Shown: piece after piece, positions 1 through 64,000 of the stretch
Layout of the letters: every line of letters begins with the position of its first letter
Numbering within the stretch: position 1 is the stretch's first letter
Assembly: GCA_002441245.1 (NCBI GenBank)
Contig: DJVP01000005.1
Span: 66,303-130,302 of the forward strand
DNA length: 64,000 nt
Origin: Candidatus Omnitrophica bacterium UBA6253
Lineage (GTDB): Bacteria; Omnitrophota; Gorgyraeia; Gygaellales; Profunditerraquicolaceae
Direction of reading: 5' to 3'
Position numbers and translations under genes: made by a program
The notes under the pieces: model-generated
What the model was told of the DNA's origin: nothing
The model's input: the letters and a program-made list of their open reading frames with translations, nothing else
Database searches by the model: none

Positions 1-1
1 T

Positions 2-748
2 TCACAGGAAATCATAGGAGACTGCCTTAAGAGTGTTTATGGCTGGGCAGGAGAAATTATTGTTGTTGATGATATGAGTACCGATAAAACCCTTGAAATA
101 GTAAAAGAATTTACTGATAGAGTATATATTAAGAAATGGATTAAGGAGGGGTCGCATCGTAATTATGCATATTCCCTGGCCAAATATGATTATGTCCTCA
201 GCCTTGATTCCGACGAACGCGTGACGCCTGAATTAAAAAAAGAGATTACTGAAATCCTTAAGGCCGGGCCTGCCTATCTTGGTTATAATATCCCCCATCG
301 TAATTTTATCGGAAATCATTGGATTAGGCATGGAGGCTGGTATCCAAATGCCAAATTAAAAATGTTCGCAAAGGCAAAATTCAGGTATGAAGATGAGGCG
401 GAGTATCATCCCCGGGCTTTTCTTGAAGGTAAAACCTTTACCTTGAAATCCGATATCATACACTATGCTTACCGGGATTTTCAGAACCTATTCAGCAAGC
501 TGAACCATCAAACCGATTTTGAGGCTAAGAAGTGGATAAGGGATAAGCGCAAGATGAATTTTAAAATCTGTGTGTTAAAAATGGCCTCGCGGTTTTTTAA
601 GTTTTATATTATTAAAAAAGGGCACCGGGAAGGATTTGTCGGATTTATGATGGCGCTTGCCTCAGCTCAATATCAATTGATGGCCTATGCGAAATATTGG
701 GAAATAAAGAATTCCCGAAAGCCGTGTCCGGTGATTAACGCCACCTGA
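2..748 (+). CDS. Family 2 glycosyltransferase, C-terminal part. The gene is 5'-truncated by the window edge; the reading frame is open from position 2.
   Basis: From position 2 the translation reads ...QEIIGDCLKSVYGWAGEIIVVDDMSTDKT..., a GT2 'VVDDxSTD' signature, followed by a DSD acceptor-type motif (SLDSDERV). The track ORF 74..748 is only an internal Met of this frame. Confidence 0.7.
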   Translation, partial: SQEIIGDCLKSVYGWAGEIIVVDDMSTDKTLEIVKEFTDRVYIKKWIKEGSHRNYAYSLAKYDYVLSLDSDERVTPELKKEITEILKAGPAYLGYNIPHRNFIGNHWIRHGGWYPNAKLKMFAKAKFRYEDEAEYHPRAFLEGKTFTLKSDIIHYAYRDFQNLFSKLNHQTDFEAKKWIRDKRKMNFKICVLKMASRFFKFYIIKKGHREGFVGFMMALASAQYQLMAYAKYWEIKNSRKPCPVINAT

Positions 749-812
749 TATATTTCCTGCCATTTTCAATATAAAATACACAAAAGAAAGGTGTTTTAGG
801 AAGATTTTTTTC

Positions 813-840
813 TTGACAATATATGCATGATGTATATAAT
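813..840 (+). promoter_or_regulatory. Sigma70-like promoter (TTGACA-16-TATAAT) in an AT-rich intergenic region upstream of the 909 ORF.
   Basis: TTGACA at 813-818, a 16-nt spacer, TATAAT at 835-840. The surrounding sequence contains TGTATGTATA and TGTATGCATA repeats. Confidence 0.4.
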
Positions 841-908
841 TGTATGTATAAGTATATTATTATATTCAAATATATATGTTTGTATGCATAAAGAATATAT
901 AGATAGCT

Positions 909-2483
909 ATGATGAAGCTATTCAGCAAGAATAAACTTAAGCTGCTTAAGCTTTTTTACGACCATCCTGCAAGCCAATTCTACATCCAGGAGATAGGCCG
1001 TAAATTAGGAAAGAAGCCTGGCGTATTCCAAAGGGCTTTAAATACCCTCCATAAAGACGGCCTGCTTTTAAGCGAATATAAAGCTAACGCCAGGTTTTTT
1101 AGAATCAATACGAATAACCCCATATATAATGAATTAAAAAGCATTATTTCTAAGACAGCTTGCGTTTATATAATATTGCTTTTATCCTGCCCGGGGTTCC
1201 TTTTTGCTCAGGATAACCCGTTGTCTCTGCGTGATACCATAATTACCGCGTTCAAAAATAACAAAGATATCCAAATAGAGGAGCAGGAGCTTACAATTTC
1301 ACGCGCAGATATTTTGGAGGCAAAAAGTGAATTCCTGCCGCTCCTTAACCTTAATGCCGGATATACGCGCAATGGGGCCGTAGCTTCTGCTTCAACAAGC
1401 GGCAAAAAAGACAATGGAGTATTCACTGGTTACAAGAATGATAATTCACTGGGGGCTGGTTTAAGCCAGGTAGTTTATAATGGAGGCTTTAATACTGCTA
1501 ATTTAAACCAAGCCAGGCTTAACCTTAAGGTATCTGAAGAAACTCTGCGCGCTAAGAAACTGGATATTGAGTTTGAGGCAAAGCGGCTTTATTACGGGTT
1601 GTTGCTTGCTTATGATACCGAGAGGATTGCTCAGGAGCTTACAGATAATGCCAGGGATCATTATGAGGATGTAAAGAACAGGTATGCTCAAGGATTATCA
1701 TCAAGGTTCGACCTTCTGCAGTCAAGCGTCCAAGTCTCACTGACTATGCCGGAACTGGTAAAGGCGAAGAACGCGGTTGATCTGATCAAGGCGGAGCTAA
1801 AAAAACTCCTTAGTATTAAACAACAGCAGGCCCTGGAGATAACGGATAAACAGCTTGAGTTTACATTAATAGATATCAGAGAGGATGATTTCCTGAAACA
1901 GGCTTACCTGAATAAACCGGAGATGGCTTTAAGGACATTGGGAGTTGATATAAATAAGTGGTCGATACAAATGGCAAAATCAGGATGGCGTCCTCAGATT
2001 AACGCTAATGCAGGATATGATTTTCGCTCCAATAATTGGGGCAATATGATTAATAAGTCGCATAATAACTGGAATATCGGCCTGACTTTATCTTTTGCGG
2101 TATTCGATGGTTTTTCTACCAAGGCCAAGGTGGATGCTGCTAAGGCTCGTTACAGCCAGGCGATCCTGACTAAGGAAAATTTAGTTGAGCAGATTGCCGT
2201 TGATGTGCGCCAGGCCTGCCTTGATTTAAAACAGTCTGAGCAAGTGATTAATTCCCAAAAAGATAATGTTGGACAGGCTAAGGAGGCTTTAGCGATAGCC
2301 AAAGTAAGCTACGATAACGGTGAGGCCAAGAATCTTGATGTGCTTGATGCGCAGGTATCGTTGAGCCAGATTGAGACAAACCTTTCGCAGGGTATTTATG
2401 ATTATCTTATGGCCCAGGCAGAATTAGAGAGGACTTTGGGAAAGAGCTTTTTATCAGGAGGAATAAATGAAAAAGAAAGCTAA
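909..2483 (+). CDS. TolC-family outer-membrane efflux protein, from about residue 80 onward. The first ~80 aa of the same frame resemble a small winged-helix transcriptional regulator. The true TolC start is uncertain, roughly nt 1150.
   Basis: From ...CVYIILLLSCPGFLFAQDNPLSLRDTI... onward the protein has a signal-peptide-like segment and two TolC/OEP repeats, e.g. LNLNAGYTRN and QINANAGYDFRSNN, with alternating coiled-coil and beta segments. The N-terminal MMKLFSKNKLKLLKLFYDHP...FFRINTNNPIYNELKSII looks like a wHTH fold. No in-frame stop or ATG separates the two parts. Confidence 0.75.
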   Translation: MMKLFSKNKLKLLKLFYDHPASQFYIQEIGRKLGKKPGVFQRALNTLHKDGLLLSEYKANARFFRINTNNPIYNELKSIISKTACVYIILLLSCPGFLFAQDNPLSLRDTIITAFKNNKDIQIEEQELTISRADILEAKSEFLPLLNLNAGYTRNGAVASASTSGKKDNGVFTGYKNDNSLGAGLSQVVYNGGFNTANLNQARLNLKVSEETLRAKKLDIEFEAKRLYYGLLLAYDTERIAQELTDNARDHYEDVKNRYAQGLSSRFDLLQSSVQVSLTMPELVKAKNAVDLIKAELKKLLSIKQQQALEITDKQLEFTLIDIREDDFLKQAYLNKPEMALRTLGVDINKWSIQMAKSGWRPQINANAGYDFRSNNWGNMINKSHNNWNIGLTLSFAVFDGFSTKAKVDAAKARYSQAILTKENLVEQIAVDVRQACLDLKQSEQVINSQKDNVGQAKEALAIAKVSYDNGEAKNLDVLDAQVSLSQIETNLSQGIYDYLMAQAELERTLGKSFLSGGINEKES

Positions 2484-3300
2484 AGCGGTAGTATTTATCA
2501 TTATTATTCTAATTGCATGCGGTATTGGAGCCGCTTACTTCTGGAGAATACATAACCATAATCGCGGCCAGATTAAGGTTTCTGGAAATATCGAGGGGGA
2601 TGATGTGCGCCTGTCTTTCCGCGTGCAGGGGCAAATTATCGAATTGCTTACAGATGAGGGTAAGGTAGTTAAAGAAGGGGAGCCGGTAGCTAGGCTTAAT
2701 ACAGATGAGCTGGTTAAAATACGCGATAACGCCGAGGGATCTTTAAAGGCAGCAGAGCATCAGTATGCGCTGGATAAGCTTGATTATGAGCGCGCGGAGA
2801 ATCTTTTTAAGGCAGGAGCGATACCCATGCAAAAGAGAGATGCAGCTAAGACGCAGGCTGATGCGGATAAGGCCAATATTGAAGCATTGAGCGCGTCGTT
2901 TGAATTGGCCAAGACAAGGTTAGGTTTTGCTGAACTTGTTTCTCCGCTTAACGGATTCGTGCTTGTAAAAAGTTCCTTGTCGGGAGAAGTAGTCCAGATA
3001 GGCGCGCCTGTTTTTACGGTTGTTGACCTTAATAATATATGGGTTACAGCTTATATCAACGAAACCGACCTTGGACGTGTAAAACTCGGCCAGGAGGCAT
3101 ATGTTATTACCGATACCTATCCAGGCAAGAGATATAAGGGGTGGGTATCTTTCGTGTCCAGCGAGGCGGAATTTACCCCTAAAACTATACAAACTACGGA
3201 GGAAAGGGTTAAGCTGGTTTACAGGATAAAGGTCAGGGTTGATAATTCCAGCCTTGAACTCAAACCGGGCATGCCCGCGGACGCCTATATCATAGAATAA
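2467..3300 (+). CDS. HlyD-family periplasmic adaptor (membrane fusion protein) of the efflux pump.
   Basis: Single N-terminal TM helix, coiled-coil/lipoyl-like region, and beta-barrel C-terminus (e.g. VSPLNGFVLVKSS...GAPVFTVVDLNNIWV). It overlaps the TolC gene by 17 nt, consistent with an operon. Confidence 0.85.
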   Translation: MKKKAKAVVFIIIILIACGIGAAYFWRIHNHNRGQIKVSGNIEGDDVRLSFRVQGQIIELLTDEGKVVKEGEPVARLNTDELVKIRDNAEGSLKAAEHQYALDKLDYERAENLFKAGAIPMQKRDAAKTQADADKANIEALSASFELAKTRLGFAELVSPLNGFVLVKSSLSGEVVQIGAPVFTVVDLNNIWVTAYINETDLGRVKLGQEAYVITDTYPGKRYKGWVSFVSSEAEFTPKTIQTTEERVKLVYRIKVRVDNSSLELKPGMPADAYIIE

Positions 3301-3301
3301 T

Positions 3302-4042
3302 ATGATTACCATAAAGGCTTCTGTGCTTACCAGGAAATTCGGAGATAATACCGCAGTAGGCGGACTTAATCTTGAAATAGAGGAAGGTGAGATATTCGGC
3401 CTGGTTGGGCCGGATGGAGCTGGCAAGAGTACGACCATGCGCCTTCTGACCGGTATACTTGAGCCTACTTCCGGAGAAGGCTGGGTTTACGGTAAGCATA
3501 TCATAAAAGAATCTGAAGGCCTTAAAGAAAATATTGCTTATATGTCTCAGCGTTTTGGACTCTATGAAGAGCTTACCGTTTTAGAAAATATAAATTTCTA
3601 CGCAGATGTTTTTTGCATACCTAAAAATAAACGCCAGGATGTAATTGAAAAATTGCTGGGATTTTCCGGGCTGCTGCCTTTTAAGCAGCGCTTAGCCGGT
3701 AAGTTATCCGGCGGGATGAAACAGAAGCTTGGGTTATCCTGCGCGCTTGTGCATACCCCGAAAGTATTATTCCTTGATGAGCCGACCAACGGCGTAGATC
3801 CTGTCTCGCGCAGGGATTTTTGGTCGATACTCTATGACCTTTTAAAAGAAAAAGTTACCATCCTTTATTCGACTTCTTATCTTGACGAGGCAGAGCGGTG
3901 CCGCAGGGTAGGCCTTATGCATAAAGGTAAGCTATTGCGTTGTGACACTCCGGATAATATTAAAAAGGAAATTAATGCAAAAACACTGGAACAGGCTTTT
4001 ATAAGGATAGTTAATGACTATGAGTCCGGGCATGGAAAATAG
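3302..4042 (+). CDS. ABC transporter ATP-binding protein; first half of a split YbhF-like ATPase.
   Basis: Walker A GPDGAGKST, ABC signature LSGGMKQK, Walker B LFLDEPT. Confidence 0.9.
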   Translation: MITIKASVLTRKFGDNTAVGGLNLEIEEGEIFGLVGPDGAGKSTTMRLLTGILEPTSGEGWVYGKHIIKESEGLKENIAYMSQRFGLYEELTVLENINFYADVFCIPKNKRQDVIEKLLGFSGLLPFKQRLAGKLSGGMKQKLGLSCALVHTPKVLFLDEPTNGVDPVSRRDFWSILYDLLKEKVTILYSTSYLDEAERCRRVGLMHKGKLLRCDTPDNIKKEINAKTLEQAFIRIVNDYESGHGK

Positions 4043-4985
4043 CCAGGTTGCCGTAAGTGTTAATAATCTTGAAAAAAGATTCGGCGATTTTACCGCAGTA
4101 AATAATATTAACTTTAAAGTTAAGCAAGGGGAGATTTTTGGTTTTCTCGGCCCTAATGGGGCGGGAAAATCCACGACTATCAGGATGCTCTGCGGCATAT
4201 ATACGCCTACCTCCGGCAGCGGCAGAGTAGGAGGGTTTGATATTGTCAAAGAGCAGTATAAAATAAAAGAACATATAGGGTATATGTCCCAGAAGTTTTC
4301 TCTTTACGACGATCTTACTGTTGAGGAAAATATAGATTTTTACAGCCGCATATACAATATACCGGAAAAAGAAAGGAAAAAGCGCAAGGATGAGACGATA
4401 GAGCTAGCTGGTATAGAGGATTTCCGAAAGAGCCTGACCAGCACGCTTTCCGGGGGATGGAAACAACGTTTGGCTTTGGGGTGTGCGATAATCCATCAGC
4501 CAAAGATAATTTTTCTTGATGAGCCGACATCCGGAGTAGACCCGATTACCCGGGCAAATTTCTGGAGCGTGATTAAAGAGATGGCCGGCCAGGGGAGGAC
4601 AATCTTTGTGACTACGCATTATATGGACGAAGCGGAAAATTGCAATCGCCTGTTAATGATCTATCATGGTACGATGATTGCTATGGGCTCACCCGAGGAG
4701 ATGAAGACTAAAGTTATGAAGCATGAGATCCTTGAGGTTATTATGCCGCAGGCAGAGACCTGGCTTGAGAGAATATCCCAGCTTGATTCCATTAAAGAGA
4801 CCGCGCTTTTTGGGGTAAATATCCACGCAGTCGCCTATGACGCGCAAAAGGCCTCGCTTGATTTAAAGAGACTGTTCGAAAATGAAAATATCAGCGATTA
4901 TTCTGTGAATAAGATCAAGGCCTCGTTGGAGGATGTATTTGTTTCGCTGATAGAGAATTACGACGCAGAGCATAAAGATAAATGA
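4014..4985 (+). CDS. ABC transporter ATP-binding protein; second ATPase.
   Basis: Walker A GPNGAGKST, signature LSGGWKQR, Walker B IFLDEPT, followed by a C-terminal extension. The track ORF overlaps the upstream gene by 29 nt, but an in-frame ATG at 4020 (MSPGMEN...) would not overlap, so the start is uncertain. Confidence 0.9.
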   Translation: MTMSPGMENSQVAVSVNNLEKRFGDFTAVNNINFKVKQGEIFGFLGPNGAGKSTTIRMLCGIYTPTSGSGRVGGFDIVKEQYKIKEHIGYMSQKFSLYDDLTVEENIDFYSRIYNIPEKERKKRKDETIELAGIEDFRKSLTSTLSGGWKQRLALGCAIIHQPKIIFLDEPTSGVDPITRANFWSVIKEMAGQGRTIFVTTHYMDEAENCNRLLMIYHGTMIAMGSPEEMKTKVMKHEILEVIMPQAETWLERISQLDSIKETALFGVNIHAVAYDAQKASLDLKRLFENENISDYSVNKIKASLEDVFVSLIENYDAEHKDK

Positions 4986-6115
4986 ACCTTAAAAGAATCT
5001 TAGCTGTATCCAGCAAAGAATTTATCCAGATCCGGCGCGACCCGCGTTCGCTTGCCTTGGCTATATTTATACCAGTGTTGCTGCTTTTGATATTTGGTTA
5101 CGGGTTATCTTTAGATATTGACAGGGTAGCTACTGTTGTATGGAATCAGGATGCTTCATCTAAACTTACGCGTGATTTCCTGCTTAATTTTAAGAATTCC
5201 AAATATTTTAAGATAGTCAAGTATACGGATAATTACCGGGATATCCAGCATATGATTGATAACGGCCAGGTAATGATGGCCATGGTGATCCCTAAAGATT
5301 TCTCGCATTTCATAGAATCCGGAAAGACCTCCACTTTGCAGTTATTGGTTGATGGCAGTGATTCCAATACAGCTACGATTGCCATGGGGTATGTGCGTTC
5401 GGTGGTTGCCAAATATAACCTGAACCTGTTGGTAAATTCGCTTTCAAGTCTGGGGGTGAGCCCGGCAAGATCTGTGGATATGCGTTCAAGGATTTGGTTT
5501 AATATGGGCTTAAACAGCAGGTGGTTTATTGTCCCGGGGGTAATTGCTATGATCATAATGGTTATTGCCGCTTTGCTTACTTCTATATGCGTAGCCAGGG
5601 AATGGGAAAGGGGGACGATGGAGCAGTTGATTTCTACTCCCGTAAAAGCTCCGGAGCTTATTATCGGCAAGTTCATTCCATATTTTGTGATTGGTTTCGT
5701 TGATCTTTTTGTGGCGGTGGTTATGGCCAGGTTCCTGTTCGGCGTGCCTTTTAAGGGCAGTTATTTACTGCTTGTGTTTTTGAGCGCTTTATTTTTGACC
5801 GGCGCCCTCTCCCAGGGGATATTAATTTCCACTGTAGCCAGGACGCAATTATTGGCAAGCCAACTGGCGATGTTGACTACCTTTATCCCGACAATGCTCT
5901 TATCGGGTTTTATTTACCCAATCTTTAATATGCCGCAGATAGTCCAGGGTATAACCTATCTTATCCCCGCGCGTTATTATATTATTATCCTGCGCGGGCT
6001 ATTCCTAAAAGGCAACGGGATAGACGAGATGTGGGATGATGCGTTATTTTTGTTATTGTTTGCGTTTTCCATGTTTGGCCTAGCGATAATAAAATTCAGG
6101 AAGAAGGTGTTTTGA
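4982..6115 (+). CDS. ABC-2 family transporter permease (YbhS/YbhR-like).
   Basis: About 377 aa with an N-terminal TM helix, a large periplasmic loop, then 5 TM helices. This is the ABC-2 topology. It overlaps the preceding ATPase by 4 nt. Confidence 0.85.
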   Translation: MNLKRILAVSSKEFIQIRRDPRSLALAIFIPVLLLLIFGYGLSLDIDRVATVVWNQDASSKLTRDFLLNFKNSKYFKIVKYTDNYRDIQHMIDNGQVMMAMVIPKDFSHFIESGKTSTLQLLVDGSDSNTATIAMGYVRSVVAKYNLNLLVNSLSSLGVSPARSVDMRSRIWFNMGLNSRWFIVPGVIAMIIMVIAALLTSICVAREWERGTMEQLISTPVKAPELIIGKFIPYFVIGFVDLFVAVVMARFLFGVPFKGSYLLLVFLSALFLTGALSQGILISTVARTQLLASQLAMLTTFIPTMLLSGFIYPIFNMPQIVQGITYLIPARYYIIILRGLFLKGNGIDEMWDDALFLLLFAFSMFGLAIIKFRKKVF

Positions 6116-6116
6116 G

Positions 6117-7244
6117 ATGTTTGAAAGAATTAAGGCTATACTGATCAAAGAATTTAAACAGGTTTTGCGTGATCCGCGGATGAAGACAGTAATTATAATC
6201 TCGCCTATTATACAGATAATTATTTTTGGTTATGCTGCCAATAAAGACATTGATTTTATCCCCACGGCGATTTATGACCAGGATAATACTAAAGAAAGCC
6301 GCCTGCTTCTTGATAGCTTTACCTATTCTAAATATTTCGTGCCGAAGTATTATATCCATAGCGAAGGCGAAGAAGACCGCATGCTGGATAAGGGGTTGGT
6401 GAGTGCTGTGTTGCGTATTGACCGTGGGTTCGGCCGTAATATCAAAGCGGGTAAGGATGCCAATGTACAGCTTGCACTTGATGGTTCAGATTCAAATACC
6501 GCAATGATCATTGCCGGTTATGCCAATACGATCATAAATACTTACCAATATAACCTGCTTAAAAGCGACGCGGATACCATGGGGGTGCAGTTTAGTGCCC
6601 CGAGCGTCGATCTAAGGGATCGCGCCTGGTTTAATGAAAACCTTATCTCGCGAAATTATTACCTACCGGGGGTAATTGCCTCAATCGTGACGATCATGTC
6701 GCTTTTATTGACCTCTATGGCCATAGTCAGGGAAAAGGAGATCGGCACTATGGAGCAGCTTATTGTCAGCCCCTTGCGGCCGCTGGAACTTATTTTTGGC
6801 AAGTTGCTTCCGTTTGGGGTTATCGCGTTATTTCAATGCGCCCTCATCACGACGTTGGGGGTATTATGGTTTCACATCCCTTTCAGGGGGAGTTTGGTTT
6901 TATTGGTACTGGCTACCTGTGTGTATTTATTCACCGCCTTAGGAATAGGATTATTCATTTCCACGATAGCCTCAACCCAGCAGGAGGCGATGATGTCTGT
7001 ATTTTTGTTTTACATGCCGACATTCTTACTGTCGGGATTTGCTTATCCTATAGCCAATATGCCCGAGGTTATCCAGTATTTTACCTTGATTAACCCTATG
7101 CGTTATTACCTGATTATTATCAGGGGGATATTTTTAAAAGGTGTGGGCATCGATATCTTATGGACGAATTTTCTGGTGCTTTTGCTCTTCGGTATCTTTG
7201 TAATAACCATGAGTACTCTCAGGTTCCAAAAGAAAATAGCTTAG
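6117..7244 (+). CDS. ABC-2 family transporter permease; second paralog.
   Basis: Paralogous to 4982..6115 with the same architecture. Shared motifs include LRDPR, GSDSNTA and IIRGIFLKG. Confidence 0.85.
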   Translation: MFERIKAILIKEFKQVLRDPRMKTVIIISPIIQIIIFGYAANKDIDFIPTAIYDQDNTKESRLLLDSFTYSKYFVPKYYIHSEGEEDRMLDKGLVSAVLRIDRGFGRNIKAGKDANVQLALDGSDSNTAMIIAGYANTIINTYQYNLLKSDADTMGVQFSAPSVDLRDRAWFNENLISRNYYLPGVIASIVTIMSLLLTSMAIVREKEIGTMEQLIVSPLRPLELIFGKLLPFGVIALFQCALITTLGVLWFHIPFRGSLVLLVLATCVYLFTALGIGLFISTIASTQQEAMMSVFLFYMPTFLLSGFAYPIANMPEVIQYFTLINPMRYYLIIIRGIFLKGVGIDILWTNFLVLLLFGIFVITMSTLRFQKKIA

Positions 7245-7278
7245 ATTTGTTTATATTAACAGCCAGAGGAGGAGTTCC

Positions 7279-7803
7279 ATGAAGAGATTATTGTTTATAT
7301 TCTTGCTAGTTAGCCTGCTTGGTTCTTTGGTTTTATGCCCTGTTTATGCCCAGAATCAGAGTGTTAATGTTGTATTGGAGCAGCTAAGAAGTGATTTGTT
7401 AAATTCGAAAGTGCCTATTAAAGATGTTAATTCGATCACGCAAGTTTTAAAGAAATTGTTAAATCAAGGGGCTGTGAGGGGTGATTTAAGGGGCATAGTG
7501 CTTAATATAACTAAAAAAGGTATTGCTGGTAAAGATTTAAATATTTTTCTTGAATCGGTGAGCACGCTGGTTGAGTCAGGAGCTAAAGTAAGCGAAGCCG
7601 GTAATGTAGTTTTGCAGGCAATTGATCAGGGGCTGGCATATGGGTTTAAGGGTGGAGACTTAGGCTTGGTAGCTAAAGTTAAGGAAGCGGTTAAACAAAA
7701 GAAAACACAATTGTTTGATGAAGCAAAGAAAAAGGCGCAGGAAGAAGGCGTGAGCCAGACAGATGACAGTTTAGGTCCATTAACTAATGCAATGAATAAA
7801 TAA
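7279..7803 (+). CDS. Hypothetical secreted protein, alpha-helical and K/E-rich.
   Basis: Signal peptide MKRLLFIFLLVSLLGSLVLCPVYA. RBS GGAGG 12 nt upstream of the start. No recognisable family. Confidence 0.5.
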   Translation: MKRLLFIFLLVSLLGSLVLCPVYAQNQSVNVVLEQLRSDLLNSKVPIKDVNSITQVLKKLLNQGAVRGDLRGIVLNITKKGIAGKDLNIFLESVSTLVESGAKVSEAGNVVLQAIDQGLAYGFKGGDLGLVAKVKEAVKQKKTQLFDEAKKKAQEEGVSQTDDSLGPLTNAMNK

Positions 7804-7843
7804 ACCTAAGAAAACAAGAGGTATTTAAACGAAGGAGGCAGGT

Positions 7844-8179
7844 ATGAAAGTTTGGCTGTATATTTGTGTTATAGCGATTTCTTTAATGATGCCGGGTATA
7901 TGTTTTTGCCAGCAGGATGAGGGTCCTGCCGAAATGCAGTCCAGGGAGGGGGTTGTTACGCAGGTTGATTCAATCGGCTCGCTTTTGGTGATATTTGATG
8001 GCAGCGAAGAATTAAGGTTTTCCATAGATCCGTCGGCAAGAATCCAGCGCGGTACAGATAATATAATGCTTGATGACCTTGAGTCAAATGACACTGTTAC
8101 TGTAAGATATTACAAATCCACGGATGGTGTTCTTAGAGCAGTTTTAGTTACCGATAATAATATCGCTTCTGATTTTTGA
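7844..8179 (+). CDS. Hypothetical small secreted protein.
   Basis: Signal peptide MKVWLYICVIAISLMMPGICFC. RBS AAGGAGG upstream. Confidence 0.45.
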   Translation: MKVWLYICVIAISLMMPGICFCQQDEGPAEMQSREGVVTQVDSIGSLLVIFDGSEELRFSIDPSARIQRGTDNIMLDDLESNDTVTVRYYKSTDGVLRAVLVTDNNIASDF

Positions 8180-8224
8180 TGGGCGAAGATTAGCAAAAAC
8201 CTATAGGGCAGAGGCCAATCGGAT

Positions 8225-8995
8225 GTGCAGAAGATGAAGATTATAAGGAGGCTGATTATTGTATGCGGCATAGTATTTCTTGTTTTGGTCCTCCTGTTGG
8301 TTGCCGGTTTTTTTGTTACAAAACATTTAAAGATCAGGGAAATTGTAGAGGGGCAGATAGAACAAGGCCTTGGAATCAATGTCTCAATAGAAAGAATAGA
8401 ATTTTCTCCGCTTCTTGCACATGTCGGGGTAATCGGCATAACTATACATAATCCCAGTGGCTTTGAGGAAGAAGAGCTAGCCTATATTAGCTCGATCCAC
8501 TTTATATTTGACCCTATAGAAATTATTACCAATAAAAAACCAAACATTTACCTTTTGGGCCTGGATCTTAAGCGTCTGAATATAATAAAAAATAATGAAG
8601 GCAAGGTTAATATAGAAGAGATTAATCCCCTTAGGAATGAAAATGCTGCCATTCAGGATAAGACTCCCTTTTATTTTGATGTGATAGTGTTAAGTGTCGG
8701 CCAGGTTAGGTTTACTGACTATAGCGGGCCGAATAAAAAGGAACATATCTATCCGATAGGCATAAAGAATGTAGCGTTTGTTAACCTTAGCAATGAGCAG
8801 GAAGTAGTCAGGCTGATTGTTTCCAAGGCAATAGAGAATACAGATATAGGAAAATTAATTAACTTAAAGATTATACCTGTGGTTTCCCAGATAGGGGATA
8901 CCTTTAATTCGGCCTGGGGGACAGCTAAGATTGGGACAAAGGGTGCTTGGGGGATTATCACTTTACCGTTTAATCTGATTTTCGGAAAAAATTGA
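8225..8995 (+). CDS. Hypothetical membrane-anchored protein, possibly resembling an AsmA N-terminal domain.
   Basis: N-terminal TM helix IIVCGIVFLVLVLLLVAGFFV, followed by a beta-rich periplasmic domain. The AsmA-like assignment is weak. Confidence 0.45.
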   Translation: MQKMKIIRRLIIVCGIVFLVLVLLLVAGFFVTKHLKIREIVEGQIEQGLGINVSIERIEFSPLLAHVGVIGITIHNPSGFEEEELAYISSIHFIFDPIEIITNKKPNIYLLGLDLKRLNIIKNNEGKVNIEEINPLRNENAAIQDKTPFYFDVIVLSVGQVRFTDYSGPNKKEHIYPIGIKNVAFVNLSNEQEVVRLIVSKAIENTDIGKLINLKIIPVVSQIGDTFNSAWGTAKIGTKGAWGIITLPFNLIFGKN

Positions 8996-9080
8996 AATCT
9001 TATATTAAGGAACAAGGATATAAAAAATAGTTCTAAGCTGCTAGCGTAATCCTGCCAATTAATCGCAGTATAATTTTTCA

Positions 9081-9130
9081 TTGACAGTATTAAACATTAT
9101 GTTATACTTGTTATGAACATATGTTCATAA
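9081..9130 (+). promoter_or_regulatory. Sigma70 promoter (TTGACA-16-TATACT) immediately followed by a perfect 20-bp palindromic operator, TTATGAACATATGTTCATAA.
   Basis: TTGACA at 9081-9086, TATACT at 9103-9108, perfect palindrome at 9111-9130 covering the predicted +1. It lies about 15 nt upstream of the DUF134 regulator gene. Confidence 0.6.
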
Positions 9131-9145
9131 CTAAAGAGGTTAAAT

Positions 9146-9448
9146 TTGAGGCCTAAAAAGACCAGATGGATAAAATGCGCCCCGGATGAGAGGTGTTTTA
9201 AGCCGCGTTGTAAGCCGCTTAGCAAACTTCAGGGTGTTTATCTTAGCCTCGACGAGTTTGAAGCTATTCGTTTGGCTGATCTTGTGGGGTTAAAGCAGAT
9301 AGATGCTTCAAGGCTTATGCATATATCCCGCCCGACATTTTCACGTATTGTAGCGTTGGCAAGAAAAAAAGTAGCAGATGGCTTAGTGAATATAAAGGTG
9401 ATTAGAATTGAAGGTGGTTGCTGCAGGATTAAAAGGAGGATAAAATGA
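9146..9448 (+). CDS. DUF134 (UPF0251) family predicted DNA-binding protein with a sigma70 region-4-like HTH. Probable regulator of the downstream ars cluster.
   Basis: MRPKKTRWIKCAPDERCFKPRCKP...LSLDEFEAIRLADLVGLKQIDASRLMHISRPTFSRIVALARKKVADGLVNIKVIRIEGG matches the DUF134 pattern (RPRKCR...FKP...L.ELEA.RL.DLEG..Q...A..M.VSR.TF.R....AR.KVA.ALV.GKAI.IEG). It has an N-terminal C-x6-C-x5-C motif and a C-terminal CC pair. Confidence 0.8.
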   Translation: MRPKKTRWIKCAPDERCFKPRCKPLSKLQGVYLSLDEFEAIRLADLVGLKQIDASRLMHISRPTFSRIVALARKKVADGLVNIKVIRIEGGCCRIKRRIK

Positions 9449-9594
9449 AAGATTTAACTGGCCAGGGGAAGATAAAAAAAGGTTTTTTTGCCAGGATGAT
9501 TGATAAATTGGATAAAAAAATGCAAGAAAAGTCAAAATCTAAATCTTGTTGTTGCAATAACGGTAAATCGGATAAGAAATCATGCTGCAGTTAA
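9445..9594 (+). CDS. Unannotated 49-aa cysteine-rich micro-ORF (MKDLTGQGKIKKGFFARMIDKLDKKMQEKSKSKSCCCNNGKSDKKSCCS), a putative thiol/metal(loid)-binding peptide.
   Basis: Its ATG overlaps the DUF134 stop (ATGA at 9445-9448) and its stop overlaps the ArsP start by 13 nt. The RBS AAAAGGAGGA lies 8 nt upstream. The C-terminus carries CCC-x9-CC. It is under 60 aa and therefore absent from the track. Confidence 0.45.
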   Translation: MKDLTGQGKIKKGFFARMIDKLDKKMQEKSKSKSCCCNNGKSDKKSCCS

Positions 9595-10544
9595 TTGTAG
9601 ATTGGCTGGTATATTCTTTATTTAAATTGGACCCGCTTGCTAAATGGGCGCAAGTAATAAACTTTTTTATTTACGATTCTATAAAGATTTTATTACTTTT
9701 GTTTGTTTTGATTTCTATTATTGGATTTTTGAGGTCATATTTACCGGCAGGTAAAATAAAACAGTATTTAAGCGGCAAGAAAGTATTTCCTAACCTTTTG
9801 GCCTCTATGTTTGGTGCAGTAACCCCGTTTTGTTCCTGCTCCTCAATTCCTATATTTATAAGCTTTCTTGAAGCAGGTGTCCCCTTAGGGGTAACATTTT
9901 CCTTTTTGATTACATCGCCCTTGATTAATGAGTATCTTGTTGTGTTGATGATCGGTTTCTTTGGTTTTAAGATTACGTTTTTTTATGTGTTGAGTGGCAT
10001 AATAATAGGGGTTGTTTCCGGGATTGTTTTGGGAAGAATGAGACTGGAGAGGTATCTTGTAAAAGATTTGGTCAATCAGAATAGTCAGAATACTTCTGCA
10101 AAAATACCGAAAGGTTTTAAAGACCGGATATTATTTGGGGTACAAGAGGCAAAATCAATTGTCGAAAAACTCTGGTTCTGGGTTTTAGCCGGGGTAGGCC
10201 TGGGCGCGTTAATCCATAATTTTGTTCCGCAGGAGCTTGTACATAATTTAATAAACAAGGCGGGGTTTTTTAGTGTCCCCCTGGCTGCATTTATCGGAGT
10301 CTTCATGTATGGCAGCTGTGCGGCAATTGTGCCGATAGCCGTAGCTTTATTCCAAAAAGGATTCCCCCTTGGCACTGCGTTAGCTTTTATGATGGCAGTT
10401 TCAGCGTTAAGCCTGCCTGAGGCAATTATGTTAAGAAGGGCGATGCAATTAAAATTGATTGCTATATTCTTTATAGTGACTACTGCGGCGATCATCCTTA
10501 CGGGTTACCTGTTTAATTTCTTGCAAAGAATTTTATTTGGATAA
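9582..10544 (+). CDS. arsP: ArsP-type organoarsenical efflux permease (DUF318 permease family).
   Basis: Eight predicted TM segments. The diagnostic ArsP motif TPFCSCSSIP appears in ...FGAVTPFCSCSSIPIFISFLEAG... Confidence 0.75.
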   Translation: MLQLIVDWLVYSLFKLDPLAKWAQVINFFIYDSIKILLLLFVLISIIGFLRSYLPAGKIKQYLSGKKVFPNLLASMFGAVTPFCSCSSIPIFISFLEAGVPLGVTFSFLITSPLINEYLVVLMIGFFGFKITFFYVLSGIIIGVVSGIVLGRMRLERYLVKDLVNQNSQNTSAKIPKGFKDRILFGVQEAKSIVEKLWFWVLAGVGLGALIHNFVPQELVHNLINKAGFFSVPLAAFIGVFMYGSCAAIVPIAVALFQKGFPLGTALAFMMAVSALSLPEAIMLRRAMQLKLIAIFFIVTTAAIILTGYLFNFLQRILFG

Positions 10545-10546
10545 AA

Positions 10547-10981
10547 TTGAAAAAAATACTTTTGATTTTTCTTATTTTTGCACTCTTTAGTTCCGATGTT
10601 GAGCTTACTGTAAATCTTGTTTGTGCAGCGCAGGCACCAACATCAAAAGTAATAGCCTATTATTTTCATGGTTCTTTCCGGTGTCCGACTTGCCGTAAAC
10701 TTGAACAATATTCTAAAGAGGCTATAGAAACTAATTTCGAAGACGCACTTGCAGCTGGTGAATTGGAATTTAAGGTTATCAACGTGGAAACTAAGGAAAA
10801 TGAGCATTATACAAGAGATTATCAGCTTTACACCAAATCGCTTATTTTGTCTTTTATTAAAGACGGCAAGCAGGAAAGATGGAAGAACCTTGATAAGATT
10901 TGGGAATATGCAGGTAATAGACAGAGATTCATTGATTATGTGAAGGATGAGACCGGAAATTTTCTAAGAGAAGCCCAATGA
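10547..10981 (+). CDS. Periplasmic thioredoxin-fold protein with a CPTC active site.
   Basis: Signal peptide MKKILLIFLIFALFSS. Motif FHGSFRCPTCRKLE has the WCxxC-like geometry of thioredoxin/TlpA-type oxidoreductases. Confidence 0.65.
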   Translation: MKKILLIFLIFALFSSDVELTVNLVCAAQAPTSKVIAYYFHGSFRCPTCRKLEQYSKEAIETNFEDALAAGELEFKVINVETKENEHYTRDYQLYTKSLILSFIKDGKQERWKNLDKIWEYAGNRQRFIDYVKDETGNFLREAQ

Positions 10982-11673
10982 CGGAGATATTAATAAGTTC
11001 AGTGTCGGCGTTGTGGCTTGGCATATTAGCTTCAATAAGCCCTTGTCCTTTGGCCAGTAATGTGGCTGCTGTTTCTTTTTTGTCTAAGAAGATAGTGCAT
11101 CCGGCGCTTGTGTTCATTTCTGGAATTGCCTATACGCTTGGCAGAATGGTTTCCTATGCGGTTTTAGGATGGGTTATTATCAACTCTTTTTTAAGTGTCC
11201 CGCAGGTTGCCCAGTTCCTGCAGAAATATATAGGTAAAGTTTTAGGCCCTCTTTTAATAATTACGGGGCTTATTTTGTTGAGAGTAATAATCCTGCGTTT
11301 GCCAAATATTTCGCTTTCCGAAAAACATCAAAATAGGCTTGGGGAATCATCTGCTGCAGGAGCTTTTCTTTTAGGTTTTATTTTTGCCTTAGCATTTTGT
11401 CCAATTTCAGCAGCACTATTCTTTGGCAGTATTATTCCCTTGGCGCTTAATAGTAAAACGGGGGCATTATTGCCATTTATCTATGGAGTTGGCACCGGGC
11501 TTCCGGTGTTAATATTTGCAGTGGCTATTGCTTTTGGTGTTACCTCTTTTAAGCAATGGTTTGGCCGGATTGCTGAAATAGAATGCTATACCCGTTGTTT
11601 AACCGGAGCGATTTTTATAGTTATTGGAGTTTATTATGTATGGGTGCATATAATATCTATATCTAAAATATAG
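10978..11673 (+). CDS. CcdA/DsbD-family transmembrane thiol:disulfide electron-transfer protein.
   Basis: Six TM helices with one Cys in each of two TM segments, ISPCPLA and LAFCPIS. This is the CcdA/DsbD-beta arrangement. It overlaps the thioredoxin-like gene by 4 nt. Confidence 0.6.
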
Positions 11674-11683
11674 GAGCAATTCT

Positions 11684-12853
11684 ATGAGCAAAATCCGAGA
11701 ACGGAATATGTCAATATTTGAGAAGTACCTGAGCTTTTGGGTTTTGTCGTGTATTGGAATGGGAATTATGATAGGCAGGATCGCTCCGGGTACGGCAAGA
11801 TTTCTTGATGGAATGGCTATTTATGTAAATGGAGCCCCGGTTGTTTCAATACCTATTGCTGTCTGTTTATTCTTTATGATGTATCCTATAATGGTAAAGA
11901 TAGATTTTGCGCAGGTGTTAAAAGCAGGAAGATCTCCTAAGCCGGTAGGCTTGACACTATTTGTGAATTGGGCGGTAAAACCTTTTACTATGTATGCTAT
12001 CGCTTTTTTGTTCCTGGGAATCTTATTTAAAGGATTAATCGGAGTGGATGCGGTAGATCTTGTTAAGCTTCCGCCTGGAGGGGATTGGGTTTTGGGTTCT
12101 ATCCACGGTTCAGGAACAGTTGTTATGAATGAAGGCATAAAAATGCTTCAGGTGCCACTCTGGCGCAGTTATTTCGCTGGGTGTATCTTACTTGGTGTTG
12201 CCCCCTGCACGGCAATGGTTTTGGTCTGGGGCTTCCTTGCTGGAGGCAACGACGGGCATACGCTTGTTATGGTCGCTATTAATTCTCTCGCCATGCTGTT
12301 GTTTTACGGCTTTTTGGGAGGGTTTCTGCTGGGCGTTGGAAGGATGCCGGTCCCTTGGCAGGCGTTATTATTATCAATCGCAATTTATGTGGCATTGCCT
12401 TTAATAACGGGGTATTTTTCAAGAAAATGGATTATTTCGCGTAAGGGGATAGGATGGTTTAATGAAAATTTCTTGCAGGTTTTGGCCCAGGTTTCAATTA
12501 TTGCCTTGTTATTTACTCTAGTCCTTTTGTTTTCATTTAAGGGGGGAGTAATCCTGGCGCAACCATTAACTATCCTTTGGATAGCCATTCCGCTTTTTAT
12601 CCAGACATGCCTTATATTTGCTTTCACTTACTGGATGGCAAAGAAAATTCGTTTAAAATATGAAGATGCGGCGCCTTCGGCCATAGTTGGGGCCAGTAAT
12701 CATTTTGAAGTTGCAATCGCCACGGCTACCATGCTGTTTGGGCTTTCATCGGGAGCAGCTTTGGCTACGGTAGTTGGAGTTTTGATCGAAGTTCCTGTTA
12801 TGCTTATGCTGGTAAAATTCTGTTTAAATACGAGAAATTGGTTTAAACAGTAA
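11684..12853 (+). CDS. acr3: Acr3-family arsenite efflux transporter.
   Basis: N-terminus [13 protein letters not shown] and the conserved [12 protein letters not shown] segment, containing the Acr3 catalytic Cys in the P-C-T-A motif. About 10 TM helices. The true start may be the internal Met at 11708. Confidence 0.85.
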
Positions 12854-12963
12854 AGGCCGGTTGCCCTCCTTTTCTGAAAATAATTGCTTAGCAGTTTTAT
12901 GGTGTTATAATGATTCATTAATTTTTAGGGGTTTAGTATTAGAACCAGTTTTATTAAAATACC

Positions 12964-14586
12964 ATGGTTTTTATTATTTTTATCTTGACCGGGTTAATCT
13001 TTGGGTTGGGTTATTTAAAATACGGTAAATTTCTGGCCCGGTTATTTGAGCTGGATGATAAGAATTCTCCTCCATCGGAGACCATGTATGACGGAGTGGA
13101 TTATGTGCCTGCCCCTGCACCAGTATTGTTTGGGCATCATTTTTCGTCAATCTCCGGAGCCGGTCCGGTTTTAGGCCCGATTATTGCTGGCTTGGCTTTT
13201 GGTTGGCTTCCGGTATGGCTTTGGGTGATTATTGGATCTATTTTTATTGGTGGCGTGCATGATTTTTCCAGTATGGTTATTTCTATGCGTAACCGCGGAA
13301 GGTCAATTGCTGAGATCGCCAGTAACTATATGTCCAGGAGGGCTTACCGGCTGATGCTGGTTTTTATCTGGCTTACCCTGGTCTATGTGCTTGCTGTATT
13401 TATGGACCTGACTGCCGTGACTTTTAAGGCTGATGGTGGGGTAGCTACCTCTTCGATATTATTCATTATACTAGCTATTGGTTTTGGGTTGGCGCTTTAT
13501 CGATTAAAAATTCCGCTTCTTTGGGCTACCGGGATATTTGTTTTTTTGCTTTTTTCTTGTGTTTGGCTTGGGCAAAAGATACCTCTTAATAATGTTCCGG
13601 TTTTATTTGGCGATAGCATAAAAACTTGGAATATTGTCTTGATTGTTTATTGTTTTATTGCCTCGGTTACTCCGGTTTGGATTTTGCTTCAACCAAGAGA
13701 TTATCTTTCAAGTTTTCTGCTTTATGGATCAATTTTAGGCGGTTCTTTAGGAATAGTTTTTGGCGGGTTCACCCTAAAATACCCGGCCTTTACCGGCTTG
13801 GTTTCCTCTGATATAGGCTCAATGTTTCCGCTTTTATTCGTTACTGTGGCTTGCGGTGCTATCAGTGGTTTTCATTCTATTGTTTCCAGCGGCACTTCTT
13901 CTAAGCAAATCAAGAAAGAAACCCATGTCTTGCCAATAGGTTATGGAGCGATGCTGGTGGAAGGGGTAGTAGCAGTAATCGCTCTTTGTACCATAATGAT
14001 AATTGGTAAAAATGATTCTCTAATTAAAGGAAATCCACTTGCTATCTATGGAGCTGGTATGGCTAAATTTTTATCTATATTCGGTATCCCGGAAAAATAT
14101 GGCAGTTCTTTTGGTGTCTTGGCCCTATCCACTTTTATCCTGACTACCCTTGATACTGCTACCCGGCTTGGCCGCTATATTTTCCAGGAATTCTTTCGTA
14201 TGGAAGCAAAGAGTTCCCGTTTTATTTCTACCATAGCGACATTATTCTTACCGGCCGTATTTGTTTTAGTAAACCTAAAAGATGCCAATGGCAATATTGT
14301 CCCGGCCTGGAAAACTATCTGGCCTGTTTTTGGGGCCACTAACCAGCTGTTGGCAGGCTTGGCGTTGATGGTAGTTGGTGTTTGGTTAAAGAAAAAGGGA
14401 AAGCCGTTTTGGTTTGCGGTATTGCCAATGATATTTATGCTTGCAATGACCTTGTGGGCTTTGTTTATCGTAATCATTCAGTATAAAATCAGCCTGCTTG
14501 GGTTTATTGGAGGCATCTTGCTGTTTCTATCTGTTTTCTTGATCCTGGAAGCTATCAAAATATTTAAGCCAGGCATTAACGGCTAA
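12964..14586 (+). CDS. cstA: Carbon starvation protein A (CstA) family peptide/pyruvate transporter.
   Basis: N-terminal CstA signature ...LFGHHFSSISGAGPVLGPIIAGLAFGWLP... and a polytopic membrane protein of about 540 aa. Confidence 0.85.
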   Translation: MVFIIFILTGLIFGLGYLKYGKFLARLFELDDKNSPPSETMYDGVDYVPAPAPVLFGHHFSSISGAGPVLGPIIAGLAFGWLPVWLWVIIGSIFIGGVHDFSSMVISMRNRGRSIAEIASNYMSRRAYRLMLVFIWLTLVYVLAVFMDLTAVTFKADGGVATSSILFIILAIGFGLALYRLKIPLLWATGIFVFLLFSCVWLGQKIPLNNVPVLFGDSIKTWNIVLIVYCFIASVTPVWILLQPRDYLSSFLLYGSILGGSLGIVFGGFTLKYPAFTGLVSSDIGSMFPLLFVTVACGAISGFHSIVSSGTSSKQIKKETHVLPIGYGAMLVEGVVAVIALCTIMIIGKNDSLIKGNPLAIYGAGMAKFLSIFGIPEKYGSSFGVLALSTFILTTLDTATRLGRYIFQEFFRMEAKSSRFISTIATLFLPAVFVLVNLKDANGNIVPAWKTIWPVFGATNQLLAGLALMVVGVWLKKKGKPFWFAVLPMIFMLAMTLWALFIVIIQYKISLLGFIGGILLFLSVFLILEAIKIFKPGING

Positions 14587-14702
14587 AGCCTTGATAATAA
14601 ATGTTTTATATGGTATATTAAGCAACAACAATCATACTATATGAGGTGGAGATGGTTCAGGTAAATAAGCGGAAACGTCCTCACATAAGCTGGTAAATTT
14701 AA

Positions 14703-14748
14703 ACTCAGGCTTCTTGCGTTATTAAACGCAAGGGCTTGAGTTTTTTGT
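14703..14748 (+). terminator. Rho-independent terminator downstream of cstA.
   Basis: Hairpin CTCAGGCTTCTTGCGTT-ATTA-AACGCAAGGGCTTGAG with an inner perfect 8-bp stem (CTTGCGTT/AACGCAAG), followed by TTTTTTG. Coordinates are approximate to within 2 nt. Confidence 0.6.
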
Positions 14749-14768
14749 TTCCGGGAGAGGCCTATTTT

Positions 14769-17700
14769 ATGCGTATACATATAAAATTAATTATTCAAAC
14801 CTGCATCCTTATATTGGTCGCTATTGTTATATTTTCAGTATATGTCAGGGTGGAATTTGAGCAGAACACTATTTTATTCCAGAGCCAGAAGAAGGATATA
14901 GAAGATACCTTCAATAAGATATTAGATCTCAAATCAAAGCCATTGGAAACACTTGCGCTGGATTATAGCTATTGGGATGAATTGGTAAGTTATGTTAAGA
15001 AACCGAATAAGGTATGGGCAGAGCAGTATTTAAAAACCGCCATTTCAACTTATGACGTTGATTTAATGCTGGTTTATGACCGGGGTTTTTCTATGGTTTA
15101 TCATGTTTCTACGGCCGGCAATGAGGCTCTTTATGGTCAATTCAGTCAAAAAGTGGCCTTGCCTGAGGTCTTTATGCAAAAGAGGGTTAACCATTTCTTT
15201 ATTTATGTCGTTGAAGGAGTATTGGAAGTGTGTGGCGCTTCGATACATCCTACAAATGATCCGTTAAGAAAAGGCGAGCCGCAGGGATTTTTATTCGTCG
15301 CTAAGCTGTGGAGTAAGGGGTATATTGATGAAATTTCCAGGATTACCGACTGCCGGTTAGATATAATTTATCCATTCAGCAAAACAACTTTTATAAACAA
15401 TTTTCAATATAGGGATGAGGCAATCCAGTTTTCAAAAATCCTAAGGGATTGGGGCAATAGCCCTGTTGCCAGAGTGGATGTGGCAAAGATATCACAAAGC
15501 GTTATTGAATCCAAATTTATGTCAAGGCTGGAGATCATACTTATCGTATTTTTTATTTTATTCGTAGCCTTGGTTTATATCTGGTTTATTATACGCCAAG
15601 TGTATAGGCCTTTGGTCCTCATATCCAGGGCGCTTAAAGAACATAACTTGCAGCATATTCTTAAGATGCAGTCCGGGAGCAATGAATTTGCCGAGATAGC
15701 CAGGCTTATATTTAAATTCTCGGAAAACAAAATTGAACTTGCCAAAGAGGTGAACTTACTTAAAATCACCGAGAACCAATTAGAAAAAGAACGTGACCGC
15801 GTGCAGGAATATTTGGATATTGCAGGCGTTATGCTGGTAATTTTGGATAAAGAGGGCAATATCAGCATGATTAATAAAAAAGGCTGCGCTATCCTGGGTT
15901 ATGAAGAACGGGAAATAATGGGAAAGAATTGGTTTCAAACCTGCCTGTTACAAGAAAACAAAGAAGAGGTGTCCGGAGTTTTTAGAAAGATTATTTCGGG
16001 TGATGAAGATTTTAAGGAGTATTATGAGAACCAGGTTTTAAGGAAAGATGGGGTATTGCGCATGGTTGCATTTCATAACGCTATCCTTAGGGGTAAAGAT
16101 TCCAAGATTATCGGCATATTATTTTCAGGGGAAGATATCACTGAGCGCAAGCAGATAGAAAAAGATTTGCATAAAATTTCCAGAGAATTGCAGGTAATAA
16201 TTGATTCTTCTCAGAGTATGATTTATTATAAAGATAAAGAGAACCGTTTTATTTTTGTAAATAAAGCCTTCGCGGAGATATCCGGATTACCAAAAGAAAG
16301 TATCGAAGGCAGGACCGCTTTTGAGCTTTTCCCGGAATATGCAGATAAATATTGGCAAGACGACCTCAGTGTTATAAATACAAATTTGCCAAAGTTAGAT
16401 ATCTATGAGTCTTTAATAACAAAAAATGGGGTGCTTTGGCTTAAGACAGATAAGATCCCTTATAAAGATGAGCACGGTAATATCATAGGGGTAATAGGGT
16501 TTTCTTTAGATGTTACCTTGCAAAAACAGGCTGAAGAAGCGTTATTGGAGAGCGAAGAAAAATACCGTAGCATCGTAAACAATATCGGTATCGGCATTGC
16601 GTTGATTAGCCCGGATATGGAGATTTTGTCTTTGAACAGTCAAATGAGGCAGTGGTATCCCGGTATTGATTTGAAACAAAAACATATTTGTTATTGTTGT
16701 TTTAATAATCCTCCGGCGAAGGAAATCTGCTCTTATTGTCCGACTGTCAAGACACTCAAAGACGGACAGGTCCATGAAAGTGTCACGGAGACCCCTATGG
16801 GAGATAAAATCTTTAATTATAGAATTATTTCTTCACCTGTCCGGGGTAAAAACGGGAAGATCGTTGCGGCAATTGAGATGGTTGAGGATATTACTGAGAG
16901 CAGAAGGGCGGAAAAGGCGTTACGGGAGAGTGAGGAGCGTTATCGTGTTCTTTTTAACGGTTCTCATGATGCACTGATGACTTTGGACCCTCCCGGGTTT
17001 AAGTTTACTTCCGGCAATGTCGCAGCCATAGAGTTATTCGGAATTAAAGATATGGCGGAATTTACAACCCTTTGCCCATGGGATATATCTCCAGAAATTC
17101 AGCCTGACGGCAAGGCTTCTGTAGTAAAGGCAAAGGAGATGTTGGAAATCGCCATAAGCAAAGGATCGTCTTATTTTGAATGGACGCATAAGCGTCCTAA
17201 TGGAGAAGAATTTCTTTGTTTAGTTTTGCTTAGCGTGTTTACTTTTTCCGGTAAAAAGATAGTCCAGGCCAGTGTGCGCGATATTACCGAAACCAAGAAG
17301 ATAGAGGATGAGCTGAAGCGAAAAACGGAATTTTTAGAAGCCCAAAAAGAAGCTTCTCTTGATGGTTTGTTAGTTGTCGATGAATACGGAAAGAGGGTTT
17401 TGGCGAATAAACGGTTGATTGAACTATGGAAGATTCCGCAAGAGATCGTTGAAGATGAGAATGATGAAGCGCTCCTGCAGTATGTGGTGGAAAAAGCAAA
17501 AGATCCGCAGCAGTTTTTAGATAAAGTAAATTACCTTTATGCCCATAGGGATGAAAAAAGCCGCGATGAGATAGAGTTTAAAGATGGGATGGTTTTTGAC
17601 AGGTATTCATCCCCGGTTATTGATAAAAACGGAAAATACTTTGGCCGTATATGGACATTCCGGGATATCACCGAGCTTAAACAGGCGGAGCAGGAGCTAA

Positions 17701-17819
17701 AGAAGGACCTGCATGATCTGGAGGTCTTTTATAAAGCTTCTTTAGGCAGGGAAGAACGCATATTGGAACTTAAAAAGCACATAAGGGAGCTCGAGCAAAG
17801 ATTGGGTAACGTAAAATAA
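14769..17819 (+). CDS. Membrane-bound multi-PAS sensor protein with no output domain. It has two TM helices, a periplasmic domain of about 230 aa, four to five PAS/PAC domains, and a C-terminal coiled coil.
   Basis: The track start at 14736 is a TTG inside the terminator, so ATG 14769 (MRIHIKLIIQTCILILVAIV) is the preferred start. The second TM helix is LEIILIVFFILFVALVYIWFII. PAS signatures include MINKKGCAILGYEEREIMGKNWFQ and FVNKAFAEISGLPKESIEGRTAFELFP. No HisKA, HATPase, GGDEF, EAL or HD-GYP domain is present, and the protein ends in a coiled coil. Confidence 0.8.
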   Translation: MRIHIKLIIQTCILILVAIVIFSVYVRVEFEQNTILFQSQKKDIEDTFNKILDLKSKPLETLALDYSYWDELVSYVKKPNKVWAEQYLKTAISTYDVDLMLVYDRGFSMVYHVSTAGNEALYGQFSQKVALPEVFMQKRVNHFFIYVVEGVLEVCGASIHPTNDPLRKGEPQGFLFVAKLWSKGYIDEISRITDCRLDIIYPFSKTTFINNFQYRDEAIQFSKILRDWGNSPVARVDVAKISQSVIESKFMSRLEIILIVFFILFVALVYIWFIIRQVYRPLVLISRALKEHNLQHILKMQSGSNEFAEIARLIFKFSENKIELAKEVNLLKITENQLEKERDRVQEYLDIAGVMLVILDKEGNISMINKKGCAILGYEEREIMGKNWFQTCLLQENKEEVSGVFRKIISGDEDFKEYYENQVLRKDGVLRMVAFHNAILRGKDSKIIGILFSGEDITERKQIEKDLHKISRELQVIIDSSQSMIYYKDKENRFIFVNKAFAEISGLPKESIEGRTAFELFPEYADKYWQDDLSVINTNLPKLDIYESLITKNGVLWLKTDKIPYKDEHGNIIGVIGFSLDVTLQKQAEEALLESEEKYRSIVNNIGIGIALISPDMEILSLNSQMRQWYPGIDLKQKHICYCCFNNPPAKEICSYCPTVKTLKDGQVHESVTETPMGDKIFNYRIISSPVRGKNGKIVAAIEMVEDITESRRAEKALRESEERYRVLFNGSHDALMTLDPPGFKFTSGNVAAIELFGIKDMAEFTTLCPWDISPEIQPDGKASVVKAKEMLEIAISKGSSYFEWTHKRPNGEEFLCLVLLSVFTFSGKKIVQASVRDITETKKIEDELKRKTEFLEAQKEASLDGLLVVDEYGKRVLANKRLIELWKIPQEIVEDENDEALLQYVVEKAKDPQQFLDKVNYLYAHRDEKSRDEIEFKDGMVFDRYSSPVIDKNGKYFGRIWTFRDITELKQAEQELKKDLHDLEVFYKASLGREERILELKKHIRELEQRLGNVK

Positions 17820-17841
17820 ACCCCGGATTCAGGAGACAGGG

Positions 17842-20727
17842 ATGACTATAGTACTATTCTTTTATGGTATGGCTTTTATACTTATGGGCATGGTCTTAAT
17901 CGCCATCCCCAGAAAAGAAGATTTTCTGGGGATTGTAGGGAACTTTTGGGCGCTTGCCCTTTTTGCGGTAATCCACGGGGTCAACTCCTGGGTTAGCATA
18001 TTTATTATAAGGACAGGGGCATTTGATACCGGAATACTTACTGTCATAGGGGCTATTCTTCTTCCTCTTTCTTTTGTTTTTATAGTTTTATTCGGGGTCC
18101 TCAATATTTTACAGCGGCATCCGGCTTACAAATGGTTGAGTTTTTTGCCGATTGCCTGTTTATTGCCGTGGTTTTTTGCCTGTATTACAGGTAAGGGGGC
18201 AATGACTGCCGGGATAATGGCGCGTTATTTTATATGTTTACCCGGGATTGCCATTGTTATAATTGATATATTTCAGCGCCTTGTTTTATATAAAAAAGAA
18301 TTACCGATGCTGGTTTTTGTAAGTACAATAGTTTTTATCTTTGCTAGCTGTGTATATGCCGTTGTTTCAGGGTTAATCGTGCCCAAGGCGGATTTTTTCC
18401 CGGCCTCAGCAATAAACTATACTAATTTTATCAGGGTATTTGGTTTTCCTGTGCAGATTATTAGAATACTGTGTGCTATTATTATGGCAGCAGCAGCCTT
18501 TGGGATGACCGGGGTTTTTTATAAGGATAAAATAAAGGTCCGCCTTATCGGAGGCATCAAACGCAAGGTTTTAGTTTTCACGGTATTATTCAGCTTGGTT
18601 ATTCTTGTGACTAGCGTGTTAATGCTTTATTTTTCAGGGTTGTTTACGCTGCGGCAAGTTACTTTTAGCCAGCAACAGGCTATTGTGCAATTGATGGCCA
18701 ATTCTATGGGTAAGATTATTGAGTCTGAAGTCAAGGAATTGGAGAGCTATGTAGCGAGCCCGAGTATCTGGGGAGCAGTTATTAATGATGTCAATCTTAA
18801 ATATTCTACAGTGCCTGATAAAACTATACAGGAGTATTTCGCAGGTAAGGATAGGGAATGGTTGCAGTCACCCCCCGGCGGTACTGTGGTAAATAAGTAT
18901 GTTAATACACTCTTAGGCCTGCGGCTTAGGAAATTCGTTGAGACAAAAGGCAATATTACAGAGATATTTTTTACCGATAAATACGGCGGGCTTGTAGTAG
19001 CTTCATCAAAAACAAATGATTTCTATCAGGCGGATGAAGCATGGTGGCAGAAAACCTTTGACGCTGGCAGAGGCCGTGTGTTTATCGGTGATATGGAGTT
19101 TAATGCATTCAGTAACAGCTGGTCTATTACTATATCAGTGCCGGTGTACGGTAAGGATGCAGAGGTAGTCGGTGTCTGCAAGGCAGTTTATAATACATTA
19201 AAGTTTTCTGACGTGATTTCTAGATTCGAAATAGGATCTACCGGGCGCGCAATTTTGTTTGATAATAGCGGGGAGCTTATATGCCAAAGCGGGCACAATC
19301 TTGCTAGAAACAAAAGTTCAGTTTTGCCAGAATGGGATGTCATTAAAGAGACGCAATCAAAAAAATCTTTTTTATCTTCTGCTTATGTCCGCCGCGATAC
19401 GGGCAGTGTTTTCCTGATTTCGTGGGCAGTAGTGCCTTATAAGGGGTTGTTGCAGCAAGGAGTAAAATGGTTTGCTTGTGTTGAGCAGGATACTAAAGAA
19501 ATATTTGCAGGGCAGGAGTTGATACTTTTATTGTATTCTATAGTATTGTTCGGGATATTACTGGTTTTGTCAATGTACTTTAGTTTTTTGTTTGTGCGTT
19601 TGTTAATCCTGCCAATTGAAAAGATGCGTTTAGGGATGCGCGAGATTGCCGCAGGCAACTTAAGCTACTATTTAAATTTAAGAAGCGGAGATGAGCTTGA
19701 AGATCTTTCGGATTCTTTTAACGTGATGGTTGACACAATGCGTAAGACCCTGGTTTCCAAGGATGCCTTGATTACTGAAGTTTCCGAGCGCAAACAGGCG
19801 GAATGTATGCTTGAACAATCTAAGGAAAAATTGGAGAAACAGGCACAGGAATTAAGCATCCAATTGGAAGGAAGGGCGAAGACGCATGAAATAATGATGA
19901 GCATGCTAGAGGATAATAATACGATCAGGGATGCGTTAGAGAAGAGTTTGATAGAGTTAAGGCAGACACAGGAGATGATGGTGCAGGTAGCAAAGCTTAG
20001 CGCGGTAGGGCAGCTGGCCAGCGGAGTAGCGCACGAAGTTAAGAATCCCTTGGGAATAATTTTGCAGGGCATAAATTATCTGGAAAATAAGATACCAAGC
20101 GAGGAAAAAGATATCTGCGAAGTCCTGGGGATGATGAAAGACGGCATAGGGCGCGCGGATAAAATTATTAACGGACTCCTTGATTTTTCCAAATCTACTA
20201 AGTTAGATTTCAGGCAGGAGGATATAAAATATGTATTGGAAAGTTCAATAGATTTAGCGCAGGTCTCATCCAGGTTCTCCGGAGTGCAGATTGTTAAAGA
20301 AATGGCAGGGCATATCCCTAAAGTAAATATTGATAAGAATAAGATGGAGCAGGTTTTTATTAATATATTGGTTAATGCGGCTCAGGCCATGGCAGATGGT
20401 AAGGGTAAAATTACTGTCCGTAGTTATGTAAAAAGATTAGAAAAGTCCAAAAAATCAAGAATTAACAAAGAGGTGGATTATTTTGTCGCTGGGGAGGAAG
20501 CCTTGGTAGTTGAAATCGAAGATACAGGAACGGGAATATCAGAAGAGAACCTGAAGAAAATATTTGATGCCTTTTTTTCTACGAAAGGCCCTAAGGGAGG
20601 GGCTGGTTTGGGTTTGGGGATATGCCTGAGCATAGTGGATATGCATAAGGGTATAATTGATGTAGAAAGCCAGTTAGGAAAGGGAACCAAGGTAACCATC
20701 ACCTTGAAGTTAGCCACGGGGGGATAA
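17842..20727 (+). CDS. Sensor histidine kinase: 8-TM N-terminal module, extracytoplasmic Cache-like domain, HAMP, coiled coil, HisKA, HATPase_c.
   Basis: Eight hydrophobic helices in the first ~260 aa. A Cache-like region follows (e.g. ...YQADEAWWQKTFDAGRGRVFIGDMEFNAFSNSWSITISVPV...), then a TM helix and HAMP. The H-box is GVAHEVKNPLGII, and the G-boxes are DTGTGISEENLKKIFDAFFSTK and GGAGLGLGICLSIVDMHKG. Confidence 0.85.
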   Translation: MTIVLFFYGMAFILMGMVLIAIPRKEDFLGIVGNFWALALFAVIHGVNSWVSIFIIRTGAFDTGILTVIGAILLPLSFVFIVLFGVLNILQRHPAYKWLSFLPIACLLPWFFACITGKGAMTAGIMARYFICLPGIAIVIIDIFQRLVLYKKELPMLVFVSTIVFIFASCVYAVVSGLIVPKADFFPASAINYTNFIRVFGFPVQIIRILCAIIMAAAAFGMTGVFYKDKIKVRLIGGIKRKVLVFTVLFSLVILVTSVLMLYFSGLFTLRQVTFSQQQAIVQLMANSMGKIIESEVKELESYVASPSIWGAVINDVNLKYSTVPDKTIQEYFAGKDREWLQSPPGGTVVNKYVNTLLGLRLRKFVETKGNITEIFFTDKYGGLVVASSKTNDFYQADEAWWQKTFDAGRGRVFIGDMEFNAFSNSWSITISVPVYGKDAEVVGVCKAVYNTLKFSDVISRFEIGSTGRAILFDNSGELICQSGHNLARNKSSVLPEWDVIKETQSKKSFLSSAYVRRDTGSVFLISWAVVPYKGLLQQGVKWFACVEQDTKEIFAGQELILLLYSIVLFGILLVLSMYFSFLFVRLLILPIEKMRLGMREIAAGNLSYYLNLRSGDELEDLSDSFNVMVDTMRKTLVSKDALITEVSERKQAECMLEQSKEKLEKQAQELSIQLEGRAKTHEIMMSMLEDNNTIRDALEKSLIELRQTQEMMVQVAKLSAVGQLASGVAHEVKNPLGIILQGINYLENKIPSEEKDICEVLGMMKDGIGRADKIINGLLDFSKSTKLDFRQEDIKYVLESSIDLAQVSSRFSGVQIVKEMAGHIPKVNIDKNKMEQVFINILVNAAQAMADGKGKITVRSYVKRLEKSKKSRINKEVDYFVAGEEALVVEIEDTGTGISEENLKKIFDAFFSTKGPKGGAGLGLGICLSIVDMHKGIIDVESQLGKGTKVTITLKLATGG

Positions 20728-20728
20728 A

Positions 20729-21103
20729 ATGGTTAAGAAGATATTGATAATTGACGATGAGGTGAATTTTGGCAAGCTAGTCAAGAAAAACCTGGAATTA
20801 TCAGGCAACCTTAAAGTAGAGGTTGCTGTAAACGGAAATGAAGGTATCAGGTTAGCCTCAAGGCTAAAACCGCATTTAATCTTGCTGGATATACTCATGC
20901 CTGATATGGACGGATTTCAGGTTTTGGATAAATTGAAGAAAAATGTTAATACTGCTTTGATCCCCGTGATTCTGCTTAGCGCAAAAGGGGATAATGCAAC
21001 CAGGATCCAAGCTTCAAGTAAAGATGTTGAATTGTTCATAACTAAGCCAATAGGTTCAAGCGAGCTAAAGGATAAAATAATAAAAATCTTAAAGAGTATC
21101 TAA
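20729..21103 (+). CDS. Single-domain response regulator (CheY-like receiver).
   Basis: KILIIDDE, phospho-acceptor Asp within HLILLDILMPDMDGF, and the conserved SAKG/K region. It starts 1 nt after the kinase stop. Confidence 0.85.
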   Translation: MVKKILIIDDEVNFGKLVKKNLELSGNLKVEVAVNGNEGIRLASRLKPHLILLDILMPDMDGFQVLDKLKKNVNTALIPVILLSAKGDNATRIQASSKDVELFITKPIGSSELKDKIIKILKSI

Positions 21104-21110
21104 AAGGAGT

Positions 21111-21500
21111 ATGGGGATGGCCAAGAAAAGAATATTAATCATAGATGACGAGAAAAACCTTTGTATTTTATTAAAATCAAATTTAGAAAGTACCGGCGAG
21201 TATGATGTATATACTGCTTATTCGGGAGAAGAGGGTTTGAAGAAGGCAAAAGAAACAGGCTTTGATTTAGTGATTACGGATTTTAAAATGCCCGGGTTAA
21301 ACGGCAGGCAGGTACTAAACGCGCTTAAGGATATGAGGCCAAATTCGCCGGTAGTGCTTTGTTCCGTTTACCATGATGATCCCAGTACGGTCACCGCTTT
21401 AGACATAGCTAAGGCCGATGGAATAATCACAAAGCCATTCGAACATAAACAGCTCTACAGTACGATAAAAAAGATCTTAGCTGATAATACTAATAAGTAA
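21111..21500 (+). CDS. Single-domain response regulator (receiver only).
   Basis: RILIIDDE and DLVITDFKMPGLNG. No output domain. Confidence 0.85.
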   Translation: MGMAKKRILIIDDEKNLCILLKSNLESTGEYDVYTAYSGEEGLKKAKETGFDLVITDFKMPGLNGRQVLNALKDMRPNSPVVLCSVYHDDPSTVTALDIAKADGIITKPFEHKQLYSTIKKILADNTNK

Positions 21501-21529
21501 TAAGACCGAGATTAAAAAGGAGGCGAAAA

Positions 21530-21922
21530 ATGTCAAATAAGAAAATATTAATTGTTGACGATGAAGTGGATTTTACCAGGTTATTAAAATCCAATCTCGA
21601 GGAAACCGGAAAATTTGAAGTATTGGCCTTGCCTAATGCGAACGACATCATATCTCAAGTCCATGCTTTTAAGCCGGATATTATTTTACTCGATATTATT
21701 ATGCCCGGGACAAAGGGGATTGAAGTTTGCGAGATGCTTAATAAAGATGTAGTCGGCAAGGCCATACCCATTATCATTATTTCTGCCTTGGCTAAAGACG
21801 CAGACAAATATAAGGCTTATAGGGTTGGAGTAGTAGACTATATGGAAAAACCAATTGAAATAGAACGCTTAATCGTAAAAATAGATAAGTATATCCAATT
21901 TAAACAAGGCGCAGAAAGCTAA
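21530..21922 (+). CDS. Single-domain response regulator (receiver only).
   Basis: KILIVDDE and DIILLDIIMPGTKG. No output domain. Confidence 0.85.
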   Translation: MSNKKILIVDDEVDFTRLLKSNLEETGKFEVLALPNANDIISQVHAFKPDIILLDIIMPGTKGIEVCEMLNKDVVGKAIPIIIISALAKDADKYKAYRVGVVDYMEKPIEIERLIVKIDKYIQFKQGAES

Positions 21923-21973
21923 TAAAATAATAGAAAACAAAGGCGTCTTATAAAACTAACCTCCCTCTTTAAT

Positions 21974-22015
21974 ACAAAACAATTACCTGGTTTTGGCCAT
22001 AAGCAATTGTTTTGT
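21974..22015 (+). terminator. Inverted-repeat hairpin (ACAAAACAATT...AATTGTTTTGT) downstream of the receiver genes. Possibly a terminator, but it lacks a clear U-tract.
   Basis: Arms of 11 bp at 21974-21984 and 22005-22015 with a 20-nt loop, followed by TAAATC, which is a weak T-run. Confidence 0.3.
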
Positions 22016-22142
22016 AAATCAAGACATAGGAAGATATATAAAATGTCCTGATTAACGATAATTTGACGGTGATTTTTATTGACAAATTATTAAAAAAGTA
22101 ATAATTTTATAGTTATAATTTTCTTAAAAAAGGAGGAAAAAA

Positions 22143-23135
22143 ATGAACACGGGCCTTACTGCTATAAATGAGAAAGTTCAGAAAGAAAGTCTATTTGTGC
22201 AAAGCCTGATTGCTGAAATAGGTAAAGTTATCGTAGGGCAAAAATACCTGGTTGAGAGGCTGCTCGTCGGTTTATTTGCCAATGGGCATATACTTGTTGA
22301 AGGCGTGCCTGGTTTAGCCAAAACCTTGTCCATTAAGACATTAGCTCAGGTTATAAATACAAAGTTTCAAAGGATACAGTTTACTCCGGATTTGCTGCCA
22401 GCTGATTTGATCGGTACGCTTATTTATAATCCCAGGGATGGGGTATTTTCTACCAAGAAAGGGCCTATATTTGCCAATGTCATCTTGGCCGATGAAATAA
22501 ATCGTGCCCCGGCAAAGGTGCAAAGCGCGTTGCTTGAAGCTATGCAGGAAAGGCAGGTTACTATAGGGGAGAGTACCTTTAAACTGGATGACCCGTTTTT
22601 AGTTATGGCCACGCAGAACCCTATAGAACAGGAGGGTACATATCCGCTTCCTGAGGCTCAGATTGACAGGTTTATGCTTAAAATTAATATCACCTACCCG
22701 AATATCGAAGAAGAGCATAAGATTTTAAAACGCATGGGATTTACTGAAAATAAGATTGGAGTAAAATCAATTGTAGAGCCGCAGGATATTCTCAGGGCGC
22801 GCAGTGTGGTTGACGAAGTCTATATAGATGAAAAAATAGAAAAATATATCCTGGATATAGTTTTTGCTACAAGAGAGCCGCAGAAATACAAGCTTGATGA
22901 ACTTGCCGGGCTTATACAATATGGCGCTTCTCCCAGGGCGACGATTTATCTTATGTTGGCCTCCAAGGCCTATGCTTTTATCCAGGGCAGAGGTTATGTG
23001 ACTCCTCAGGATGTAAAGTCTATCGGGCCGGATGTATTGCGGCATAGAGTAATTGTAAGCTATGAAGCAGAGGCCGAAGAGAAGAATTCCGATGATATAA
23101 TAAAGAAGATATTTAACGACATAGAGGTTCCTTAA
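22143..23135 (+). CDS. MoxR-family AAA+ ATPase.
   Basis: Walker A GHILVEGVPGLAKT, Walker B VILADEINRA, sensor and arginine-finger regions. Typical size of about 330 aa. Confidence 0.9.
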   Translation: MNTGLTAINEKVQKESLFVQSLIAEIGKVIVGQKYLVERLLVGLFANGHILVEGVPGLAKTLSIKTLAQVINTKFQRIQFTPDLLPADLIGTLIYNPRDGVFSTKKGPIFANVILADEINRAPAKVQSALLEAMQERQVTIGESTFKLDDPFLVMATQNPIEQEGTYPLPEAQIDRFMLKINITYPNIEEEHKILKRMGFTENKIGVKSIVEPQDILRARSVVDEVYIDEKIEKYILDIVFATREPQKYKLDELAGLIQYGASPRATIYLMLASKAYAFIQGRGYVTPQDVKSIGPDVLRHRVIVSYEAEAEEKNSDDIIKKIFNDIEVP

Positions 23136-23144
23136 AATACAGAT

Positions 23145-24029
23145 ATGATTCCTAAGGAAGTCTTAAAAAATATCCGCCGTATCCAGATAACTACTTCCCG
23201 CATGGTTACTGATGTCTTTGCCGGGCAGTACCAGAGCGTGTTTAAGGGGAAGGGGATGGAGTTTGATGAGGTGCGGGAATACCAGCCGGGGGATGAAATT
23301 CGTTCCATAGACTGGAACGTTACCGCCAGGATGGGCAGTCCGTATATTAAGAAGTTTGTGGAAGAGAGGGAATTAACCGTGATGCTTCTTTTAGATATGT
23401 CGCCTTCCTCTTTTTTTGGTACCAGAAATCAACTTAAGATGCAGCTTGCGGCTGAAGTTTGTTCGGTCCTGGCGCTTGCCGCTATAAAAAATAACGATAA
23501 GGTGGGTTTTATTGCTTTCAGCGAAAGGATCGAAAAGTTCATCCCGGCGCGCAAAGGATTGCGGCATGTTTTGCGCATCATTAGCGAGGCTTTATATTCC
23601 AAGCCCAGAGGCAAGAAGACAGATATCGCAGATGCCTTGGAGTATCTGAATAAAATTACTACACGCAAGACAGTAGTATTCATCATTTCTGATTTCTACG
23701 CCCCTGATTTTAAGAAAATGTTGGCAGTAAGTAATAAGCGCCATGATATTGTAGCTATAACCGTAACTGACCCGAGGGAATTGGAACTTACGGATGTAGG
23801 AATTATAAAATTAGAGGATTTGGAGAGCGGCCAAATATTTACGGTGGATACCTCAGATTCTCAATTGCGAAAAGAATACAGTGAAGAAGCCAGGAAAAGA
23901 CAGCAGGAGAGGAGTATGTTATTCCGTTCGGTAAACGTAGATACTATTGACATAAGGACAGATGTACCTTATTCACAGAGCCTGTTCAGATTCTTTAGGG
24001 CCAGGGAGAGGAGGCTAAGGATAAGATGA
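23145..24029 (+). CDS. DUF58 protein, the VWA-like partner of MoxR.
   Basis: GQYQSVFKGKGMEFDEVREYQPGDEIRSIDWNVTAR is the DUF58 signature. The position immediately after moxR is canonical. Confidence 0.8.
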   Translation: MIPKEVLKNIRRIQITTSRMVTDVFAGQYQSVFKGKGMEFDEVREYQPGDEIRSIDWNVTARMGSPYIKKFVEERELTVMLLLDMSPSSFFGTRNQLKMQLAAEVCSVLALAAIKNNDKVGFIAFSERIEKFIPARKGLRHVLRIISEALYSKPRGKKTDIADALEYLNKITTRKTVVFIISDFYAPDFKKMLAVSNKRHDIVAITVTDPRELELTDVGIIKLEDLESGQIFTVDTSDSQLRKEYSEEARKRQQERSMLFRSVNVDTIDIRTDVPYSQSLFRFFRARERRLRIR

Positions 24030-25228
24030 AGAAGAATTCGAAGATTATTTTAACTTTAATTATTCTGTTTATAATAGCTGGACTATTTTTTATAAGGAAT
24101 ACGGGGAGTTTTGTAAATAAAAACCAGGAATCGGCCTGGACGGATAAAATGCAATTGGAATATGCTAATACTTTACTTGCTAAAGGGCTGAATGCCGACG
24201 CAGCGCAGGCATTTGAGGCCTATATAGAAGGAGGTCATGCGGATAAAAATGATTTGGCAGGTATATGTTATAAGCTGGGTAATATTTATCTGGATTTAAA
24301 AGAATATGAAAAGGCTCTGGCTAATTTCTATAAAAGTGAATTACTTAATCCTGACTCTGAATACAGGCAGGATATGAATCAAAAGATAGTCAGCACATTA
24401 GAAAACCTGGGCTTGAGCCAGCAGGCGCAATATGAATTAGAGAGCCGTACATCTATTAAGCCAACTGTTCAAAAGAATGAAAAGATTGCCGTCAGGATCG
24501 GCAAAAGAGAGATTACAAACGATGAGATTGATATGGTAATTAACCGGCTCCCTGAGCAGGCAAGGAAGGGATTAGGCAGCAATGATGCAAAATTAAGATT
24601 TGTCCGGGAGTACGTGGCCACGGAGGTGCTTTATGAAAAAGGCAAGAAACTTGGGTTGGATAAAGATGTAAATATCCGTTCAGCAGTAGAGGATTTTAAG
24701 AAACAGCTTGTCTTGCAGGAACTGCTGCGCGATGAAATAAAAAAAGAATTAAAGATTACTCCTGAAGATATCTTGTTGTATTATAGGGCCAATAAAGATA
24801 AATACAGCATCCCTGAAAGGTCCAGGGTATCGTTTCTTGAGCTTAATAATCCGGTTAAAAGTGATGAAACAGCCGTTAATCTCAAACAGGGTAAAGGTAA
24901 AAGAATAGAACAGTGGATTGGAAAGGGCTCTGATTTTTTGCCGGGGATAGGAGAATCAAAAGAGGCGGTGGAAGCTATTCTTAAAAAAGAGAAGGGGGAG
25001 GTTGTTGATCCGGTTAAGATTAAAGATAAGGTGTATATGTTTATTATTAATGAGAAAGAGTCCAGGAGGCAAGAATCATTTGAAGAGGTAAAGGACCGGG
25101 TTGAAAAAGAATACCGCTCACAGAAAGAGCAGCAGATCGTGCAATCCTTTCTGGATAAAGCCTTGGAGCAGCAGGAGATTGAGATTTTATACCAACCGAA
25201 AACAGAAGATGAGAAAGCTGTAAAATGA
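24026..25228 (+). CDS. Membrane-anchored protein with TPR-like and SurA/PpiD-like chaperone regions.
   Basis: N-terminal TM helix IILTLIILFIIAGLFFI, TPR-like helices, then a SurA-N-like segment (KIAVRIGKREITNDEIDMVINRLPEQAR...). It overlaps DUF58 by 4 nt. Confidence 0.5.
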   Translation: MKKNSKIILTLIILFIIAGLFFIRNTGSFVNKNQESAWTDKMQLEYANTLLAKGLNADAAQAFEAYIEGGHADKNDLAGICYKLGNIYLDLKEYEKALANFYKSELLNPDSEYRQDMNQKIVSTLENLGLSQQAQYELESRTSIKPTVQKNEKIAVRIGKREITNDEIDMVINRLPEQARKGLGSNDAKLRFVREYVATEVLYEKGKKLGLDKDVNIRSAVEDFKKQLVLQELLRDEIKKELKITPEDILLYYRANKDKYSIPERSRVSFLELNNPVKSDETAVNLKQGKGKRIEQWIGKGSDFLPGIGESKEAVEAILKKEKGEVVDPVKIKDKVYMFIINEKESRRQESFEEVKDRVEKEYRSQKEQQIVQSFLDKALEQQEIEILYQPKTEDEKAVK

Positions 25229-26172
25229 AATTATTAAGCAAAATACTGTTTTTAGGATTAAGTATTTCTTTCGTAGCCGTAACATTAACCGGTTGCGCCA
25301 AAGGGAAAAAGGAGCCGGGCGTACCGATTATAGTTAAGGCAACAGTAGATAAGACAACAGCAGCAATTGGAGATAAAATAAAATATACGATCTTTATTGA
25401 AAAGGATAAGGATATTGAGATTGAACCTTCTTTTTTTGGCAAGAATTTAGGCAATTTTGCAGTTAAAGATTTTGGTTCAAAGAAAAGCGAATCTTTAAAT
25501 AAAGATAAGATATTCCAATGGTATATATTGGATACATATATTACCGGAAAAACTACCATACCTAAAGCTACGATTAAATATAAAAGAAAAAAAGATAATG
25601 ATTGGAGCCAGGTTGAGACTGGCCAACTTTCTGTGGAGGTAAAAAGCTCCCTGGATAAGGGCGGGCCCAATGTTCAGATGCGGGATATAAAAGATCCGGT
25701 AGGTCTGCATTCGGCAATAAGTAAATACTTTATTTTTGCAGGTGTTTTGTTTTTGATTGCTTTAGGCTTATCCGGCGCTTATTTCATGAAGAGGAATAAA
25801 GAAGGATTGGTTGTTCCTAAGAAGCCTGCTCATGAAATAGCTTATGAGCAACTCGAGCGGTTAGGTGCAAAAGACTATATCGGCCAGGGCTTGATTAAGG
25901 AATATTATACGGAGATTTCAGATATTATCAGGCATTATCTTGAGAATAGATTTGAGCTTAGGGCTCCGGAGATGACCACGGAAGAATTTTTGGTTAGCGC
26001 CAGGGACGCTGCGAAATTAATCAGTGAACATAAGAATTTACTTAAAGAGTTTTTGCTCTGTTGCGATTTGGTGAAATTTGCCAAGTACGCGCCTCCTACG
26101 GATGAGACAAACTCTATTTTTAATTCAGCAAAGAATTTCATAGACCAGACAAAAGAAAATGAGCCTGCATGA
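25225..26172 (+). CDS. Lipoprotein / single-pass membrane protein, BatD-like (DUF4381-type) hypothetical.
   Basis: Lipobox LTGCAKG. A beta-rich N-terminal domain similar to the N-terminus of 29035..30906. TM helix YFIFAGVLFLIALGLSGAYFM, then a cytoplasmic tail. Confidence 0.5.
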   Translation: MKLLSKILFLGLSISFVAVTLTGCAKGKKEPGVPIIVKATVDKTTAAIGDKIKYTIFIEKDKDIEIEPSFFGKNLGNFAVKDFGSKKSESLNKDKIFQWYILDTYITGKTTIPKATIKYKRKKDNDWSQVETGQLSVEVKSSLDKGGPNVQMRDIKDPVGLHSAISKYFIFAGVLFLIALGLSGAYFMKRNKEGLVVPKKPAHEIAYEQLERLGAKDYIGQGLIKEYYTEISDIIRHYLENRFELRAPEMTTEEFLVSARDAAKLISEHKNLLKEFLLCCDLVKFAKYAPPTDETNSIFNSAKNFIDQTKENEPA

Positions 26173-27157
26173 TCCGCTTGCTTTAATCTTTATTCCCATA
26201 ATAATACTGCTTTTTTTATACAAGCAGAAAAAACAGAGGTCTGCATCTGCCTTTAAGTTTTCCTCTGGAGAATTGATTGGGAAATTAAAGGGTTCTTTTA
26301 AGCTTAAACTGAGCAAGAACCTGATTTATCTGAGGTTTTTAGCAATTGCGTTGTTAATATTTGCCTTGGCCCGTCCGCAAACTCCGATAGCTGATTCTAA
26401 AATACATTCAGAAGGTATTGATATCGTCTTAGCGATTGATTGTTCAACCAGTATGCTTGCCGAAGATTTTAGGTTAGGAGGCCAAAGGCAAAACAGGATT
26501 GAGGTTGTAAAAAGTGTGGTTAAGGATTTTATCATGGGCAGAAAAAATGACCGTATTGCTATTGTTGCTTTTGCTTCCCGGGCATATACGGTTTGTCCGT
26601 TAACTCTTGATTATGGTTGGTTGCTGGATAATCTGGAAAGGGTTAAAACAGGCCTGGTCGAGGATGGCACAGCAATAGGTTCTGGTATAGCCACTTCTTT
26701 AAACCGGCTCAAAGATGCCAAGGCAAAAAGCAAGGTGGTTATTTTGCTCACTGATGGACGCAATAATACAGGAAAGATTTCACCTTTAACTGCCGCAGAA
26801 GCAGCTAAGGCTTTAAAGATTAAGGTGTATACGATTGGCGCAGGTTCAAAAGGGCCGGTGCCTTATCCGGTAAAGGATTTCTTCGGTAATACTGTATACC
26901 AGCCGGTACAGATAGATATTGATGAGGATACTCTGATCAAGATTGCGGAGATGACAGGGGCAAAATATTTTCGAGCTACGGATACAGAAAGCCTGCGTAA
27001 AATATATAAAGAGATAGATAGCCTTGAGAAGACCGATATAGAGGAAAGCGGGTACCTGGAATATAATGAATTATTTAACGTATTCTTAATCCTGGCTCTT
27101 GTGTTCTTGCTTTCGGACATTGTTTTATCTAATACTGTTTTAAGGAAAATACCATGA
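26159..27157 (+). CDS. BatA-like membrane protein with a von Willebrand factor A domain.
   Basis: N-terminal TM helix and MIDAS motif DIVLAIDCSTSM followed by VILLTDGRNN. C-terminal TM helix present. Confidence 0.8.
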   Translation: MSLHDPLALIFIPIIILLFLYKQKKQRSASAFKFSSGELIGKLKGSFKLKLSKNLIYLRFLAIALLIFALARPQTPIADSKIHSEGIDIVLAIDCSTSMLAEDFRLGGQRQNRIEVVKSVVKDFIMGRKNDRIAIVAFASRAYTVCPLTLDYGWLLDNLERVKTGLVEDGTAIGSGIATSLNRLKDAKAKSKVVILLTDGRNNTGKISPLTAAEAAKALKIKVYTIGAGSKGPVPYPVKDFFGNTVYQPVQIDIDEDTLIKIAEMTGAKYFRATDTESLRKIYKEIDSLEKTDIEESGYLEYNELFNVFLILALVFLLSDIVLSNTVLRKIP

Positions 27158-28167
27158 GATTTGCGGCAGGAAACTTTGTTTTCGGGTTTATTATCGTTTT
27201 GGCCTTGGCGCTATTTTATCTATGGGCAGCTAAATTACGAAAGAGCGCCTTAGAGAAATTCGCCCAAAAAGAGTTGTTGGGTGAATTATTATCGCGCTTT
27301 GATTATAAGAAAAGATTTATGAAAATAATACTGATAGTTTTGGCAATAACACTTATGCTTTTTGCTTTGATGCGGCCACAATGGGGTTTTCATTGGGAAG
27401 AGGTAAGAAGAAAAGGAGTAGATATTCTGATAGCCCTGGATACTTCAAAAAGTATGCTTGCGGAGGATGTAAAGCCCAGCAGGTTAGAGCGCTCAAAGTT
27501 AGCAATTAAAGATTTGGTGCGTAATCTTAAAGGGGATAGAATCGGCTTGATTGCTTTCTCCGGAAGCGCATTTTTACAATGTCCTTTAACGCTGGATTAT
27601 GGAGGATTTCTGCTTTCGCTGGATAATACAGGCATAGACACTATCCCTAAGGGCGGCACTTCTATAACCAGCGCGATAAAAGAGGCCTTAAGGAGCTATG
27701 AAGGCGGCCAGAAGAGATATAAGGTCCTCGTCATTATTACTGACGGAGAAGACCATGAAGGCGACCCTGAACAGGCAGCTGAAGAGGCTAAAAAGGAAGG
27801 AATTAAGATATTTTGTATCGGGATAGGCACTAAGGAAGGAGACCTTATACCTGTTACGGATGAAAACGGGCAGAGATTATTCGTTAAAGATAACCAGGGT
27901 AATGTGGTTAAGTCGCATCTTGATGAGGCTAGCCTCCAGAAGATTGCTTTGAATACCGGCGGCGTATATGTGAGAGCTACTAATGCCGAGTTTGGCCTGG
28001 ATTTGATTTATCGGGAAAAAATAGCCAGGATGGAAAAGAGGGAACTTGAAGCTAAAATGAACAAGCATTATGAAGAAAGGTTCCAGATATTTCTAGGACT
28101 AGCTTTATCTTTGTTTATAATTGAGCATTTTATAAGTGAAAAGAAGACATCCAGGAGCATCTCTTAG
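27154..28167 (+). CDS. BatB-like membrane protein with a von Willebrand factor A domain.
   Basis: MIDAS motif DILIALDTSKSM followed by VLVIITDGEDH. N- and C-terminal TM helices. Confidence 0.8.
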   Translation: MRFAAGNFVFGFIIVLALALFYLWAAKLRKSALEKFAQKELLGELLSRFDYKKRFMKIILIVLAITLMLFALMRPQWGFHWEEVRRKGVDILIALDTSKSMLAEDVKPSRLERSKLAIKDLVRNLKGDRIGLIAFSGSAFLQCPLTLDYGGFLLSLDNTGIDTIPKGGTSITSAIKEALRSYEGGQKRYKVLVIITDGEDHEGDPEQAAEEAKKEGIKIFCIGIGTKEGDLIPVTDENGQRLFVKDNQGNVVKSHLDEASLQKIALNTGGVYVRATNAEFGLDLIYREKIARMEKRELEAKMNKHYEERFQIFLGLALSLFIIEHFISEKKTSRSIS

Positions 28168-29041
28168 TATGAGAAGATATATATTCATTATATCACAGGT
28201 TTTATTTATTTTATCCGGGTTTTATCTATATTCATTCGCAGAAGATAGCGCTGGCCTGGTGAATAAGGCAAACAGTTTATACAGACAAAAGCGATACGAT
28301 GAGGCGATCAAATTATATAATGAGGCGCAAATTAAATCACCTGATTCCAAGGAGATTAACTATAATATAGGTATAGCCCAGTATAAAAAAGGTGATTATA
28401 ATACGGCAATCAACTTACTTGAAAAGGCAACTGTATCTAAAGATAAGATTTTAGAGTCTAAGGCAAACTACAATATTGCCAATGCAAAATATAAGCTTGG
28501 CAAGTTAAAGGAGAATACCGATCTTAAGGAAACCGTAAATTTATTGCGGCAGTCCTTGGATTATTATAAAAGGGCAATAGAGTTGAATTCTAAGGATGAG
28601 GATGCGAAAATAAACCATGAACTGGTGGAAAAAGAGTTAAAAATGCTTCTGGATAAGTTAAAACAAGAACAGGATAAGAAAAAGGAGCAGTCTGAGCATA
28701 AAAATGAGACAAAAGAAGGCCAGGGGCAGTCTCAGGAAGGGCAACAGGAAAATAAACAGGGTGGGCAGGGGGAGAAGCAACAGGCAGCTCAAGCTGAGGA
28801 GCAAAAAATAGATGAGCAAAGTAAAGAAGAGACCAGGTTGGCCCGGGAAGCTAAAGATTCCGAAGAGGGGAAAGAAAAGCAAGAGGGAGAATCAAAAAGG
28901 CAGGCCTCGGAAGAAGCAAAAGAAATGTCTGAGAAAGAAGCAAATATGCTCTTGGAAGGATATAGGCAAGAAGAAAATTCCTCCGGGAAGCTGGAGGACC
29001 GGAAAAGAGGGCCTCTTGGAGATGTATTAAAGGATTGGTAA
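28136..29041 (+). CDS. BatC-like TPR protein with a K/E/Q-rich low-complexity tail.
   Basis: TPR helices (YRQKRYDEAIKLYNEA..., YKKGDYNTAINLLEKA...) and a low-complexity region EQDKKKEQSEHKNETKEGQGQSQEGQQENKQGGQGEKQQAAQAEEQK. The real start is probably the MRRYIF Met at 28169. Confidence 0.65.
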   Translation: MKRRHPGASLSMRRYIFIISQVLFILSGFYLYSFAEDSAGLVNKANSLYRQKRYDEAIKLYNEAQIKSPDSKEINYNIGIAQYKKGDYNTAINLLEKATVSKDKILESKANYNIANAKYKLGKLKENTDLKETVNLLRQSLDYYKRAIELNSKDEDAKINHELVEKELKMLLDKLKQEQDKKKEQSEHKNETKEGQGQSQEGQQENKQGGQGEKQQAAQAEEQKIDEQSKEETRLAREAKDSEEGKEKQEGESKRQASEEAKEMSEKEANMLLEGYRQEENSSGKLEDRKRGPLGDVLKDW

Positions 29042-30906
29042 TTGATAAGATTATGAATATTATAACCAGGATTCTTAAATTCTTGATACTAAGCGCAAGC
29101 CTTCTGTTTTATGCTTTAAGCCTTCCTCCTGCCTGTTTGGCCAAAGATATTAGTTTTGAGGCGACGGTAGACAGGAACAAGGTATCTTTGGGGGATTCTT
29201 TGCAACTAGCTTTAAGTTTTAACAATGCGCAAGATATGCCCGCACCGGATCTACCATCCATGGACGGATTTAAAATTCGTTATTTAGGCCCTTCCACAAT
29301 GATGTCTTTTGTTAATGGAAAAGTCTCAGGCTCTATAACGCATAATTATGTGCTTTTACCTACGAAAATAGGAAATTTTAAGATAGGGCCTTTTAAATTT
29401 GAACGCAATGGCGATAAATATGCCTCTAATCAGTTGAATGTGGAAGTATTAAAGGGGCAGGTGCAAGGTTCTGTTGACCGGTCCGGCAGCCAGCCGGAAT
29501 CAGCACCGGAGTTAGGAGATTTAAGTAGCAGGTTGTTTGTAACAATTCAGGCTAAAAAAGATAAAGCTTATTTGAATGAAACCGTACCTTTAACCATAAA
29601 ATTATATGTAAACAGATTGAGTATAAGGGATATACAATATCCGGAGTTTAACCATGAAGGTTTTTCGGCAGCTGCATTTGATAAGCCCAGCCAGTATCAG
29701 GAGGTGCGTAACGGGGTAAACTTTGATGTCATAGAATTTAATACCTCTATTTTTGGTTTAAGGCCGAATGAGTTCAAGCTCGGGCCAGCGCATATTAAAT
29801 GTAATTTGATTATGCGTAAGCAGACGAACCGCAGGTCTACTTTTACATCCAACAGTTCTTTTGATGCGGATATATTTGATAATTTCTTCGGCAGATATGA
29901 GACTTACCCCTTGGATTTAAAATCCGGGGATATTGAATTTACTGTGTTGGCCTTGCCGCAAGAAAATAAACCCGTGGATTTCTCCGGCGCCCTGGGTAAT
30001 TTTAATCTGGATATAACAGCTGCGCCCTTAGAGGTGAAACTGGGTGATCCGGTTACCCTTAAGATGATTGTCAGTGGGGAAGGAAATTTTAACACTGTTG
30101 GGGTCCCCAAGCTTAAATCAGAGAAGGGTTTTAAGGTTTACGAGCCTCAGATAAAGCAGGAAACCAATCAAAAGATATTTGAACAGATAGTCATGCCGAT
30201 GAGTTTGGAAGTTAAAGAAATTCCTCCGTTATCTTTTGATTTTTTTGATATTGGTTCCGGAGAGTACAAAACTATCACCCGCGGCCCGTTTCCCCTGATA
30301 ATAGTTAAGCCTGAGAAGGAAGAAGAATCTAAAATAGTCGAGAATAAACAGCCTGCCCTTGCTATTTCCGCCAAGGAGGAGAAGCTGGGAAGGGATATTA
30401 TCTATATTAAGGATAGCCCCGGTATTTTGAAGAAGAAAAACGATTATCTTTATAAGAATAAAATATTCCTGATGTTCCAGGTCCTCTTGCTGTTGTTCTA
30501 TTTGATTGCGGCTATAATTTATGCAAAGAAACAAAGATTAAAAACAGATTTAAAATACGCCAGGGGACTTTTAGCTCCCCGTAAAGCCAAGGCGGGTTTG
30601 CGCCAGGCAAAGAAATATCTAGATAAAGCAGACGCGCAAAAATTCTACGATATTTTATTCATGACTATGCAGGAATACCTGGGGGATAAATTTCATTTGT
30701 CCTCAAAAGGGATTACTATAAGTATTATAGATGAGTATTTACGTAAAAATGGTGTAGCTGAAGATGTTTTAACAAGACTAAGAGATCTCTTCCGGGAATG
30801 CGATATAGTAAGGTATGCGTCTTCGCAGTTAACCAGGGAAGATATGCGCGCTTCTTTAATTAAATTAGAAGAAGCGATAGATTATTTGCAGAGGAAGAAG
30901 GCATGA
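29035..30906 (+). CDS. BatD-like large membrane protein.
   Basis: Signal/TM N-terminus, repeated beta domains, and a C-terminal TM helix IFLMFQVLLLLFYLIAAIIYA with a cytoplasmic tail. Position and size of 623 aa fit BatD. Confidence 0.6.
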   Translation: MVIDKIMNIITRILKFLILSASLLFYALSLPPACLAKDISFEATVDRNKVSLGDSLQLALSFNNAQDMPAPDLPSMDGFKIRYLGPSTMMSFVNGKVSGSITHNYVLLPTKIGNFKIGPFKFERNGDKYASNQLNVEVLKGQVQGSVDRSGSQPESAPELGDLSSRLFVTIQAKKDKAYLNETVPLTIKLYVNRLSIRDIQYPEFNHEGFSAAAFDKPSQYQEVRNGVNFDVIEFNTSIFGLRPNEFKLGPAHIKCNLIMRKQTNRRSTFTSNSSFDADIFDNFFGRYETYPLDLKSGDIEFTVLALPQENKPVDFSGALGNFNLDITAAPLEVKLGDPVTLKMIVSGEGNFNTVGVPKLKSEKGFKVYEPQIKQETNQKIFEQIVMPMSLEVKEIPPLSFDFFDIGSGEYKTITRGPFPLIIVKPEKEEESKIVENKQPALAISAKEEKLGRDIIYIKDSPGILKKKNDYLYKNKIFLMFQVLLLLFYLIAAIIYAKKQRLKTDLKYARGLLAPRKAKAGLRQAKKYLDKADAQKFYDILFMTMQEYLGDKFHLSSKGITISIIDEYLRKNGVAEDVLTRLRDLFRECDIVRYASSQLTREDMRASLIKLEEAIDYLQRKKA

Positions 30907-31685
30907 AAAAAATAGTTTTGGCTATTCTGTTGATATTTTTTGTGTTGGGTTTTATCTTAACCTTTTACCTACGCAACTCTTTGGCTCAAGAAGCAGTAAA
31001 TACGCCAGGCGCTGTCTTTTATCAAGCAAATATTTATTATCAGGAAGGTAAATATGACGAAGCTATCAAGGATTATGAAAGGCTTATTGGCCGAGGATTA
31101 GAAAGCGGTAATCTTTATTATAATTTAGGCAATAGTTATTTTAAGAAAGGCGAACTTGGATTGGCTGTTTTAAATTATGAGAAAGCAAAGGGTTTTATCC
31201 CCAATGATGGCGATCTGAAATCTAATTATAGCTATGTCCTGCAGGTATTAAACTTAGAACCCGAGCTTTTTGGAAATTGGTTTGATAAAATGGTTTATGT
31301 TTTGTTCCAGGGGACAACAATCGATTCTTTAACAATTCTATTGTCTTTTATCTATGTTGTTTTAATAGTATTTCTTATTTTAAGCTTATTTTTTAACAGG
31401 TTGAAACGATTTTCCGGGTTAGTTGTTTGCATCCTTGCAGCGTTATTCATATTATCAGCTTACGCGCTGAATAGGAAAATTAATTATTTGAATAAAACCG
31501 CGGTTGTTATAAGTAACGAGGCAGATGTCAAGTTTGAGCCATTAGAAAACGCCACGACATACTTTAAACTTAGCAAAGGCAGCAGGGTTGAGGTAGTGGA
31601 GAAGGTAGAAGGTTGGTATAAAGTGCGGCGTTTTGATAACAAACTTGGCTGGGCAATTAGAACTGCTTTTGCAAAACTAAATTAA
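30903..31685 (+). CDS. BatE-like protein: TPR repeats, TM helix and a C-terminal SH3b domain.
   Basis: TPR helices (YQEGKYDEAIKDYERLI, YNLGNSYFKKGELGLAVLNYEKA) and an SH3-like C-terminus (VVISNEADVKFEPLENATTYFKLSKGSRVEVVEKVEGWYKVRRFDNKLGWA). Confidence 0.6.
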   Translation: MKKIVLAILLIFFVLGFILTFYLRNSLAQEAVNTPGAVFYQANIYYQEGKYDEAIKDYERLIGRGLESGNLYYNLGNSYFKKGELGLAVLNYEKAKGFIPNDGDLKSNYSYVLQVLNLEPELFGNWFDKMVYVLFQGTTIDSLTILLSFIYVVLIVFLILSLFFNRLKRFSGLVVCILAALFILSAYALNRKINYLNKTAVVISNEADVKFEPLENATTYFKLSKGSRVEVVEKVEGWYKVRRFDNKLGWAIRTAFAKLN

Positions 31686-31834
31686 ATAAGGGGCGTTCCC
31701 GTTTTTTCTTACCTTAATTCTTAAAAAACAGGCGCGCCATTATTTTTACTATAGCAAAATTAAGCATTGGCATGGTTAGGCCTTAAAAGTAAAAGCGCGA
31801 AATATTCTTGCCTAAGTGTATCCCGATTCTTCTT

Positions 31835-31925
31835 GACAAATGCGGAAAATATGCTATACATATAGTATATTCAGTACTTTTAGTAACTGCTAAAACTAAT
31901 GAGTTGCCCTCACAACTAAAGCGCC
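31835..31925 (+). promoter_or_regulatory. Promoter (TTGACA...TATACA) and conserved 5'UTR of the MerR-like gene. The same ATATGCTATACAT...AGTACTTnTAGTAAyT block is duplicated upstream of the paralog at 37306.
   Basis: TTGACAAATGCGGAAAATATGCTATACAT followed by AGTACTTTTAGTAACT. Compare 37222-37290: GATATGCTATACATGCAGTATGTTTAGTACTTATAGTAATTACT. Confidence 0.45.
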
Positions 31926-32153
31926 ATGGAAAAGAAAACCATATCCGCGCAGGAAATAGTCTCTAAATTCAATACGCCATATCAAACAGTAAATTATTAT
32001 ACTGCCATAGGATTGCTGCCGGTTGCCGGAAAGATAGGCAATAAGCGCATGTATGAAGAAGCGGTAATAAAGGAGCGGCTGCAGAAGATTTCGGAGCTGG
32101 CGAGGGAAGGATATCCTCTTAATTTGATTCGCAAGAAACTGTTAGGAATGTAA
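31926..32153 (+). CDS. Short MerR-family HTH DNA-binding protein (DNA-binding domain only).
   Basis: ISAQEIVSKFNTPYQTVNYYTAIGLLPVAGKIGNKRMYEE matches the MerR N-terminal HTH signature (...tlRyYe..GLl.p.r...g.R.Y.e). At 75 aa it has no effector domain. Confidence 0.65.
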   Translation: MEKKTISAQEIVSKFNTPYQTVNYYTAIGLLPVAGKIGNKRMYEEAVIKERLQKISELAREGYPLNLIRKKLLGM

Positions 32154-32209
32154 CAAGATTGTAACTATTGATTTAACAATAGGTTAAGTTTCTGATAAAA
32201 ACAATAAAA

Positions 32210-33073
32210 ATGAGTTATTTCGCAGTAATAGGATTAAATAAAGAGCCATTTTCCACTAGCCCGGATCCTAATTTCTTTTATGAATCAAGCGAGCACCGCG
32301 CGGCTTTGATGCGCCTGGTGATTGAGATACGCTTAAAAAGAGGATTGAGTGTGGTATTGGGTGATGTGGGTACTGGAAAAACTACTCTTTCCAGGAAGTT
32401 ATTCCAGATGTTAAAAGAAAGAGATGATGTTGTTTTTCATATGATCCTAGATCCTACTTTTGATACGGAAGAAATTTTTCTCGATTCCCTTGTCCGTACC
32501 TTTAACATAGAAATACCTGTTTTAAAACCTACAGTCCTAGATTATAAAGAGGCAATAAAAAGATATCTTTTTGAACAGGGGGCGGAACAAAATAAAACTA
32601 TAGTTTTATTAATCGATGAAGCCCAAAAATTAAATTCACTTTCTCTGGAAGCATTGCGCATGCTTTTAAATTATGAAACTAATGAATTTAAATTGTTGCA
32701 ATTGGTCATACTGGGACAGATGGAACTATTGCCGCGCCTGACTGAAGTCAGGAATCTTATAGACAGGGTAAGCCTGTTGTATACGCTTACTCCTTTTGGT
32801 ATCGATGAAACTAAGGAAATGATTGAATTTCGCGTAAGGCAGGCTGGTTACAGAGGCAGGGATAAATTATTCAACGAATCGGCAATCAGGGAGATATTTA
32901 AATACACTGAGGGTTACCCGCGGCGCATCGGGATGTTATGCCATAAGGCACTAAAGTTATTGGTAATGAAAAATAAGCCCATTGTGGATAATGAGATTAT
33001 TAAGGAACTTATTGAACATGAGGCAAATCTAAGATGGCAAAAAACAAACCTACTCCTGAAGAACAGTTATTGA
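32210..33073 (+). CDS. ExeA/GspA/MshM-like AAA ATPase.
   Basis: YFGLxxxPF-type N-terminus (YFAVIGLNKEPFSTSPDPNFFYESSEHRAAL), Walker A GDVGTGKTT, Walker B LLIDEAQ. Confidence 0.8.
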   Translation: MSYFAVIGLNKEPFSTSPDPNFFYESSEHRAALMRLVIEIRLKRGLSVVLGDVGTGKTTLSRKLFQMLKERDDVVFHMILDPTFDTEEIFLDSLVRTFNIEIPVLKPTVLDYKEAIKRYLFEQGAEQNKTIVLLIDEAQKLNSLSLEALRMLLNYETNEFKLLQLVILGQMELLPRLTEVRNLIDRVSLLYTLTPFGIDETKEMIEFRVRQAGYRGRDKLFNESAIREIFKYTEGYPRRIGMLCHKALKLLVMKNKPIVDNEIIKELIEHEANLRWQKTNLLLKNSY

Positions 33074-33699
33074 ATTTAATTGAAGACGGAGAAGGGCCCA
33101 GTACCTTAAGCCTAAAGCGTAAGAAATCATCCCGGTTTTCATTTATGAGTTTAAGTGCGCTGTCAACTTTATTTGCGCGGCTTAAGATTACCATAAAAGA
33201 TTGGTTAATACAGTTAAAGGGCGGCATTGATGAACCTAACCTGAAAGCCTGGAACAAGGTTTTAGCTGTGGCGGCGCTTATTTTATTTGTTTATTTAACA
33301 GCGGATTTTACTCTTAGGCGTTTAGATATAAAACAGTTCACTAAGAAAGTCTCTGCGACAAAAGGCAGGAGTTTCCATGAAGATGTAAAGGCTGAGATAC
33401 GTCCATTTTTGTATTATTTGGAAATGGTGCAGCGTAGGGATATTTTTTCGCCTGTTAAGTTGATAAGTACGGAAAATCCTCAAGAGGAAACCAGGAAAGC
33501 CCTATCTACATTGATTAAAGACCTTAAATTGGTAGGCATATCTTGGGGCAAGGATCCGGAAGTAATTATTGAAGATACAAAAGAAAATAAGACTTATTTT
33601 CTTAAGGCCGGCGATACGATTAGTAAATTTAAGATAGATGTTATTTTAAAAGATAAAGTCATCCTGGAATCCGAGGGACAGAAAATGGAGCTAATATAG
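33034..33699 (+). CDS. Hypothetical single-pass membrane protein, possibly GspC/PilP-like. The start is uncertain; the track ORF overlaps the upstream gene by 40 nt.
   Basis: TM helix VLAVAALILFVYLTADFTL and a C-terminal beta segment TYFLKAGDTISKFKIDVILKDKVILESEGQKMEL, reminiscent of PilP/GspC HR domains. Its position directly upstream of the secretin supports this. Confidence 0.45.
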   Translation: MAKNKPTPEEQLLNLIEDGEGPSTLSLKRKKSSRFSFMSLSALSTLFARLKITIKDWLIQLKGGIDEPNLKAWNKVLAVAALILFVYLTADFTLRRLDIKQFTKKVSATKGRSFHEDVKAEIRPFLYYLEMVQRRDIFSPVKLISTENPQEETRKALSTLIKDLKLVGISWGKDPEVIIEDTKENKTYFLKAGDTISKFKIDVILKDKVILESEGQKMELI

Positions 33700-35361
33700 A
33701 TGAAGAGAATAATTATTGGAATTTCAATCCTGTTTTTTATAGGCCTGAGTTTTAGATTGATAGATGCACAGACTGCTCCTGAAGAAAAACAGTTTTCTGA
33801 GGAAAGGCAGGCATCCTCAGAAGCCTTGGATAAAAAATCCACCAAACAAAAAGGACAGGATGCTGCAACAGAAGATACTGCTAACCAAGAGGCTGTGGAG
33901 GATGCTAACGATCCTTTCTCCGGGTTATCCAGGAAAATATCCCTTGATTTGCGCAGTATGGATATTATGGATACGGTTAAGTTCTTATCTAAGCAGGGGG
34001 ATTTAAATATCGTCGCCACTAAAAATGTGAACGGAAAGGTAACTGTATTCTTAAAAGATGTGACTATAGCGGATGTCCTGGATATGATCCTGCTTACCAA
34101 TAACCTTGCCTGCGAGAAAAAGGCCGGGATAATTACTCTGATGACGGAAAATGAATATGAAGCGCTTTATGGCGAGAAATACACAAATAAAAAACAAACC
34201 AAGACTATAACTCTTAAATATGCCGATCCTAAAAGGGTAGGTACTATATTGGGAAGCCTTAAGAGTTCAGTGGGCAAGGTGATTATAGATGAGGCTACGG
34301 GGATGATTATTTTGATTGATACCCCGGATAAGATAAAGGAGATGGAGGATGCTGCAGCAAGGGCCGATCTGTCTACCGTTAACCGGGTATTGCCTACGGT
34401 TAGGGAAACATTTGAGTTAGAGTATGCCAAGATAGGCGAGGTCAAAGGGGAAATAACTAAGGCCTTGACCAAAGATATCGGGACTATTGAAGTGGACGAA
34501 AGGACTAACAAGCTTGTAGTTACGGATCTGCCTCATAACATGGAGAGGATTAGGGCGCTGGTTGCAGATTTTGATTCCAAGACAAGGGAGGTGCTTATCG
34601 AAGCGAAGATCATCGAGATAACCTTAAGTGATGATTTTGCTATGGGTGTGGATTGGCAAAAGGTTTATGGTTTGGCCGAGGATTCCCTGACTTTTACCGG
34701 CTCTTTTCCATTTAGCGCCCCGACTTCCACCGCTTCCACTATGAAACTTAGTGTGGGCACATTAGCCAATAATAAATATAGTGTTGCCTTAACGCTTATA
34801 AAAAGTTTCGGTAAGTTGAAAGTAGTTTCTTCGCCGCATATCGTTGTCTGTAATAACGAAGAGGCAAAATTCATGGTTGGTACGCGCGAGGCGTATATAA
34901 CTACTACTATTACTACCGGAGATGTAACCACCACTACTTCCGAAAGTGTCCAATTTATAGACGTGGGGGTAACCCTGTATGTTACGCCGACGATTAATAA
35001 GGGCGGTTTTGTCAAGATGCATATAAAGCCTGAAGTCAGCTCAATATCAGAATGGCTGGAGACTACGGAAGGGAATAAGATCCCAATAGTAGATACCTCG
35101 AATGTTGAGACAGATGTTTTAGTCAAGGACGGCAACACAATTATTTTGGCCGGGCTGATAAAAACGACAACAGATAAAAATGTATCCAGGATGCCTTTAT
35201 TAGGCAGCCTGCCGGTTTTAGGAAAATTGTTCAGTAATGTTTCGGATTTAAATGCGAAAAAGGAGCTGGCTATCTTTTTGACCCCGCATGTCATTTCTGG
35301 AACAAATGAGATGACTAGATTAAAAGACGAGATGAAGACAAGAAAGCCTCCCAAGAGATGA
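33700..35361 (+). CDS. Secretin (GspD/PilQ/MshL family outer-membrane channel).
   Basis: Signal peptide, N0/N1-type domains (DIMDTVKFLSKQGDLNIVATKNVNGKVTVFLKDVTIADVLDMIL), and a secretin C-domain (VLIEAKIIEITLSDDFAMGVDW...VSSPHIVVCNNEEAKFMVG...ILAGLIKTTTDKNVSRMPLLGSLPVLGKLFS...LAIFLTPHVI). Confidence 0.85.
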   Translation: MKRIIIGISILFFIGLSFRLIDAQTAPEEKQFSEERQASSEALDKKSTKQKGQDAATEDTANQEAVEDANDPFSGLSRKISLDLRSMDIMDTVKFLSKQGDLNIVATKNVNGKVTVFLKDVTIADVLDMILLTNNLACEKKAGIITLMTENEYEALYGEKYTNKKQTKTITLKYADPKRVGTILGSLKSSVGKVIIDEATGMIILIDTPDKIKEMEDAAARADLSTVNRVLPTVRETFELEYAKIGEVKGEITKALTKDIGTIEVDERTNKLVVTDLPHNMERIRALVADFDSKTREVLIEAKIIEITLSDDFAMGVDWQKVYGLAEDSLTFTGSFPFSAPTSTASTMKLSVGTLANNKYSVALTLIKSFGKLKVVSSPHIVVCNNEEAKFMVGTREAYITTTITTGDVTTTTSESVQFIDVGVTLYVTPTINKGGFVKMHIKPEVSSISEWLETTEGNKIPIVDTSNVETDVLVKDGNTIILAGLIKTTTDKNVSRMPLLGSLPVLGKLFSNVSDLNAKKELAIFLTPHVISGTNEMTRLKDEMKTRKPPKR

Positions 35362-36590
35362 ATAAACGGCTTATATTAATTATCGCTTCAGGTATAGTAT
35401 TGGCATCGCTCCTTATTGCTTTAGGCCTGACCATATTCGCGGTATCCAAGAAAAAAGCGGAGATAAATGAATTGAACAATGACCTTAAAAATAAGGACGC
35501 AAAATTGAGCCAGATGGAAAAGCAAATGGAATCATTGAATGCGGAGAAAAGTTCTCTGGCAGGCGTAAAATTAAGCTTAGAAGGAAAATTGATAAAATTG
35601 GAGCAGGATATTGATAGCGCAAAAGAAAAAGAAATTAACCTGAGTAAAAAGCTCAGCCTTTTTGCGGGAGAAAAGAAAAAACTTGAAGATAGCTTAGCGC
35701 AGACTACCCAGTTGATGCAGGATAAGCTCCGGATTTCAGAGCAGGAAAGCAGGAAGGAGCTGTTGCGTAAAAGCAAGCAGTATCTTGCTAAAAAGAAAGA
35801 ATTTACCAGCCAGATAGTGGATTTAAATAAAAAACTTAATAACTTAAACGAAGAAAAAGATACGCTGGAGAAAAATGCGGTTAATGCCGCAGAAGTAACT
35901 GCCAGGTTGATGAAGGAAAAAGAAAAGCTTGACCATTACAAGCTCGGGTTATCATATGAAAATAAACAGGATTATGAAGCAGCCGTAAAAGAATACGAGG
36001 CAATCCTGGAGATTGACCCTCAGGATGCGAATATCTATCTTCGCCTGGCCAGTATTTATATCTACAGCATAAAGGATCCTGAGAGGGCGGACTTTTACGC
36101 CAAGGGCTATGCTGTTTTGAACAGCAGGAAAGGAGTCAATACTCAACAGTCCCCCGGGGGTTCTTTGGCCGGCACCATGGTTAATGAGAAAATAGCTATT
36201 ACCAAAAAATTAAATGAGGCAGAACAGAAGCTAATCCAGAAAGATAAACAAAGGCATACTCAACCTGGGGATTTAAGCGAGGTATTTGGTACCTACAGGG
36301 AAAAAGCGCTCAAGCGGCATTATAATTTGGCGATAATATACGAAAATGCAGGAAGGTATAAGGAGGCGGCCGATGAGTACGAAAAGACATTGGAGCTGGC
36401 TCCTGATGATGCGGATATCCACTATAACTTAGCCATTGTTTATGATGACCATTTGCAAAATAATGAAAAGGCTATATTACATTACCGCAGGTATCTTGAG
36501 TTGTCTCCTGATGCTAAAGATGCTAACGTAGTGGCAGAATGGATGTTTGAAGCCAGGGAAGATTTAGAGTGGCAGAGGAAAATGAGGTAG
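35358..36590 (+). CDS. Membrane-anchored coiled-coil + TPR protein (MshN-like).
   Basis: N-terminal TM helix, about 170 aa of coiled coil, then TPR motifs (YENKQDYEAAVKEYEAILEIDPQDANIY..., YENAGRYKEAADEYEKTLELAPDDADIHYNLAIVY). Confidence 0.6.
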   Translation: MNKRLILIIASGIVLASLLIALGLTIFAVSKKKAEINELNNDLKNKDAKLSQMEKQMESLNAEKSSLAGVKLSLEGKLIKLEQDIDSAKEKEINLSKKLSLFAGEKKKLEDSLAQTTQLMQDKLRISEQESRKELLRKSKQYLAKKKEFTSQIVDLNKKLNNLNEEKDTLEKNAVNAAEVTARLMKEKEKLDHYKLGLSYENKQDYEAAVKEYEAILEIDPQDANIYLRLASIYIYSIKDPERADFYAKGYAVLNSRKGVNTQQSPGGSLAGTMVNEKIAITKKLNEAEQKLIQKDKQRHTQPGDLSEVFGTYREKALKRHYNLAIIYENAGRYKEAADEYEKTLELAPDDADIHYNLAIVYDDHLQNNEKAILHYRRYLELSPDAKDANVVAEWMFEAREDLEWQRKMR

Positions 36591-36593
36591 GGA

Positions 36594-36944
36594 GTGCAAA
36601 GGAAGGTTATCTTGGCTGTCAAATTATTTTTACTTATATTTTGCGGCATAGGTGGTTATCTTTTAATTTCTAATTTGATGCTCAAGGAATCACTTAAGAA
36701 GATAACTAAGGCGGTAACAATTGTAAAAAACAAAGACCCCCAGAAGCATAAGAAATTAGAAGAAGACATAAGAAGAAAAATGGAGGAAAAATACCGGGCA
36801 GATATGATTTCTTATAAAGTCGTGATGAAGAGACTAAAACAGGAGCAAGACAGGCAGAAGAATTCATCTGGAAAGGTAAATACTTTGAATAAAAAGGATA
36901 AAGCAGGAGCCGTAAAAAAGGAGGCTATAGATGGACCTCGGTAA
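36594..36944 (+). CDS. Small single-pass membrane coiled-coil protein with a GTG start. It has a paralog in the C-terminus of 37794..38786.
   Basis: TM helix LFLLIFCGIGGYLLISNL. The motif KMEEKYRADMISYKVVMKRLKQEQDRQK matches LEEKYRADMVSYKATAMRLQEIEKKDREK at 38680-38770. Confidence 0.5.
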   Translation: MQRKVILAVKLFLLIFCGIGGYLLISNLMLKESLKKITKAVTIVKNKDPQKHKKLEEDIRRKMEEKYRADMISYKVVMKRLKQEQDRQKNSSGKVNTLNKKDKAGAVKKEAIDGPR

Positions 36945-37206
36945 TAAAGTAGTTGTAAAGCAGAAGATAATTATAATTTTCGGAATTTTACTGGCTTTGG
37001 GTTTTATCAGTATTGCAATAAGGGGAAAACATGTAAAGATGCTGATTGAAAAGGTAGATCAGCAGGCCCTGATAATCAAGGAAAAGGATAAACAGCTTGA
37101 GACAGATAAGATTCAGTATACTAGTTTAGCGGCAAGGCTGCATAAGGAGGTTAAAAGGGTCGGTGAGTTAGAGGAGGAGTTAAAAAAATATAAGCGGGGC
37201 AGATGA
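36931..37206 (+). CDS. Small single-pass membrane coiled-coil protein.
   Basis: TM helix IIIIFGILLALGFISIAI followed by a charged coiled coil. It overlaps the upstream gene by 14 nt. Confidence 0.45.
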   Translation: MDLGNKVVVKQKIIIIFGILLALGFISIAIRGKHVKMLIEKVDQQALIIKEKDKQLETDKIQYTSLAARLHKEVKRVGELEEELKKYKRGR

Positions 37207-37305
37207 ATTCTTTAGAATTGAAGATATGCTATACATGCAGTATGTTTAGTACTTATAGTAATTACTAGAATAACTAAGTTATTTTTATTTGTGCAGGTAA
37301 ACGCC

Positions 37306-37533
37306 ATGGAAAAGAAAGTAATATCCGCGCAGGAAATAGTCTCTAAATTCAATACGCCTTATTATACGGTGAATTATTATACCGCTATTGGCCTGCTGCC
37401 AGTTAGCGCCAAGGTGGGCAATAAACGTATGTATGAGGAGAGTATGGTAAAGGAACGCTTACAGAAGATTTCTGAATTATCCAGGGAAGGATATCCCCTG
37501 AATTTGATACAAAAAAAGCTTTCCGGCGCCTAA
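37306..37533 (+). CDS. Short MerR-family HTH protein, a paralog of 31926..32153 with about 84% aa identity.
   Basis: MEKKVISAQEIVSKFNTPYYTVNYYTAIGLLPVSAKVGNKRMYEE... The track start at 37291 (MQVNAMEKK) is probably an upstream extension. ATG 37306 aligns with the paralog start, and its upstream sequence GCCATGGAAAAGAAA matches. Confidence 0.65.
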   Translation: MEKKVISAQEIVSKFNTPYYTVNYYTAIGLLPVSAKVGNKRMYEESMVKERLQKISELSREGYPLNLIQKKLSGA

Positions 37534-37565
37534 AAAACAGGTAAAGTACCACGTACTATTAAAAT

Positions 37566-37739
37566 TTGACAAATAAATATAATATGTTATACTTTTATTG
37601 TGACAGGAACAAAAAGATCCGAAAAGGTAAACTCATAGTAATATGGGGGCGCAAAGCCAAGGGTCCTGAGGTTAAGGATAGCCAGGTTGCCGAAGATTAG
37701 GATTTACCCCGGTTGGTGAGTTTACCGGGGTTTTTTTTT
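37566..37739 (+). ncRNA. Candidate small RNA or cis-regulatory leader of about 140 nt. It has its own sigma70 promoter (TTGACA-16-TATACT) and an intrinsic terminator (CCCCGGT...ACCGGGG + T9).
   Basis: Promoter at 37566-37593, predicted TSS near 37600. Terminator stem at 37707-37713 / 37724-37730, T-run at 37731-37739. GGTAAACTCA (37625-37634) is complementary to TGAGTTTACC (37717-37726), which overlaps the terminator 3' arm and gives a possible antiterminator. Not assignable to a known RNA family by eye. Confidence 0.45.
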
Positions 37740-37793
37740 GAAGAAAAATAAAAGTACCACGTACTTTGTGAGAAAAAAGAGGTTAAAAGCAAA

Positions 37794-38786
37794 ATGCCAA
37801 GGCTGCCGAGGATAAATTTAGAAGGTGCGCTGTATTATATAACTACTAAGGCAGATTATAAACTTAATCTTTTTAGGGATGATAGCGATAAAAGTCGCTA
37901 TCTTTTTTTTATCTTTGAATATAAGGGGCTATATAATTTTAAATTGTATTCTTTTGCCCTGACCTCTAATGAAAGCCACCTGCTTATAGAGCCTTCCCAG
38001 CAGTTTACTGTTTCCCAGATTATGCATGATGTGAATGCCAATTATACAAAATACTATAATAAAAAATATGAAAAGAAAGGCCATCTTTTTGAGGAAAGAT
38101 TCAAGGCAGTCTTGATTGAAAAACAGGGGTATTTGCTTGAGATGACCCGTTTTGTGCACCGCATTGTTTTAAAAGACAATCCACCGTTGCAGTTAAAGGA
38201 TTATAAATGGAGCAGTTATTTGTCTTACCTAAAAACTGAACAGGATAAAAATATTAGCGCCAATGTTGATTGCGAAGAAGCCTTAAATTTATCCTCTTTG
38301 CCTTTGGAAGGCAGGCATGCAAAGTACCAGGAGTTTGTGGAAAAGGCCAGCCTGACTGACCTGGAGGCTTTTGAAAATAAAATGTACAGGGCCTCTGTTG
38401 TAGGAAGCGAAAAGTTTGTGGAAAGGATAAGGGAGATTTTAAAAGCCGCCGCGGAGGCAGGGCAGGAACAGCCGGATGGGAACGCGGAGTTGTTCCTGGA
38501 AAAAAAGAAAAGAAGCCTCATGGTTTATATTTTAGTTGTTTTTATATTGGCATCCTTAGGGGCAGGCAGTTTTCTTCTTTCGGGTAACGCAAATCTAAAA
38601 CGCGAAATTAAAGAGGCCGCTTTGGAAAAAGATGAGATTTTTGCAAAAGATATTATCGCCACAAAGAAAGAGATCAGCAGGGAGCTAGAGGAAAAATACC
38701 GCGCGGATATGGTTTCTTATAAGGCTACTGCGATGCGGCTTCAGGAGATAGAGAAGAAAGACAGGGAAAAAAGGGAGAAACTATGA
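37794..38786 (+). CDS. Fusion protein: an N-terminal IS200/RAYT-like (Y1 HUH) domain with a degenerate HUH motif, a TM helix, and a C-terminal coiled-coil segment paralogous to 36594..36944.
   Basis: NESHLLIEP aligns to the IS200 HxH box (hIHmLlEiP) but reads Ser-His, not His-x-His. The RAYT-like distal region is HLFEERFKAVLIEKQGYLLEMTRFVHRIVLKDNPPLQLKDYKWSSY. TM helix MVYILVVFILASLGAGSFLL. Shared motif EEKYRADMVSYK. Confidence 0.6.
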   Translation: MPRLPRINLEGALYYITTKADYKLNLFRDDSDKSRYLFFIFEYKGLYNFKLYSFALTSNESHLLIEPSQQFTVSQIMHDVNANYTKYYNKKYEKKGHLFEERFKAVLIEKQGYLLEMTRFVHRIVLKDNPPLQLKDYKWSSYLSYLKTEQDKNISANVDCEEALNLSSLPLEGRHAKYQEFVEKASLTDLEAFENKMYRASVVGSEKFVERIREILKAAAEAGQEQPDGNAELFLEKKKRSLMVYILVVFILASLGAGSFLLSGNANLKREIKEAALEKDEIFAKDIIATKKEISRELEEKYRADMVSYKATAMRLQEIEKKDREKREKL

Positions 38787-39205
38787 CCTGTGATATGGAT
38801 AAAAGAGGCATGGGGATATTATTCATCTGCGCCTGTTTTATTTTATGCCTGGATTTAGTTTTTGCCAAGAATGAGGTTTATGATGTTCCTGATCCTAGCA
38901 AGTTGGTGTTAGAAGCCCAGAAGATGGTATCAGTTGGAGAGTTGGCAGCTTATGAGCAGTTACCCGTAGAGGAAAGCTCAAGAGATGGCTATTGGTGGAA
39001 TAAACAAGATAGAGATGAGAAACTGGAATATGTCAAGGGGCTTATTGCAGGGTTTAAGCTGACTGACAAAAAACTTTCAGCAAAGAAAGTAGTTAGGGTT
39101 CTTGACAGGGAGTATAACCCCAGGGATAACCCCCTGGATATTAAGATGGATAAGAGCGTAGAAAGGATGTTTAACATTGTCATTAAGGAGATGATGTTAA
39201 AATGA
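38783..39205 (+). CDS. Hypothetical secreted protein.
   Basis: Signal peptide MGILFICACFILCLDLVFA. Overlaps the upstream gene by 4 nt. Confidence 0.45.
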   Translation: MTCDMDKRGMGILFICACFILCLDLVFAKNEVYDVPDPSKLVLEAQKMVSVGELAAYEQLPVEESSRDGYWWNKQDRDEKLEYVKGLIAGFKLTDKKLSAKKVVRVLDREYNPRDNPLDIKMDKSVERMFNIVIKEMMLK

Positions 39206-39720
39206 AAGCAGCCATATTGATTTTAACGGTTTATGCTGCATTTTTATTGGCGTTTCCAACCAATACTTATTGTGAGGACAGTCCGTCTTCGGGTGTAATT
39301 ATAATTGGTTCTTCCGAGGCCAGTTCATCTGAAAATCAAGGTTCCGAGAATCTTTCTTCCGGTAGCGAAGACTCTTCTAAGCCGGCGGCAGATGAACCAG
39401 CTGCCGCTCTTCTTTATGAGATTAGCGGCAGCAAAATAGGAAGTACCAGAGTTTCGCAGGAGGTCACCCTTCCATCAGCCGGGGAGGTTATGTTTGTAGA
39501 TGCCGGGATAACAGGAGCTTGTACCATTGTCCGGGTTGATAAAAACGGAAAAGAAACGCAGGTGTTAAACATGATCCCGGATCGGGCGATTGGGCAAAGG
39601 CTGCCTAAGGGTACTTATAAAGTGTACCCTGAGGATTTAGATGGCAGTTTTCCGCTTGATAAACTGACGGCAAAAGTACAGGTTAAACTGATTGAAGGTA
39701 CAACAGGAGGCGCGCAATGA
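39202..39720 (+). CDS. Hypothetical secreted protein with a Ser-rich linker.
   Basis: Signal peptide MKAAILILTVYAAFLLAFPTNTYC, then a Ser-rich low-complexity segment (SSEASSSENQGSENLSSGSEDSSKP) and a beta-rich C-terminal domain. Overlaps upstream by 4 nt. Confidence 0.45.
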   Translation: MKAAILILTVYAAFLLAFPTNTYCEDSPSSGVIIIGSSEASSSENQGSENLSSGSEDSSKPAADEPAAALLYEISGSKIGSTRVSQEVTLPSAGEVMFVDAGITGACTIVRVDKNGKETQVLNMIPDRAIGQRLPKGTYKVYPEDLDGSFPLDKLTAKVQVKLIEGTTGGAQ

Positions 39721-40376
39721 GGAAGATATTAATATGCGTAGTCTCATTATTGATGCTGTTTCTAAATGCAGGCGTTATTTATGCAGGCGCCTTTTTATCT
39801 CCGGAGAAGACAAAAGGGGCCCTCAGGGAAGAGATTCCCAATGAGGGTTATGAAAATGATTCAGCGGATAAAAAAAAGGCTTTTGAAAATTTTAAGGCTA
39901 CAAGAAAACTGTTATATGAAAAAATGATTAAGCGCACCGGCGACTGCAGGGATGAGTTGGATAATATGTTTCTTATGGTAAACAACCTTTTTAAAAAGGC
40001 TCGCGAGGAAAAAGATATTAAAAAAGAAAAAGAGCTGGTTACGGTGATGAGCGATTATAACAGCGTGCTTGGTGACTTGGGGCTTATGCAGGTAGTTTTA
40101 GACCTGGGGAAATTCGCTGAAGGCGATAAGTTTATAGAATATTATGTGGTTATGGAAAACGGTTTTGAGCGGTTGAAGGGAAACTTCAGCTTAAAAAATG
40201 AAATATTCTTGGGCAGGATAGATGCTTTAACGAATCAGGATGCCTTGCGTTATGAGAAAAAGCTCTTAAGGATCTATAGGGATTATTTTGAGTATGATCC
40301 AAAGATTGACAGGATGGTTGAGATAGAAGATGCGCCTAAGCAGGAAAAAGGCAAGCTTAATAAAAGGGGAGGATAA
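39717..40376 (+). CDS. Hypothetical secreted alpha-helical protein.
   Basis: Signal peptide MRKILICVVSLLMLFLNAGVIYAGA. Overlaps upstream by 4 nt. Confidence 0.45.
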   Translation: MRKILICVVSLLMLFLNAGVIYAGAFLSPEKTKGALREEIPNEGYENDSADKKKAFENFKATRKLLYEKMIKRTGDCRDELDNMFLMVNNLFKKAREEKDIKKEKELVTVMSDYNSVLGDLGLMQVVLDLGKFAEGDKFIEYYVVMENGFERLKGNFSLKNEIFLGRIDALTNQDALRYEKKLLRIYRDYFEYDPKIDRMVEIEDAPKQEKGKLNKRGG

Positions 40377-40378
40377 AG

Positions 40379-43300
40379 GTGTCCGGGCGTAATCTAAAGA
40401 ATATAGGTATATATCTTGCGATCTTAGCCGCAGCTATCTGTTTGCCGGGCGACCGTTTAAACAGCGCGGATGCGCTTTATACATTTACCCAGTCAACCTG
40501 GAGCGCTGGCCAATCCTCTGCAAGCGCTGTCCATCCTACAAACCAGTCAAGCTGGGACTCTTATTACTCAAAAGATGATTATGCAACTACCACGGAAACC
40601 GACGGGTATTTGACTCTTGCTCCTGATACAGCTACTTTAACCGATACTACGGATGTGGATTTTGATAAAGGTGAGATGGAAAAGGTGGTTGTGGATGGTA
40701 CCGGCAATGATGCATTGTTACAGGTTACTCCTTCTGTGGCAGATCCGTTTGCCTCAACACTCGGAGAATGGCTTACCCTGCCTGCGCAGCCAAGGCCGGA
40801 CAGGTTTACGGTATTTTGCCGGGCAGGCACGGTTGTATATTGCCTATTTGCAACAGGAGACGGAAGGCAGTTCGGGAAATTTATTCCGGCTACGGGAAAA
40901 TGGGTAATGCTTGCTCCTTTACCGGCGCCGGCTGCTGCCGGCTGTTGTATTGCCTGGGACGGAGAGGCGGTTTTTGCCTTGCGCGGAGAGGGTTCTAAAC
41001 AGGTATATAAATACACCCCTTCAACTGATACCTGGGCGGTTTTTACTTCTTTATCAAAGGGCGTAGAATACGGGGCGGCAATATGCGCCACAGGGATTAT
41101 TTCTACCAAGGTGGGAAAATTATTTGTCCTTTTAGGCGGCAATACCACAGATTTCTTATGTTTTGACCCTACTATAGGAACATCCGGCGTATGGAAAGGC
41201 GCATCCAGCGCTCCGGCAACTGTAGAGGCTGGAGGCAGGTTAGTTTATCCGGGCTCAGGGAATTACATTTATGCCTGCCGCGGCCAGTCAACAAGTACTA
41301 TCTGGCAGTATAGTATCTCTGCTGATGCCTGGGATACAACGACTCCGGATCTTCCCGTACCAACTGAAAGTACAGCAGGTTATGAAGCAAGGATGTGGAG
41401 CGCCTCAAATATGTTTTGGCCGGGAACAGGGGATTATATATATGCGGCTATGACATATTATTGCTATAACAAGTCCAACATAACTAATTACCAGACATTC
41501 TGGCGCTTAGGGCCGCTTAGCGGTACGCCTGCATGGGAAAGGCTGGCAGATTGCCCGCGTTATACCGATAATAAAGGGTTTATTTTATATGACCCTGACG
41601 GCGCTGGAACAGAGATACAGCTTCTTTCAGGAAATAACTATACCAATCCCTGGCATTATAATATTGCCAAGAATAGATGGAAGGAGTTAACTCAGCCTCT
41701 GTGGAATTCATCCAGTTGGGGTAGGGATATATATTGGGTAAAGAACCATACTCATTCAGATATTGTTTTAGGCTCAGACGGGTTTGATTATATATGCATA
41801 CTCGATCATACTTCCAGTAATCAGACTAAGCCTGTAACCGGGGCCTCATGGGAGACTTACTGGAGGAGGTTAAACCCGTATGATACAAAATCCTGGGCAA
41901 CAGGCACAGTTTATGCAGAAGGGGATATAATTACAGGCACAGACAGCCTTGATTACAGGTGTATAAGGCGCCATTTATCAGCTGATACAAATAAACCTAT
42001 AACCGGGGCTTCATATTCCACATACTGGCAGACCCCTGCCGTAACTACAAGAGGCTCTGCCTGGATAAATGCCAAGGCTTATGTATCCGGGCCTTATGAT
42101 GATTATCTCTATTGGTGGGGAGGATATTATAATTACAATTTCTGGAGGTATAAAATATCAACGGATACATGGGAGCGTTTGGCTGATTTGCCCTGGAGCG
42201 GCAGTTATAGCGGTGCGAATATGACAGATATAGGGGACGGATATTTATATTTCCACAGAGGGAATAACGGTTATAATTTCGCGCGTTATAATATGTCGAC
42301 TGATGTATGGGAGACGCTTACAGATTCACCTAATTCTGCCGGTTTTGTCTATGGTTTTGGGGTGATAGGGGTTATATCAAAGGCTGACCGGGTTCTAGGC
42401 AGTGATGGCCTTGGGTATATATGTAAAAAGAGGCATGTCTCAAGTACACTTAATAAGCCTATAAGCGGGGCTAACTGGGCAAAATATTGGGAGCTTAATG
42501 GCTCGACCACTGATTGCGTTACTTGGGTTGAGTCTAAGGATTATGGCCCGGGATTAGAAAATATCAAGCCGTCAATAGTAGTGGGTACTGACGGTAATGA
42601 TTACCGGTGCATTAAGAATCATATATCCGCAACTTCCAGTTGTCCAATTACCGGCACAACCTCTACCTGGCAGACTTATTGGGTTGCTACAGGGACAACA
42701 GGGCAGGGTGATACATGGGCAAGCGGAACCATGTATAACTCGCGCACCGGCACAGTTGGCCATTATAAATTTATTTTTGGATTTCCAGGTTATAGCACAT
42801 CTTATTGGTACCGGTATGACCCGATAGATAATACCTGGCTTACTTGCGAAAATGTGATTACTTCTATTTATGGAGGTGAGGCTACTTGGACAGGGCTTAA
42901 TGCTCCTGATAAAGGAAGATATATTTATCTGGAACGAGGGCATGGGGGTACATATTTCTATCGCTATGATATTGAAATGGATGGCTGGGTCCGTAAAACA
43001 GATAGTTTTATCCCTACCTATTATCATTATTCGGCAGGAGGGCTGGCAAATGACGGAAGCTCTCAATATATTTACCATTTATCCGGTTATCATGAAACGC
43101 CTTATGATTACAGGCTTGAGAGGTATGACACATCAACTGATTCCTGGAGCGAATTTGCTTCCTTACCGTTTTGTTCTATATACAGGGCTGTATGCCAGAC
43201 TCCGGATGCTATATGGGCATCCCCGTATTACGGCAATGACCAGTTGATGAAATACGATTTGACAAAGCCTACGCATAACCAGCCGGGTATTTGGGAAGAG

Positions 43301-46300
43301 AGGGTGTATGATACCTGTTATTCGTCTTATGCTGATGGTAATATCGCGGTGGACAGTAACGGGTATAATTATATGATCTTTGGAGATATGTATTATTATA
43401 CAAACAGTAATATATGGATTTTTGACACAAATGCAAAGCAGTCAAAGATAGTGGGAAGCGATGGCGCTGATTATGATTGTATCTTAAGCCATACCTCCAG
43501 CGCTGATAATTACCCGACAACAGGGGCAAATTGGACAACTTACTGGCAGACATCCCGCTCAACAGGTAAAGGTGTAATATGGACAGATAGCACAGGGTAT
43601 TATTGCTCAAAGCATGCCAATCGCTGGAGCGGTTTGATCAGGGCGCCGTTTTATCTGGGGCCGGGCACCAAAGGTCAGTATATGGCCAATGAGAATTCTA
43701 TATATTTCCTGGAAGGCAAGAATACCAAATATGTATGGCAGTATGATATTACTAATGACCGCTGGTTAAGGGCCAAGGATACCTTGACAGTTGTAAACAG
43801 GGGTTCTGAATTAACCGGCGGATGCGGGGTGAATATTTCAGGACATGAGAGCCCGAGGGATGTGCTTTTTTGCCTCGGAGGTAATGGTGCAACGCAGTTT
43901 AACCTGTATTTTGTCGAGCCGGGGTATGATTACTGGACCTCTTATCTTTCTGCGCTTGACGGCCACTCTTATAGGGGCACTAACAGTATGACGTATTCAT
44001 CGTATGACAACCGGGTATATAAATTGCGCACAGAGATTACCAGCACTTGTTATGTATATAACCCGGAGCAGGATACCTGGGGTACGATTAACCCGGTAGG
44101 TACAGGAGGCTCTTCAGGCACCACTTATACCTGTGATGAGTCAGCGGTATTATATTACCCTAATGACGGGCAGAAATACGTGTATTGTATGACAGGAGAC
44201 GGCAATTACTCCCTTCTGCGTTATGATATAGATAATTTAACATGGGAGGAATTGGAACCGCCGCCTGCGGTTATTTCTAGTTATGGTTCGGCAATGTCCA
44301 GCGTGGGAAATGATTATATATATATATTTAATGCTACCCAGATGGATTATCTTTTCAGGTATCATAAGACTGAGAATGAGTATGATATACCGGCATATCT
44401 TCCGGTTGCCCTTGATGAAGGAGGGGTAATCTGCGGGTATAAGGGGAATATATATTATTTGTGCGGAGATTCAGGGGCATTCTATAGGTTTAATATAGGC
44501 CAAAAGAAATGGGGAGTTTTGGCAACCTGCCCTTCTACTATGCCCAATGAAGACCCATGTATGAAGGCAGTGGAGTATGAAGGGGATGTAAGTATCTACG
44601 TAACCGGAGGCCAGGGTACGCAAACATTTTACAGGTATTCTGTGGCTAATGATGCCTGGGAGACATTGGAGCCGCCTTCTTATAGCTGGGGCTGGGGCAA
44701 TGCGATTGAACATGTTTATGGCAGCAGGTATATTTACGCTATGCGCGGCGGGGCAGTCAGTTTTTGGAAATATGATATAGCAAATAATGATTGGGATACC
44801 CTGGCTGATCTCCCGACTACAGTAGGCAGGGGCGGCGCGCTTACATATCCTGATAAAGGTAATTATCTATATGCATTATCAGGGAACAGGAGTTCAAATT
44901 TCTACCGGTATAATTATACCACAGATACATGGACTACTCTTAATCCCTGCATGGTTAAGATCCTTGATTCGCACTCCGAACTGATATATCCGGGGTTCGG
45001 CAATTACCTGTATGTATTACACGGCTCAAGCTGGGGGGATAGCTATGAGTCTTATACTTATATGAGGTATGAGATAAAATCGGATGGAACAGGTACCTGG
45101 AGCGAGCTTGCTCCGGCCTCATTCGGGGTTGACCATCCCGGCAGTATGATCTGGCCGGGTGGCGAATATTATTATGCCACCAAGGGTAATGGCAGGCTTG
45201 AGCTTGCCATGTATTATGCGTTTTGTTATGGCACTTACATTTCAGGTATAAAGCCGGTAGGCGCCCATTCAGGGTGGGGTAATGTCAGCTGGACCTTTAA
45301 TGACACACAGGCAGCTGAGGTGTCTTTCAGGTCAGGCAATAAAACGGATTTATCAGATGCGCTTAGCTGGGACTTGTGTTCGGATATAGTGAATGGGGCT
45401 GACCTAAGCACTGCCTCCTCAATCAGCGCGCAGGATGTATATATACAGTATAAAATAGGGTTTTCTACTGATAATCTTTTACAGCTTCCTAAAATATCAG
45501 ATGTAAATATCAATTATGAGTTTTATCCTCTTAAGCAGGAGGTTGTTTCTTCGCCTTATAATACCTCATTTGCCACTAACAGGCTGGTAAAATTTGAATG
45601 GGCTGATCAGCAACTGACAGGAACAGATGTACGTTTTAAGATACGTACCGGAGCGGACCTGGCAAGTTTATTAACCGCATCATGGTATGGCCCGGCAGGC
45701 ACAACCATTGAACAGTTTACCTTCAATGATAAAGAGGATTATGTGGCAAATTCAGAGGTTTTCTTTACCGGAAGCTCAATAAAATTATACAAAAAACTGG
45801 CGGATTTTACCTATTCTGAAACACTCTATGTGGATAATACCGGGGGCGCGGCAAAGACTGATTCTGTAGTAAGCATTATTATTTCATCAACTAACAATCA
45901 TTTCTGGAACCATATAAAGTCAGACGGAGCGGATATGCGTTTCCACGACGGCACGCAGGAGTTGAGCTATTATCTGGTTAGCTTTGACAGTGTGAATAAA
46001 GTAGCAGAGATAAACGTGCATTTTCCCAGTATAGGAGCAAATTCTATTAAAACTTTTTATATGGTTTATGGCAGCGAGGATGCCTTGTCCGCAAGTGACG
46101 CCACTTATGTGAGCAAGCCCGGGGACGGCCTTGTGGGTTATTGGAAGTTTGATGAAGGCGCAGGGCTTATGGCGTATGATTCTTCAGGAAACGGCAATAC
46201 CGGGGCGCTGTATCCGACCACCAAGAATATGCCTACCTGGGATAGTAATGGCAAGTACGGTTCCTGTATTTATTTTGACGGTATAGATGATTATGTCAGG

Positions 46301-49300
46301 GTGACTGTGCCGGATTTAGGCACTGATTATACTATGGCATTCTGGGGTACAATAGATGAGGTGCCTATAGCCAGCAACAGTTGGCAGGCAGCTATGGGTT
46401 CTCAAACTAGCTATCCGGTTGTCTGGTTAAATCCGAATAACTGGATGTACCATTACTGGTATGATTCCAAGAATGCCAGCCATGGAGATAATTTCTCATA
46501 TCATACAAAAAGGGATGAAGTCTGGAGGCATTATGTAGTAATTCATGATGCTTTGGGATACCGGGCATATACAGATGCAGCTTTAAATCGCGATTACAGA
46601 AGTTTTATCTATACATCCAGGGATGTGCCAAGTATGCAGTGGGATTTTGGTCGCTATTTCAATAGTACTTCCTATAACTGGAAAGGCAAACTTGATGAAA
46701 TCGTCCTTTATAATAAGGCATTAACAGGCATTGAGGTAGGTTATTTATATCAGGGTATATCCAGGGATTTTACGTATGGAGTAACCTTTGGGAGTAATGA
46801 GACAGATGCAACATGCGCCAGTTTAGTATCCGGAGGCTGGCAGAAAAAGATTCCTGTGCAGGTAACTAATGCCGGAGGTTTAAAAAGCAATGCCATCATA
46901 AGGATTGATTTAGGCAAATGGTATGAATTCTGGGCGCATGTAAAGAGCGACGGAAGCGATATCCGCGTGGTGGATTCGGATGATTCAACAGTTTTAAGTT
47001 ATTATATCCCTGAATGGGATTATGCTAATAAGAAAGGTTTTGTGCTTGCCAAGACAGCCTCGCTTGCGGCATCCAGTACAAAGACAGTTTATATTTATTA
47101 CGGCAACAGCAGTGCGGTATCGGCTGCTGATTCATCCAGCTTTATGGGCCTAGAGGAAGGTTTTAACAGTTGCAACCAGGTTGCAGGTGATTCTACTGCG
47201 CTTTCAGGATGGTTGTATAAAATTCCGCTTATGCTTAAGAATGATTCAGGCGCTCCCCAGGGGCAGGCATTGGTAGTGGGTACGGACGGCAAGGATTATA
47301 AGTGTATTAAAAGCCATAGCTCTACTACTTTTGATAAACCGAATGTAGGGGCAAACTGGGCAACATACTGGCAGGATAATTCCACTACCGGTAAAGGGGT
47401 TACCTGGGCTACCGGGATTGCGTATAGCAGCAGCCCGGCTGTGGTCAGGGTGGATATGGAGGATAGTTGGGATAATTTCTGGGCAAATGTAAACAGTGAT
47501 GGTTCGGATGTCCGGATAGTAGCATCTGACAACGAGACGGTAATGACGTATTTTCTTGATTTCTTTGACGCGGACCTTAAGCAGGGCAGCTTTTTGGTAA
47601 GCGTGCCTTTTATTAATACCGCAGCCGAACAAAAATATTGGTTATACTACGGAAAATCCGATGCCACCTCTTTGAGCACAAACAGTTTTCTCAATCCCCT
47701 TAAACAGGTTTCCAGTACTCCCACGCAGGTATCGCGTTCAGGGGCAACATTTAACCCTGACTGGCAGTATAAGATGGATTTTACAGTAAGCAATGTGTCA
47801 ACAGACCCGGATAATGTTGTAAACAGGTGTGTCAATATACAGATACCTTCTACCTGGACGAGTTTTTGGTCCAATGTGCGCTCTGACGGCGGGGATATCC
47901 GTTTTTATGACGAGAATGTAACTTCAGGTGACCCCACTTACCTATATTATGATATTGATTATTTTGATTACGATAAAAAAACCGCCAGTATTGATGTGCG
48001 CATCCAGAGCCAAAATACAGTCCCTATAACTACCTGGCCAAGGACAATATCCCTTTATTATGGAAACCCATTGGTACTTACCGACTTTAATAATATATAC
48101 AACGCTTACGATCTTTATATGTACAGTGCTGTAGATGAAACAAGATTTACCGCAGGAGGCGCGGCAACATCCGATAAATCACCCATTATAAATCAAGGGT
48201 ATGTTACCTTGTATAACAATAGCGATGCCTGGGATTCTTATATTAAATGGAACGGAACAGCCTTTGCAAGGACAGCAGGCAGGACCTTCCAGGCAAAGAT
48301 ATACCCTAGTTATAACGCCCAGGTAATGATTGGCTGGAAGGATAATGAAATCGGGGTATCGTATTCAAACCTCATATATGGGATTTATTTTAACAACGGT
48401 TCAATGTATATCTATGAAGACGGTTCAAACGTCTATAGCTGCGGCACATACATTAGGGATACCTGGTATGATATCAGGATAGAGCTGAAGGTAATGGGCG
48501 CGCTCTATTATTACAAGAAATCCGAAGATGTGGACTGGACGTTACTTTATACTTCTACGTATTCAACAGAAAGCAATTTAAGGCCGCATATAGTCAATGA
48601 TAGAAGGGATTATTTTACGCGTACGACTGATTGGAAGGTGTTCTTGAATATGACGTATGATGTAACAGTTGGCTTGGGAGACATCATAAAAGGAATTACC
48701 AATACCTTCTCTCTTAATGAATATTATCAGGATAATCCGGTTATTCAGCCTTTAGGCGGTGTTTTTTATGACAGTAACCTTGCTTCTATTGTTGAGACAT
48801 CAACTGTCCCGGCGGGATCCGGGCTAAAACATCAGATTTCCCCTGATGCCTGGAACTGGTATTGGTATAACTCTACGGCCATAAGCAAGGTGGTGGGCAC
48901 AGACAACAAAGATTATAAATGTATATTAAGCCATACCTCAAGCGATTCCACCAAGCCTATAACCGGGGCCTTATATGAAACATACTGGCAGGATAATTCT
49001 ACTACAGGTACAGGTTCTGTCTGGGCCAGTGGAACCGCGTACAATAGTATTTCAACAGGCTGGAACCTGGCTACAGCCGGCTATACGCAGGCAAATACCG
49101 GAGCGGAGATTAATACAAACCTGGCAAGCTTCCAGACTTTATTCCCATCAGGGTCATTAAATTTCAGGACATATTTGCATTCAAATGACGGTACATATAC
49201 CCCTGAATTAGATAATATTGCTGTGGCTTTAAATGCTTCAGAGACATTTTATACGGCAAAAGATGGAGCTGACGCGATTAATGCTTTAAATTGCGATATC

Positions 49301-52300
49301 GCCAACGATCAATGGGTGCAATATAAAGCTATTCTTTATTCCGATGGCCGAAATACGCCTACTGTCAGTAGTGTTACTTTGACCTATACTGACGCCTGGC
49401 TGAATATAACCGCGCCTAATGGCGGGGAATCCTGGCTTGAGGGGACAGCCCACAATATTACCTGGACATCCCAGGGCATAGACGCAGGGGCAAGTAATGT
49501 AAAATTAGAGTATTCCCCTGATAATGAGGCAACCTGGAAAACGATTATTGCCTCAACTCCTAATACCGGTACTTATACCTGGACGCTTCCTAATGACCCG
49601 GGTTTATTAACCAAAGTAAGGATTACCAGTATTGAATACCCTAATGTAGTTGATAAATCAAATACAACATTCAGGTTGATGGGCGCGGAGATTACCTCTC
49701 CTAATGGCGGAAATATCTGGGAATTAGGAAGGAGCCATGCGATAACCTGGAATTCAGGAGGGACCCTTGGTTCAAGTACCTTAAAATTTGAGTATTCAAT
49801 TGATGGCGGTTCTACGTGGGTCTCTCCGGAAATTGCCTCCGGCCAGACAGATGACGGGGATTTGACCTGGAATATTACAACGAGCACTTCTTACGCATCA
49901 GATAATGTCAAGGTGCGTATGACAGATACAGATAATACGCAAGTGGATGATTCTTCAGACGCGGTGTTTGCTTTGGTGCCGCAACCGGCAATTACCTTTA
50001 CTTACCCCTTGGGGGCAGAGCAGCTAAAGGTAGGAGCGCAATGTAATATTACCTGGACCACGAATTCACAGCAATTCGGCAGCCAGTTTGATTTGTATTA
50101 TTCCAAAGACGGTTTTACCACAGAGACATATATAGCAACAGTATCTTCCGGAGCTCCTGCTTCACCGCTTACCCCGAACACAGATTTATCATGTTCTTAT
50201 GCCTGGACTGTCCCGGATGACTTAAGCGATAATGTTACAATCAGGGTAAGGGAGGTTTCCGTCCCGACGGGAAGGGACACGACTACAAAGGTTTCGAAGG
50301 TTTCTTCAATATTCGAAATCGTTGACCCCAAGATCACCCTGACGTCGCCTAATGGCGGGGAGTTATGGGTAAAAGAGGAAACCAATAATATTACCTGGAC
50401 TTCGGAAGGAACTATACATAGCGGGAGTTTAGCTTTGCAGTATTCTATGGATGGAGGCAGTAACTGGATAACTATCACAGGCTTTGACGGGATCAATGAC
50501 GGCCTTTTTGCCTGGACCATACCTACGGATGCGGTATCGGATTTATGTAAGGTCAAGATAAAAGATACCGCGAGGACCACAGTCAGCGATGTGTCCGATA
50601 ATACTTTTAAGATAATCCCGAGCGCGACAATAGAGGTCAGGAGCCCTAACGGCGGAGAAATCTGGACAATCGGAGATACCTATACTATAACCTGGGCAGT
50701 TGCGGGGCAAATTACAGGCCACGATGTAACAATTGAATATTCCAAAGATAATTTCGTTAACGATATCAACCTTATCAAATCATCCACTCCCAACGACGGT
50801 TCGGAAACCTGGGTAGGGGTGCCTAATGATCCGTCCGCGGATGTAAAGATCAGGATAACCAGCATACAGGATCCGACTATTACGGATATATCCGACGCTG
50901 TCTTTACTATATGTACTTCCGGGATTACCGTGATATCCCCTAACGGGGGAGAGTTATGGGAGGTGCGTAACGCAAGCGACGCAACCCAGACAATCCATAA
51001 TATTAAATGGGTCTCCGGCAGCGGAGTCCCCGACGGGACTACGGATATCGTGCTTAAGATGTCTACAAATTCCGGCTCAAGTTATGATACTACTATAGCC
51101 ACAGGCAGGGCCAAGACCGGGTTATATCCATGGTCAGTGCCGGATAGCGTAAGTTCCCAGGTTAGAGTAAAGGCGTATTCGTTCGGTACTCCTACTAAAA
51201 CAGATGAGTCAAATGCTGATTTTTCTATTGTGCCTGTCCCCAAGATGACGATTACCTCGCCGTTATCTACCGGATTAACTGTGTGGAAGGTAGGCGCCTC
51301 TTATAATATCACTTGGACTAAGGTAGGGAATTTATCCAGCACAGTTGACCTGTATTATTCAATTAATGGCTCTACCCCTACTACTGTAATAGCAAAGGGT
51401 GTTTCTAACTCCGGAACGTATAGCTGGAGGGTGCCTAATGTCGGCCTGACCAGCCTTGCCAAGGTTAAGGTCATTGAGTCTACTATTCCTGTTAGAGATA
51501 CTATCAAAAAGATTGAAAGCACCTCTTCAGTATTTACTATTGTAGACCCAACTCTTACAATTACTTCTCCTAATGGCGCCGCATCTATAAATGATGCTGA
51601 GGCCTGGGTGCAGAGTGAGCAAAATTATATTACCTGGACACCGGATGGATTAGTGTCAAACGGCCTCCTAATAGAATATTCGAGGGATTCCGGCTCCAGT
51701 CCAACCAGGTATACTATTTATGACGGTATTGTCCCGGGTACGGGATTGACTCCCGGATCAAATTATGCCCGGGCTGTAACTATTAATAATACCGCTTCCG
51801 CTTTAAGCCTTGAAAATTATCAGGTTAAATTTACGCTTGATACCAGTTCTTTGATCTCAGCGAAAATGCGTGCGGATGGCTATGATATTATGTTCGCTGA
51901 TGAAGATGAGGTCTGCCCGTATTGGATTGAGCCGGGTACTATAAATACCACTCAAACTAAAATATGGGTGAAGGTCCCCCAGATACCGGCTGGCGCAACC
52001 AAGAAGATATATATGTATTACGGCAATCCCAATGCCACTGTTAACCAAAATTTCGATAATACATTTATAAAAAATGTAATTAATGATGATATCGCAGGGT
52101 ACTGGCATTTTGATGAAGGGGCAGGGACGGTTGCCTATGATGCCAGCGGTACCGGCAGGGACCTAAGTGTAGTAGGGGCTACTTGGCATACGGCTGACGG
52201 AGGAAGATGGAGCACTCAAAAGAGCGTAAGTTTTAACACGGGGTCGTGCCTGATCTTTGACGGAAATGATTACGCGGGATATTCCGACAATATTATTACT

Positions 52301-55300
52301 GATCCGCAGAAATTCAGCGTAGAGGCATGGATATATCCTACAGATGTTACTACTGAGGGGTATATTGTTCAAAAGACCGGCGATACAAGCAGTTATTCCC
52401 TTAAAATAGCCGCAGGAGGGTCTCTGCAATTCTGTATATATGACGCAACTAATACGCCTCAAATAGCTTCGGGGAATGAGGCGCTCTCTGCCGGCATTCC
52501 TTATCATATCGCTGGAACATACGATAGTACTGATGGACTGGTAAAATTATATATAGATGGCGCATTACAGGTTAGCACTGCTACAGCTACTGAGATTAAC
52601 ACTACATCGGCACCGTTTAAGATCGGGGATACTTTTAAGGGAAGGATAGATGAGGTTTCTATTTATAATAAAGCCTTGTCTTTAGCTGAGATAACCGCGC
52701 ATTTTGAGAGAAGGCAATATGCAAGCACAGCTCCGGCTACTCCGGTAGTTGCGGCAGAAGAGCCGATAAATAAATATTTGTGGACTATACCTTCTGATCC
52801 TGCGGACCTATCGCAGTACGTAAAGGTGTATATTACTGACCGCAATACCGTAGTCGGCGGCAGCACGATCTCCGATGCATCCGATAATTATTTCAGTATT
52901 ATCAGTTATCCAAGGGTTATTATTAAGCAGCCAAACGGCGGCGAGGTGCTTACCACTGCGGATTCCTACGATATAACCTGGAGATACGATGGTAATATAG
53001 GTAAGGATACTGATTATATGACATTGGATTATTCTATTGACGGAGGTACTAATTGGGTAACTCCCGCTATAAACGATTATGTGCTTAATAGAAACGGTAC
53101 CTTTACCTGGCTCTCTATACCGGATGCTCCATCTTCGGATGTGCGGGTTAGAATCAGGCATAATAGTGATCCGCTCGTTGTCGATGTATCTGATGCGTCT
53201 TTTAAGATCCAGGGTAAATTAATACTTCCATCAGTGGATCATCTTCCTCAGTTTACCGAGGTTCAGGGGGGGAGCACTGAATATATTTATTGGGATACAG
53301 TAGGTACGATTAATCAGGTAATACTTCAATATTCCAAGGATGGTTTTGTTTCCGACGTACACACTATCGTAGAAGGACTGGCTAATTCCGGCTCTTATTT
53401 ATGGACAGTGCCGCGCGATTGCTCTGAGTCAGTGGAGTTGCGCGTAATAAATTATGTTGATGCAGATGTATATGATGTTTCTGAGGTATTTACCATTAAA
53501 GGGCTTACGCTTACTTCTCCTAACGGATCCGAGAACTGGGCGATAGCTACTGTGCATAATATAACCTGGAGTTCAGTCTCCTTGCAAAGTTCAAACGTCA
53601 AGTTAGAGTATTCCGTAGACAATGGCACAACCTGGGATGAAATTATTGCCTCTACGCCGAACACCGGTTCTTATAGCTGGACTATACCTAATAACGGGGT
53701 CAGTGATGGAGAGGCGTTAGTCAGGGTAAGCGATGCTTCGTTGTCAGGGGTATGGGATATATCAAATGCCAATTTTACCATAACCGCCGGGGCCTTAAGC
53801 GGCATAACTATCCAGCCGGTTTCTAATATTGCCCGCTCAACAACTAATTATAATATAGATTTTACTGTTCAAAGCCCTATACCGGCTGATGGAGATGTGG
53901 AGATAGTTTTTGATGCGGATTATAATATCTCAGCTGCCGCAGTCTCCTTGCCTACGGATGGTACCAGTATTGTCAGCAAGCTGAATAACTGCCTGGTAAT
54001 AAACCTTGCTACTGCAATAGATGAAGGTACTCAATCGGTCTATCAGTACAGGCGGTTAATTAACCTTAGTTCTGCCACCACAATAGCTAATTATCAGGTG
54101 CAGGTTGATTTGACTGCTGCTGATTTTGATTATGGCCATGCTAAATCAGATGGAGGCGATATAAGATTCTATGATACAGCTATGAATACATTGGATTACT
54201 GGATAGAAACATGGGTCAGCGGAGGAACTTCCAAGATTTGGGTAAAGATCCCTAATATCGGCACAACATCATTCTATATATATTACGGAAAGGCTGACGC
54301 GATAACAACATCCAGCATAGACGCTACAATGGATGCGGGGTTAAGATTTAAATATTATGATGGGATTGCCTTTGCGGATCCTTCGTTGGGAAACGCCATA
54401 GATACGGATATCAACCATGATTGGGGTAGTGATGTTGTTTCAATTAACGGGGTGGGAACGGATTCTGATACGCTTAGTATAAGGTGGGAAGGGTGGGTAA
54501 AAAATAAAGGCAGCGGTACGCATAATTTCTATACTACTACAGATGACGGAGCCAGGCTTTATGTAAACGATACGCTGGTTATTAATCATTTCATTGATCA
54601 AGCTGAAACCGAATATGTTGCTGCAGTCAGTCTTTCTTCCGTAGTGCCTATTAAATTTGAATATTATGAAAATACAGGAAGCGCTGTAGCGCAATTAGGA
54701 TGGGCCCCTGCTGATAGCACGGGTAAAGTTTATCCTATACCTTCAACTTATTTGTATTGCCACAAATATTCCGCAAGCGCGCCAACCTTGACTATGGATG
54801 ATGAAACCGCGGTTCCCGCCGGTAAAGCCGTTTCCTTGGTAATCTCTGGTATTAAAAATCCAGCTGCCCAGATAACCGACTCATTCTTTATAGAAACCCA
54901 GGATGCAGAGGATAGGGCGATGGATAGGGGTACGACAGATGGCTTAACAATAGTGCCTGGTACAATATCTCCTACAGTTACTTCTGGGAGTTTGAAGGTG
55001 AGCACTCTAACCAGTTATGGTTTTATTTTTACGCCGGCGCATACGGTTGAAGCAGGTGGTAAGGTAGTGATCGGATTTGATGCCGACTATGATTTAAGCG
55101 CGGTAGGCGCAAGTAATATCACAGGAAATACCGGTGCCACTCTTTCAGTGGATAATAGCGCCAAGATTATAACCGTAAACTTAGGCTCGGGGATAACCAG
55201 TACGGCCACTCTTACTATAGCTAATATCAAGAATCCTCCCTATGTCCAAACCACGCAGGCATTTTCAGTGGCTACAAAGACAGCGGCCTTGAATACAATA

Positions 55301-58300
55301 GACCAGGGGGTAGCGGCCGGCGTGGGCATAACAGCGGGTACATTGAGCAGCCTTTCCGTTTCCGCGGCAAGCTTAGAGGTGAGCGCGGTTACGGATTATA
55401 ACTTTGGTTTTACCACTGAACATGCTTTAGCGGCAGGTCATAAAGTCAGCATTCAGTTTGACCCTGATTATGATTTAACCGGAGTGGGAGTATCTAGCGT
55501 GGGAGGGAACTCCGGCTCAACCGTTAGTGTTAATGGAAATATCCTAACGGTTACCTTGGGCGAGAGTATCCCGGCAACAACCGCAGAGGTATTAACTATA
55601 AACAATATAAAGAATCCTTCTTATGTGCAGACAGTGAACAATTTCTCAATAATAAGCAAGGATCCTAATGAAGAGATTATTGACCAGGCAACTATAAGTG
55701 GTGTTACTACGGTTGCCGGTAATTTTAATGCTACTGTTTCTATATCTAATGTTTCCAGTGATAAAACCGGAGCCACGCTGGTACAGTACACCTTTAATTT
55801 TACTCCTATCCATAGCGTAGCGGCAGGAGGTACCGTAAGGATAGATTTTGATGCTGATTATAATACGAGTTCGGCGAGCCTGATCTCTCCATCCTCTGAC
55901 TATACAATTAATTCAAGAGGGAGTAACTATGTGATATTAAATTTGGTAAATGCTCTTGAAACCGGAGTTGCCGAGGCCATTAGGCTGGGAAACATAACTA
56001 ATCCTGCCTATGTGCAGTCAGTTACTTTTAGTATCAGCACTTACAATGCCTCCGGAAGGGTTGACAGCGGCACTTCGCCAAACTTCAGTATCCTGGCATC
56101 AGTTTTAGTAAATTGTTCGGTTACGCCGTCTTCTTATATTGCCACTGAAACAAGTACTAATTATATTGCGTTTGCCCCGGTTAACCCCCTTAGTATAGGG
56201 GATTTGGTAGAGATTACATTTGACAGCGATTATGTTTTGACAAGTGCTGTTTTCTCAAGCGGTAATAGCGGCGCCACATTAAGTATTTCATCCAATAAAC
56301 TCATTGTTACCTTAGGCACGGCGATTGAAAGCCTGACTCCTGCAACTTTTGCTATTTCCGGAATCAAGAACCCCGGGGCGCAGGTTACGGATTATTATTC
56401 CATTGTTACTAAAAAGTCCACAGGCGAAATCAGGGATGAAAATTCCCAGGTGGCTAAAAATACAATCGTAACGGGTACTCTGACAAGCTTGTCAGTCTCT
56501 TCCAGCACAACCGAGGTAAGCGAAAGGATAGAAGCTACTCCGTATTTAAGCTTTAATTTTACATTGGCACATGAGCTTCCTGTTGGAGGGTATGTTAAGA
56601 TATATTTCGATCCGGATTATGTATTCCAGGTGGATACTTTCTGCGTTACTAATGATTATAACCTTTCCAAAGATGACACAAATAAGATTATCAGCCTGCA
56701 AAGGACAAGTTCTGCTGTGCAGACAGGCGCAACGACTATACAACTGGCAAATATCAAGAACCCGCCTTATGTCCAGACTACCGGGAATTTCTTAATAAGA
56801 ACCGAGCTTTCCAATCAAACTGCTATAGATGTAGGATCTGCAAGCGGCATTGGGATTACAGCAGGTGCATTGACCGGTATTACTTTAACTGCGGATTCTG
56901 CAATTGTTAGTGAATTTACAACCTATGCGTTAGACTTTACTAGCGACCATGCGGTAGAAGCAGGGGGTAAGATCAGCGTTGCTTTTGATACGGACTATGA
57001 ATTCAAATTATCTGGAAGATATGCCTGCGTGGTTTCTATGGTAGATAGCTCTTTAACTATTATAGATATATCGACTTCTGCCGGACCTACACTTGTCTCT
57101 GAAATCTCGGATGGGACAGGAGGATTTACTAAATTAGCCGGCGTTAAGTCAGTTTATGTATCAGGCAATTATGTATATGCGGTTTCCTCAATTGACAGTT
57201 CTTTAACCATTATAGATATATCTACTCCTGCCAGCCCGGTGCTTGTCTCTGAAATCTCGGATGGGACAGGAGGATTTACTAAATTAGACGGAGCTCAGTC
57301 AGTTTATGTATCAGGCAACTATGCTTATGTTGCAGCTTCAACAGATAACGCGTTAACCATTATAGATATATCTACTCCTGCCAGCCCGGTGCTTGTCTCT
57401 GAAATCTCGGATGGGACAGGAGGATTTACTAAATTAGGCGGAGCCAAATCAGTTTATGTATCAGGCAACTATGCTTATGTTGCAGCTTCAACAGATAACG
57501 CGTTAACCATTATAGATATATCTACTCCTGCCAGCCCGGTGCTTAAGTCTGAGGTGTATGATGGGGATGGAGAATTCAGCAGGCTGGCCGGAATTGAATC
57601 CGTCTATGTATCAGGTAACTATGCATATGTTAGTTCTTCAACGGACAGTTCTTTGACTATCATGGATATATCAGACCCGGCTAATCCGGTGCTTAAGTCT
57701 GAGGTGTATGATGAAGACGGGCAGTTTACTAAATTAGGCGGTGCTTATTCAACTTATGTATCGGGTAATTACGCTTTTGTTGCTTCTGCTACGGACAGTT
57801 CTTTGACTATCATGGATATATCAGACCCGGTTAATCCGGTGCTTAAATCTGAAGTTTACAATGGTGACGGGCAATTTACTAAAATAGGCGCTCCGCTTGC
57901 AGTTTTTATATATGGAGATCAGGTTGTTTTTGGCAATAATGCAGGGGCGACAGTTGCATCCAGCGGCAACCTGTTAAACATTACTTTAGGTACTGCTGTG
58001 GGGTCTAACCAGGCTGTCAGCCTGGAGCTAGATAATATAAGGAACCCATATTATGTGCAGACACCAGAGGTTTTTCAAGTGCAGACCAAGAATTCCGCAG
58101 GCGGAGTAATAGATCAGAATCTTTCTGTTGCTTCTACGTCTATCGTAAAGGGTAGCTTTACAGGTTTAAGTGTTGCGGCTGTGGACAGGGAAATCAGCAA
58201 GTCTGATAACTATACATTTACTCTTACTTATAGCCATCCGGTGCCAAAAGATGGTTATTTGAAGATTGAATTTGATACCGACTACGATTTAAGTTCGGCG

Positions 58301-61300
58301 TATCTGGTCAGTCCTACTGACCGCTATACCTATTTATGGAATACTGGCTGGACATATATAGAACTTAAATTAAAAGAGGGAGTTATAGCTAATACTACCG
58401 ATACTATCGTGTTGGGGTCAGTGAAAAATCCAAGTTTTGTACAGCAGACCAGCGAACATCAGATTACAAGTTTAAGTACGGATGCCACAGGCAATGCGAT
58501 TATAGACCAATCTACGCTTACCGGCCTGGTAATTATCGGTGGAAAACTGACCGGCGTATCTGTCAATACTACTAATAATATTGTTACCGAAACTTCAAAT
58601 TACACAATTAACCTTACAACTAAGAATCCAATGTCGCTTAATCCTTCGATCAAGGTGCGTTTTGATGCAGATTATAATATATCGGGGGCTACTTTTGTTT
58701 CCGGAACAGTCGATGGGGCAGCTATGGTCACGCAGGCTACTCCCCTTACCATAGATGCAGTTAATAATATTGTGACACTTGGGCTTGCTATGGATATAAC
58801 CAACTCTACAGCTGTTATATCTTTTACTCTCTCGGGTATTGTTAACCCTAAGTATGAACAAGCAGTGGAGTTTGATATAACTACCCAGTATGGCGGTAAT
58901 GATATAGATATTACTGATCCGGCTGCCAAGCCTGTAGTGTCTATATCCGCAGGCGCCATAACCGCTGCGAGCGTTAGCCCGGTTACAACAGAGGTAAGTG
59001 AATCCGGAAATTACACATTTAATTTTACTCTGCCGCATGTTTTGTATACGGGAGGTTTCTTAAGAATACAGTTTGACGCGGATTATAACTTGACCAATAC
59101 CAACTGTCAGACAAGTGGTTATTCATTGTCAAAAGGCGCAGACTATATTTCCCTGCAAAGGACAGGTGCGCAATTAACAGGCAGCCAGAGTTTAGTTTTG
59201 GGTAATGTTAAAAACCCTTCCTATATTCAAACTACCGGTAATTTTGTTATGCGTACAGAGGATTCGGCGCATAACAAAATTGACGGGGCGGAGATTGCGG
59301 GAGTTACAACAACAACCGGTACTTTAACCGCTCTTTCTTTGACGCCGACTGATTCTACTGTGGCAAATACCACCTCTTATATTATAGCCTTTACTACGGA
59401 TCATGCGATAGTGCAAAATGGCAAGGTTGAAGTTACCTTTGATTCTGATTATACGTTAACCGGCGTAGGGGCCAATGATGTTTCAGGCAATGCAAACTCA
59501 ACAGTGGCAGTAAGCGGCAATAAGATGATCATAACATTAGGTACTGCCGTAGCCGCAGCAACGCCTGTATCTTTGCAGGTATCGAATATTGTGAATCCAA
59601 CTTATGTTAAGACTACTAACAGTTTTGCATTTGAAACAAAAGATGCTACGGCAGGGCTTCTGGACCAGGGGACGGCTTCAGGCATAACAACCGTAGCCGG
59701 TACATTTACCGGGGTAAGCGTAAGCTCTAACTACTACACTACGGGCAAGTCCGATGTTTCCTATACATTTAATTTTACGTACGCGCATGATGTACCTCTG
59801 GATGGATTTTTGAGGATAGATTTTGATACTGATTATGATACGTCTGCTGTTGCGGTAGCGCACGCTGATTACACAAAGCAGGAGGCCGGAGCTAATTATG
59901 TGGTATTAAAGTTGCTTGCGGCAAAGGCAAAAGGAACAGTAGAGTCGGTAGTATTAAGCAATATCAAAAATCCAGGGTATGCCCAGACCGTAACTTTTAA
60001 TATCAAGAGCATGAACACGGCAGGTTCTGTGATTGATATTGTTACTACGCCTTCGCTTGGCATTGTCCCTGCCAGCCTTACGGCGCTTACCAGGGGATCG
60101 AATAGTTATATTGCAACTGAAACAGCTACCTACACAGTGAACTTTACTACATTTAATGCGATTCCCGCAGGAGGAAAGGTTGAGATAGCCTTTGATTCGG
60201 ATTATGTATTAACAGGGGTAGGGGCTAATGATGTTTCAGGCAATACAGGCTCAACAGTAGCCGTAAGCGGAAGTACTTTAATTGTAACTATAGGTACTGA
60301 GATTCCCGCTTCTACTGCGGAAAGTCTGTCTATAGCTAATATCAAAAACCCAGGTGCTCAGACTACAGGCAGTTTTTCTCTGCTTACTAAAAATGCCTCC
60401 GGATACAGCCTTGACCAGGGTACTATAACAGGAGTAACTATCACTACCGGTTCCTTGAGCGCCCTTACTACGACACCCGTGCATACCGAAGTAAGCTATA
60501 GCACTAATTATACCTTTGGTTTTACTGTTGGGCATACAGTACCTGTAGGCGGGTTTATCAAAGTGCAGTTTGATAGTGAATATGATCTTTCTTCAGCTTA
60601 TGTGGTAGGTGATTATACAATATCCAAGGGGGCTAATTATGTTTCATTGCAAAGGAATGTTTCTGCTTTAACCGGCGCCATCACAGTAGAGTTGAGGAAC
60701 ATTAAGAACCCGTCTTATGTCCAAACCACAGATACATTTATTATAACCACGGAATTATCAAATCATGATTCCATAGATGTGGGGAACGCGCCTGCTATAA
60801 CTACAACAGCCGGAACATTAACATCTACAAGCATTGTGCCTGCGACAACTATTGTGGCAGAGCCGACTTCTTATACGCTTAACTTTACCACCGACCATGC
60901 TATAGGACAATATGGCATGGTGGAGGTTAGTTTTGATTCCAGCTGTGATATATCCCTGGTTTTCCCAGGTGATGTCAGTGGCAATGACGGTTCAACAGTG
61001 GCAGTAAGCGGAAATAAATTAATCATAACTTTAGGCACTGCCTTGGATGCGGGCGTGTCAGAAGAATTAGTAATCTCGAATATTACAAATCCTACTTATG
61101 TGAAAACCACGGATACTTTCTTTGTGCAGACTAAAAATCCTACAGGCGGAGTTATAGATGAAGTGACTGCTGCCAGCATAACTACCATTACAGGGGCATT
61201 AGGGTCGCCTTCTGTTACTCCAGCTTCTTTAGTTTCCGGCGCGACAACATCTTATGCCTTTGTATTTACACCGGCTCACGCCGTGCCCTTGAATGGTTAC

Positions 61301-64000
61301 TTAAGGATTGATTTTGACACTAGTTATGAACTTGTCAGCCCGGGAGCAGTGGTTATGAGCAGTACTACTCCATGCGATATTACTTTAAGAGGATCAGGCT
61401 ATTTATTGATTAAATTTCCATCTTCCGGATTGAGTGCCGGAGTAGAACAGTCGATAGAGATAGCTAATGTGGTAAACCCGCCGAATGTTAAGGATCTTTC
61501 GTTTACCCTCATGACTAAGGATACTTCTTTGTATGATATTGATACTGCAAACGTAACCGGCCTTAGTACTACTGCCGGCAGTCTTACCAGCGCAACTTTG
61601 AGCGCAACTACTTATGTTGTTTCAGAGTATGCTACATATATGGCTTATTTTACAACTGCTAACCCTATAGCAGCCGGCGGAAAGGTTGAGATAACTTTTG
61701 ATACTGATTATAATTTGTCATCAGTTGAGTCTACAGATGTATCCGGTAACGCTAGTTCAACAGTAGCGGTAAGCGGTAGCAAGTTAATTGTAACTATCGG
61801 TACGGCTGTTGCCAAAAATACCCAGGTTTATTTGTCCATAGCAAATATCAAAAACCCCGTATACGTGCAGGCTACTGATTCATTTTTAATCCAGACCAAA
61901 ACCGCAAGCGGGGCTATTATTGACACAGTAACCGTGACATCTTTAAATATAGTAACCGGTTCATTAAGCGGCCTGTCTGTAACTGCTGTATCCAAGAAAA
62001 TATCAGATATTACGTCTTATACGTTTAATTTTACGGTACAACATGTCGTTCCCGCGGATGGCTTTATAAGGATCCAATTTGATAGTAATTATTCGTTAGG
62101 AAGCGCTTATCTTGATACGGCCAGTTTCTACAGTTTGCAAAAGGGGAGCGATTACCTGAAGTTTAAGACAGTCTCGCAGATAAATGCCGGCCAATCAGTG
62201 AGTATTCCTATAAGCATGATTGCTAACCCGTCCTATGTGTATACTGTAAGCAATTTCCAGGTAAAAACTTTAACTGCTGTTACGGAGACCCAGCAGATAA
62301 TGGATTCAGGCGTTATTGCCGGTGTTACTTTGACTGCAGGAACCCTGTCCAATATTTCTGTAACACCGGAATCCACAGAGGTAAGCGCACTGACGAGCTA
62401 TACCTTTAATTTCAAGACAGAGAACAGTATTGCTGCCGGTACCGGTAAAGTGGTAATTAACCTTGATAGTGATTATGATTTAAGTGCTGTACAATTAGAT
62501 GATGTGTCGGGAAATGATAATTCGATAGTATCGGTAAGCGGCAATAATTTGGTTGTGACACTGGGCACGGCGGTAGGTTCATCTACGAGTGTCTCCCTGA
62601 TAATCTCCCATATTAAGAATCCTCCTTATGTCCAGACTACAAATAATATAACAATTACCAGCAAGGTTCAGATAAGTACGGTAGATTATGACAAGGATAG
62701 CGGTATTCTCACTCCTGGCCCTGTGATAACCTCGGGCAGCTTTGCCAATGTATCTATAAGCGCTACTTCGCAGGTGGCCGGTGAAGAATCTATTTATACT
62801 TTTGGATTTGCCCCAGCCCATGATGTGGCAGCCGGAGGGCTTCTCTATATTGTGTTTGAATCCGGATACGATGCATCTGGCGCCTATATTACTGGTTCAA
62901 CAGGGACAGGAGTATACGCTGTTTCAAGCTTAACTGCTAATTTGGTGACTTTGAATGTTGCTGCAGCTTTAAACGCGACAGAGGTTCAGACTATTAGTTT
63001 AGGCGGCATAGTTAATCCAGCATTTGTAAAAGATGTTTCCTGCACGATTAAAAGTGCCAATGCCTCTTCTGGCATAATAGATGAAGGCGATACTCCTTTA
63101 TTTAGCATAACACCTGCTCCGCTGGCCGTTTTATCTATAGGCGGATCTTCTTATGTTGCCAGGGATTTGACATCATATACTATTGCCTTTACGAGTATTA
63201 ACCCTATTGACCAGGGCGGAAAGGTAGAGGTTGAGTTTGACGCGGACTACGATTTAACCGCTATCCAGTCGAATAATGTTTCGGGCAATACAGGCTCAAC
63301 AGTAGCCGTAAGCGGCAATACCTTAATTATAACCCTGGGTACGGCAGTTTCTGCCGGAGGGTCGGCTTCCCTGACTGTCTCTAATATTAAAAACCCGGGT
63401 GTCCAAACAACCAGTAATTTTAATCTTATAACCAGGAATTCAAGCGGCAATCAGCTGGATTATGGTTTGGTTGCAGGAAAAAATATTACCGCCGGAACAT
63501 TATCGGGCCTTTTGGCAACTCCCGGCACGGCAGAGATTAGCGAAAGCACTACCTATAATTTTGGTTTTACTTTAGGGCATGATGTGCCTACCAATGGTTA
63601 TATAAGGATACAATTTGATGACAATTATACCTTGACCAACGCCACGGTAGTAACCAGCGGGTATTCTTTAACTAAGGGTGCCAATTATGTTTTACTTAAG
63701 AGGACGGGTTCGGCATTAACAGGCGCAATCTCCATACAGCTTAACACTATTGTTAATCCGGCTTTCGTATCCAGTACCCTTGCGGGATTTTCCATTCAGA
63801 CACAGTTGTCTAATAATCAGGTAATTGATACGGGTATCGCAGCAGCAGTCACTACAACAGCAGGTGCCTTATCAGCTACATCAGTTATACCCACTTCTTT
63901 GGGTGTAAGCACCCTGGCTGATTATACATTTAATTTCACTACGGATCATGCCGTGCTAGGAGGCGGCAAGGTCATTATTACCCTTGATTCTGATTATGAT
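40379..64000 (+). CDS. Giant secreted multidomain surface protein. The gene is 3'-incomplete: there is no stop codon from 40364 to the window end, giving at least 7,874 codons. The start is a probable GTG at 40379, two nt after the upstream stop, with RBS AGGGGAGGA.
   Basis: The +2 frame was translated by eye across the whole span and spot-checked at 49382, 53822, 57002, 60002 and 63902; all checks fit the domain repeats and no stop was met. N-terminal signal peptide NLKNIGIYLAILAAAICLPG. Domains are listed separately below. The ORF track omits it because it has no in-window stop. Confidence 0.85.
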   Translation, partial: MSGRNLKNIGIYLAILAAAICLPGDRLNSADALYTFTQSTWSAGQSSASAVHPTNQSSWDSYYSKDDYATTTETDGYLTLAPDTATLTDTTDVDFDKGEMEKVVVDGTGNDALLQVTPSVADPFASTLGEWLTLPAQPRPDRFTVFCRAGTVVYCLFATGDGRQFGKFIPATGKWVMLAPLPAPAAAGCCIAWDGEAVFALRGEGSKQVYKYTPSTDTWAVFTSLSKGVEYGAAICATGIISTKVGKLFVLLGGNTTDFLCFDPTIGTSGVWKGASSAPATVEAGGRLVYPGSGNYIYACRGQSTSTIWQYSISADAWDTTTPDLPVPTESTAGYEARMWSASNMFWPGTGDYIYAAMTYYCYNKSNITNYQTFWRLGPLSGTPAWERLADCPRYTDNKGFILYDPDGAGTEIQLLSGNNYTNPWHYNIAKNRWKELTQPLWNSSSWGRDIYWVKNHTHSDIVLGSDGFDYICILDHTSSNQTKPVTGASWETYWRRLNPYDTKSWATGTVYAEGDIITGTDSLDYRCIRRHLSADTNKPITGASYSTYWQTPAVTTRGSAWINAKAYVSGPYDDYLYWWGGYYNYNFWRYKISTDTWERLADLPWSGSYSGANMTDIGDGYLYFHRGNNGYNFARYNMSTDVWETLTDSPNSAGFVYGFGVIGVISKADRVLGSDGLGYICKKRHVSSTLNKPISGANWAKYWELNGSTTDCVTWVESKDYGPGLENIKPSIVVGTDGNDYRCIKNHISATSSCPITGTTSTWQTYWVATGTTGQGDTWASGTMYNSRTGTVGHYKFIFGFPGYSTSYWYRYDPIDNTWLTCENVITSIYGGEATWTGLNAPDKGRYIYLERGHGGTYFYRYDIEMDGWVRKTDSFIPTYYHYSAGGLANDGSSQYIYHLSGYHETPYDYRLERYDTSTDSWSEFASLPFCSIYRAVCQTPDAIWASPYYGNDQLMKYDLTKPTHNQPGIWEERVYDTCYSSYADGNIAVDSNGYNYMIFGDMYYYTNSNIWIFDTNAKQSKIVGSDGADYDCILSHTSSADNYPTTGANWTTYWQTSRSTGKGVIWTDSTGYYCSKHANRWSGLIRAPFYLGPGTKGQYMANENSIYFLEGKNTKYVWQYDITNDRWLRAKDTLTVVNRGSELTGGCGVNISGHESPRDVLFCLGGNGATQFNLYFVEPGYDYWTSYLSALDGHSYRGTNSMTYSSYDNRVYKLRTEITSTCYVYNPEQDTWGTINPVGTGGSSGTTYTCDESAVLYYPNDGQKYVYCMTGDGNYSLLRYDIDNLTWEELEPPPAVISSYGSAMSSVGNDYIYIFNATQMDYLFRYHKTENEYDIPAYLPVALDEGGVICGYKGNIYYLCGDSGAFYRFNIGQKKWGVLATCPSTMPNEDPCMKAVEYEGDVSIYVTGGQGTQTFYRYSVANDAWETLEPPSYSWGWGNAIEHVYGSRYIYAMRGGAVSFWKYDIANNDWDTLADLPTTVGRGGALTYPDKGNYLYALSGNRSSNFYRYNYTTDTWTTLNPCMVKILDSHSELIYPGFGNYLYVLHGSSWGDSYESYTYMRYEIKSDGTGTWSELAPASFGVDHPGSMIWPGGEYYYATKGNGRLELAMYYAFCYGTYISGIKPVGAHSGWGNVSWTFNDTQAAEVSFRSGNKTDLSDALSWDLCSDIVNGADLSTASSISAQDVYIQYKIGFSTDNLLQLPKISDVNINYEFYPLKQEVVSSPYNTSFATNRLVKFEWADQQLTGTDVRFKIRTGADLASLLTASWYGPAGTTIEQFTFNDKEDYVANSEVFFTGSSIKLYKKLADFTYSETLYVDNTGGAAKTDSVVSIIISSTNNHFWNHIKSDGADMRFHDGTQELSYYLVSFDSVNKVAEINVHFPSIGANSIKTFYMVYGSEDALSASDATYVSKPGDGLVGYWKFDEGAGLMAYDSSGNGNTGALYPTTKNMPTWDSNGKYGSCIYFDGIDDYVRVTVPDLGTDYTMAFWGTIDEVPIASNSWQAAMGSQTSYPVVWLNPNNWMYHYWYDSKNASHGDNFSYHTKRDEVWRHYVVIHDALGYRAYTDAALNRDYRSFIYTSRDVPSMQWDFGRYFNSTSYNWKGKLDEIVLYNKALTGIEVGYLYQGISRDFTYGVTFGSNETDATCASLVSGGWQKKIPVQVTNAGGLKSNAIIRIDLGKWYEFWAHVKSDGSDIRVVDSDDSTVLSYYIPEWDYANKKGFVLAKTASLAASSTKTVYIYYGNSSAVSAADSSSFMGLEEGFNSCNQVAGDSTALSGWLYKIPLMLKNDSGAPQGQALVVGTDGKDYKCIKSHSSTTFDKPNVGANWATYWQDNSTTGKGVTWATGIAYSSSPAVVRVDMEDSWDNFWANVNSDGSDVRIVASDNETVMTYFLDFFDADLKQGSFLVSVPFINTAAEQKYWLYYGKSDATSLSTNSFLNPLKQVSSTPTQVSRSGATFNPDWQYKMDFTVSNVSTDPDNVVNRCVNIQIPSTWTSFWSNVRSDGGDIRFYDENVTSGDPTYLYYDIDYFDYDKKTASIDVRIQSQNTVPITTWPRTISLYYGNPLVLTDFNNIYNAYDLYMYSAVDETRFTAGGAATSDKSPIINQGYVTLYNNSDAWDSYIKWNGTAFARTAGRTFQAKIYPSYNAQVMIGWKDNEIGVSYSNLIYGIYFNNGSMYIYEDGSNVYSCGTYIRDTWYDIRIELKVMGALYYYKKSEDVDWTLLYTSTYSTESNLRPHIVNDRRDYFTRTTDWKVFLNMTYDVTVGLGDIIKGITNTFSLNEYYQDNPVIQPLGGVFYDSNLASIVETSTVPAGSGLKHQISPDAWNWYWYNSTAISKVVGTDNKDYKCILSHTSSDSTKPITGALYETYWQDNSTTGTGSVWASGTAYNSISTGWNLATAGYTQANTGAEINTNLASFQTLFPSGSLNFRTYLHSNDGTYTPELDNIAVALNASETFYTAKDGADAINALNCDIANDQWVQYKAILYSDGRNTPTVSSVTLTYTDAWLNITAPNGGESWLEGTAHNITWTSQGIDAGASNVKLEYSPDNEATWKTIIASTPNTGTYTWTLPNDPGLLTKVRITSIEYPNVVDKSNTTFRLMGAEITSPNGGNIWELGRSHAITWNSGGTLGSSTLKFEYSIDGGSTWVSPEIASGQTDDGDLTWNITTSTSYASDNVKVRMTDTDNTQVDDSSDAVFALVPQPAITFTYPLGAEQLKVGAQCNITWTTNSQQFGSQFDLYYSKDGFTTETYIATVSSGAPASPLTPNTDLSCSYAWTVPDDLSDNVTIRVREVSVPTGRDTTTKVSKVSSIFEIVDPKITLTSPNGGELWVKEETNNITWTSEGTIHSGSLALQYSMDGGSNWITITGFDGINDGLFAWTIPTDAVSDLCKVKIKDTARTTVSDVSDNTFKIIPSATIEVRSPNGGEIWTIGDTYTITWAVAGQITGHDVTIEYSKDNFVNDINLIKSSTPNDGSETWVGVPNDPSADVKIRITSIQDPTITDISDAVFTICTSGITVISPNGGELWEVRNASDATQTIHNIKWVSGSGVPDGTTDIVLKMSTNSGSSYDTTIATGRAKTGLYPWSVPDSVSSQVRVKAYSFGTPTKTDESNADFSIVPVPKMTITSPLSTGLTVWKVGASYNITWTKVGNLSSTVDLYYSINGSTPTTVIAKGVSNSGTYSWRVPNVGLTSLAKVKVIESTIPVRDTIKKIESTSSVFTIVDPTLTITSPNGAASINDAEAWVQSEQNYITWTPDGLVSNGLLIEYSRDSGSSPTRYTIYDGIVPGTGLTPGSNYARAVTINNTASALSLENYQVKFTLDTSSLISAKMRADGYDIMFADEDEVCPYWIEPGTINTTQTKIWVKVPQIPAGATKKIYMYYGNPNATVNQNFDNTFIKNVINDDIAGYWHFDEGAGTVAYDASGTGRDLSVVGATWHTADGGRWSTQKSVSFNTGSCLIFDGNDYAGYSDNIITDPQKFSVEAWIYPTDVTTEGYIVQKTGDTSSYSLKIAAGGSLQFCIYDATNTPQIASGNEALSAGIPYHIAGTYDSTDGLVKLYIDGALQVSTATATEINTTSAPFKIGDTFKGRIDEVSIYNKALSLAEITAHFERRQYASTAPATPVVAAEEPINKYLWTIPSDPADLSQYVKVYITDRNTVVGGSTISDASDNYFSIISYPRVIIKQPNGGEVLTTADSYDITWRYDGNIGKDTDYMTLDYSIDGGTNWVTPAINDYVLNRNGTFTWLSIPDAPSSDVRVRIRHNSDPLVVDVSDASFKIQGKLILPSVDHLPQFTEVQGGSTEYIYWDTVGTINQVILQYSKDGFVSDVHTIVEGLANSGSYLWTVPRDCSESVELRVINYVDADVYDVSEVFTIKGLTLTSPNGSENWAIATVHNITWSSVSLQSSNVKLEYSVDNGTTWDEIIASTPNTGSYSWTIPNNGVSDGEALVRVSDASLSGVWDISNANFTITAGALSGITIQPVSNIARSTTNYNIDFTVQSPIPADGDVEIVFDADYNISAAAVSLPTDGTSIVSKLNNCLVINLATAIDEGTQSVYQYRRLINLSSATTIANYQVQVDLTAADFDYGHAKSDGGDIRFYDTAMNTLDYWIETWVSGGTSKIWVKIPNIGTTSFYIYYGKADAITTSSIDATMDAGLRFKYYDGIAFADPSLGNAIDTDINHDWGSDVVSINGVGTDSDTLSIRWEGWVKNKGSGTHNFYTTTDDGARLYVNDTLVINHFIDQAETEYVAAVSLSSVVPIKFEYYENTGSAVAQLGWAPADSTGKVYPIPSTYLYCHKYSASAPTLTMDDETAVPAGKAVSLVISGIKNPAAQITDSFFIETQDAEDRAMDRGTTDGLTIVPGTISPTVTSGSLKVSTLTSYGFIFTPAHTVEAGGKVVIGFDADYDLSAVGASNITGNTGATLSVDNSAKIITVNLGSGITSTATLTIANIKNPPYVQTTQAFSVATKTAALNTIDQGVAAGVGITAGTLSSLSVSAASLEVSAVTDYNFGFTTEHALAAGHKVSIQFDPDYDLTGVGVSSVGGNSGSTVSVNGNILTVTLGESIPATTAEVLTINNIKNPSYVQTVNNFSIISKDPNEEIIDQATISGVTTVAGNFNATVSISNVSSDKTGATLVQYTFNFTPIHSVAAGGTVRIDFDADYNTSSASLISPSSDYTINSRGSNYVILNLVNALETGVAEAIRLGNITNPAYVQSVTFSISTYNASGRVDSGTSPNFSILASVLVNCSVTPSSYIATETSTNYIAFAPVNPLSIGDLVEITFDSDYVLTSAVFSSGNSGATLSISSNKLIVTLGTAIESLTPATFAISGIKNPGAQVTDYYSIVTKKSTGEIRDENSQVAKNTIVTGTLTSLSVSSSTTEVSERIEATPYLSFNFTLAHELPVGGYVKIYFDPDYVFQVDTFCVTNDYNLSKDDTNKIISLQRTSSAVQTGATTIQLANIKNPPYVQTTGNFLIRTELSNQTAIDVGSASGIGITAGALTGITLTADSAIVSEFTTYALDFTSDHAVEAGGKISVAFDTDYEFKLSGRYACVVSMVDSSLTIIDISTSAGPTLVSEISDGTGGFTKLAGVKSVYVSGNYVYAVSSIDSSLTIIDISTPASPVLVSEISDGTGGFTKLDGAQSVYVSGNYAYVAASTDNALTIIDISTPASPVLVSEISDGTGGFTKLGGAKSVYVSGNYAYVAASTDNALTIIDISTPASPVLKSEVYDGDGEFSRLAGIESVYVSGNYAYVSSSTDSSLTIMDISDPANPVLKSEVYDEDGQFTKLGGAYSTYVSGNYAFVASATDSSLTIMDISDPVNPVLKSEVYNGDGQFTKIGAPLAVFIYGDQVVFGNNAGATVASSGNLLNITLGTAVGSNQAVSLELDNIRNPYYVQTPEVFQVQTKNSAGGVIDQNLSVASTSIVKGSFTGLSVAAVDREISKSDNYTFTLTYSHPVPKDGYLKIEFDTDYDLSSAYLVSPTDRYTYLWNTGWTYIELKLKEGVIANTTDTIVLGSVKNPSFVQQTSEHQITSLSTDATGNAIIDQSTLTGLVIIGGKLTGVSVNTTNNIVTETSNYTINLTTKNPMSLNPSIKVRFDADYNISGATFVSGTVDGAAMVTQATPLTIDAVNNIVTLGLAMDITNSTAVISFTLSGIVNPKYEQAVEFDITTQYGGNDIDITDPAAKPVVSISAGAITAASVSPVTTEVSESGNYTFNFTLPHVLYTGGFLRIQFDADYNLTNTNCQTSGYSLSKGADYISLQRTGAQLTGSQSLVLGNVKNPSYIQTTGNFVMRTEDSAHNKIDGAEIAGVTTTTGTLTALSLTPTDSTVANTTSYIIAFTTDHAIVQNGKVEVTFDSDYTLTGVGANDVSGNANSTVAVSGNKMIITLGTAVAAATPVSLQVSNIVNPTYVKTTNSFAFETKDATAGLLDQGTASGITTVAGTFTGVSVSSNYYTTGKSDVSYTFNFTYAHDVPLDGFLRIDFDTDYDTSAVAVAHADYTKQEAGANYVVLKLLAAKAKGTVESVVLSNIKNPGYAQTVTFNIKSMNTAGSVIDIVTTPSLGIVPASLTALTRGSNSYIATETATYTVNFTTFNAIPAGGKVEIAFDSDYVLTGVGANDVSGNTGSTVAVSGSTLIVTIGTEIPASTAESLSIANIKNPGAQTTGSFSLLTKNASGYSLDQGTITGVTITTGSLSALTTTPVHTEVSYSTNYTFGFTVGHTVPVGGFIKVQFDSEYDLSSAYVVGDYTISKGANYVSLQRNVSALTGAITVELRNIKNPSYVQTTDTFIITTELSNHDSIDVGNAPAITTTAGTLTSTSIVPATTIVAEPTSYTLNFTTDHAIGQYGMVEVSFDSSCDISLVFPGDVSGNDGSTVAVSGNKLIITLGTALDAGVSEELVISNITNPTYVKTTDTFFVQTKNPTGGVIDEVTAASITTITGALGSPSVTPASLVSGATTSYAFVFTPAHAVPLNGYLRIDFDTSYELVSPGAVVMSSTTPCDITLRGSGYLLIKFPSSGLSAGVEQSIEIANVVNPPNVKDLSFTLMTKDTSLYDIDTANVTGLSTTAGSLTSATLSATTYVVSEYATYMAYFTTANPIAAGGKVEITFDTDYNLSSVESTDVSGNASSTVAVSGSKLIVTIGTAVAKNTQVYLSIANIKNPVYVQATDSFLIQTKTASGAIIDTVTVTSLNIVTGSLSGLSVTAVSKKISDITSYTFNFTVQHVVPADGFIRIQFDSNYSLGSAYLDTASFYSLQKGSDYLKFKTVSQINAGQSVSIPISMIANPSYVYTVSNFQVKTLTAVTETQQIMDSGVIAGVTLTAGTLSNISVTPESTEVSALTSYTFNFKTENSIAAGTGKVVINLDSDYDLSAVQLDDVSGNDNSIVSVSGNNLVVTLGTAVGSSTSVSLIISHIKNPPYVQTTNNITITSKVQISTVDYDKDSGILTPGPVITSGSFANVSISATSQVAGEESIYTFGFAPAHDVAAGGLLYIVFESGYDASGAYITGSTGTGVYAVSSLTANLVTLNVAAALNATEVQTISLGGIVNPAFVKDVSCTIKSANASSGIIDEGDTPLFSITPAPLAVLSIGGSSYVARDLTSYTIAFTSINPIDQGGKVEVEFDADYDLTAIQSNNVSGNTGSTVAVSGNTLIITLGTAVSAGGSASLTVSNIKNPGVQTTSNFNLITRNSSGNQLDYGLVAGKNITAGTLSGLLATPGTAEISESTTYNFGFTLGHDVPTNGYIRIQFDDNYTLTNATVVTSGYSLTKGANYVLLKRTGSALTGAISIQLNTIVNPAFVSSTLAGFSIQTQLSNNQVIDTGIAAAVTTTAGALSATSVIPTSLGVSTLADYTFNFTTDHAVLGGGKVIITLDSDYD
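40900..45200 (+). other. Region of about 16 Kelch-type beta-propeller blades with five interspersed CBM5/12-like (ChtBD3-like) modules.
   Basis: Blade motifs such as YIYACRGQSTSTIWQYSISADAWDT, LYFHRGNNGYNFARYNMSTDVWETLTDSP, IYAMRGGAVSFWKYDIANNDWDTLADLP. CBM5/12-like modules, e.g. LGSDGFDYICILDHTSSNQTKPVTGASWETYW at about 41767-41875 and VVGTDGNDYRCIKNHISATSSCPITGTTSTWQTYW at about 42580-42690. The other three are at about 41935, 42395 and 43450. Confidence 0.6.
45860..48700 (+). other. Four DUF2341 modules and two LamG-like (concanavalin-A-like lectin) jelly-roll domains, with two more CBM5/12-like modules at about 47270-47410 and 48890-49035.
   Basis: DUF2341-like segments: FWNHIKSDGADMRFHDGTQELSYYLVSFDSVNKVAEINVHFP...FYMVYG; WAHVKSDGSDIRVVD...VYIYYGNS; FWANVNSDGSDVRIV...YWLYYGKS; FWSNVRSDGGDIRFYD...ISLYYGNP. 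LamG: LVGYWKFDEGAGLMAYDSSGNGNTGAL...CIYFDGIDDYVRV...KGKLDEIVLYNKALT. Confidence 0.6.
49390..51690 (+). repeat. Eight tandem Ig-like domains of about 100 aa, Kre9/KNH-like, with a period of about 295-310 nt.
   Basis: Each unit follows I[TS]SPNGGE.W..G....ITW[TN]..G.....V.LEYS.DGG.TW..I......G.Y.WT.P.......V[RK]. Units begin near 49399, 49693, 49990, 50338, 50641, 50935, 51250 and 51556. Confidence 0.65.
51780..52710 (+). other. A DUF2341 module followed by a LamG-like domain.
   Basis: MRADGYDIMFADEDEVCPYWIEPGTINTTQTKIWVKVPQI...IYMYYGNPNA, then IAGYWHFDEGAGTVAYDASGTGRDLSVVGATW...LIFDGNDYAGYSD...GRIDEVSIYNKALSLAEI. Confidence 0.6.
52905..53770 (+). repeat. Three more Kre9/KNH-like Ig-like domains.
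   Basis: IKQPNGGEVLTTADSYDITWRYDG...LDYSIDGGTNWVT...; ...YIYWDTVGTINQVILQYSKDGF...GSYLWTVP; LTSPNGSENWAIATVHNITWSS...VKLEYSVDNGTTWDEIIASTPNTGSYSWTIP. Confidence 0.6.
54050..54720 (+). other. A DUF2341 module (about 54050-54310) followed by a PA14 domain (about 54340-54720).
   Basis: DUF2341: DFDYGHAKSDGGDIRFYDTAMNTLDYWIETWVSGGTSKIWVKIPNIGTTSFYIYYG. PA14: FKYYDGIAF...SIRWEGWVKNKGSGTHNFYTTTDDGARLYVNDTLVINHF...VPIKFEYYENTGSAVAQLGWAP. Confidence 0.65.
54740..64000 (+). repeat. Array of at least 27 tandem domains of about 105-110 aa (period about 320-340 nt), of unassigned beta-sandwich/Ig-like type. It continues past the window end.
   Basis: Recurring unit: ...G.L..LSV.......VS....Y.F.FT..H.V..GG.V.I.FD.DYDL......V.GN.GSTV.VSGN.L..TLGT.......L.I.NIKNP.YVQTT..F...T.......ID.G... 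The [IV]KNP[SP]YVQTT motif recurs about every 330 nt, e.g. near 55218, 55600, 56757, 58030, 59210, 60705 and 62615. Confidence 0.65.
57030..57900 (+). repeat. Five to six LVIVD-type beta-propeller repeats. They are encoded by near-identical direct repeats of about 180 nt inside the giant gene.
   Basis: Protein units YVSGNYAYVAASTDNALTIIDISTPASPVLVSEISDGTGGFTKLGGAKSV repeat. At nucleotide level 57361-57540 is essentially identical to 57181-57360 (ATATATCTACTCCTGCCAGCCCGGTGCTTGTCTCTGAAATCTCGGATGGGACAGGAGGATTTACTAAATTAG...). The flanking copies are more diverged. Confidence 0.7.

Follow-up and report, generated by a model that had tools for sequence, protein, structure and literature searches.

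A giant gene in an uncultured Omnitrophota bacterium, probably encoding a fibrillar adhesin and preceded by a predicted c-di-GMP-I class riboswitch

The surface display of the adhesin LapA is governed by c-di-GMP through LapD/LapG, and adhesins of this type, which carry RTX repeats, lack a Sec signal and are exported C-terminus-first by a T1SS. At the RNA level, c-di-GMP-I (GEMM-I) riboswitches are found before gbpA in Vibrio cholerae (Vc1) and before the flagellar operon in Clostridioides difficile (Cd1). Giant proteins of the Omnitrophota have already been described (West-Roberts et al. 2023, 10.1101/2023.11.21.568195; Nielsen & Lui 2026, 10.64898/2026.06.07.730766); their genes adjoin T2SS/T4P-like genes and have been linked to c-di-GMP via PilZ/GGDEF. 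The gene reported here encodes a further example of such giant bacterial proteins, a class recognised only recently. A riboswitch, Kelch, LVIVD or a Y1-like partner gene is mentioned in neither paper, and DUF2341 is absent from the first.

The window, the whole stretch of 64,000 nt that was analysed, carries on its plus strand a reading frame that is open from a GTG at 40379 to the window edge at 64000. As the initial annotation had claimed, translation from this GTG in frame +2 gave 7,874 codons and 0 stops, the last in-frame stop on the 5' side being the TAA at 40361-40363. At the regional base composition one stop is expected per ~17 codons, or ~470 by chance over the ORF (log10 of the probability of finding none, about -210), and each of the other five frames contains 326-732 stops in the same stretch. 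The GTG lies 2 nt past the TAA (40374-40376) of an upstream 219-aa ORF (p219) and is immediately preceded by AGGGGAGGA, in line with the strong ribosome-binding site proposed there. The accompanying statement that the ORF track lists only minus-strand shadow ORFs over this region was right save for one plus strand ORF of 125 aa in another frame. The giant ORF is a real gene and not a product of chance.

The assignment to the Omnitrophota comes from exact matches to neighbouring proteins, which NCBI lists in Omnitrophota MAGs; the phylum, like the operon and the riboswitch described below, had gone unnoticed in the initial annotation. Orthologues in ten GTDB species representatives (other Omnitrophota) are collinear with the giant gene at 62-87% identity, and none meets a stop before the retrieved DNA runs out, over as many as 2,954 visible codons; one orthologue fragment, P0003, is 87% identical and spans aa 3942-5655. 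Two complete orthologues, known as gene calls, are 12,503 and 12,855 aa long, and ~4,600-5,000 of their residues lie past the visible part. The best explanation is that the visible ORF would be the 5' two-thirds of a gene of ~12-13 thousand codons in an uncultured Omnitrophota bacterium, a total length that is derived solely from the orthologue gene calls. The expectation that the full gene could be far longer than 7.9k residues is therefore borne out by both complete orthologues as regards greater length, but not on the scale of the 40-147 kaa Omnitrophota giants. For the 3' end, an exact 60-nt search with the last bases of the window gave no match in genome or metagenome contigs, the last 999 aa, used as a query for homologues, brought up no more than three partial proteins (40-43% identity), and an exhaustive search of species representatives returned no full-length orthologue.

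The giant protein begins with a Sec-type signal (aa 1-31, 40379-40471 including the start codon), in which R/K is followed by the hydrophobic stretch IGIYLAILAAAICL and then by ...SADA, as expected from the signal peptide announced in the initial annotation. The Cys that closes the hydrophobic core and the motif ...PGD..SADALYTF are kept in nine orthologues. This conserved Cys is a candidate site at which the protein may be lipid-anchored; the residue at its -1 position is V, I, L or A, which is atypical for a lipobox. A hydropathy scan of the 7,874 aa revealed no TM helix beyond the signal segment and only two marginal beta-strand-like stretches. The protein is repetitive, Thr/Ser/Gly-rich and Cys-poor.

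Pfam and iterative HMM mapping confirmed the previously described mosaic of propellers, lectin-like modules and long Ig-like tandem arrays, and recovered all six Pfam families named at that stage (Kelch, CBM_5_12, DUF2341, Laminin_G_3, PA14 and LVIVD). All modules are read from the plus strand. A Kelch-type propeller region of at least 17 blades (aa 191-1593, 40949-45157; Pfam Kelch_6 E 1e-23, Kelch_1 and Kelch_4) with CBM5/12-like modules between the blades is followed by four DUF2341 domains and a ConA-like lectin domain, Laminin_G_3 (aa 1849-2594, 45923-48160; Pfam DUF2341 E 3e-26, Laminin_G_3 E 2.5e-10). Next come an array of eight A-type Ig-like units of ~100-105 aa detected by periodicity (49352-51811; Kre9_KNH-like, Pfam E 1e-13), the copies of which have a median identity of 33%, and a second DUF2341 and Laminin_G_3 module (aa 3833-4105, 51875-52693; Laminin_G_3 E 2e-26, DUF2341 E 2e-17). 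HMM matches then place three A-type units and the first B-type unit (aa 4161-4586, 52859-54136) ahead of a DUF2341 plus PA14 carbohydrate-binding module (aa 4591-4790, 54149-54748; Pfam PA14 E 4e-12), which matches the PA14 domain of RsgI3 (6qe7, E 7e-24) and is the sole match in a search of PDB sequences with the whole visible protein. B-type array I, with ~6 units of ~125 aa (54932-57001; HMM matches E 1e-30 to 1e-48), is separated by an LVIVD beta-propeller of six 50-aa blades (57002-57892; Pfam E 1e-54 in 6 stretches) from B-type array II (57908-64000), in which 16.5 units of alternating X and Y subtypes form a ~250-aa super-repeat that is still open at the window edge. In total, the visible protein has at least 17 Kelch blades, 6 LVIVD blades, two Laminin_G_3 domains, one PA14, seven CBM5/12-like modules, six DUF2341 domains, 11 A-type units (100 aa) and ~23 B-type units (125 aa). 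The B repeat, the dominant unannotated unit with only a weak Pfam match (DUF2808), was modelled as an Ig-like beta-sandwich with a pLDDT of 97, in line with the Ig-like character assigned to the repeats beforehand. Its structural neighbours include pilins and fibrillar adhesins, for instance the Gram-negative fibrillar adhesin domain 9ifr.

We consider it probable, with the adhesin role read from this domain content, that the product is a giant fibrillar, multivalent carbohydrate-binding adhesin encoded in an operon under predicted riboswitch control. The protein would be exported by the Sec pathway via its N-terminal signal peptide and would fold outside the cytoplasm as a very long, mostly beta-stranded fibre, in which at least 34 Ig-like domains form a stalk broken by the Kelch and LVIVD propellers and by lectin-type glycan-binding modules. 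Its most likely task would be to attach its cell, which is small and probably depends on a host, to a second cell or to a surface. The signal peptide, the module content and the Ig-like repeat model favour the initial reading as a typical giant extracellular adhesin or cell-surface protein; the adhesin role rests on domain families, and DUF2341, LVIVD and the B repeat are families without demonstrated function. Taking ~4 nm as a general figure for an Ig-like domain, a fibre of at least 34 of them could span on the order of 100 nm or more, near the size of the cell itself, which is notable in the Omnitrophota since these are tiny and probably host-dependent; a fibre comparable in size to the cell would therefore be a strong candidate for a host-contact organelle.

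Two other functions would be compatible with parts of the same architecture. CBM5/12, PA14 and Laminin_G_3 modules often accompany glycoside hydrolases, and the protein might be a scaffold for the degradation of prey cell walls, an enzyme-bearing giant like the 'Archaeovorins' whose catalytic domains lie beyond the window edge; we regard this as improbable. The C-terminal third of the protein, in which the orthologues have their ~4,600-5,000 further residues, lies outside the window and could hold catalytic domains, membrane anchors or SecA-like domains. Such a role has been proposed for Omnitrophota giants by West-Roberts et al. (10.1101/2023.11.21.568195), who also note T2SS-like neighbours. 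Against it, the Pfam scan found no catalytic family in the 7,874 visible aa, PA14 was the only domain matched in the PDB sequences, and the TM, SecA, GT and methyltransferase features of Archaeovorins were not seen in the visible part. Moreover, 12 complete paralogues (4-5 kaa) share the N-terminal module, each with 12-15 A-type units, and are built from propeller, lectin and Ig-like modules with a C-terminal coiled coil and no obvious enzyme domain, a judgement made by reading the sequences, one C-terminal region only having been scanned against Pfam; the Pfam scan of their conserved C-terminal domain returned nothing. The second function, a structural protein of the envelope or matrix (an S-layer-like coat, a sheath or a biofilm scaffold) in which the repeats build a surface lattice, is likewise unlikely. 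It would account for the repetitive, Cys-poor composition, LVIVD repeats and Ig-like arrays are found in archaeal and bacterial surface-layer proteins, and control by a c-di-GMP class riboswitch would suit a matrix component equally well. The fibrillar adhesin remains our preferred reading.

The giant gene is predicted to be the last of a conserved, translationally coupled five-gene operon. The four ORFs on its 5' side overlap each other by 4 nt, the stop codon of the fourth lying just before the giant GTG, and this order recurs in at least 15 loci. The first gene (37794-38786, +) encodes a 330-aa Y1-transposase-like protein (Pfam Y1_Tnp E 4e-9) with a C-terminal TM helix and a coiled coil. 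It is followed by p140 (38783-39205, +), a secreted helical protein of 140 aa whose predicted HdeA-like fold makes it a candidate periplasmic chaperone, by p172 (39202-39720, +), also secreted, which has a Ser/Glu-rich linker, a C-terminal domain of ~100 aa that is conserved, and orthologues in all loci, and which is joined by start/stop overlap, and by p219 (39717-40376, +), which is secreted, charged and probably helical. Neither p172 nor p219 matched any Pfam family, and profiles of p140, p172 and p219 found nothing significant among PDB sequences.

The Y1-like gene heads the cassette in every locus, that is in at least 15 loci and species. Among ten aligned orthologues, the HUH motif reads ESH in 7, ESF in one, QVN in one and HLH in locus L008, so that the first His is lost in 7 and both His in 2 more. 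Phe stands in for the putative catalytic Tyr in 8 of the 10, and the Tyr is kept (..Y[MV]H.. motif) in L008 and L017; both HUH and Tyr are intact only in L008. With catalytic positions assigned by reading of the alignment and not from a structure, the protein is probably catalytically dead. A reading as an insertion sequence, or as an IS200/IS605-type Y1 transposase or RayT, was rejected in view of the fixed synteny and the degenerate catalytic motifs: the gene is placed in a non-mobile manner at the operon head, and its product is fused to a TM helix and coiled coil. This case calls for caution before 'transposase' genes flanking giant genes are taken as evidence of mobility.

The region upstream of the operon contains a compact set of regulatory elements. 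Just 5' of it lies a MerR-type HTH gene of 75 aa (37306-37533, +; Pfam MerR_1 E 9e-8), which gene calls place identically in ERZ1426844 and in locus L022; the only MerR_1 gene of L020 lies farther away on the 5' side, before the gene of the ExeA-like ATPase. A sigma-70-like promoter, TTGACA-16-TATACT with a TG extension (37566-37593, +), matches at 11 of 12 positions, is the best promoter-like match in 31.5-41 kb and is kept in sequence across most orthologous leaders. A palindrome, AGTACCACGTACT, is present as box 1 at 37545-37557, 8 nt 5' of the -35 element, and is repeated exactly as box 2 at 37753-37765, between the terminator and the ribosome-binding site, where it could fold, within the 5' UTR, into a hairpin of 7 bp. 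Box 1 lies 71-79 nt (mostly 72) 5' of the aptamer start in 10 of 11 loci scanned, with a degenerate copy in L008 and a related palindrome in L020, and box 2 lies 134-139 nt 3' of the aptamer start in all 11; the stem of box 2 shows a compensatory change in L008 (GTGC..GCAC), and the whole box is inverted in L016.

The aptamer (37616-37694, +) is of the c-di-GMP-I class (Rfam RF01051) and matches the model over its full length (positions 1-87), scoring 59.9 bits where the gathering score is 35 (E 3e-9). It is present in all 13 related leaders examined, with 55-67 bits in the orthologous ones; RF03167, a variant in clan CL00126, scores best in L014/L022 (same contig), L020 and L024, which are three distinct loci. 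Most aptamers have GGC in place of the consensus GAC, and literature searches yielded no ligand for the c-di-GMP-I-GGC variant. The aptamer sits on the sense strand in the 5' UTR, behind the promoter and ahead of the first operon gene (37794). After it comes an intrinsic terminator (37706-37739, +), found in all 13 leaders, with the arms ACCCCGGT and ACCGGGGT, the loop TGGTGAGTTT and a run of nine T. Positions 37717-37726 (TGAGTTTACC) are complementary to the aptamer 5' strand at 37626-37635 (GGTAAACTCA) and make up a predicted antiterminator, the pairing of which survives in L008, where both sides have changed (GGCAAACT/AGTTTGCC), and in L016, where it includes a G-U pair. Another hairpin, at 37881-37902 inside the Y1-like ORF, was rejected as the riboswitch terminator because ~190 nt separate it from the aptamer and L008 does not conserve the peptide encoded there.

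Combined, these elements predict a c-di-GMP-I class riboswitch with OFF logic. Transcription would start at the sigma-70-like promoter and run through the aptamer and then the terminator, whose loop and 3' arm could pair with the aptamer 5' strand instead. Binding of the ligand would lock the aptamer, so that the terminator forms and the operon is off; without ligand, the antiterminator would allow read-through. The terminator and antiterminator folds differ in energy by at most ~3.7 kcal/mol, and the ON/OFF assignment is not secure because the minimum-energy fold in most leaders already includes the terminator. The riboswitch cassette appears undescribed. It would link second-messenger signalling to the expression of a giant protein at the RNA level, and the conserved cyclic-dinucleotide riboswitch with its clean terminator means that this regulation can be tested in vitro, with no need for a culture of the organism.

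HUH/Y1 domains recognise nucleic-acid hairpins; since box 2 can fold into a hairpin that is conserved in the 5' UTR, and its exact copy lies just 5' of the promoter, an exapted Y1 domain could bind the boxes. There is, in our view, a small chance that the riboswitch, the two palindromic boxes and the degenerate membrane-anchored Y1-like protein make up a new control-and-delivery module for giant surface proteins. The Y1-like protein might then bind the boxes to hold the gene or the ~40-kb mRNA at the membrane, which would couple transcription, translation and Sec export of a chain of 12,000 residues, or might act as a ToxR-like membrane-bound regulator, with the cyclic-dinucleotide riboswitch, possibly a variant of altered specificity, gating the process. 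In L024, a distant paralogous locus, a Y1-like gene, a riboswitch and a giant gene are likewise paired, which suggests that such a module would be older than the giant gene family.

Further upstream lies a module of four plus strand genes, which conserved synteny marks as a candidate for the outer-membrane passage or anchoring of the giant protein. Its first gene encodes an ExeA/GspA-like AAA ATPase of 287 aa (32210-33073; Pfam AAA_22 E 7e-19), of which an identical protein was named 'general secretion pathway protein A' by JGI and whose position is conserved in L020 and L022. A 221-aa membrane protein follows (33034-33699) that is weakly GspC-like (Pfam T2SSC E 0.0034, below the curated cutoff) and is kept between ATPase and secretin in related loci. 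The secretin itself (553 aa, 33700-35361; Pfam Secretin E 9e-47, Secretin_N, STN) is matched in position by ORFs of 530-557 aa in relatives, called secretin in L020 and L022 and left unannotated, at 538-557 aa, in L010-L013, L016, L017 and L019; a TPR protein of 410 aa with multiple TPR Pfam matches (35358-36590) is coupled to it and conserved beside it. No GspE, GspF or pseudopilin genes were found in the window, and no secretin is known to let a fibre of 12,000 aa through. Type I secretion by way of the TolC/HlyD/ABC genes at 0.9-7.2 kb was considered and rejected: the ABC parts are of ABC-2/DrrA type, the genes are 33 kb away, and the giant itself carries a Sec signal.

Gene callers and short-read assemblies systematically miss giant genes or cut them short; the present gene is well supported and is seen together with its regulatory and accessory context. 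An assembly artefact behind the ORF is unlikely because the only DNA-level tandem repeat in the giant gene is at 57053-57890 (period 150 nt, or 50 codons, 80-90% identity; TRF), the other repeat copies have diverged to at most 78% DNA identity over at most 200 nt, and contigs from five other samples match the window at 99.5-100% identity across 27.9-50.4 kb, this independent match reaching position 50376. Two short-read contigs with gene calls of 5,499 and 5,581 aa stop at ~57.1 kb, the start of the 150-nt repeat; from ~57.9 to 64 kb, continuity comes from the window's own assembly and from homologous repeat arrays elsewhere at 37-43% identity, with no independent identical contig among those retrieved. 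The residues G10, F33, H39, G45, N100, P101 and D122 are invariant across repeat units and thus point to selection on them. That the long ORF nonetheless stems from chimeric joins or collapsed repeats in the assembly, or is a pseudogene left open by luck, is highly improbable: the contig ends at the 150-nt repeat, the span from 57.9 kb without an identical contig, and an in-frame TAG in one relative and a split gene call in another speak for it, but they are outweighed by a chance of about 1e-210 for so many open codons, by a repeat period divisible by three with the remaining repeats too diverged in DNA to collapse, by the open frame in ten species and in the two complete orthologues at ~12.5 kaa, and by the selection on repeat residues.

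Compared with other Omnitrophota giants, and especially with their 'tandem-repeat scaffold' class, the protein shares the phylum, a length above 10 kaa in the orthologues, extracellular repeats with Laminin_G_3 (PF13385), repeats that are old and DNA-diverged, T2SS-like secretin neighbours and a link to c-di-GMP. That class comprises proteins of at least 10 kaa; here 7,874 aa are visible in a frame that is still open, with complete orthologues of 12,503 and 12,855 aa, and the visible part is dominated by repeats (~23 B and 11 A units, median amino acid identity 33%, and 0.8 kb of DNA-level tandem repeat). It differs from these giants in that Pfam found no GT, GH, methyltransferase, peptidase, NUDIX or SecA_DEAD domain in the visible 7,874 aa, in that the neighbouring module has a secretin without GspE/GspF, and in that the visible part has only the N-terminal signal segment, in contrast to the many TM helices of the Archaeovorin type. 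'Dockerin-type' giants have Dockerin and TSP3 repeats, whereas no Pfam Dockerin_1 or TSP3 match occurs in the visible part.

With fibrillar adhesins, whether Gram-positive pilins and MSCRAMMs or Gram-negative giants, the protein has in common a tandem Ig-like stalk, candidate adhesive modules of lectin type and a signal peptide. Its length far exceeds that of most such adhesins, its propellers are embedded within the stalk, and its visible part shows no recognised anchor (LPXTG, autotransporter barrel or T1SS signal). The RTX adhesins LapA, MpIBP and SiiE likewise have multi-thousand-residue Ig-like stalks and sugar-binding modules. Unlike LapA-type adhesins, the present protein has an N-terminal Sec signal and no RTX/HemolysinCabind match in its visible part, and its predicted control is transcriptional, via a riboswitch, as opposed to proteolytic release. 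Compared with Vc1 and Cd1, the leader differs by its phylum, by a predicted transcript of ~40 kb, by GGC for GAC in most aptamers, by RF03167 as the best model in three loci and by an antiterminator that uses the aptamer 5' strand and the terminator loop. It shares with them a full-length RF01051 match followed by an intrinsic terminator, the predicted terminator-type OFF logic resembles that of Cd1, and the predicted cargo, as with gbpA behind Vc1, is an adhesin with chitin-binding-type modules.

Translation of the + strand from the GTG at 40379 to the end of the window gave 7,874 codons without a stop, as the initial annotation had claimed. The base composition of 40379-64000 leads one to expect a stop per ~17 codons, that is ~470 stops, and the probability of finding none is ~1e-210; the five remaining frames of the same segment contain 326-732 stops. 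The nearest in-frame stop upstream of the ORF is the TAA at 40361-40363. The GTG lies, where it had been placed, two bases 3' of the TAA at 40374-40376 that closes a 219-aa ORF, and AGGGGAGGA is found directly 5' of it. Because the ORF listing demands an in-window stop, the giant ORF does not appear there; the minus-strand shadow ORFs said to be the only entries of this region are indeed listed, together with one short out-of-frame ORF. All ORFs annotated or treated as genes in the window are on the + strand, and the listed minus-strand ORFs overlap them and look like shadows.

One genome per GTDB species was scanned with the most conserved accessory protein, which yielded ten loci; seven are in Omnitrophota/Omnitrophica MAGs, and the MAGs of the other three bear the label 'uncultured Planctomycetales'. 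The giant gene is preceded by a cassette consisting of a Y1-transposase-like gene and the p140, p172 and p219 genes. In seven of the ten loci, the ORF following the cassette is open to the end of the fetched DNA, over up to 2,954 codons, and these seven ORFs are collinear with the giant protein at 62-87% identity; in the other three, the fetched DNA stops inside or just past the cassette. Gene calls gave complete orthologues of 12,503 aa (JGI Ga0302250_1000002, 833 kb) and 12,855 aa (GCA_028716965.1, JAQUOV010000001.1). Judging from these lengths, ~60% of the gene is probably visible in the window, which fits the proposal that it is longer than the visible 7.9k residues. A 60%-identical orthologue, L008 (JGI 3300035537 Ga0376499_001091), carries at its position 17683 an in-frame TAG in place of a Tyr codon of the window (~aa 2608), past which homology resumes; read-through, a nonsense mutation or an error in sequencing could account for this TAG. 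In the ENA relative ERZ1426817 the gene is divided between two overlapping calls, of 921 and 1,393 aa. A partial protein annotated at NCBI as 'Candidatus Paceibacterota bacterium' (P0003) is 87% identical to aa 3942-5655 of the window protein, and its source contig is probably mis-binned.

The visible protein starts with a signal peptide (aa 1-31), whose hydrophobic core is closed by a Cys kept in all nine orthologues examined, and continues with a conserved N-terminal segment (aa ~40-190) common to the wider family. In aa 191-1593, CBM5/12-like modules are interspersed among at least 17 Kelch-type blades, and four DUF2341 domains with Laminin_G_3 occupy aa 1849-2594. Ig-like units of two types follow: eight A-type units (~100 aa, Pfam Kre9_KNH) at aa 2992-3811, then, after DUF2341 and Laminin_G_3 at aa 3833-4105, three more A-type units at aa 4161-4461 and the first B-type unit (~125 aa) at aa 4462-4586. 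Beyond DUF2341 and PA14 modules (aa 4591-4790) are found ~6 B-type units (aa 4852-5541), an LVIVD propeller of six blades (aa 5542-5838) and 16.5 B-type units running from aa 5844 to the edge, in which two alternating subtypes form a ~250-aa super-repeat. The signal peptide and the mosaic of propellers, lectin-like modules and Ig-like arrays described in the initial annotation were both recovered in this domain map (Kelch, LVIVD, Laminin_G_3, PA14, A- and B-type units), and every family that it had named for HMM searches (Kelch, CBM_5_12 as CBM5/12-like modules, DUF2341, Laminin_G_3, PA14 and LVIVD) was found. Sequence relatedness to PDB entries is confined to the PA14 part, which matches the PA14 domain of the anti-sigma factor RsgI3 (E 7e-24). 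No transmembrane-like helix besides the signal peptide was seen in the visible protein.

An exhaustive search with aa 1-1200 returned 1,645 related representatives. Many complete relatives of 4-6 kaa (among P0160-P0218) have the N-terminal ~450 aa in common at 34-38% identity. In each of the twelve paralogues fetched, the C-terminal part is a conserved coiled-coil region without a Pfam match, with the terminus ...KPVTQTW[YF]E[YF][KR] or a near variant. Since these paralogues carry 12-15 A-type units each and zero B-type units, the B-type array, the LVIVD propeller and PA14 appear to be additions particular to the ~12.5-kaa clade. At the distant paralogous locus L024, a Y1-like gene and a c-di-GMP-I-GGC aptamer lie upstream of a 5,121-aa relative, and a Peptidase_MA_2 gene and a GGDEF response regulator lie downstream of it.

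The four ORFs upstream of the giant gene in the operon (37794-38786, 38783-39205, 39202-39720 and 39717-40376, all +) show successive 4-nt overlaps. The order Y1_Tnp-like (~320-330 aa), ~140, ~172 and ~219 aa, giant gene is kept in every related locus with readable DNA or a gene table (L008, two ENA contigs, L009, L010-L019, L020 and L022); the cassette of L008 is 60% identical and has two additional genes, and those of the two ENA contigs are 32-38% identical. The product of the first gene (37794-38786) matches Pfam Y1_Tnp (E 4e-9), has a transmembrane helix and a coiled coil, and is labelled 'transposase' or RayT in NCBI. In 7/10 aligned orthologues the HUH motif has lost its first His and reads ESH, and both His are gone in two further ones (ESF in L017, QVN in L016); the putative catalytic Tyr is Phe in eight of the ten and is retained in L008 and L017, so that both motifs are intact in L008 only. 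An insertion sequence or other mobile element was considered for this gene and rejected, given its fixation at the operon head in all relatives and its degenerate motifs. Because its position is fixed, the Y1-like domain is read as exapted, and it is probably inactive. The most conserved member of the cassette is p140 (38783-39205), a secreted protein of 140 aa with invariant DGYWW and NPLDIKMDKS motifs, whose predicted fold resembles those of the periplasmic chaperones HdeA, HdeB and YmgD.

An Rfam search over the whole window returned a single family, the c-di-GMP-I aptamer, matched over its full length at 37616-37694 (59.9 bits compared to a gathering threshold of 35). Upstream of the aptamer, at 37566-37593, is the region's best match to a promoter (TTGACA-16-TATACT, TG extension), and downstream of it is an intrinsic terminator (ACCCCGGT/ACCGGGGT + T9, 37706-37739); the aptamer is present in 13/13 related leaders examined, L024 included. 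The aptamer 5' strand (GGTAAACTCA) has its complement in the loop and 3' arm of the terminator (TGAGTTTACC); this antiterminator pairing is altered on both sides in L008 (GGCAAACT/AGTTTGCC), kept via G-U in L016 and has one mismatch in L017. The difference between the aptamer-plus-terminator and the antiterminator fold is at most ~3.7 kcal/mol. As there is no overlap between the terminator and the ligand-bound aptamer, the sole consistent logic is an OFF switch in which the ligand leads to termination, and we regard this with moderate confidence as the mode of control; GGTAAACTC and GAGTTTACC would then both be needed for switching. Confidence is limited because the default fold of most leaders has the terminator (the antiterminator is within the minimum-energy structure in 3/13), and because most aptamers have GGC in place of the consensus GAC and, at three distinct loci, the top score is that of RF03167, a variant model with a putative ligand.

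Two identical 13-nt palindromes (AGTACCACGTACT), box 1 at 37545-37557 and box 2 at 37753-37765, flank the promoter-riboswitch-terminator unit. Box 1 is located 71-79 nt upstream of the aptamer start in 10 of the 11 loci scanned and is degenerate in L008, and box 2 is located 134-139 nt downstream of it in all 11; L008 shows a compensatory change in the box stem, and L016 an inverted box. With at most one substitution allowed, the only further match in the window lies at 54952, inside the giant gene. The gene directly upstream of this unit (37306-37533) encodes a 75-aa MerR-type HTH protein, which together with the Y1-like protein is a candidate box binder. It is one of two paralogous 75-aa MerR_1 HTH genes, of which it heads the riboswitch operon and the other (31926-32153) the secretin module; no box with at most one substitution is found near the latter.

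The secretin module, located upstream of the operon and conserved in related loci, encodes an ExeA/GspA-like ATPase, a weakly GspC-like protein, the secretin and a TPR protein. On the basis of synteny, the module is the natural candidate for taking the giant protein across the outer membrane or anchoring it there; GspE, GspF and pseudopilin genes are absent from the window. Directly upstream of the module, 22143-31685 holds a complete Bat/MoxR-type cluster (MoxR AAA_3, DUF58, TPR-rotamase, BatA/BatB-like VWA proteins, TPR protein, BatD and TPR-SH3 protein), the rotamase of which (PF13145) recalls the conserved PPIase near giant genes in West-Roberts et al. (10.1101/2023.11.21.568195). In a large sensory block 18 kb upstream (14736-21922), three single-domain response regulators accompany a PAS/CHASE4 protein (1,027 aa) and a dCache-HAMP histidine kinase (961 aa), and L008 likewise has a Cache/PAS kinase pair directly upstream of the cassette. 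GC skew is positive in each 2-kb bin (0.01-0.28), which with the co-orientation of the genes fits a long leading-strand block; inside the giant gene it falls from ~0.15 to near 0 beyond ~48 kb.

The giant gene is real, conserved and Sec-signal-bearing, and its product is all-beta, repeat-rich and without membrane spans in the visible part, with lectin-type and propeller modules set within Ig-like arrays. We infer that it is a giant fibrillar, multivalent glycan-binding adhesin on the cell surface: periplasmic helpers would be co-produced with it from the five-gene operon, the adjacent secretin module would help to export or anchor it, and a cyclic dinucleotide would switch the operon. A rival reading is that of a degradative scaffold, the enzymes of which would lie in the unseen third of the protein; no catalytic family was detected in the visible protein. 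The same product could also be a structural coat or matrix protein.

The sole tandem array at the DNA level is found at 57053-57890 (Tandem Repeats Finder; period 150 nt, or 50 codons, 80-90% identity), and every other repeat pair in self-BLASTN has at most 78% identity and a length of at most ~200 nt. At the protein level the mutual identity of repeats is only ~33%, and they are therefore ancient duplications and not collapsed reads. Contigs of five other samples (two JGI metagenomes and three Logan assemblies) are 99.5-100% identical over the readable 27.9-50.4 kb, and two of these short-read contigs, with gene calls of 5,499 aa and 5,581 aa, both end at ~57.1 kb, where the 150-nt repeat starts; up to ~57 kb, continuity thus has independent support. 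Between 57.9 and 64 kb it is based on the assembly of the window itself, homologous arrays in P0001 and P0002 (37-43% identity), the kept frame and conserved unit residues. That the giant ORF is an artefact or a pseudogene is effectively excluded. Short-read assemblies of the same population (SRR13427965 and SRR13427971) are interrupted exactly where the 150-nt LVIVD tandem repeat lies, and its copy number at 57053-57890 in the window is provisional.

Giant Omnitrophota ORFs have been on record since 2023 and were catalogued in hundreds of genomes by 2026 (10.1101/2023.11.21.568195; 10.64898/2026.06.07.730766), and the giant ORF itself is unsurprising to a specialist. Neither of these two papers mentions a riboswitch, Kelch or LVIVD, and a full-text literature search returned no paper that connects c-di-GMP riboswitches to Omnitrophota. 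What seems new is that the operon is conserved and riboswitch-controlled, that a degenerate Y1-transposase-like membrane protein is fixed in it and that one accessory protein is HdeA-like; together these features make regulation of the giant gene testable in vitro. The adhesin reading agrees with the general picture in which Omnitrophota giants are extracellular proteins, associated with secretion systems, that serve host-dependent cells in attachment (10.1101/2023.11.21.568195; 10.64898/2026.06.07.730766). In its visible part, the giant protein differs from the Archaeovorin type, whose enzyme, SecA and transmembrane features it lacks, and from the Dockerin type, whose Dockerin/TSP3 repeats it lacks; the best fit is the 'tandem-repeat scaffold' class of Nielsen & Lui (10.64898/2026.06.07.730766).

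Follow-up and report, generated by a model that had tools for sequence, protein, structure and literature searches.

Seven loop-inserted copies of a probably circularly permuted CBM5/12-type domain in a giant Omnitrophota protein

The 64,000-nucleotide stretch of Candidatus Omnitrophica bacterium UBA6253 analysed here (the window) ends within a giant open reading frame on the forward strand (40379-64000), which comprises more than 7,874 aa from its first GTG and runs past the window end; the frame itself is open from nt 40364 (>7,879 aa). The encoded protein starts with an N-terminal hydrophobic signal or anchor, followed by Kelch-type blades, DUF2341 units, Laminin_G_3, Kre9_KNH, PA14 and LVIVD repeats. 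Orthologues with 60-83% identity are labelled 'DUF2341 domain-containing protein' from Candidatus Omnitrophica. Upstream of the giant ORF lie secretin, ExeA-like ATPase, TPR and PPIase genes. A secretin/PPIase-type gene set of this sort has been described for Omnitrophota giant genes located near type II/IV-like secretion loci, with which our locus shares the secretin, the Rotamase_2 PPIase and a giant multi-domain protein related to adhesion or carbohydrates; Kelch, DUF2341 and CBM5/12 are not mentioned in the main text of that study (West-Roberts et al., bioRxiv 10.1101/2023.11.21.568195). As a feature of the locus, separate from the modules described below, a c-di-GMP-I riboswitch aptamer (37616-37694, forward strand; Rfam RF01051, 59.9 bits, GA 35) is found 5' of the co-directional gene run whose last member is the giant ORF, and it is also kept at the syntenic place on the orthologous contig L001.

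An MSHA-pilus MshQ-like identity of the giant protein was considered, which we take to be recognizable by an operon with prepilin-type minor pilins and by the NCBIfam MshQ/Msh models. It was rejected, as no prepilin-type minor pilins were found and the DUF2341 region gave no NCBIfam match. Three small upstream ORFs carry Sec-type signal peptides, lack a prepilin motif and match neither Pfam nor NCBIfam models, and none of the PilQ, GspD and MshL models recognises the upstream secretin above its cut-off.

A sequence-only reading of the window had listed a motif of about 35 aa at seven approximate positions. Run as a regular expression on the ORF opening at nt 40364, this motif occurs seven times (aa 470, 525, 679, 741, 1031, 2306 and 2845) and is absent from the remaining ~5,000 aa of the giant ORF. 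A six-frame search of the window with an HMM built from 77 modules of other proteins, leaving out the window's own copies, yielded exactly seven matches, all in forward frame 2 (65-78 bits; i-E 2e-22 to 2.5e-26), at coordinates that agree with the listed positions. All seven lie inside the giant ORF. The copy number stands, but the length does not: in every copy the motif is followed by 8-10 further residues and an invariant W...Y strand (alignment A1), and because this trailing W..G..Y strand belongs to the unit, the conserved module spans ~56 aa rather than 35. The end point formerly given for the array (49035) drops the last 16 nt of module 7. Twelve residues are invariant in alignment A1, the trailing W and Y among them. 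Pairwise identities among the seven copies of 34-62% at the protein and 52-65% at the DNA level mark them as old duplicates and not as a recent repeat or an assembly artefact.

Modules 1-5 reside in the Kelch-type blade region (40841-45283; aa ~160-1640), in which blade parsing and a blade HMM delimit ~25 blades of 44-55 aa. The blades are four-stranded (~45-55 aa), and Pfam scores reach 81 bits for Kelch_6 (cut-off 25.3), 44.7 for Kelch_1 and 23.9 for Kelch_4. Two tandem pairs occupy A-B loops: module 1 (41756-41923; aa 465-520; 68.4 bits) and module 2 (41924-42091; aa 521-576; 71.8 bits) in blade 7, and module 3 (42386-42547; aa 675-728; 67.5 bits) and module 4 (42572-42745; aa 737-794; 69.0 bits) in blade 9. 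Module 5 (43442-43609; aa 1027-1082; 65.1 bits) interrupts blade 13 at its C-D hairpin, flanked by IWIFDTNAKQ and HANRWSGLIRAP. The insertion into propellers proposed earlier is thus borne out, though not its placement between blades, since each insert interrupts a blade, at an A-B loop or, once, at a C-D hairpin. Module 6 (47267-47434; aa 2302-2357; 66.8 bits) sits in the loop that joins beta1 to beta2 in U3, the third DUF2341-type sandwich unit (47189-47701; aa 2276-2446). Module 7 (48884-49051; aa 2841-2896; 77.8 bits) follows 'SPDAWNWYWYNST' in a further beta-sandwich domain (48704-49258; aa 2781-2965) that is single-copy and conserved in related giants. All of these features are on the forward strand. 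This last host represents a third domain type, which the sequence-only reading had not recognised.

For module 6, the claim of an insertion inside a DUF2341 unit has to be narrowed. The Pfam DUF2341 (PF10102) envelope opens at 'SDGSDVRIV', downstream of the module, and the nesting therefore concerns the extended sandwich unit and not the Pfam model itself. The DUF2341-type repeat unit of this protein contains two further strands upstream, which AF2 folds into a single domain together with the Pfam part; combined with a clean 51-aa gap at this site in orthologue P0003, this places module 6 within the structural unit. AF2 predicts the module alone with a pLDDT of 82.6 and, in its DUF2341 context, with the same secondary-structure pattern (pLDDT 88.8, pTM 0.78).

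Homologues with empty sites were also found for the other hosts. At the module 7 site, six distant homologues in the alignment (and 18 by BLAST) show a clean 60-aa gap, and the host with the insert removed shows 41-49% identity to 18 homologues. Once the inserts are taken out, the Kelch blades align to P0008, P0155 and P0157 without a break; with module 5 excised, the host runs without interruption along P0157 683-754. P0008 has modules where the window's protein has empty sites, the orthologue P0154 has four modules at the blade 9 site compared with two here, and indels of at least 20 aa among orthologues consist of whole modules only. At the sequence level, the empty-site homologues establish the nesting for Kelch blade loops, the DUF2341-type sandwich and the third sandwich domain. 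Conservation between orthologues in the modules and in the rest of the protein amounts to 80/84, 74/75, 68/68 and 60/62%; the modules are, by this comparison, as conserved as the remaining protein, which we count as a sign of selection.

The best and only family-level sequence relative of the module is CBM5/12. PF02839 (CBM_5_12) matches the whole giant protein with 31.9 bits (E=1.3e-7; gathering cut-off 26.2) and the tandem modules 1-2 with 31.7 bits, whereas single modules in native order score 11.7-20.3 bits, all below the cut-off, and module 3 gives no match in native or re-permuted order. In alignment A1, the core residues Y, C, H, S, P and W do not vary, and they match 'YKCLQPHTS...P' of the chitin-binding domain (ChBD) of Bacillus circulans chitinase A1 (ChiA1; CBM12, PDB 1ED7), whose conserved core is Tyr, Cys/hydrophobic, His681, Thr/Ser682, Pro689 and the C-terminal Trp. 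The module and this domain, like PF02839 and SMART ChtBD3, fall in a common size class (45-56 aa), and they share the signature W..G..Y / V...G..Y-x-C-x(3)-H-T/S-S ... P ... W. Unlike the ChiA1 ChBD, the module has an extra 'x-Y-W' extension and a 6-10-residue linker ahead of a relocated strand, and it is a loop insert instead of a terminal appendage on an enzyme. Judged by these matches, we regard the modules as homologous to CBM5/12. Of the CBM5/12 (ChtBD3) fold suggested before, the sequence part is upheld by the PF02839 match, but not the structural part: when the confidently predicted module was compared with the PDB by Foldseek, the best E was 3.3 and no CBM5/12 was recovered. Sequential aligners are weak for a permuted 56-aa domain, so that size and permutation may lie behind this result, although such an excuse does not count as evidence.

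The relocated strand accounts for the low single-module scores. The canonical order is a W..G..Y strand, a V..G..Y.C...H hairpin and P...W, but in all seven copies the W..G..Y element is C-terminal, and the isolated modules 5, 6 and 7 have none upstream. Aligned to 1ED7, the native-order profile matches in two separate segments whose order is swapped (chain 1-11 pairs with profile 47-57, chain 17-35 with profile 8-26; E=0.009), while the re-permuted profile gives a single collinear match (2-37 to 1-35; E=3e-5, 27.4 bits). Its further sub-threshold PDB matches are mostly CBM5/12-bearing or chitin-active proteins, plus chance antibody matches. PF02839 scores rise for every comparable module upon re-permutation (18.6 to 30.4, 11.7 to 20.1, 20.3 to 21.0, 17.1 to 21.9 and 19.5 to 26.5 bits), and two of the seven modules re-permuted in silico pass the 26.2 cut-off (30.4 and 26.5 bits). 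Moreover, the trailing strand of module 1 doubles as the canonical leading strand of module 2, and the best PF02839 stretch of the giant protein (aa 506-536, profile 2-31) spans the junction between them. Among isolated family modules, 79 have the trailing strand only and 35 the leading strand only; both phases therefore occur in nature. From these alignments, the module is best described as a circularly permuted CBM5/12 domain with the canonical N-terminal strand at its C-terminus, and this would be why single modules escape the Pfam cut-off.

The module family comprises 1,511 cluster representatives at E<=1e-3, and every relative named by a source is a 'hypothetical protein'. PF02839 matches 18 of 84 family modules, with no other Pfam family matched and 66 left without any match. 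The 18 related giants compared (P0155-P0172) all lack the module, which among these giants is, as far as sequence comparison goes, limited to one lineage. In phage virion proteins it is frequent and also appears to be inserted: 30 module-bearing IMG/VR loci were found, module-bearing phage proteins match phrog tail, structural and Ad3-adaptor-like families, and a BFVD 'tail tubular protein B' contains a module match (E=4e-4, TMq 0.68). No match was obtained among 50,697 genomes of isolated phages, and the phage link thus rests on metagenomic viral contigs. Tail fibre proteins of phages and prophages, among them a tail protein of a P. aeruginosa PA7 prophage (bioRxiv 10.1101/2025.01.20.633936), are reported to contain CBM_5_12 domains. 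Like the IMG/VR and BFVD relatives, they are phage proteins for host recognition that bear a CBM5/12-type module. Those domains are seen by the standard Pfam model and presumably have the canonical order, whereas the subfamily described here is mostly invisible to Pfam (66/84) and typically nested. For its phage members, the closest functional analogy would be Ig-like decoration domains. These reportedly occur on phage virion proteins and are also small accessory beta-domains on diverse virion proteins, for which weak carbohydrate adhesion has been proposed; they have another fold and are usually terminal additions, sometimes via frameshifting, in contrast to the loop-inserted module.

With regard to the ligand, Trp687 of the ChiA1 ChBD is an exposed aromatic residue and the putative chitin-contacting Trp (PMC2265269). 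At the aligned position, two residues ahead of the invariant Pro, the seven copies carry T, N, N, S, N, D and T (family consensus Asn), hence no aromatic residue in any of them; only the His681 and Pro689 equivalents are strictly kept. Most likely, the modules would bind a cell-surface polysaccharide, multivalently and with low affinity, and this ligand need not be chitin.

Several other readings have to be weighed against this one. That the segments are elaborated host loops, extra host strands or a chance motif can be considered refuted, with a residual probability near zero: the 56-aa unit occurs in three host folds that are unrelated to one another, is recovered seven times by the foreign profile, folds confidently alone in AF2 and is cleanly absent from homologues' sites. 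These observations identify the modules as truly nested, as originally proposed, and the number of database representatives points the same way. A merely convergent or motif-level likeness to CBM5/12, with the modules forming an unrelated small fold, is very improbable. It would fit the Foldseek search, the sub-threshold individual Pfam scores and the modest PDB profile E-values (best 3e-5), but 35 collinear residues, including Y-x-C-x(3)-H-T-S...P, are matched after re-permutation, most of the further sub-threshold matches are CBM5/12-bearing or chitin-active beside the chance antibodies, and scores climb systematically on re-permutation, which chance motifs would not do.

We also think it improbable that these are ordinary chitin-binding domains of a protein targeting chitin specifically. 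Although the best PDB relative is the chitinase A1 chitin-binding domain and its His681 and Pro689 are invariant here, the Trp687 equivalent is missing in 7/7 copies and the strands follow a permuted order; the 40 kb upstream of the giant ORF showed no genes for chitinase, LPMO or GlcNAc utilisation, and relatives occur on phage particles, which target bacterial or archaeal envelopes. Somewhat unlikely, finally, is a nested domain that binds no carbohydrate and acts as a spacer or stabiliser, or in protein-protein contacts (oligomerising or docking the giant protein or virion parts). Such a role would agree with the loss of the key Trp, with module-bearing phage proteins that include head-tail adaptor-like and 'structural' proteins and not fibres alone, and with a PDB search devoid of CBM matches. 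Against it stand the sole detectable homology to CBM5/12, the conserved aromatics (Y, W/Y, YW, W, Y) typical of glycan-stacking surfaces, and the presence of several copies on a secreted adhesin-like giant protein.

We therefore favour, as the probable explanation, seven copies of one autonomous ~56-residue, circularly permuted domain of the CBM5/12 (ChtBD3) superfamily, spliced into loops, gained and lost as a whole and most likely polysaccharide-binding. The permutation would bring the two ends of the domain together, and the joined ends would permit splicing into a host surface loop without breaking the host. The splice sites are two Kelch A-B loops (tandem pairs), one C-D hairpin, the DUF2341-type beta1-beta2 loop and a loop of the third sandwich, with whole modules gained and lost between orthologues. 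By binding polysaccharide, the giant secreted protein would adhere more readily to another cell or to a polymer surface. A broader proposal is possible but tentative, namely that a distinct, largely unannotated family serves as a general insertable adhesion cassette, in which a permutation born in a tandem array joined the termini, and which was pasted into phage virion proteins and into the giant protein of one Omnitrophota lineage under c-di-GMP control, recognising a non-chitin envelope glycan of prey or host.

The module is a plug-in form of a known kind of domain rather than a novel type of system; all three ingredients (CBMs, nested domains and circular permutation) are familiar, and no paradigm is changed. 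What the analysis defines is a sizeable domain subfamily mostly missed by standard annotation (1,511 representatives; 18/84 matched by Pfam) and a clean natural case in which domain insertion goes together with circular permutation. The presence of both phases in one family, along with filled and empty orthologue sites, is useful for studying the origins of insertable domains and for protein engineering. The family links the giant-protein surface of Omnitrophota to a module used on phage particles, and its 56-aa expressible pieces provide a handle for finding the ligand. If the insertable-cassette proposal is true, the family would merit a CBM family of its own and offer a handle on what giant proteins bind.

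All seven modules lie within one plus-strand ORF, which opens at nt 40364, has its first GTG at 40379 and runs past the end of the window (>7,879 codons). The sequence-only reading had counted seven copies of a motif of about 35 aa, and the count held: a regular expression matched at seven places in the ORF (aa 470, 525, 679, 741, 1031, 2306 and 2845) and at no others. A module profile built from 77 modules of other proteins, with the window copies left out, was run on all six frames of the window and gave exactly seven matches of 65-78 bits each (i-E down to 2.5e-26), all on the plus strand: module 1 at 41756-41923, module 2 at 41924-42091, module 3 at 42386-42547, module 4 at 42572-42745, module 5 at 43442-43609, module 6 at 47267-47434 and module 7 at 48884-49051. 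The proposed unit length proved too short, as '...TYWQ' is followed by a linker of 6-10 residues and by a W...Y element kept in every copy. In all, the seven copies share twelve invariant residues (G, D, Y, C, H, S, P, G, Y, W, W, Y). Between copies, identity has fallen to 34-62% in protein and 52-65% in DNA, and the copies are therefore old.

The suspected resemblance to CBM5/12 was borne out by an HMM search of the whole protein, in which PF02839 scored 31.9 bits (E=1.3e-7), above its gathering cut-off of 26.2. The best stretch (profile 2-31) begins at 'W.TG.VY' after module 1 and extends into module 2, and isolated modules matched profile 13-43 only, with 17-20 bits. Together, these matches suggest that each unit has, at its C-terminus, what is canonically the first strand. 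Four tests favour the view that the module is a circularly permuted homologue of CBM5/12. When a family profile of 84 members in native order was compared with PDB sequences, the top match was 1ED7, the chitin-binding domain (ChBD) of Bacillus circulans chitinase A1 (ChiA1; E=0.009), in two out-of-order stretches: profile 47-57 'aWatgtsYssg' with chain 1-11 'AWQVNTAYTAG', and profile 8-26 with chain 17-35 'NGKTYKCLQPHTSLAGWEP'. After the trailing segment had been put first in all 84 sequences and the PDB searched anew, 1ED7 aligned in a single collinear stretch (profile 2-37 to chain 1-35; E=3e-5, 27.4 bits). Further sub-threshold matches of this re-permuted set came mostly from CBM5/12-bearing or chitin-acting proteins (intradiol dioxygenase, Vibrio chitin-oligosaccharide deacetylase, NodB-homology proteins, CbpD, GbpA), interspersed with chance antibody matches. 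Re-permutation also lifted the PF02839 score of every comparable window module, from 18.6 to 30.4 bits for module 1, 11.7 to 20.1 for module 4, 20.3 to 21.0 for module 5, 17.1 to 21.9 for module 6 and 19.5 to 26.5 for module 7; in modules 1 and 6 it led to nearly full coverage of PF02839 (profile 1-43 or 2-43 of 44). Module 3 had no PF02839 match in either order.

Database relatives contributed 144 isolated modules, of which 79 carry the trailing strand only, 35 the leading strand only, 10 both and 20 neither; in many relatives the modules form tandem arrays, which leave the strand phase ambiguous. Circular permutation classically originates from tandem duplication followed by a new choice of ends, a route that the tandem arrays and the presence of both phases among the relatives match.

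Given an alignment of 37 sequences, AlphaFold2 modelled module 6 on its own with confidence (pLDDT 82.6, pTM 0.63); the trailing W and Y are in beta-bridges, and the blocks holding them have an average pLDDT of 85-86. A Foldseek search of this model against the PDB did not confirm the CBM5/12 relation at the level of the predicted fold (best E=3.3, no CBM5/12), a loop-rich permuted domain of 56 residues being a hard case for a sequential aligner; the model of DUF2341 with its insert likewise retrieved nothing meaningful from the PDB. With the seven-copy profile, antibody VH chains topped the PDB sequences and 1ED7 reached only E=0.5. We rejected the VH matches as a chance 'YW..QAPGKGLEW' resemblance. 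Profile positions ~30-57 ('YW..(x)..TG.G..W..G..Y') give spurious sub-threshold matches to VH framework 2 ('W(V/I)RQAPGKGLEWVS.I.Y'), a likeness that is a trap for PDB searches with the module motif.

The nesting of the modules is real and involves three host folds. Along the giant protein, Pfam identifies Kelch repeats, at least six DUF2341 stretches, Laminin_G_3, Kre9_KNH, PA14, LVIVD repeats and a Reelin-subrepeat-B-like sandwich. The DUF2341-type repeat unit follows the pattern 'W-x-Y-K-x-hhhhh-N ... loop ... hhhhhh ... FW..V.SDGsDiRf ... YYG', and module 6 occupies the loop joining the first two strands of unit 3. In the 60% identical orthologue P0003, unit 3 shows a clean 51-residue gap, '...KIPLMLKNNSGSDFGTVDDPDPAMVRVDME...'. 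The AlphaFold2 model of aa 2270-2450 (pLDDT 88.8, pTM 0.78) places the host strands at residues 16-23 and 90-95 and, between them, the module with a secondary-structure pattern identical to that of the isolated module. The earlier placement of this module inside DUF2341 thus holds for the structural unit but not for the Pfam model, whose envelope begins after the insert, at 'SDGSD'. A single MAFFT alignment of modules and DUF2341 units misplaces units onto the insert; whole units and six modules were used instead. For module 7, the host without its insert (aa 2781-2965) aligned over its full length with a domain present in single copy in 18 distant homologues (41-49% identity); in a multiple alignment with six of these, a clean gap of 60 residues separates '...W.WYW.NGS' from 'W....GY..ANT'.

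The Kelch blades are 44-55 aa long. Insertion at the propeller, as the sequence-only reading had it, is supported by homologue alignments that span the junctions, but the modules sit within blades (A-B loops and a C-D hairpin) and not between them. Modules 1-2 lie in blade 7 between the strand-A-like 'RDIYWVKN' and strand B 'YLYWWGG', modules 3-4 in blade 9 between 'GVIGVIS' and 'YKFIFGF', and module 5 splits the C-D hairpin of blade 13 ('IWIFDTNAKQ / ... / HANRWSGLIRAP'). With the inserts excised, all three regions aligned contiguously to homologues through the junction: blade 7 to paralogue P0008 (553-617; 37%, 1e-15), and blades 9 and 13 to the distant homologues P0155 (494-551; 38%, 1e-9) and P0157 (683-754; 33%, 4e-13). 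Deleting the inserts barely lengthened the Pfam Kelch matches, and strand A was also missed by a blade HMM; since both are uninformative for this strand, the nesting rests on blade periodicity and the junction-spanning alignments. In propellers with four-stranded blades, A-B loops share a face with C-D hairpins, so modules 1-5 should all project from one side.

Seven modules are present in the window protein and in each of its orthologues P0152 and P0153. Orthologue P0154 has nine, the two extra at the module 3-4 site, where four successive modules (aa ~735-912) stand against two in the window; P0003, over 2,560 aa, has five and lacks the one at the module-6 site. In paralogue P0008, modules occur at aa 117-172 (N-terminal pre-propeller domain) and 480-536 (A-B loop, blade-6 equivalent), both sites being empty in the window protein. 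No module occurs in the 18 more distant giant homologues (P0155-P0172, ~30% identity) or in the remaining weaker matches (P0173-P0190). When the first 3,000 residues of five proteins were aligned, every indel of at least 20 residues was a whole module (+61 and +60 in P0154, -51 in P0003). Conservation of the module relative to the rest of the protein is 80 vs 84%, 74 vs 75%, 68 vs 68% and 60 vs 62%. Judged by these comparisons, the module evolves as a unit and is under selection. Five of the seven modules score higher against their best foreign, phage-like counterpart than against any sister copy of the same protein. These scores are consistent with a single acquisition followed by old duplications, and equally the modules may have been acquired several times.

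HMMER over 1.84 billion cluster representatives found 1,511 proteins with E<=1e-3, 438 of them with E<=1e-10; this exhaustive search was needed, as a word-index protein search with module profiles had returned two matches and then none. Names looked up for the relatives were absent or 'hypothetical protein', and many relatives are phage-like. A phage family of ~280 aa (phrog_12985, N-terminus like the head-tail adaptor Ad3), encoded in the IMG/VR loci L002-L012 and L019 and including proteins P0079 and P0091, carries one module at ~66-128. Its match exceeds the covered part of the PHROG profile by ~40 residues (P0091 14-262 vs profile 5-210), which suggests, by alignment length, that the module was inserted. 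The related 323-aa phrog_399 'structural protein' has two modules and ~100 aa beyond its profile length, and phage-like tail proteins contain 3-8 modules. One narrow peptide pattern identified 30 IMG/VR viral contigs with the module, and Foldseek against BFVD retrieved an uncultured marine virus protein annotated as 'tail tubular protein B' (E=4e-4, TMq 0.68, 38% identity). A tblastn search of 50,697 isolated phage genomes gave no match to the module.

The closest database proteins of the giant protein (60-83% identity) are named "DUF2341 domain-containing protein" and come mostly from Candidatus Omnitrophica; two orthologue-bearing GTDB species representatives are labelled "uncultured Planctomycetales". 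Near-identical orthologues (proteins P0152 and P0153, loci L032 and L033) bear labels that differ by source (Candidatus Paceibacterota, Candidatus Omnitrophica or 'uncultured Planctomycetales'), so not all of these MAG labels can be right. With the labels in disagreement, the window probably belongs to an Omnitrophota/PVC bacterium.

The giant protein begins with a hydrophobic signal/anchor segment, and the 40 kb 5' of its gene are of Gram-negative type (outer-membrane efflux protein, BatA/BatD operon, sensor kinases). The stretch 22143-31685, flanked by the sensor kinases and the secretin locus, holds a complete MoxR-BatA/BatB-BatD-TPR/SH3 ('Bat' aerotolerance-like) operon and a Rotamase_2/TPR protein (24026-25225). 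Just before the giant gene are an ExeA-like AAA_22 ATPase, a PilQ/GspD/MshL-type secretin, a TPR protein, a Y1-transposase-like protein and three small secreted proteins without family; the Rotamase_2/TPR protein is located farther upstream. The upstream locus has the same conserved arrangement as that described for Omnitrophota giant genes by West-Roberts et al. (bioRxiv 10.1101/2023.11.21.568195), and the Rotamase_2/TPR protein, a PPIase, corresponds to a conserved giant-gene neighbour in that study. The three small ORFs (140, 172 and 219 aa; 38783-40376), with overlapping stop and start codons directly 5' of the giant gene, encode Sec-type signal peptides; they have no Pfam or NCBIfam match and are not prepilins. 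An MshQ/MSHA-pilus identity was rejected for the giant locus. ORF 37794-38786 combines an N-terminal Y1_Tnp domain (IS200-like/REP-associated tyrosine transposase) with a predicted membrane segment and a charged tail, 'EEKYRADMVSYKATAMRLQEIE', which recurs in the small ORF 36594-36944 as 'EEKYRADMISYKVVMKRLKQEQ'; it is apparently an odd domesticated transposase-like protein heading the giant-gene operon.

A c-di-GMP-I riboswitch aptamer (37616-37694, plus strand; Rfam RF01051, 59.9 bits, GA 35) sits in the 850-nt gap before the co-directional run 37794, 38783, 39202, 39717 and giant ORF, and is kept at the syntenic place in the ~72% identical orthologous contig L001 (4498-4575; 58 bits). Its conserved position ahead of this run suggests that c-di-GMP switches the giant gene. 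The chitin-binding colonisation factor gene gbpA of V. cholerae likewise stands behind a c-di-GMP-I riboswitch. A direct repeat of ~300 nt (78-79% identity) occurs in two intergenic copies, 31845-32140 and 37220-37520, the former preceding the AAA_22 ATPase gene (32210), the latter the riboswitch, and might stem from duplication of a promoter or leader.

None of the ingredients is new by itself: CBM5/12 domains, the nesting of domains, circular permutation and the presence of CBMs on phage tail proteins are all known. What appears undescribed is their combination, a permuted CBM5/12 subfamily largely missed by standard models (66 of the 84 modules have no Pfam match) whose modules appear to act as cassettes insertable into loops, both of phage virion proteins and of one giant bacterial protein lineage. 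The literature searched, with incomplete coverage, held no description of a permuted CBM5/12, which is weak evidence of novelty. For the ChiA1 ChBD, Ikegami et al., as cited in PMC2265269, proposed Trp687, His681, Thr682, Pro689 and Pro693 as chitin contacts. In the window modules, the equivalents of His681 and Pro689 are invariant and that of Thr682 is mostly T/S, but the Trp687 position is never aromatic, and we therefore do not call the modules chitin-binding. The best-supported reading is that the giant protein would mediate multivalent, avidity-based attachment to a polysaccharide of another cell or surface, because a secreted or anchored protein adjoining a secretin-type export locus displays, on loops, multiple modules of a carbohydrate-binding superfamily with relatives on phage particles. 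Such attachment would fit the role in adhesion or predation proposed for Omnitrophota giant proteins (bioRxiv 10.1101/2023.11.21.568195).

Follow-up and report, generated by a model that had tools for sequence, protein, structure and literature searches.

Introduction

Long arrays of repeated domains in bacterial surface proteins have been described in several settings. Fibrillar adhesins are reported to reach 73 stalk domains in a single protein, and PA14 stands on the list of adhesive domains of fibrillar-adhesin-like proteins (Monzon et al. 2021, PMC8286594). Periscope proteins are defined by repeats that are near-identical and variable in length (PMC9704523). For the phylum Omnitrophota, the passages that two preprints devote to giant proteins describe a T2SS-like locus upstream of a very long gene with diverged repeats, for which adhesion to other cells is proposed, and report products that exceed 30,000 aa and contain numerous transmembrane segments together with SecA-DEAD, dockerin or TSP3 repeats (10.1101/2023.11.21.568195; 10.64898/2026.06.07.730766). 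The latter source also names a ‘tandem-repeat scaffold’ class of Omnitrophota giants (10.64898/2026.06.07.730766).

Here we analyse a repeat array in a 64,000-nt stretch of contig DJVP01000005.1 from Candidatus Omnitrophica bacterium UBA6253, referred to below as the window.

Results

A frame on the + strand is free of stop codons from 40364 to the end of the window at 64000, and its last ~9.3 kb consist of a single domain type repeated head to tail, much as a first-pass annotation had proposed for the last ~9 kb; the units score E 1e-34 to 1e-51 each against their own HMM. The dimensions given in that annotation have to be revised. HMM segmentation yields a repeat unit of ~128 aa (~125-130 aa; ~381 nt), and self-similarity of the array, 0.081 +/- 0.009 in the background, rises to 0.136 at lags of 127, 255 and ~500-513 aa, in place of the period of ~105 aa or 330 nt first read. 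The first unit already begins at nt 53783, ahead of the 54740 originally given. The units in the window number 23 rather than more than 27: 20 are intact, two are split by inserts and the last is truncated at the window end. A higher number, 47, is reached only in the full protein of orthologues. A check for mis-phasing, suggested with the annotation, leaves the periodicity standing but not the domain size, phase or boundary. Segmentation relied on an iterated HMM (A3) because the divergence of the array lies beyond Tandem Repeats Finder, which missed the main array in the window, its units being too diverged, and found only a 150-nt sub-repeat in the LVIVD module described below.

Amino acid identity between units is 19-56% (mean 33%), and nucleotide identity is 45%, with 33% at third codon positions. 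Neighbouring units are the least similar (29% identity at lag 1 versus 37% at lag 4), and the array has a super-repeat of two or four units. Two of the three blocks previously listed as conserved, Y.F.FT..H...GG.V.I.FD.DYDL and NIKNP.YVQTT, are indeed so, but the third, GN.GSTV.VSGN.L..TLGT, belongs to one subtype and recurs in about every second unit only. The N-P pair is invariant across the units of the window.

The units are mostly consecutive, as had been stated, but two of them are interrupted by other modules. The N-terminal part of unit 0 (strands A-E) lies at 53783..54046 (A3 HMM at aa 4474-4591, convincing to about profile position 88, where DUF2341 sequence takes over), and its C-terminal part (strand F, NP motif, strands G-H) at 54770..54961 (HMM positions 66-130, E 4e-14). 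Between them, at 54047..54769, stand a DUF2341 and a PA14 domain (Pfam, aa 4596-4668 and 4667-4787), which, flanked by two complementary half-matches of the unit HMM, apparently form an insertion in the E-F loop. Units 1-5 are intact (54956..56866; full-length HMM matches, E 2e-36 to 4e-51). Unit 6 begins at 56858..57007 (strands A-C, through FDTDYEF; HMM match convincing for positions 1 to ~50) and resumes at 57932..58144 (strands D-H; positions 58-123, E 4.5e-18); its C-D loop accommodates, at 57008..57931, a 308-aa LVIVD insert of six 50-aa stretches (Pfam LVIVD, 2.8e-48), presumed to be a beta-propeller, whose 150-nt tandem sub-repeats share 80-90% nucleotide identity. Fifteen intact and contiguous units, 7-21, follow at 58145..63865 (full-length matches, E 1e-34 to 6e-48), and unit 22 (63857..64000; positions 1-48, E 9e-15) is cut by the window end. 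All of these features lie on the + strand.

The earlier guess of an Ig-like or beta-sandwich fold agrees with structure prediction. An AlphaFold model of a single domain (nt 59312-59701; pLDDT 97.4, pTM 0.89) is an 8-stranded Ig-like beta-sandwich, and a model of three units, the size of segment proposed for such a check, is likewise confident (pLDDT 94, pTM 0.79); the alignment behind the latter (A2) was partly staggered by MAFFT, against which the re-phased single-domain model serves as a control. In the single-domain model the NIKNPxYVQTT motif, first taken for the C-terminal strand, follows strand 6 of 8, with two more strands after it. Its eight modelled strands, within the 7-9 of a two-sheet Greek-key sandwich, and its structural neighbours of the same class place the unit among the Ig-like beta-sandwiches. 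Among its Foldseek neighbours, none above a TM score of 0.62, are integrin legs, a CLIPPER domain of a fibrillar adhesin, cohesins and BslA. The best solved neighbours are YcnI/DUF1775 (7me6, 3esm) and BslA/YweA (4bhu, 5mkd) at 8-17% identity. These are single-domain proteins, Cu-binding in the first case and a hydrophobin coat in the second, whereas the unit is an internal repeat in which the functional sites of YcnI and BslA are neither possible nor conserved. Copper binding of the YcnI kind requires that the His at the N-terminus be free; no internal repeat offers such a residue, and we rejected this function for the unit. The domains of cohesin, alpha-2-macroglobulin (MG) and the integrin alpha leg reach a TM of only 0.45-0.62 and have no sequence relationship to the unit.

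The unit is a sequence family without a curated model in Pfam-A or NCBIfam. As the first-pass annotation had surmised, Big_2, Big_3, Cadherin, fn3 and DUF11 do not match, and neither does CARDB, in scans of the whole protein at E <= 0.01 and of single units at E <= 10; Big_11 appears once in the single-unit scan with E 0.11, which is consistent with chance. The Pfam and PDB searches proposed at that stage turned up no known family, with no domain-level match in Pfam-A, 0 hits in NCBIfam and nothing at E < 1 in a sequence search of the PDB. Pfam DUF2808 (PF10989), a domain of unknown function, does match 2 of 20 single units (best E 0.0016) and, among 80 diverse members of the family, 3 (best E 9e-4), in each case over profile positions ~84-120 of 146, the region of strand F and the NP motif, so that about two thirds of the model is unmatched; all DUF2808 matches, those in the whole protein and in relatives included, fall within positions ~72-124. 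Over the 3,878-aa C-terminal piece of the ORF, which contains the array, the DUF2808 scores add up to 36.1 bits (cut-off 25.3; E 7.9e-9), made up of many sub-threshold partial hits, and similar weak hits are seen in five relatives (P0004, P0005, P0015, P0037, P0042). Membership in DUF2808 at the domain level was rejected, as no single unit or stretch reaches the cut-off and profile coverage is partial; at the level of sequence the summed score is compatible with distant homology, not with membership.

The suggestion that the family is undescribed is right as far as Pfam-A and NCBIfam go, but the partial likeness to DUF2808 qualifies it, as does the spread of the family. A profile search finds it in 1,641 clusters (50% identity) at E <= 1e-3, with 110 at E <= 1e-30, mostly in multiple copies. 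With the unit profiles A1 and A4, a word-indexed search recovered no more than 3-4 fragments, which reflects a limit of sensitivity and not rarity, because the exhaustive search finds 1,641 clusters. Among the bacterial members are those of Omnitrophota and of MAGs labelled Chloroflexi and Proteobacteria; among the protist ones are those of the ciliate Blepharisma stoltei, on megabase-scale contigs, of the cryptophyte Hanusia and of an MMETSP transcriptome. Every named member that was looked up is uncharacterised. Conserved throughout the family are the N-P turn, an Asp in strand H and aromatics in strands B and C; the wider family has FPxGF where this protein has its FDxDYD block.

Orthologues in Candidatus Omnitrophota MAGs share 78-88% identity with the protein at a dN/dS of 0.10. 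In one of them, L002, the entire 33.5 kb locus is a single open frame, and the full protein in orthologues has 47 units: in L001 and L002, five units, a split unit and 40 further units are followed by Kre9-like Ig domains, the array running on for ~24 more units past the equivalent of the window end. Against these two orthologues the array shows no indel over 1,952 aa, the same number and order of units and an omega of 0.10-0.11, with dS > 1 among the orthologues compared, and each unit is 80-88% conserved with its positional counterpart; the head regions have an omega of 0.13-0.18, with indels. These alignments show strong purifying selection and a fixed number of units in the array. The earlier impression of an old, maintained array with no recent amplification, drawn from moderate nucleotide identity, is borne out by the 45% identity and by the comparison with orthologues: as far as sequences tell, the array is old and frozen, because it has no indel over 1,952 aa and a dN/dS of 0.10. 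The LVIVD insert behaves differently in copy number, with 6 copies here versus 7 in L002 and L003.

The array is the central part of one giant gene, which begins 14 kb further upstream, has domains inserted within domains and probably belongs to an operon headed by a riboswitch; all of this had escaped the first-pass annotation. The gene occupies 40379..64000 on the + strand, with a GTG start preceded by GGGGAGG, and encodes at least 7,874 aa before the window cuts it; judging from the orthologues, the full protein would have ~12,700 aa, of which the repeat domain makes up ~6,000 residues. A putative Sec-type signal peptide (MSGRNLKNIGIYLAILAAAICLPGDRLNSADA; 40379..40474), read from the translation, precedes the N-terminal head and proximal modules (40661..53782, Pfam hits). 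These comprise Kelch propeller repeats (Kelch_6, 2.9e-21) with CBM_5_12-like inserts (4.6e-6), five DUF2341 domains (5e-56), Laminin_G_3 (7.7e-17) and a run of Kre9/KNH-like Ig domains (Kre9_KNH, 9.9e-15), all Kelch, CBM_5_12 and Laminin_G_3 matches falling within the first 4,100 residues, ahead of PA14 (aa 4667-4787). A C-terminal transmembrane helix (SWWIILLVVLFLGVLSFGLFIVW) and a basic tail end the orthologous fragments P0154 and P0157, which are 70-74% identical to the tail of L002, and a corresponding anchor is predicted for this protein beyond the window.

Upstream of the gene lie a T2SS-like ExeA/secretin/TPR cluster and, on the same strand as the gene, the predicted control region of the operon. 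A sigma-70-like promoter, TTGACA-16-TATACT with a TG (37566..37593; 11 of 12 consensus positions), stands directly upstream of a c-di-GMP-I riboswitch aptamer (RF01051; 37616..37694), which matches the full model, positions 1-87, with 59.9 bits against a gathering threshold of 35 (E 3.4e-9). Both promoter hexamers are invariant in five diverged relatives, and an aptamer of 55-62 bits occupies the corresponding place in L005, L009, L010, L011 and L012. An intrinsic terminator (ACCCCGG...CCGGGG + T9; 37706..37739; hairpin of -14 kcal/mol), conserved in a five-sequence alignment, would serve as the expression platform. The aptamer segment GGUAAACUC is complementary to the loop and 3' arm of this hairpin (GAGUUUACC), and pairing between the two is a possible anti-terminator. 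Another hairpin, at 37881-37902, was discarded as a platform; it falls within a conserved Y1_Tnp-like coding region, and the conserved terminator is the one at 37706-37739. Four ORFs with overlapping or abutting stop and start codons (37794..40376, from the ORF list, translations and Pfam) lead into the giant gene: ORF A (37794-38786), with a Y1_Tnp-like N-terminus and a hydrophobic segment, ORF B (38783-39205), ORF C (39202-39720) and ORF D (39717-40376), all on the + strand. L009, L010, L011 and same-strain contigs show the same series of small ORFs ahead of a long open frame. Conservation of this layout, headed by the predicted riboswitch, is shown by the sequence comparison, and the giant gene is probably co-transcribed with the riboswitch.

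Discussion

What could be the role of such an array? On balance we favour the view that it is the fixed-length stalk of a membrane-anchored, fibrillar-adhesin-like giant of the cell surface, which would hold a binding head off the cell. In the complete protein, as seen in orthologues, the Sec signal peptide is followed by a distal head of Kelch propellers, CBM5/12-like, LamG and PA14 domains, then by Kre9-like Ig domains, the 47-unit array, more Kre9-like Ig domains, a helical segment and a single C-terminal transmembrane anchor. The PA14 and LVIVD modules, spliced into loops of two stalk units, would be mounted on its side. If each domain contributes 4-5 nm, the 47 domains would form a central rod on the order of 200 nm, keeping a carbohydrate- and protein-binding head and the two side modules away from the ultra-small Omnitrophota cell and so serving its attachment to prey, host cells or particles. 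The rod-like geometry and the length of the stalk, its surface exposure and its adhesive role are inferred. An inner-membrane anchor at the C-terminus would, in a diderm, still require the ectodomain to pass the outer membrane, which makes surface display less certain. Each unit, conserved between species yet very unlike its neighbours, is also under more constraint than a pure spacer would need, and position-specific binding fits this equally well.

The last point is the core of the strongest alternative, a multivalent scaffold in which each unit is a distinct binding module of cohesin- or CBM-like character for many partners or for a polymeric ligand. Units that are 33% identical to one another and yet 80-88% conserved by position, at an omega of 0.10 and with no gain or loss of units, are what such a scaffold would display, and Omnitrophota giants with dockerin- or cohesin-like repeats have already been described. 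The residues conserved across the family look structural, however, and the FDxDYD block is not kept in the wider family; nor does Pfam find a dockerin in the gene or its neighbourhood. Low identity between neighbours is itself expected in long tandem arrays, where it avoids misfolding. We consider the scaffold unlikely.

A second alternative holds that the unit is a divergent member of a described family, DUF2808 or another of the E-set or Big type, with nothing new at the family level. The ordinary fold class, the summed DUF2808 score above its cut-off and the weak hits in five relatives speak for it; the failure of every unit to reach that cut-off, the partial profile matches in so few units and members, and the lack of hits to Big, Cadherin, fn3, DUF11 and CARDB at the thresholds used, or to NCBIfam at all, speak against it and leave it improbable. 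A self-assembling coat or sheath, in which BslA/YweA-like units associate laterally into a surface layer or fibre bundle, is very improbable: BslA is a secreted single-domain protein with a hydrophobic cap, as opposed to 47 linked domains in a membrane-anchored chain with distal binding domains, and the likeness is at the level of the generic Ig fold. Least credible of all is a variable-length, periscope-type region arising from recent amplification, which the long tandem array in a surface protein and the behaviour of the LVIVD sub-repeats (80-90% nucleotide identity, 6 versus 7 copies) would fit, but which is refuted for the main array by its low nucleotide identity, even at third positions and beyond the reach of Tandem Repeats Finder, and by a unit count and order that are identical, without indels, in orthologues with dS > 1.

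The fixed-length stalk can be extended into a bolder proposal, which we put forward tentatively and with more doubt than conviction: that the units are position-coded members of a new domain family shared by bacteria and protists and absent from every curated resource, and that they build a ~200-nm tether of Omnitrophota under direct control of a c-di-GMP riboswitch, probably an OFF switch. Were this the case, it would offer a handle on partner capture by ultra-small episymbiotic or predatory bacteria. The conserved riboswitch suggests a concrete and testable hypothesis about the conditions under which an ultra-small bacterium would put out such a tether.

For the most part, the giant proteins that Omnitrophota and other uncultured bacteria encode are ‘dark’. 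A model of the present family would annotate a sizeable sequence space (at least 1,641 clusters, ciliate proteins included) and would aid the detection of fibrillar-adhesin-like proteins beyond the well-studied phyla. The array exemplifies stalk domains that carry PA14 and LVIVD modules in their loops.

Comparison with known systems

With the giants described from its own phylum, so far as the cited passages characterise them, the protein has in common the very long gene, the upstream T2SS-like locus, diverged repeats that are not of recent origin and a proposed part in adhesion to other cells. It differs from these multi-transmembrane proteins of more than 30,000 aa in its length of ~12,700 aa, its one signal peptide and its one C-terminal transmembrane helix, the numerous transmembrane regions of the Archaeovorin and Dockerin types being replaced by that single terminal helix. 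Pfam finds no SecA-DEAD, dockerin or TSP3 in the window's 7,879 aa, nor in the 1,242 aa that follow the array in L002. The link to c-di-GMP runs through PilZ and GGDEF in the published giants, according to the same passages, and through a riboswitch here. Neither keyword searches of the two preprints nor the structure-prediction section of West-Roberts et al. 2023 yielded a description of this repeat. Cohesins, near the unit in fold, work with dockerin partners that were not detected here.

Periscope proteins share the long surface repeat region, and the copy-number difference of the LVIVD insert fits them; the main array, fixed in length and low in DNA identity, is the opposite of periscope repeats (PMC9704523) and offers an example of a fixed-length stalk to set against them.

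A close likeness is to the stalks of fibrillar adhesins (Big-type, Rib, SasG E/G5 and RTX Ig-like repeats), with which the array would share the plan of a single chain of tandem Ig-like sandwiches, extended as a long rod from an anchor to binding domains at the other end, and whose typical adhesive partner, PA14, is also present in the giant protein. It departs from the listed stalk families in lacking any sequence match to them and in the larger size of its unit, 128 aa with eight strands; in its anchor, a C-terminal transmembrane helix (from orthologues) in place of LPxTG, T1SS or autotransporter; and in two stalk units that host inserted domains. With an adhesive region (predicted binding, Pfam) and a surface-anchoring helix (by orthology), and with a putative signal peptide and a presumed rod of 47 tandem sandwiches, the giant protein, as predicted from its sequence, would fit the published fibrillar-adhesin-like definition (PMC8286594). 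The repeat family is new; the kind of system to which it belongs is familiar.

The giant gene and its repeat array

The region 54740-64000, described in the first-pass annotation as more than 27 consecutive domains of ~105 aa (330 nt), is the tail of a giant gene starting 14 kb upstream, since a single frame on the + strand, free of stops over 7,879 codons from 40364 to the window end, is opened by a GTG start at 40379 (+) with GGGGAGG just upstream. The translation begins with a putative Sec-type signal peptide. In the N-terminal two thirds of the protein, Pfam recognizes Kelch repeats with CBM_5_12-like inserts, five DUF2341 domains and Laminin_G_3, a run of Kre9/KNH-like Ig domains, then another DUF2341 with PA14, and then six LVIVD repeats. 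The CBM_5_12-like element of this head is a ~40-aa motif, [IV]VGTDG.DY.CI..H.S....KP.TGA.W..YW (Pfam E 4.6e-6), inserted at least six times into the series of Kelch repeats and DUF2341 modules at ~41760-49060 (aa ~470-540, 685-720, 745-790, 1040-1075, 2303-2345 and 2853-2895 of the frame).

To segment the array, we built an HMM from the NP motif and refined it by iteration over the protein; its matches to individual units have E-values between 1e-34 and 1e-51. Units repeat every 120-139 aa (~128 aa, 381 nt), and self-similarity peaks appear at lags of 127, 255 and ~500-513 aa, ~6 standard deviations over background; the unit size first proposed is therefore wrong, period and domain boundary both having been misjudged in an array that is itself real. 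The window holds 23 units, not >27 (20 intact, one cut at nt 64000 and two split by inserts); the domains stand head to tail as described but not contiguously. The first unit begins at nt 53783, and complementary half-matches of the unit HMM flank DUF2341 and PA14, which appear to be inserted in its E-F loop. In the other split unit, profile positions 1-50 correspond to aa 5499-5548 and positions 58-123 to aa 5857-5922, the intervening 308-aa LVIVD insert occupying the C-D loop of its host.

Protein identity between units is 19-56% (mean 33%), and the merely moderate nucleotide identity noticed at first reading is borne out, at 45% for DNA and 33%, near saturation, at third codon positions. 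Tandem Repeats Finder does not detect the array. The identity matrix reveals a 2-unit and a 4-unit super-repeat, mean identity rising from 0.29 for adjacent units (lag 1) to 0.35 two units apart and 0.37 four units apart, with neighbours the least similar units. The conserved blocks first listed are real, except that GN.GSTV.VSGN.L..TLGT is no general block and is confined to every second unit. Across 54956-63865 we observe a higher-order pattern A-B-A'-C, in which VSGN.GSTV.VSGN marks alternate units and the remaining units switch between two subtypes.

Fold and sequence family of the unit

The AlphaFold model of three units is confident (pLDDT 94, pTM 0.79). In it NIKNPxYVQTT is followed by two further strands, after which a T.G.L linker opens the next domain; a re-phased single-domain model (pLDDT 97.4, pTM 0.89) has eight strands, with the invariant N-P immediately past strand 6. 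Given this strand order, the reading of the motif as C-terminal strand does not hold. The models and their structural neighbours do uphold the suspected Ig-like beta-sandwich. Listed values are 10.3 for YweA, 10.3 for 3esm and 8-9.7 for cohesins, further neighbours being alpha-2-macroglobulin MG domains, pilins and CBM2; Foldseek matches, none of them with TM above 0.62, are integrin alpha legs, a CLIPPER domain of a fibrillar adhesin, cohesins and BslA. The predicted fold is of a common class, and none of the solved families comes near it.

At the sequence level the unit was initially considered unplaceable, and this stands insofar as no curated model in Pfam or NCBIfam covers it. Searches of Pfam and PDB recover no domain-level family, leaving a marginal similarity to DUF2808, which is matched by two of 20 single units (best E 0.0016, the rest noise) and three of 80 diverse family members (best E 9e-4), within profile positions ~84-120 of 146. 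On the whole array Pfam returns only this DUF2808 signal, summed and sub-threshold; NCBIfam gives no match to the unit, and profile searches of PDB sequences yield nothing below E ~1. By these comparisons the unit family lacks a curated model in the libraries searched, DUF2808 being at most a distant cousin.

The family is not peculiar to this locus but widespread. Run exhaustively with HMMER against 1.84 billion representatives, the unit profile matches 1,641 proteins at E <= 1e-3, of which 502 reach 1e-10 and 110 reach 1e-30, with a median of 4 and a maximum of 29 copies per protein among the best 150 of the 1,641 matches. Named members that were looked up are all ‘hypothetical’, ‘uncharacterized’ or carry the name of another domain; one JGI member is annotated ‘ribosomal protein L22’, evidently an annotation error. 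Members come from Omnitrophota and other bacterial MAGs, and from protists: several proteins of the ciliate Blepharisma stoltei (P0069, P0077, P0083, P0101), one Hanusia phi entry (P0058) and one MMETSP transcript (P0172). These protist proteins are ~2,000 aa long and Cys-rich, with a signal peptide and 7-10 copies of the unit. The Blepharisma genes sit on contigs of >1 Mb, so that contamination is unlikely and the family therefore crosses kingdoms.

Orthologues and evolution of the array

A genome scan identified orthologues: L001 (CAYRUB010000005.1, 88% identity), L002 (78%) and L003 (76%), both labelled Candidatus Omnitrophota, and L004 (46%), from an unclassified bacterium. The MAG of L001, the closest orthologue, is labelled ‘uncultured Planctomycetales’ against the Omnitrophota labels of L002 and L003, which may reflect a taxonomic mislabel or a binning issue. 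A single frame of 11,172 aa, open at either end, spans the complete 33.5-kb L002 locus. In L001 and L002 the array has 47 units, namely a split first unit, five more, one split by LVIVD and a contiguous run of 40, and about nine further Kre9-like Ig domains and a helical segment come after it. Fragments from a related Omnitrophota MAG, 70-74% identical to the L002 tail, reach 451 aa beyond it and finish in a single transmembrane helix and a short basic tail. Because of colinearity with L002 and these extending fragments, the full protein would be ~12,700 aa long.

The earlier suggestion of an old, maintained array is supported. Units 7-22 align with L001 and L002 over 1,952 residues without a single indel, and dN/dS is 0.107 for L001 (dS 0.58) and 0.102 for L002 (dS 1.18). 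With omega of 0.10-0.11 and no gaps in the array, against 0.13-0.18 with gaps in head regions, the array is constrained at least as strongly as the head. The LVIVD insert (57008-57931) behaves differently from the array, being a young 150-nt tandem repeat with 80-90% nucleotide identity. It has six copies in the window and seven in L002 (aa 4440-4800) and L003 (aa 1150-1510), and L001 has an assembly gap (N-run) exactly there; the difference represents either true copy-number variation or a copy collapsed by short-read assembly.

Upstream context and riboswitch

An aerotolerance-type Bat/MoxR operon lies upstream of the giant gene, at the start of a cluster at 22143-36590 that encodes MoxR AAA, DUF58, two VWA/BatA-B proteins, TPR and BatD, then an ExeA-like AAA_22 ATPase, a secretin and TPR proteins. 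The ExeA/secretin/TPR neighbourhood resembles the T2SS-like locus reported upstream of Omnitrophota giant genes.

A near-consensus promoter (37566-37593) directly precedes a c-di-GMP-I riboswitch aptamer (37616-37694; 59.9 bits, with the gathering score at 35), and a terminator with a GC stem and T9 follows (37706-37739). This region (37543-37764) heads a putative operon of four small ORFs, A to D, and the giant gene, into which the ORFs run directly with overlapping or abutting stop and start codons. Riboswitch position and four-ORF series are kept in 5/5 relatives whose loci extend there (ORF-D identity 49% to 97%), and L009, L010 and L011, which extend beyond ORF-D, have a long open frame past it. 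Promoter hexamers and terminator are conserved in an alignment of the window with L005, L009, L010 and L011 (ORF-D identity 49-71%). There is also a conserved 9-nt complementarity between GGUAAACUC in the aptamer and GAGUUUACC in the terminator loop and 3' arm. In silico, this pairing points to a possible anti-terminator, which would make the riboswitch an OFF switch.

In the searchable literature we found no earlier account of a riboswitch preceding a giant gene in Omnitrophota, and two Omnitrophota giant-gene preprints mention neither a riboswitch nor the unit domain. PilZ genes adjoin giant genes according to West-Roberts et al. (10.1101/2023.11.21.568195).

A direct repeat, AAAGTACCACGTAC (core GTACCACGTAC), brackets the promoter-riboswitch-terminator unit at 37543-37556 and 37751-37764. 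It is near-invariant in four of the five aligned sequences, L011 differing at the downstream copy, and might serve as operator for a small MerR-like protein whose gene (37291-37533) lies immediately upstream. In ORF-A (37794-38786, 330 aa), first after the riboswitch in relatives too, an IS200-like Y1 transposase domain (E 3.8e-9) is fused to a hydrophobic stretch and a tail that is charged and resembles a coiled coil. Rather than a mobile element, ORF-A seems to be a Y1_Tnp-like protein that has been domesticated and associates with the membrane. ORF-B to ORF-D (38783-40376; 140, 172 and 219 aa) have hydrophobic signal-like N-termini and no Pfam match, and may be accessory or export factors, since they are conserved in relatives and translationally coupled both among themselves and with the giant gene.

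Interpretation

What could be the role of so long an array? As predicted from its sequence and its orthologues, the giant protein has the make-up given for fibrillar-adhesin-like proteins by Monzon et al. 2021 (PMC8286594), with a putative secretion signal, terminal domains of binding type (PA14 among them), a long stretch of tandem beta-sandwiches and an anchor. Because the architecture fits this description, we read the array as most likely the fixed-length stalk of such a protein. At 4-5 nm per domain, estimated from typical Ig-like domain sizes, the stalk would measure ~200 nm, and the PA14 and LVIVD modules would be carried on loops of two of its units. The main rival, a scaffold in which each unit is an individually functional binding module, accords with the position-specific conservation of units just as well as a stalk does, and we nonetheless consider it improbable. 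A periscope-type variable region is ruled out by the array's lack of indels and low omega.

The locus is of note for its large unannotated family with ciliate members, its frozen array with nested insertions and its conserved c-di-GMP riboswitch. Set beside known systems, the array adds another family of beta-sandwich repeats that probably form stalks, carried by a giant, presumably surface-exposed protein in a phylum whose giant genes are well documented.
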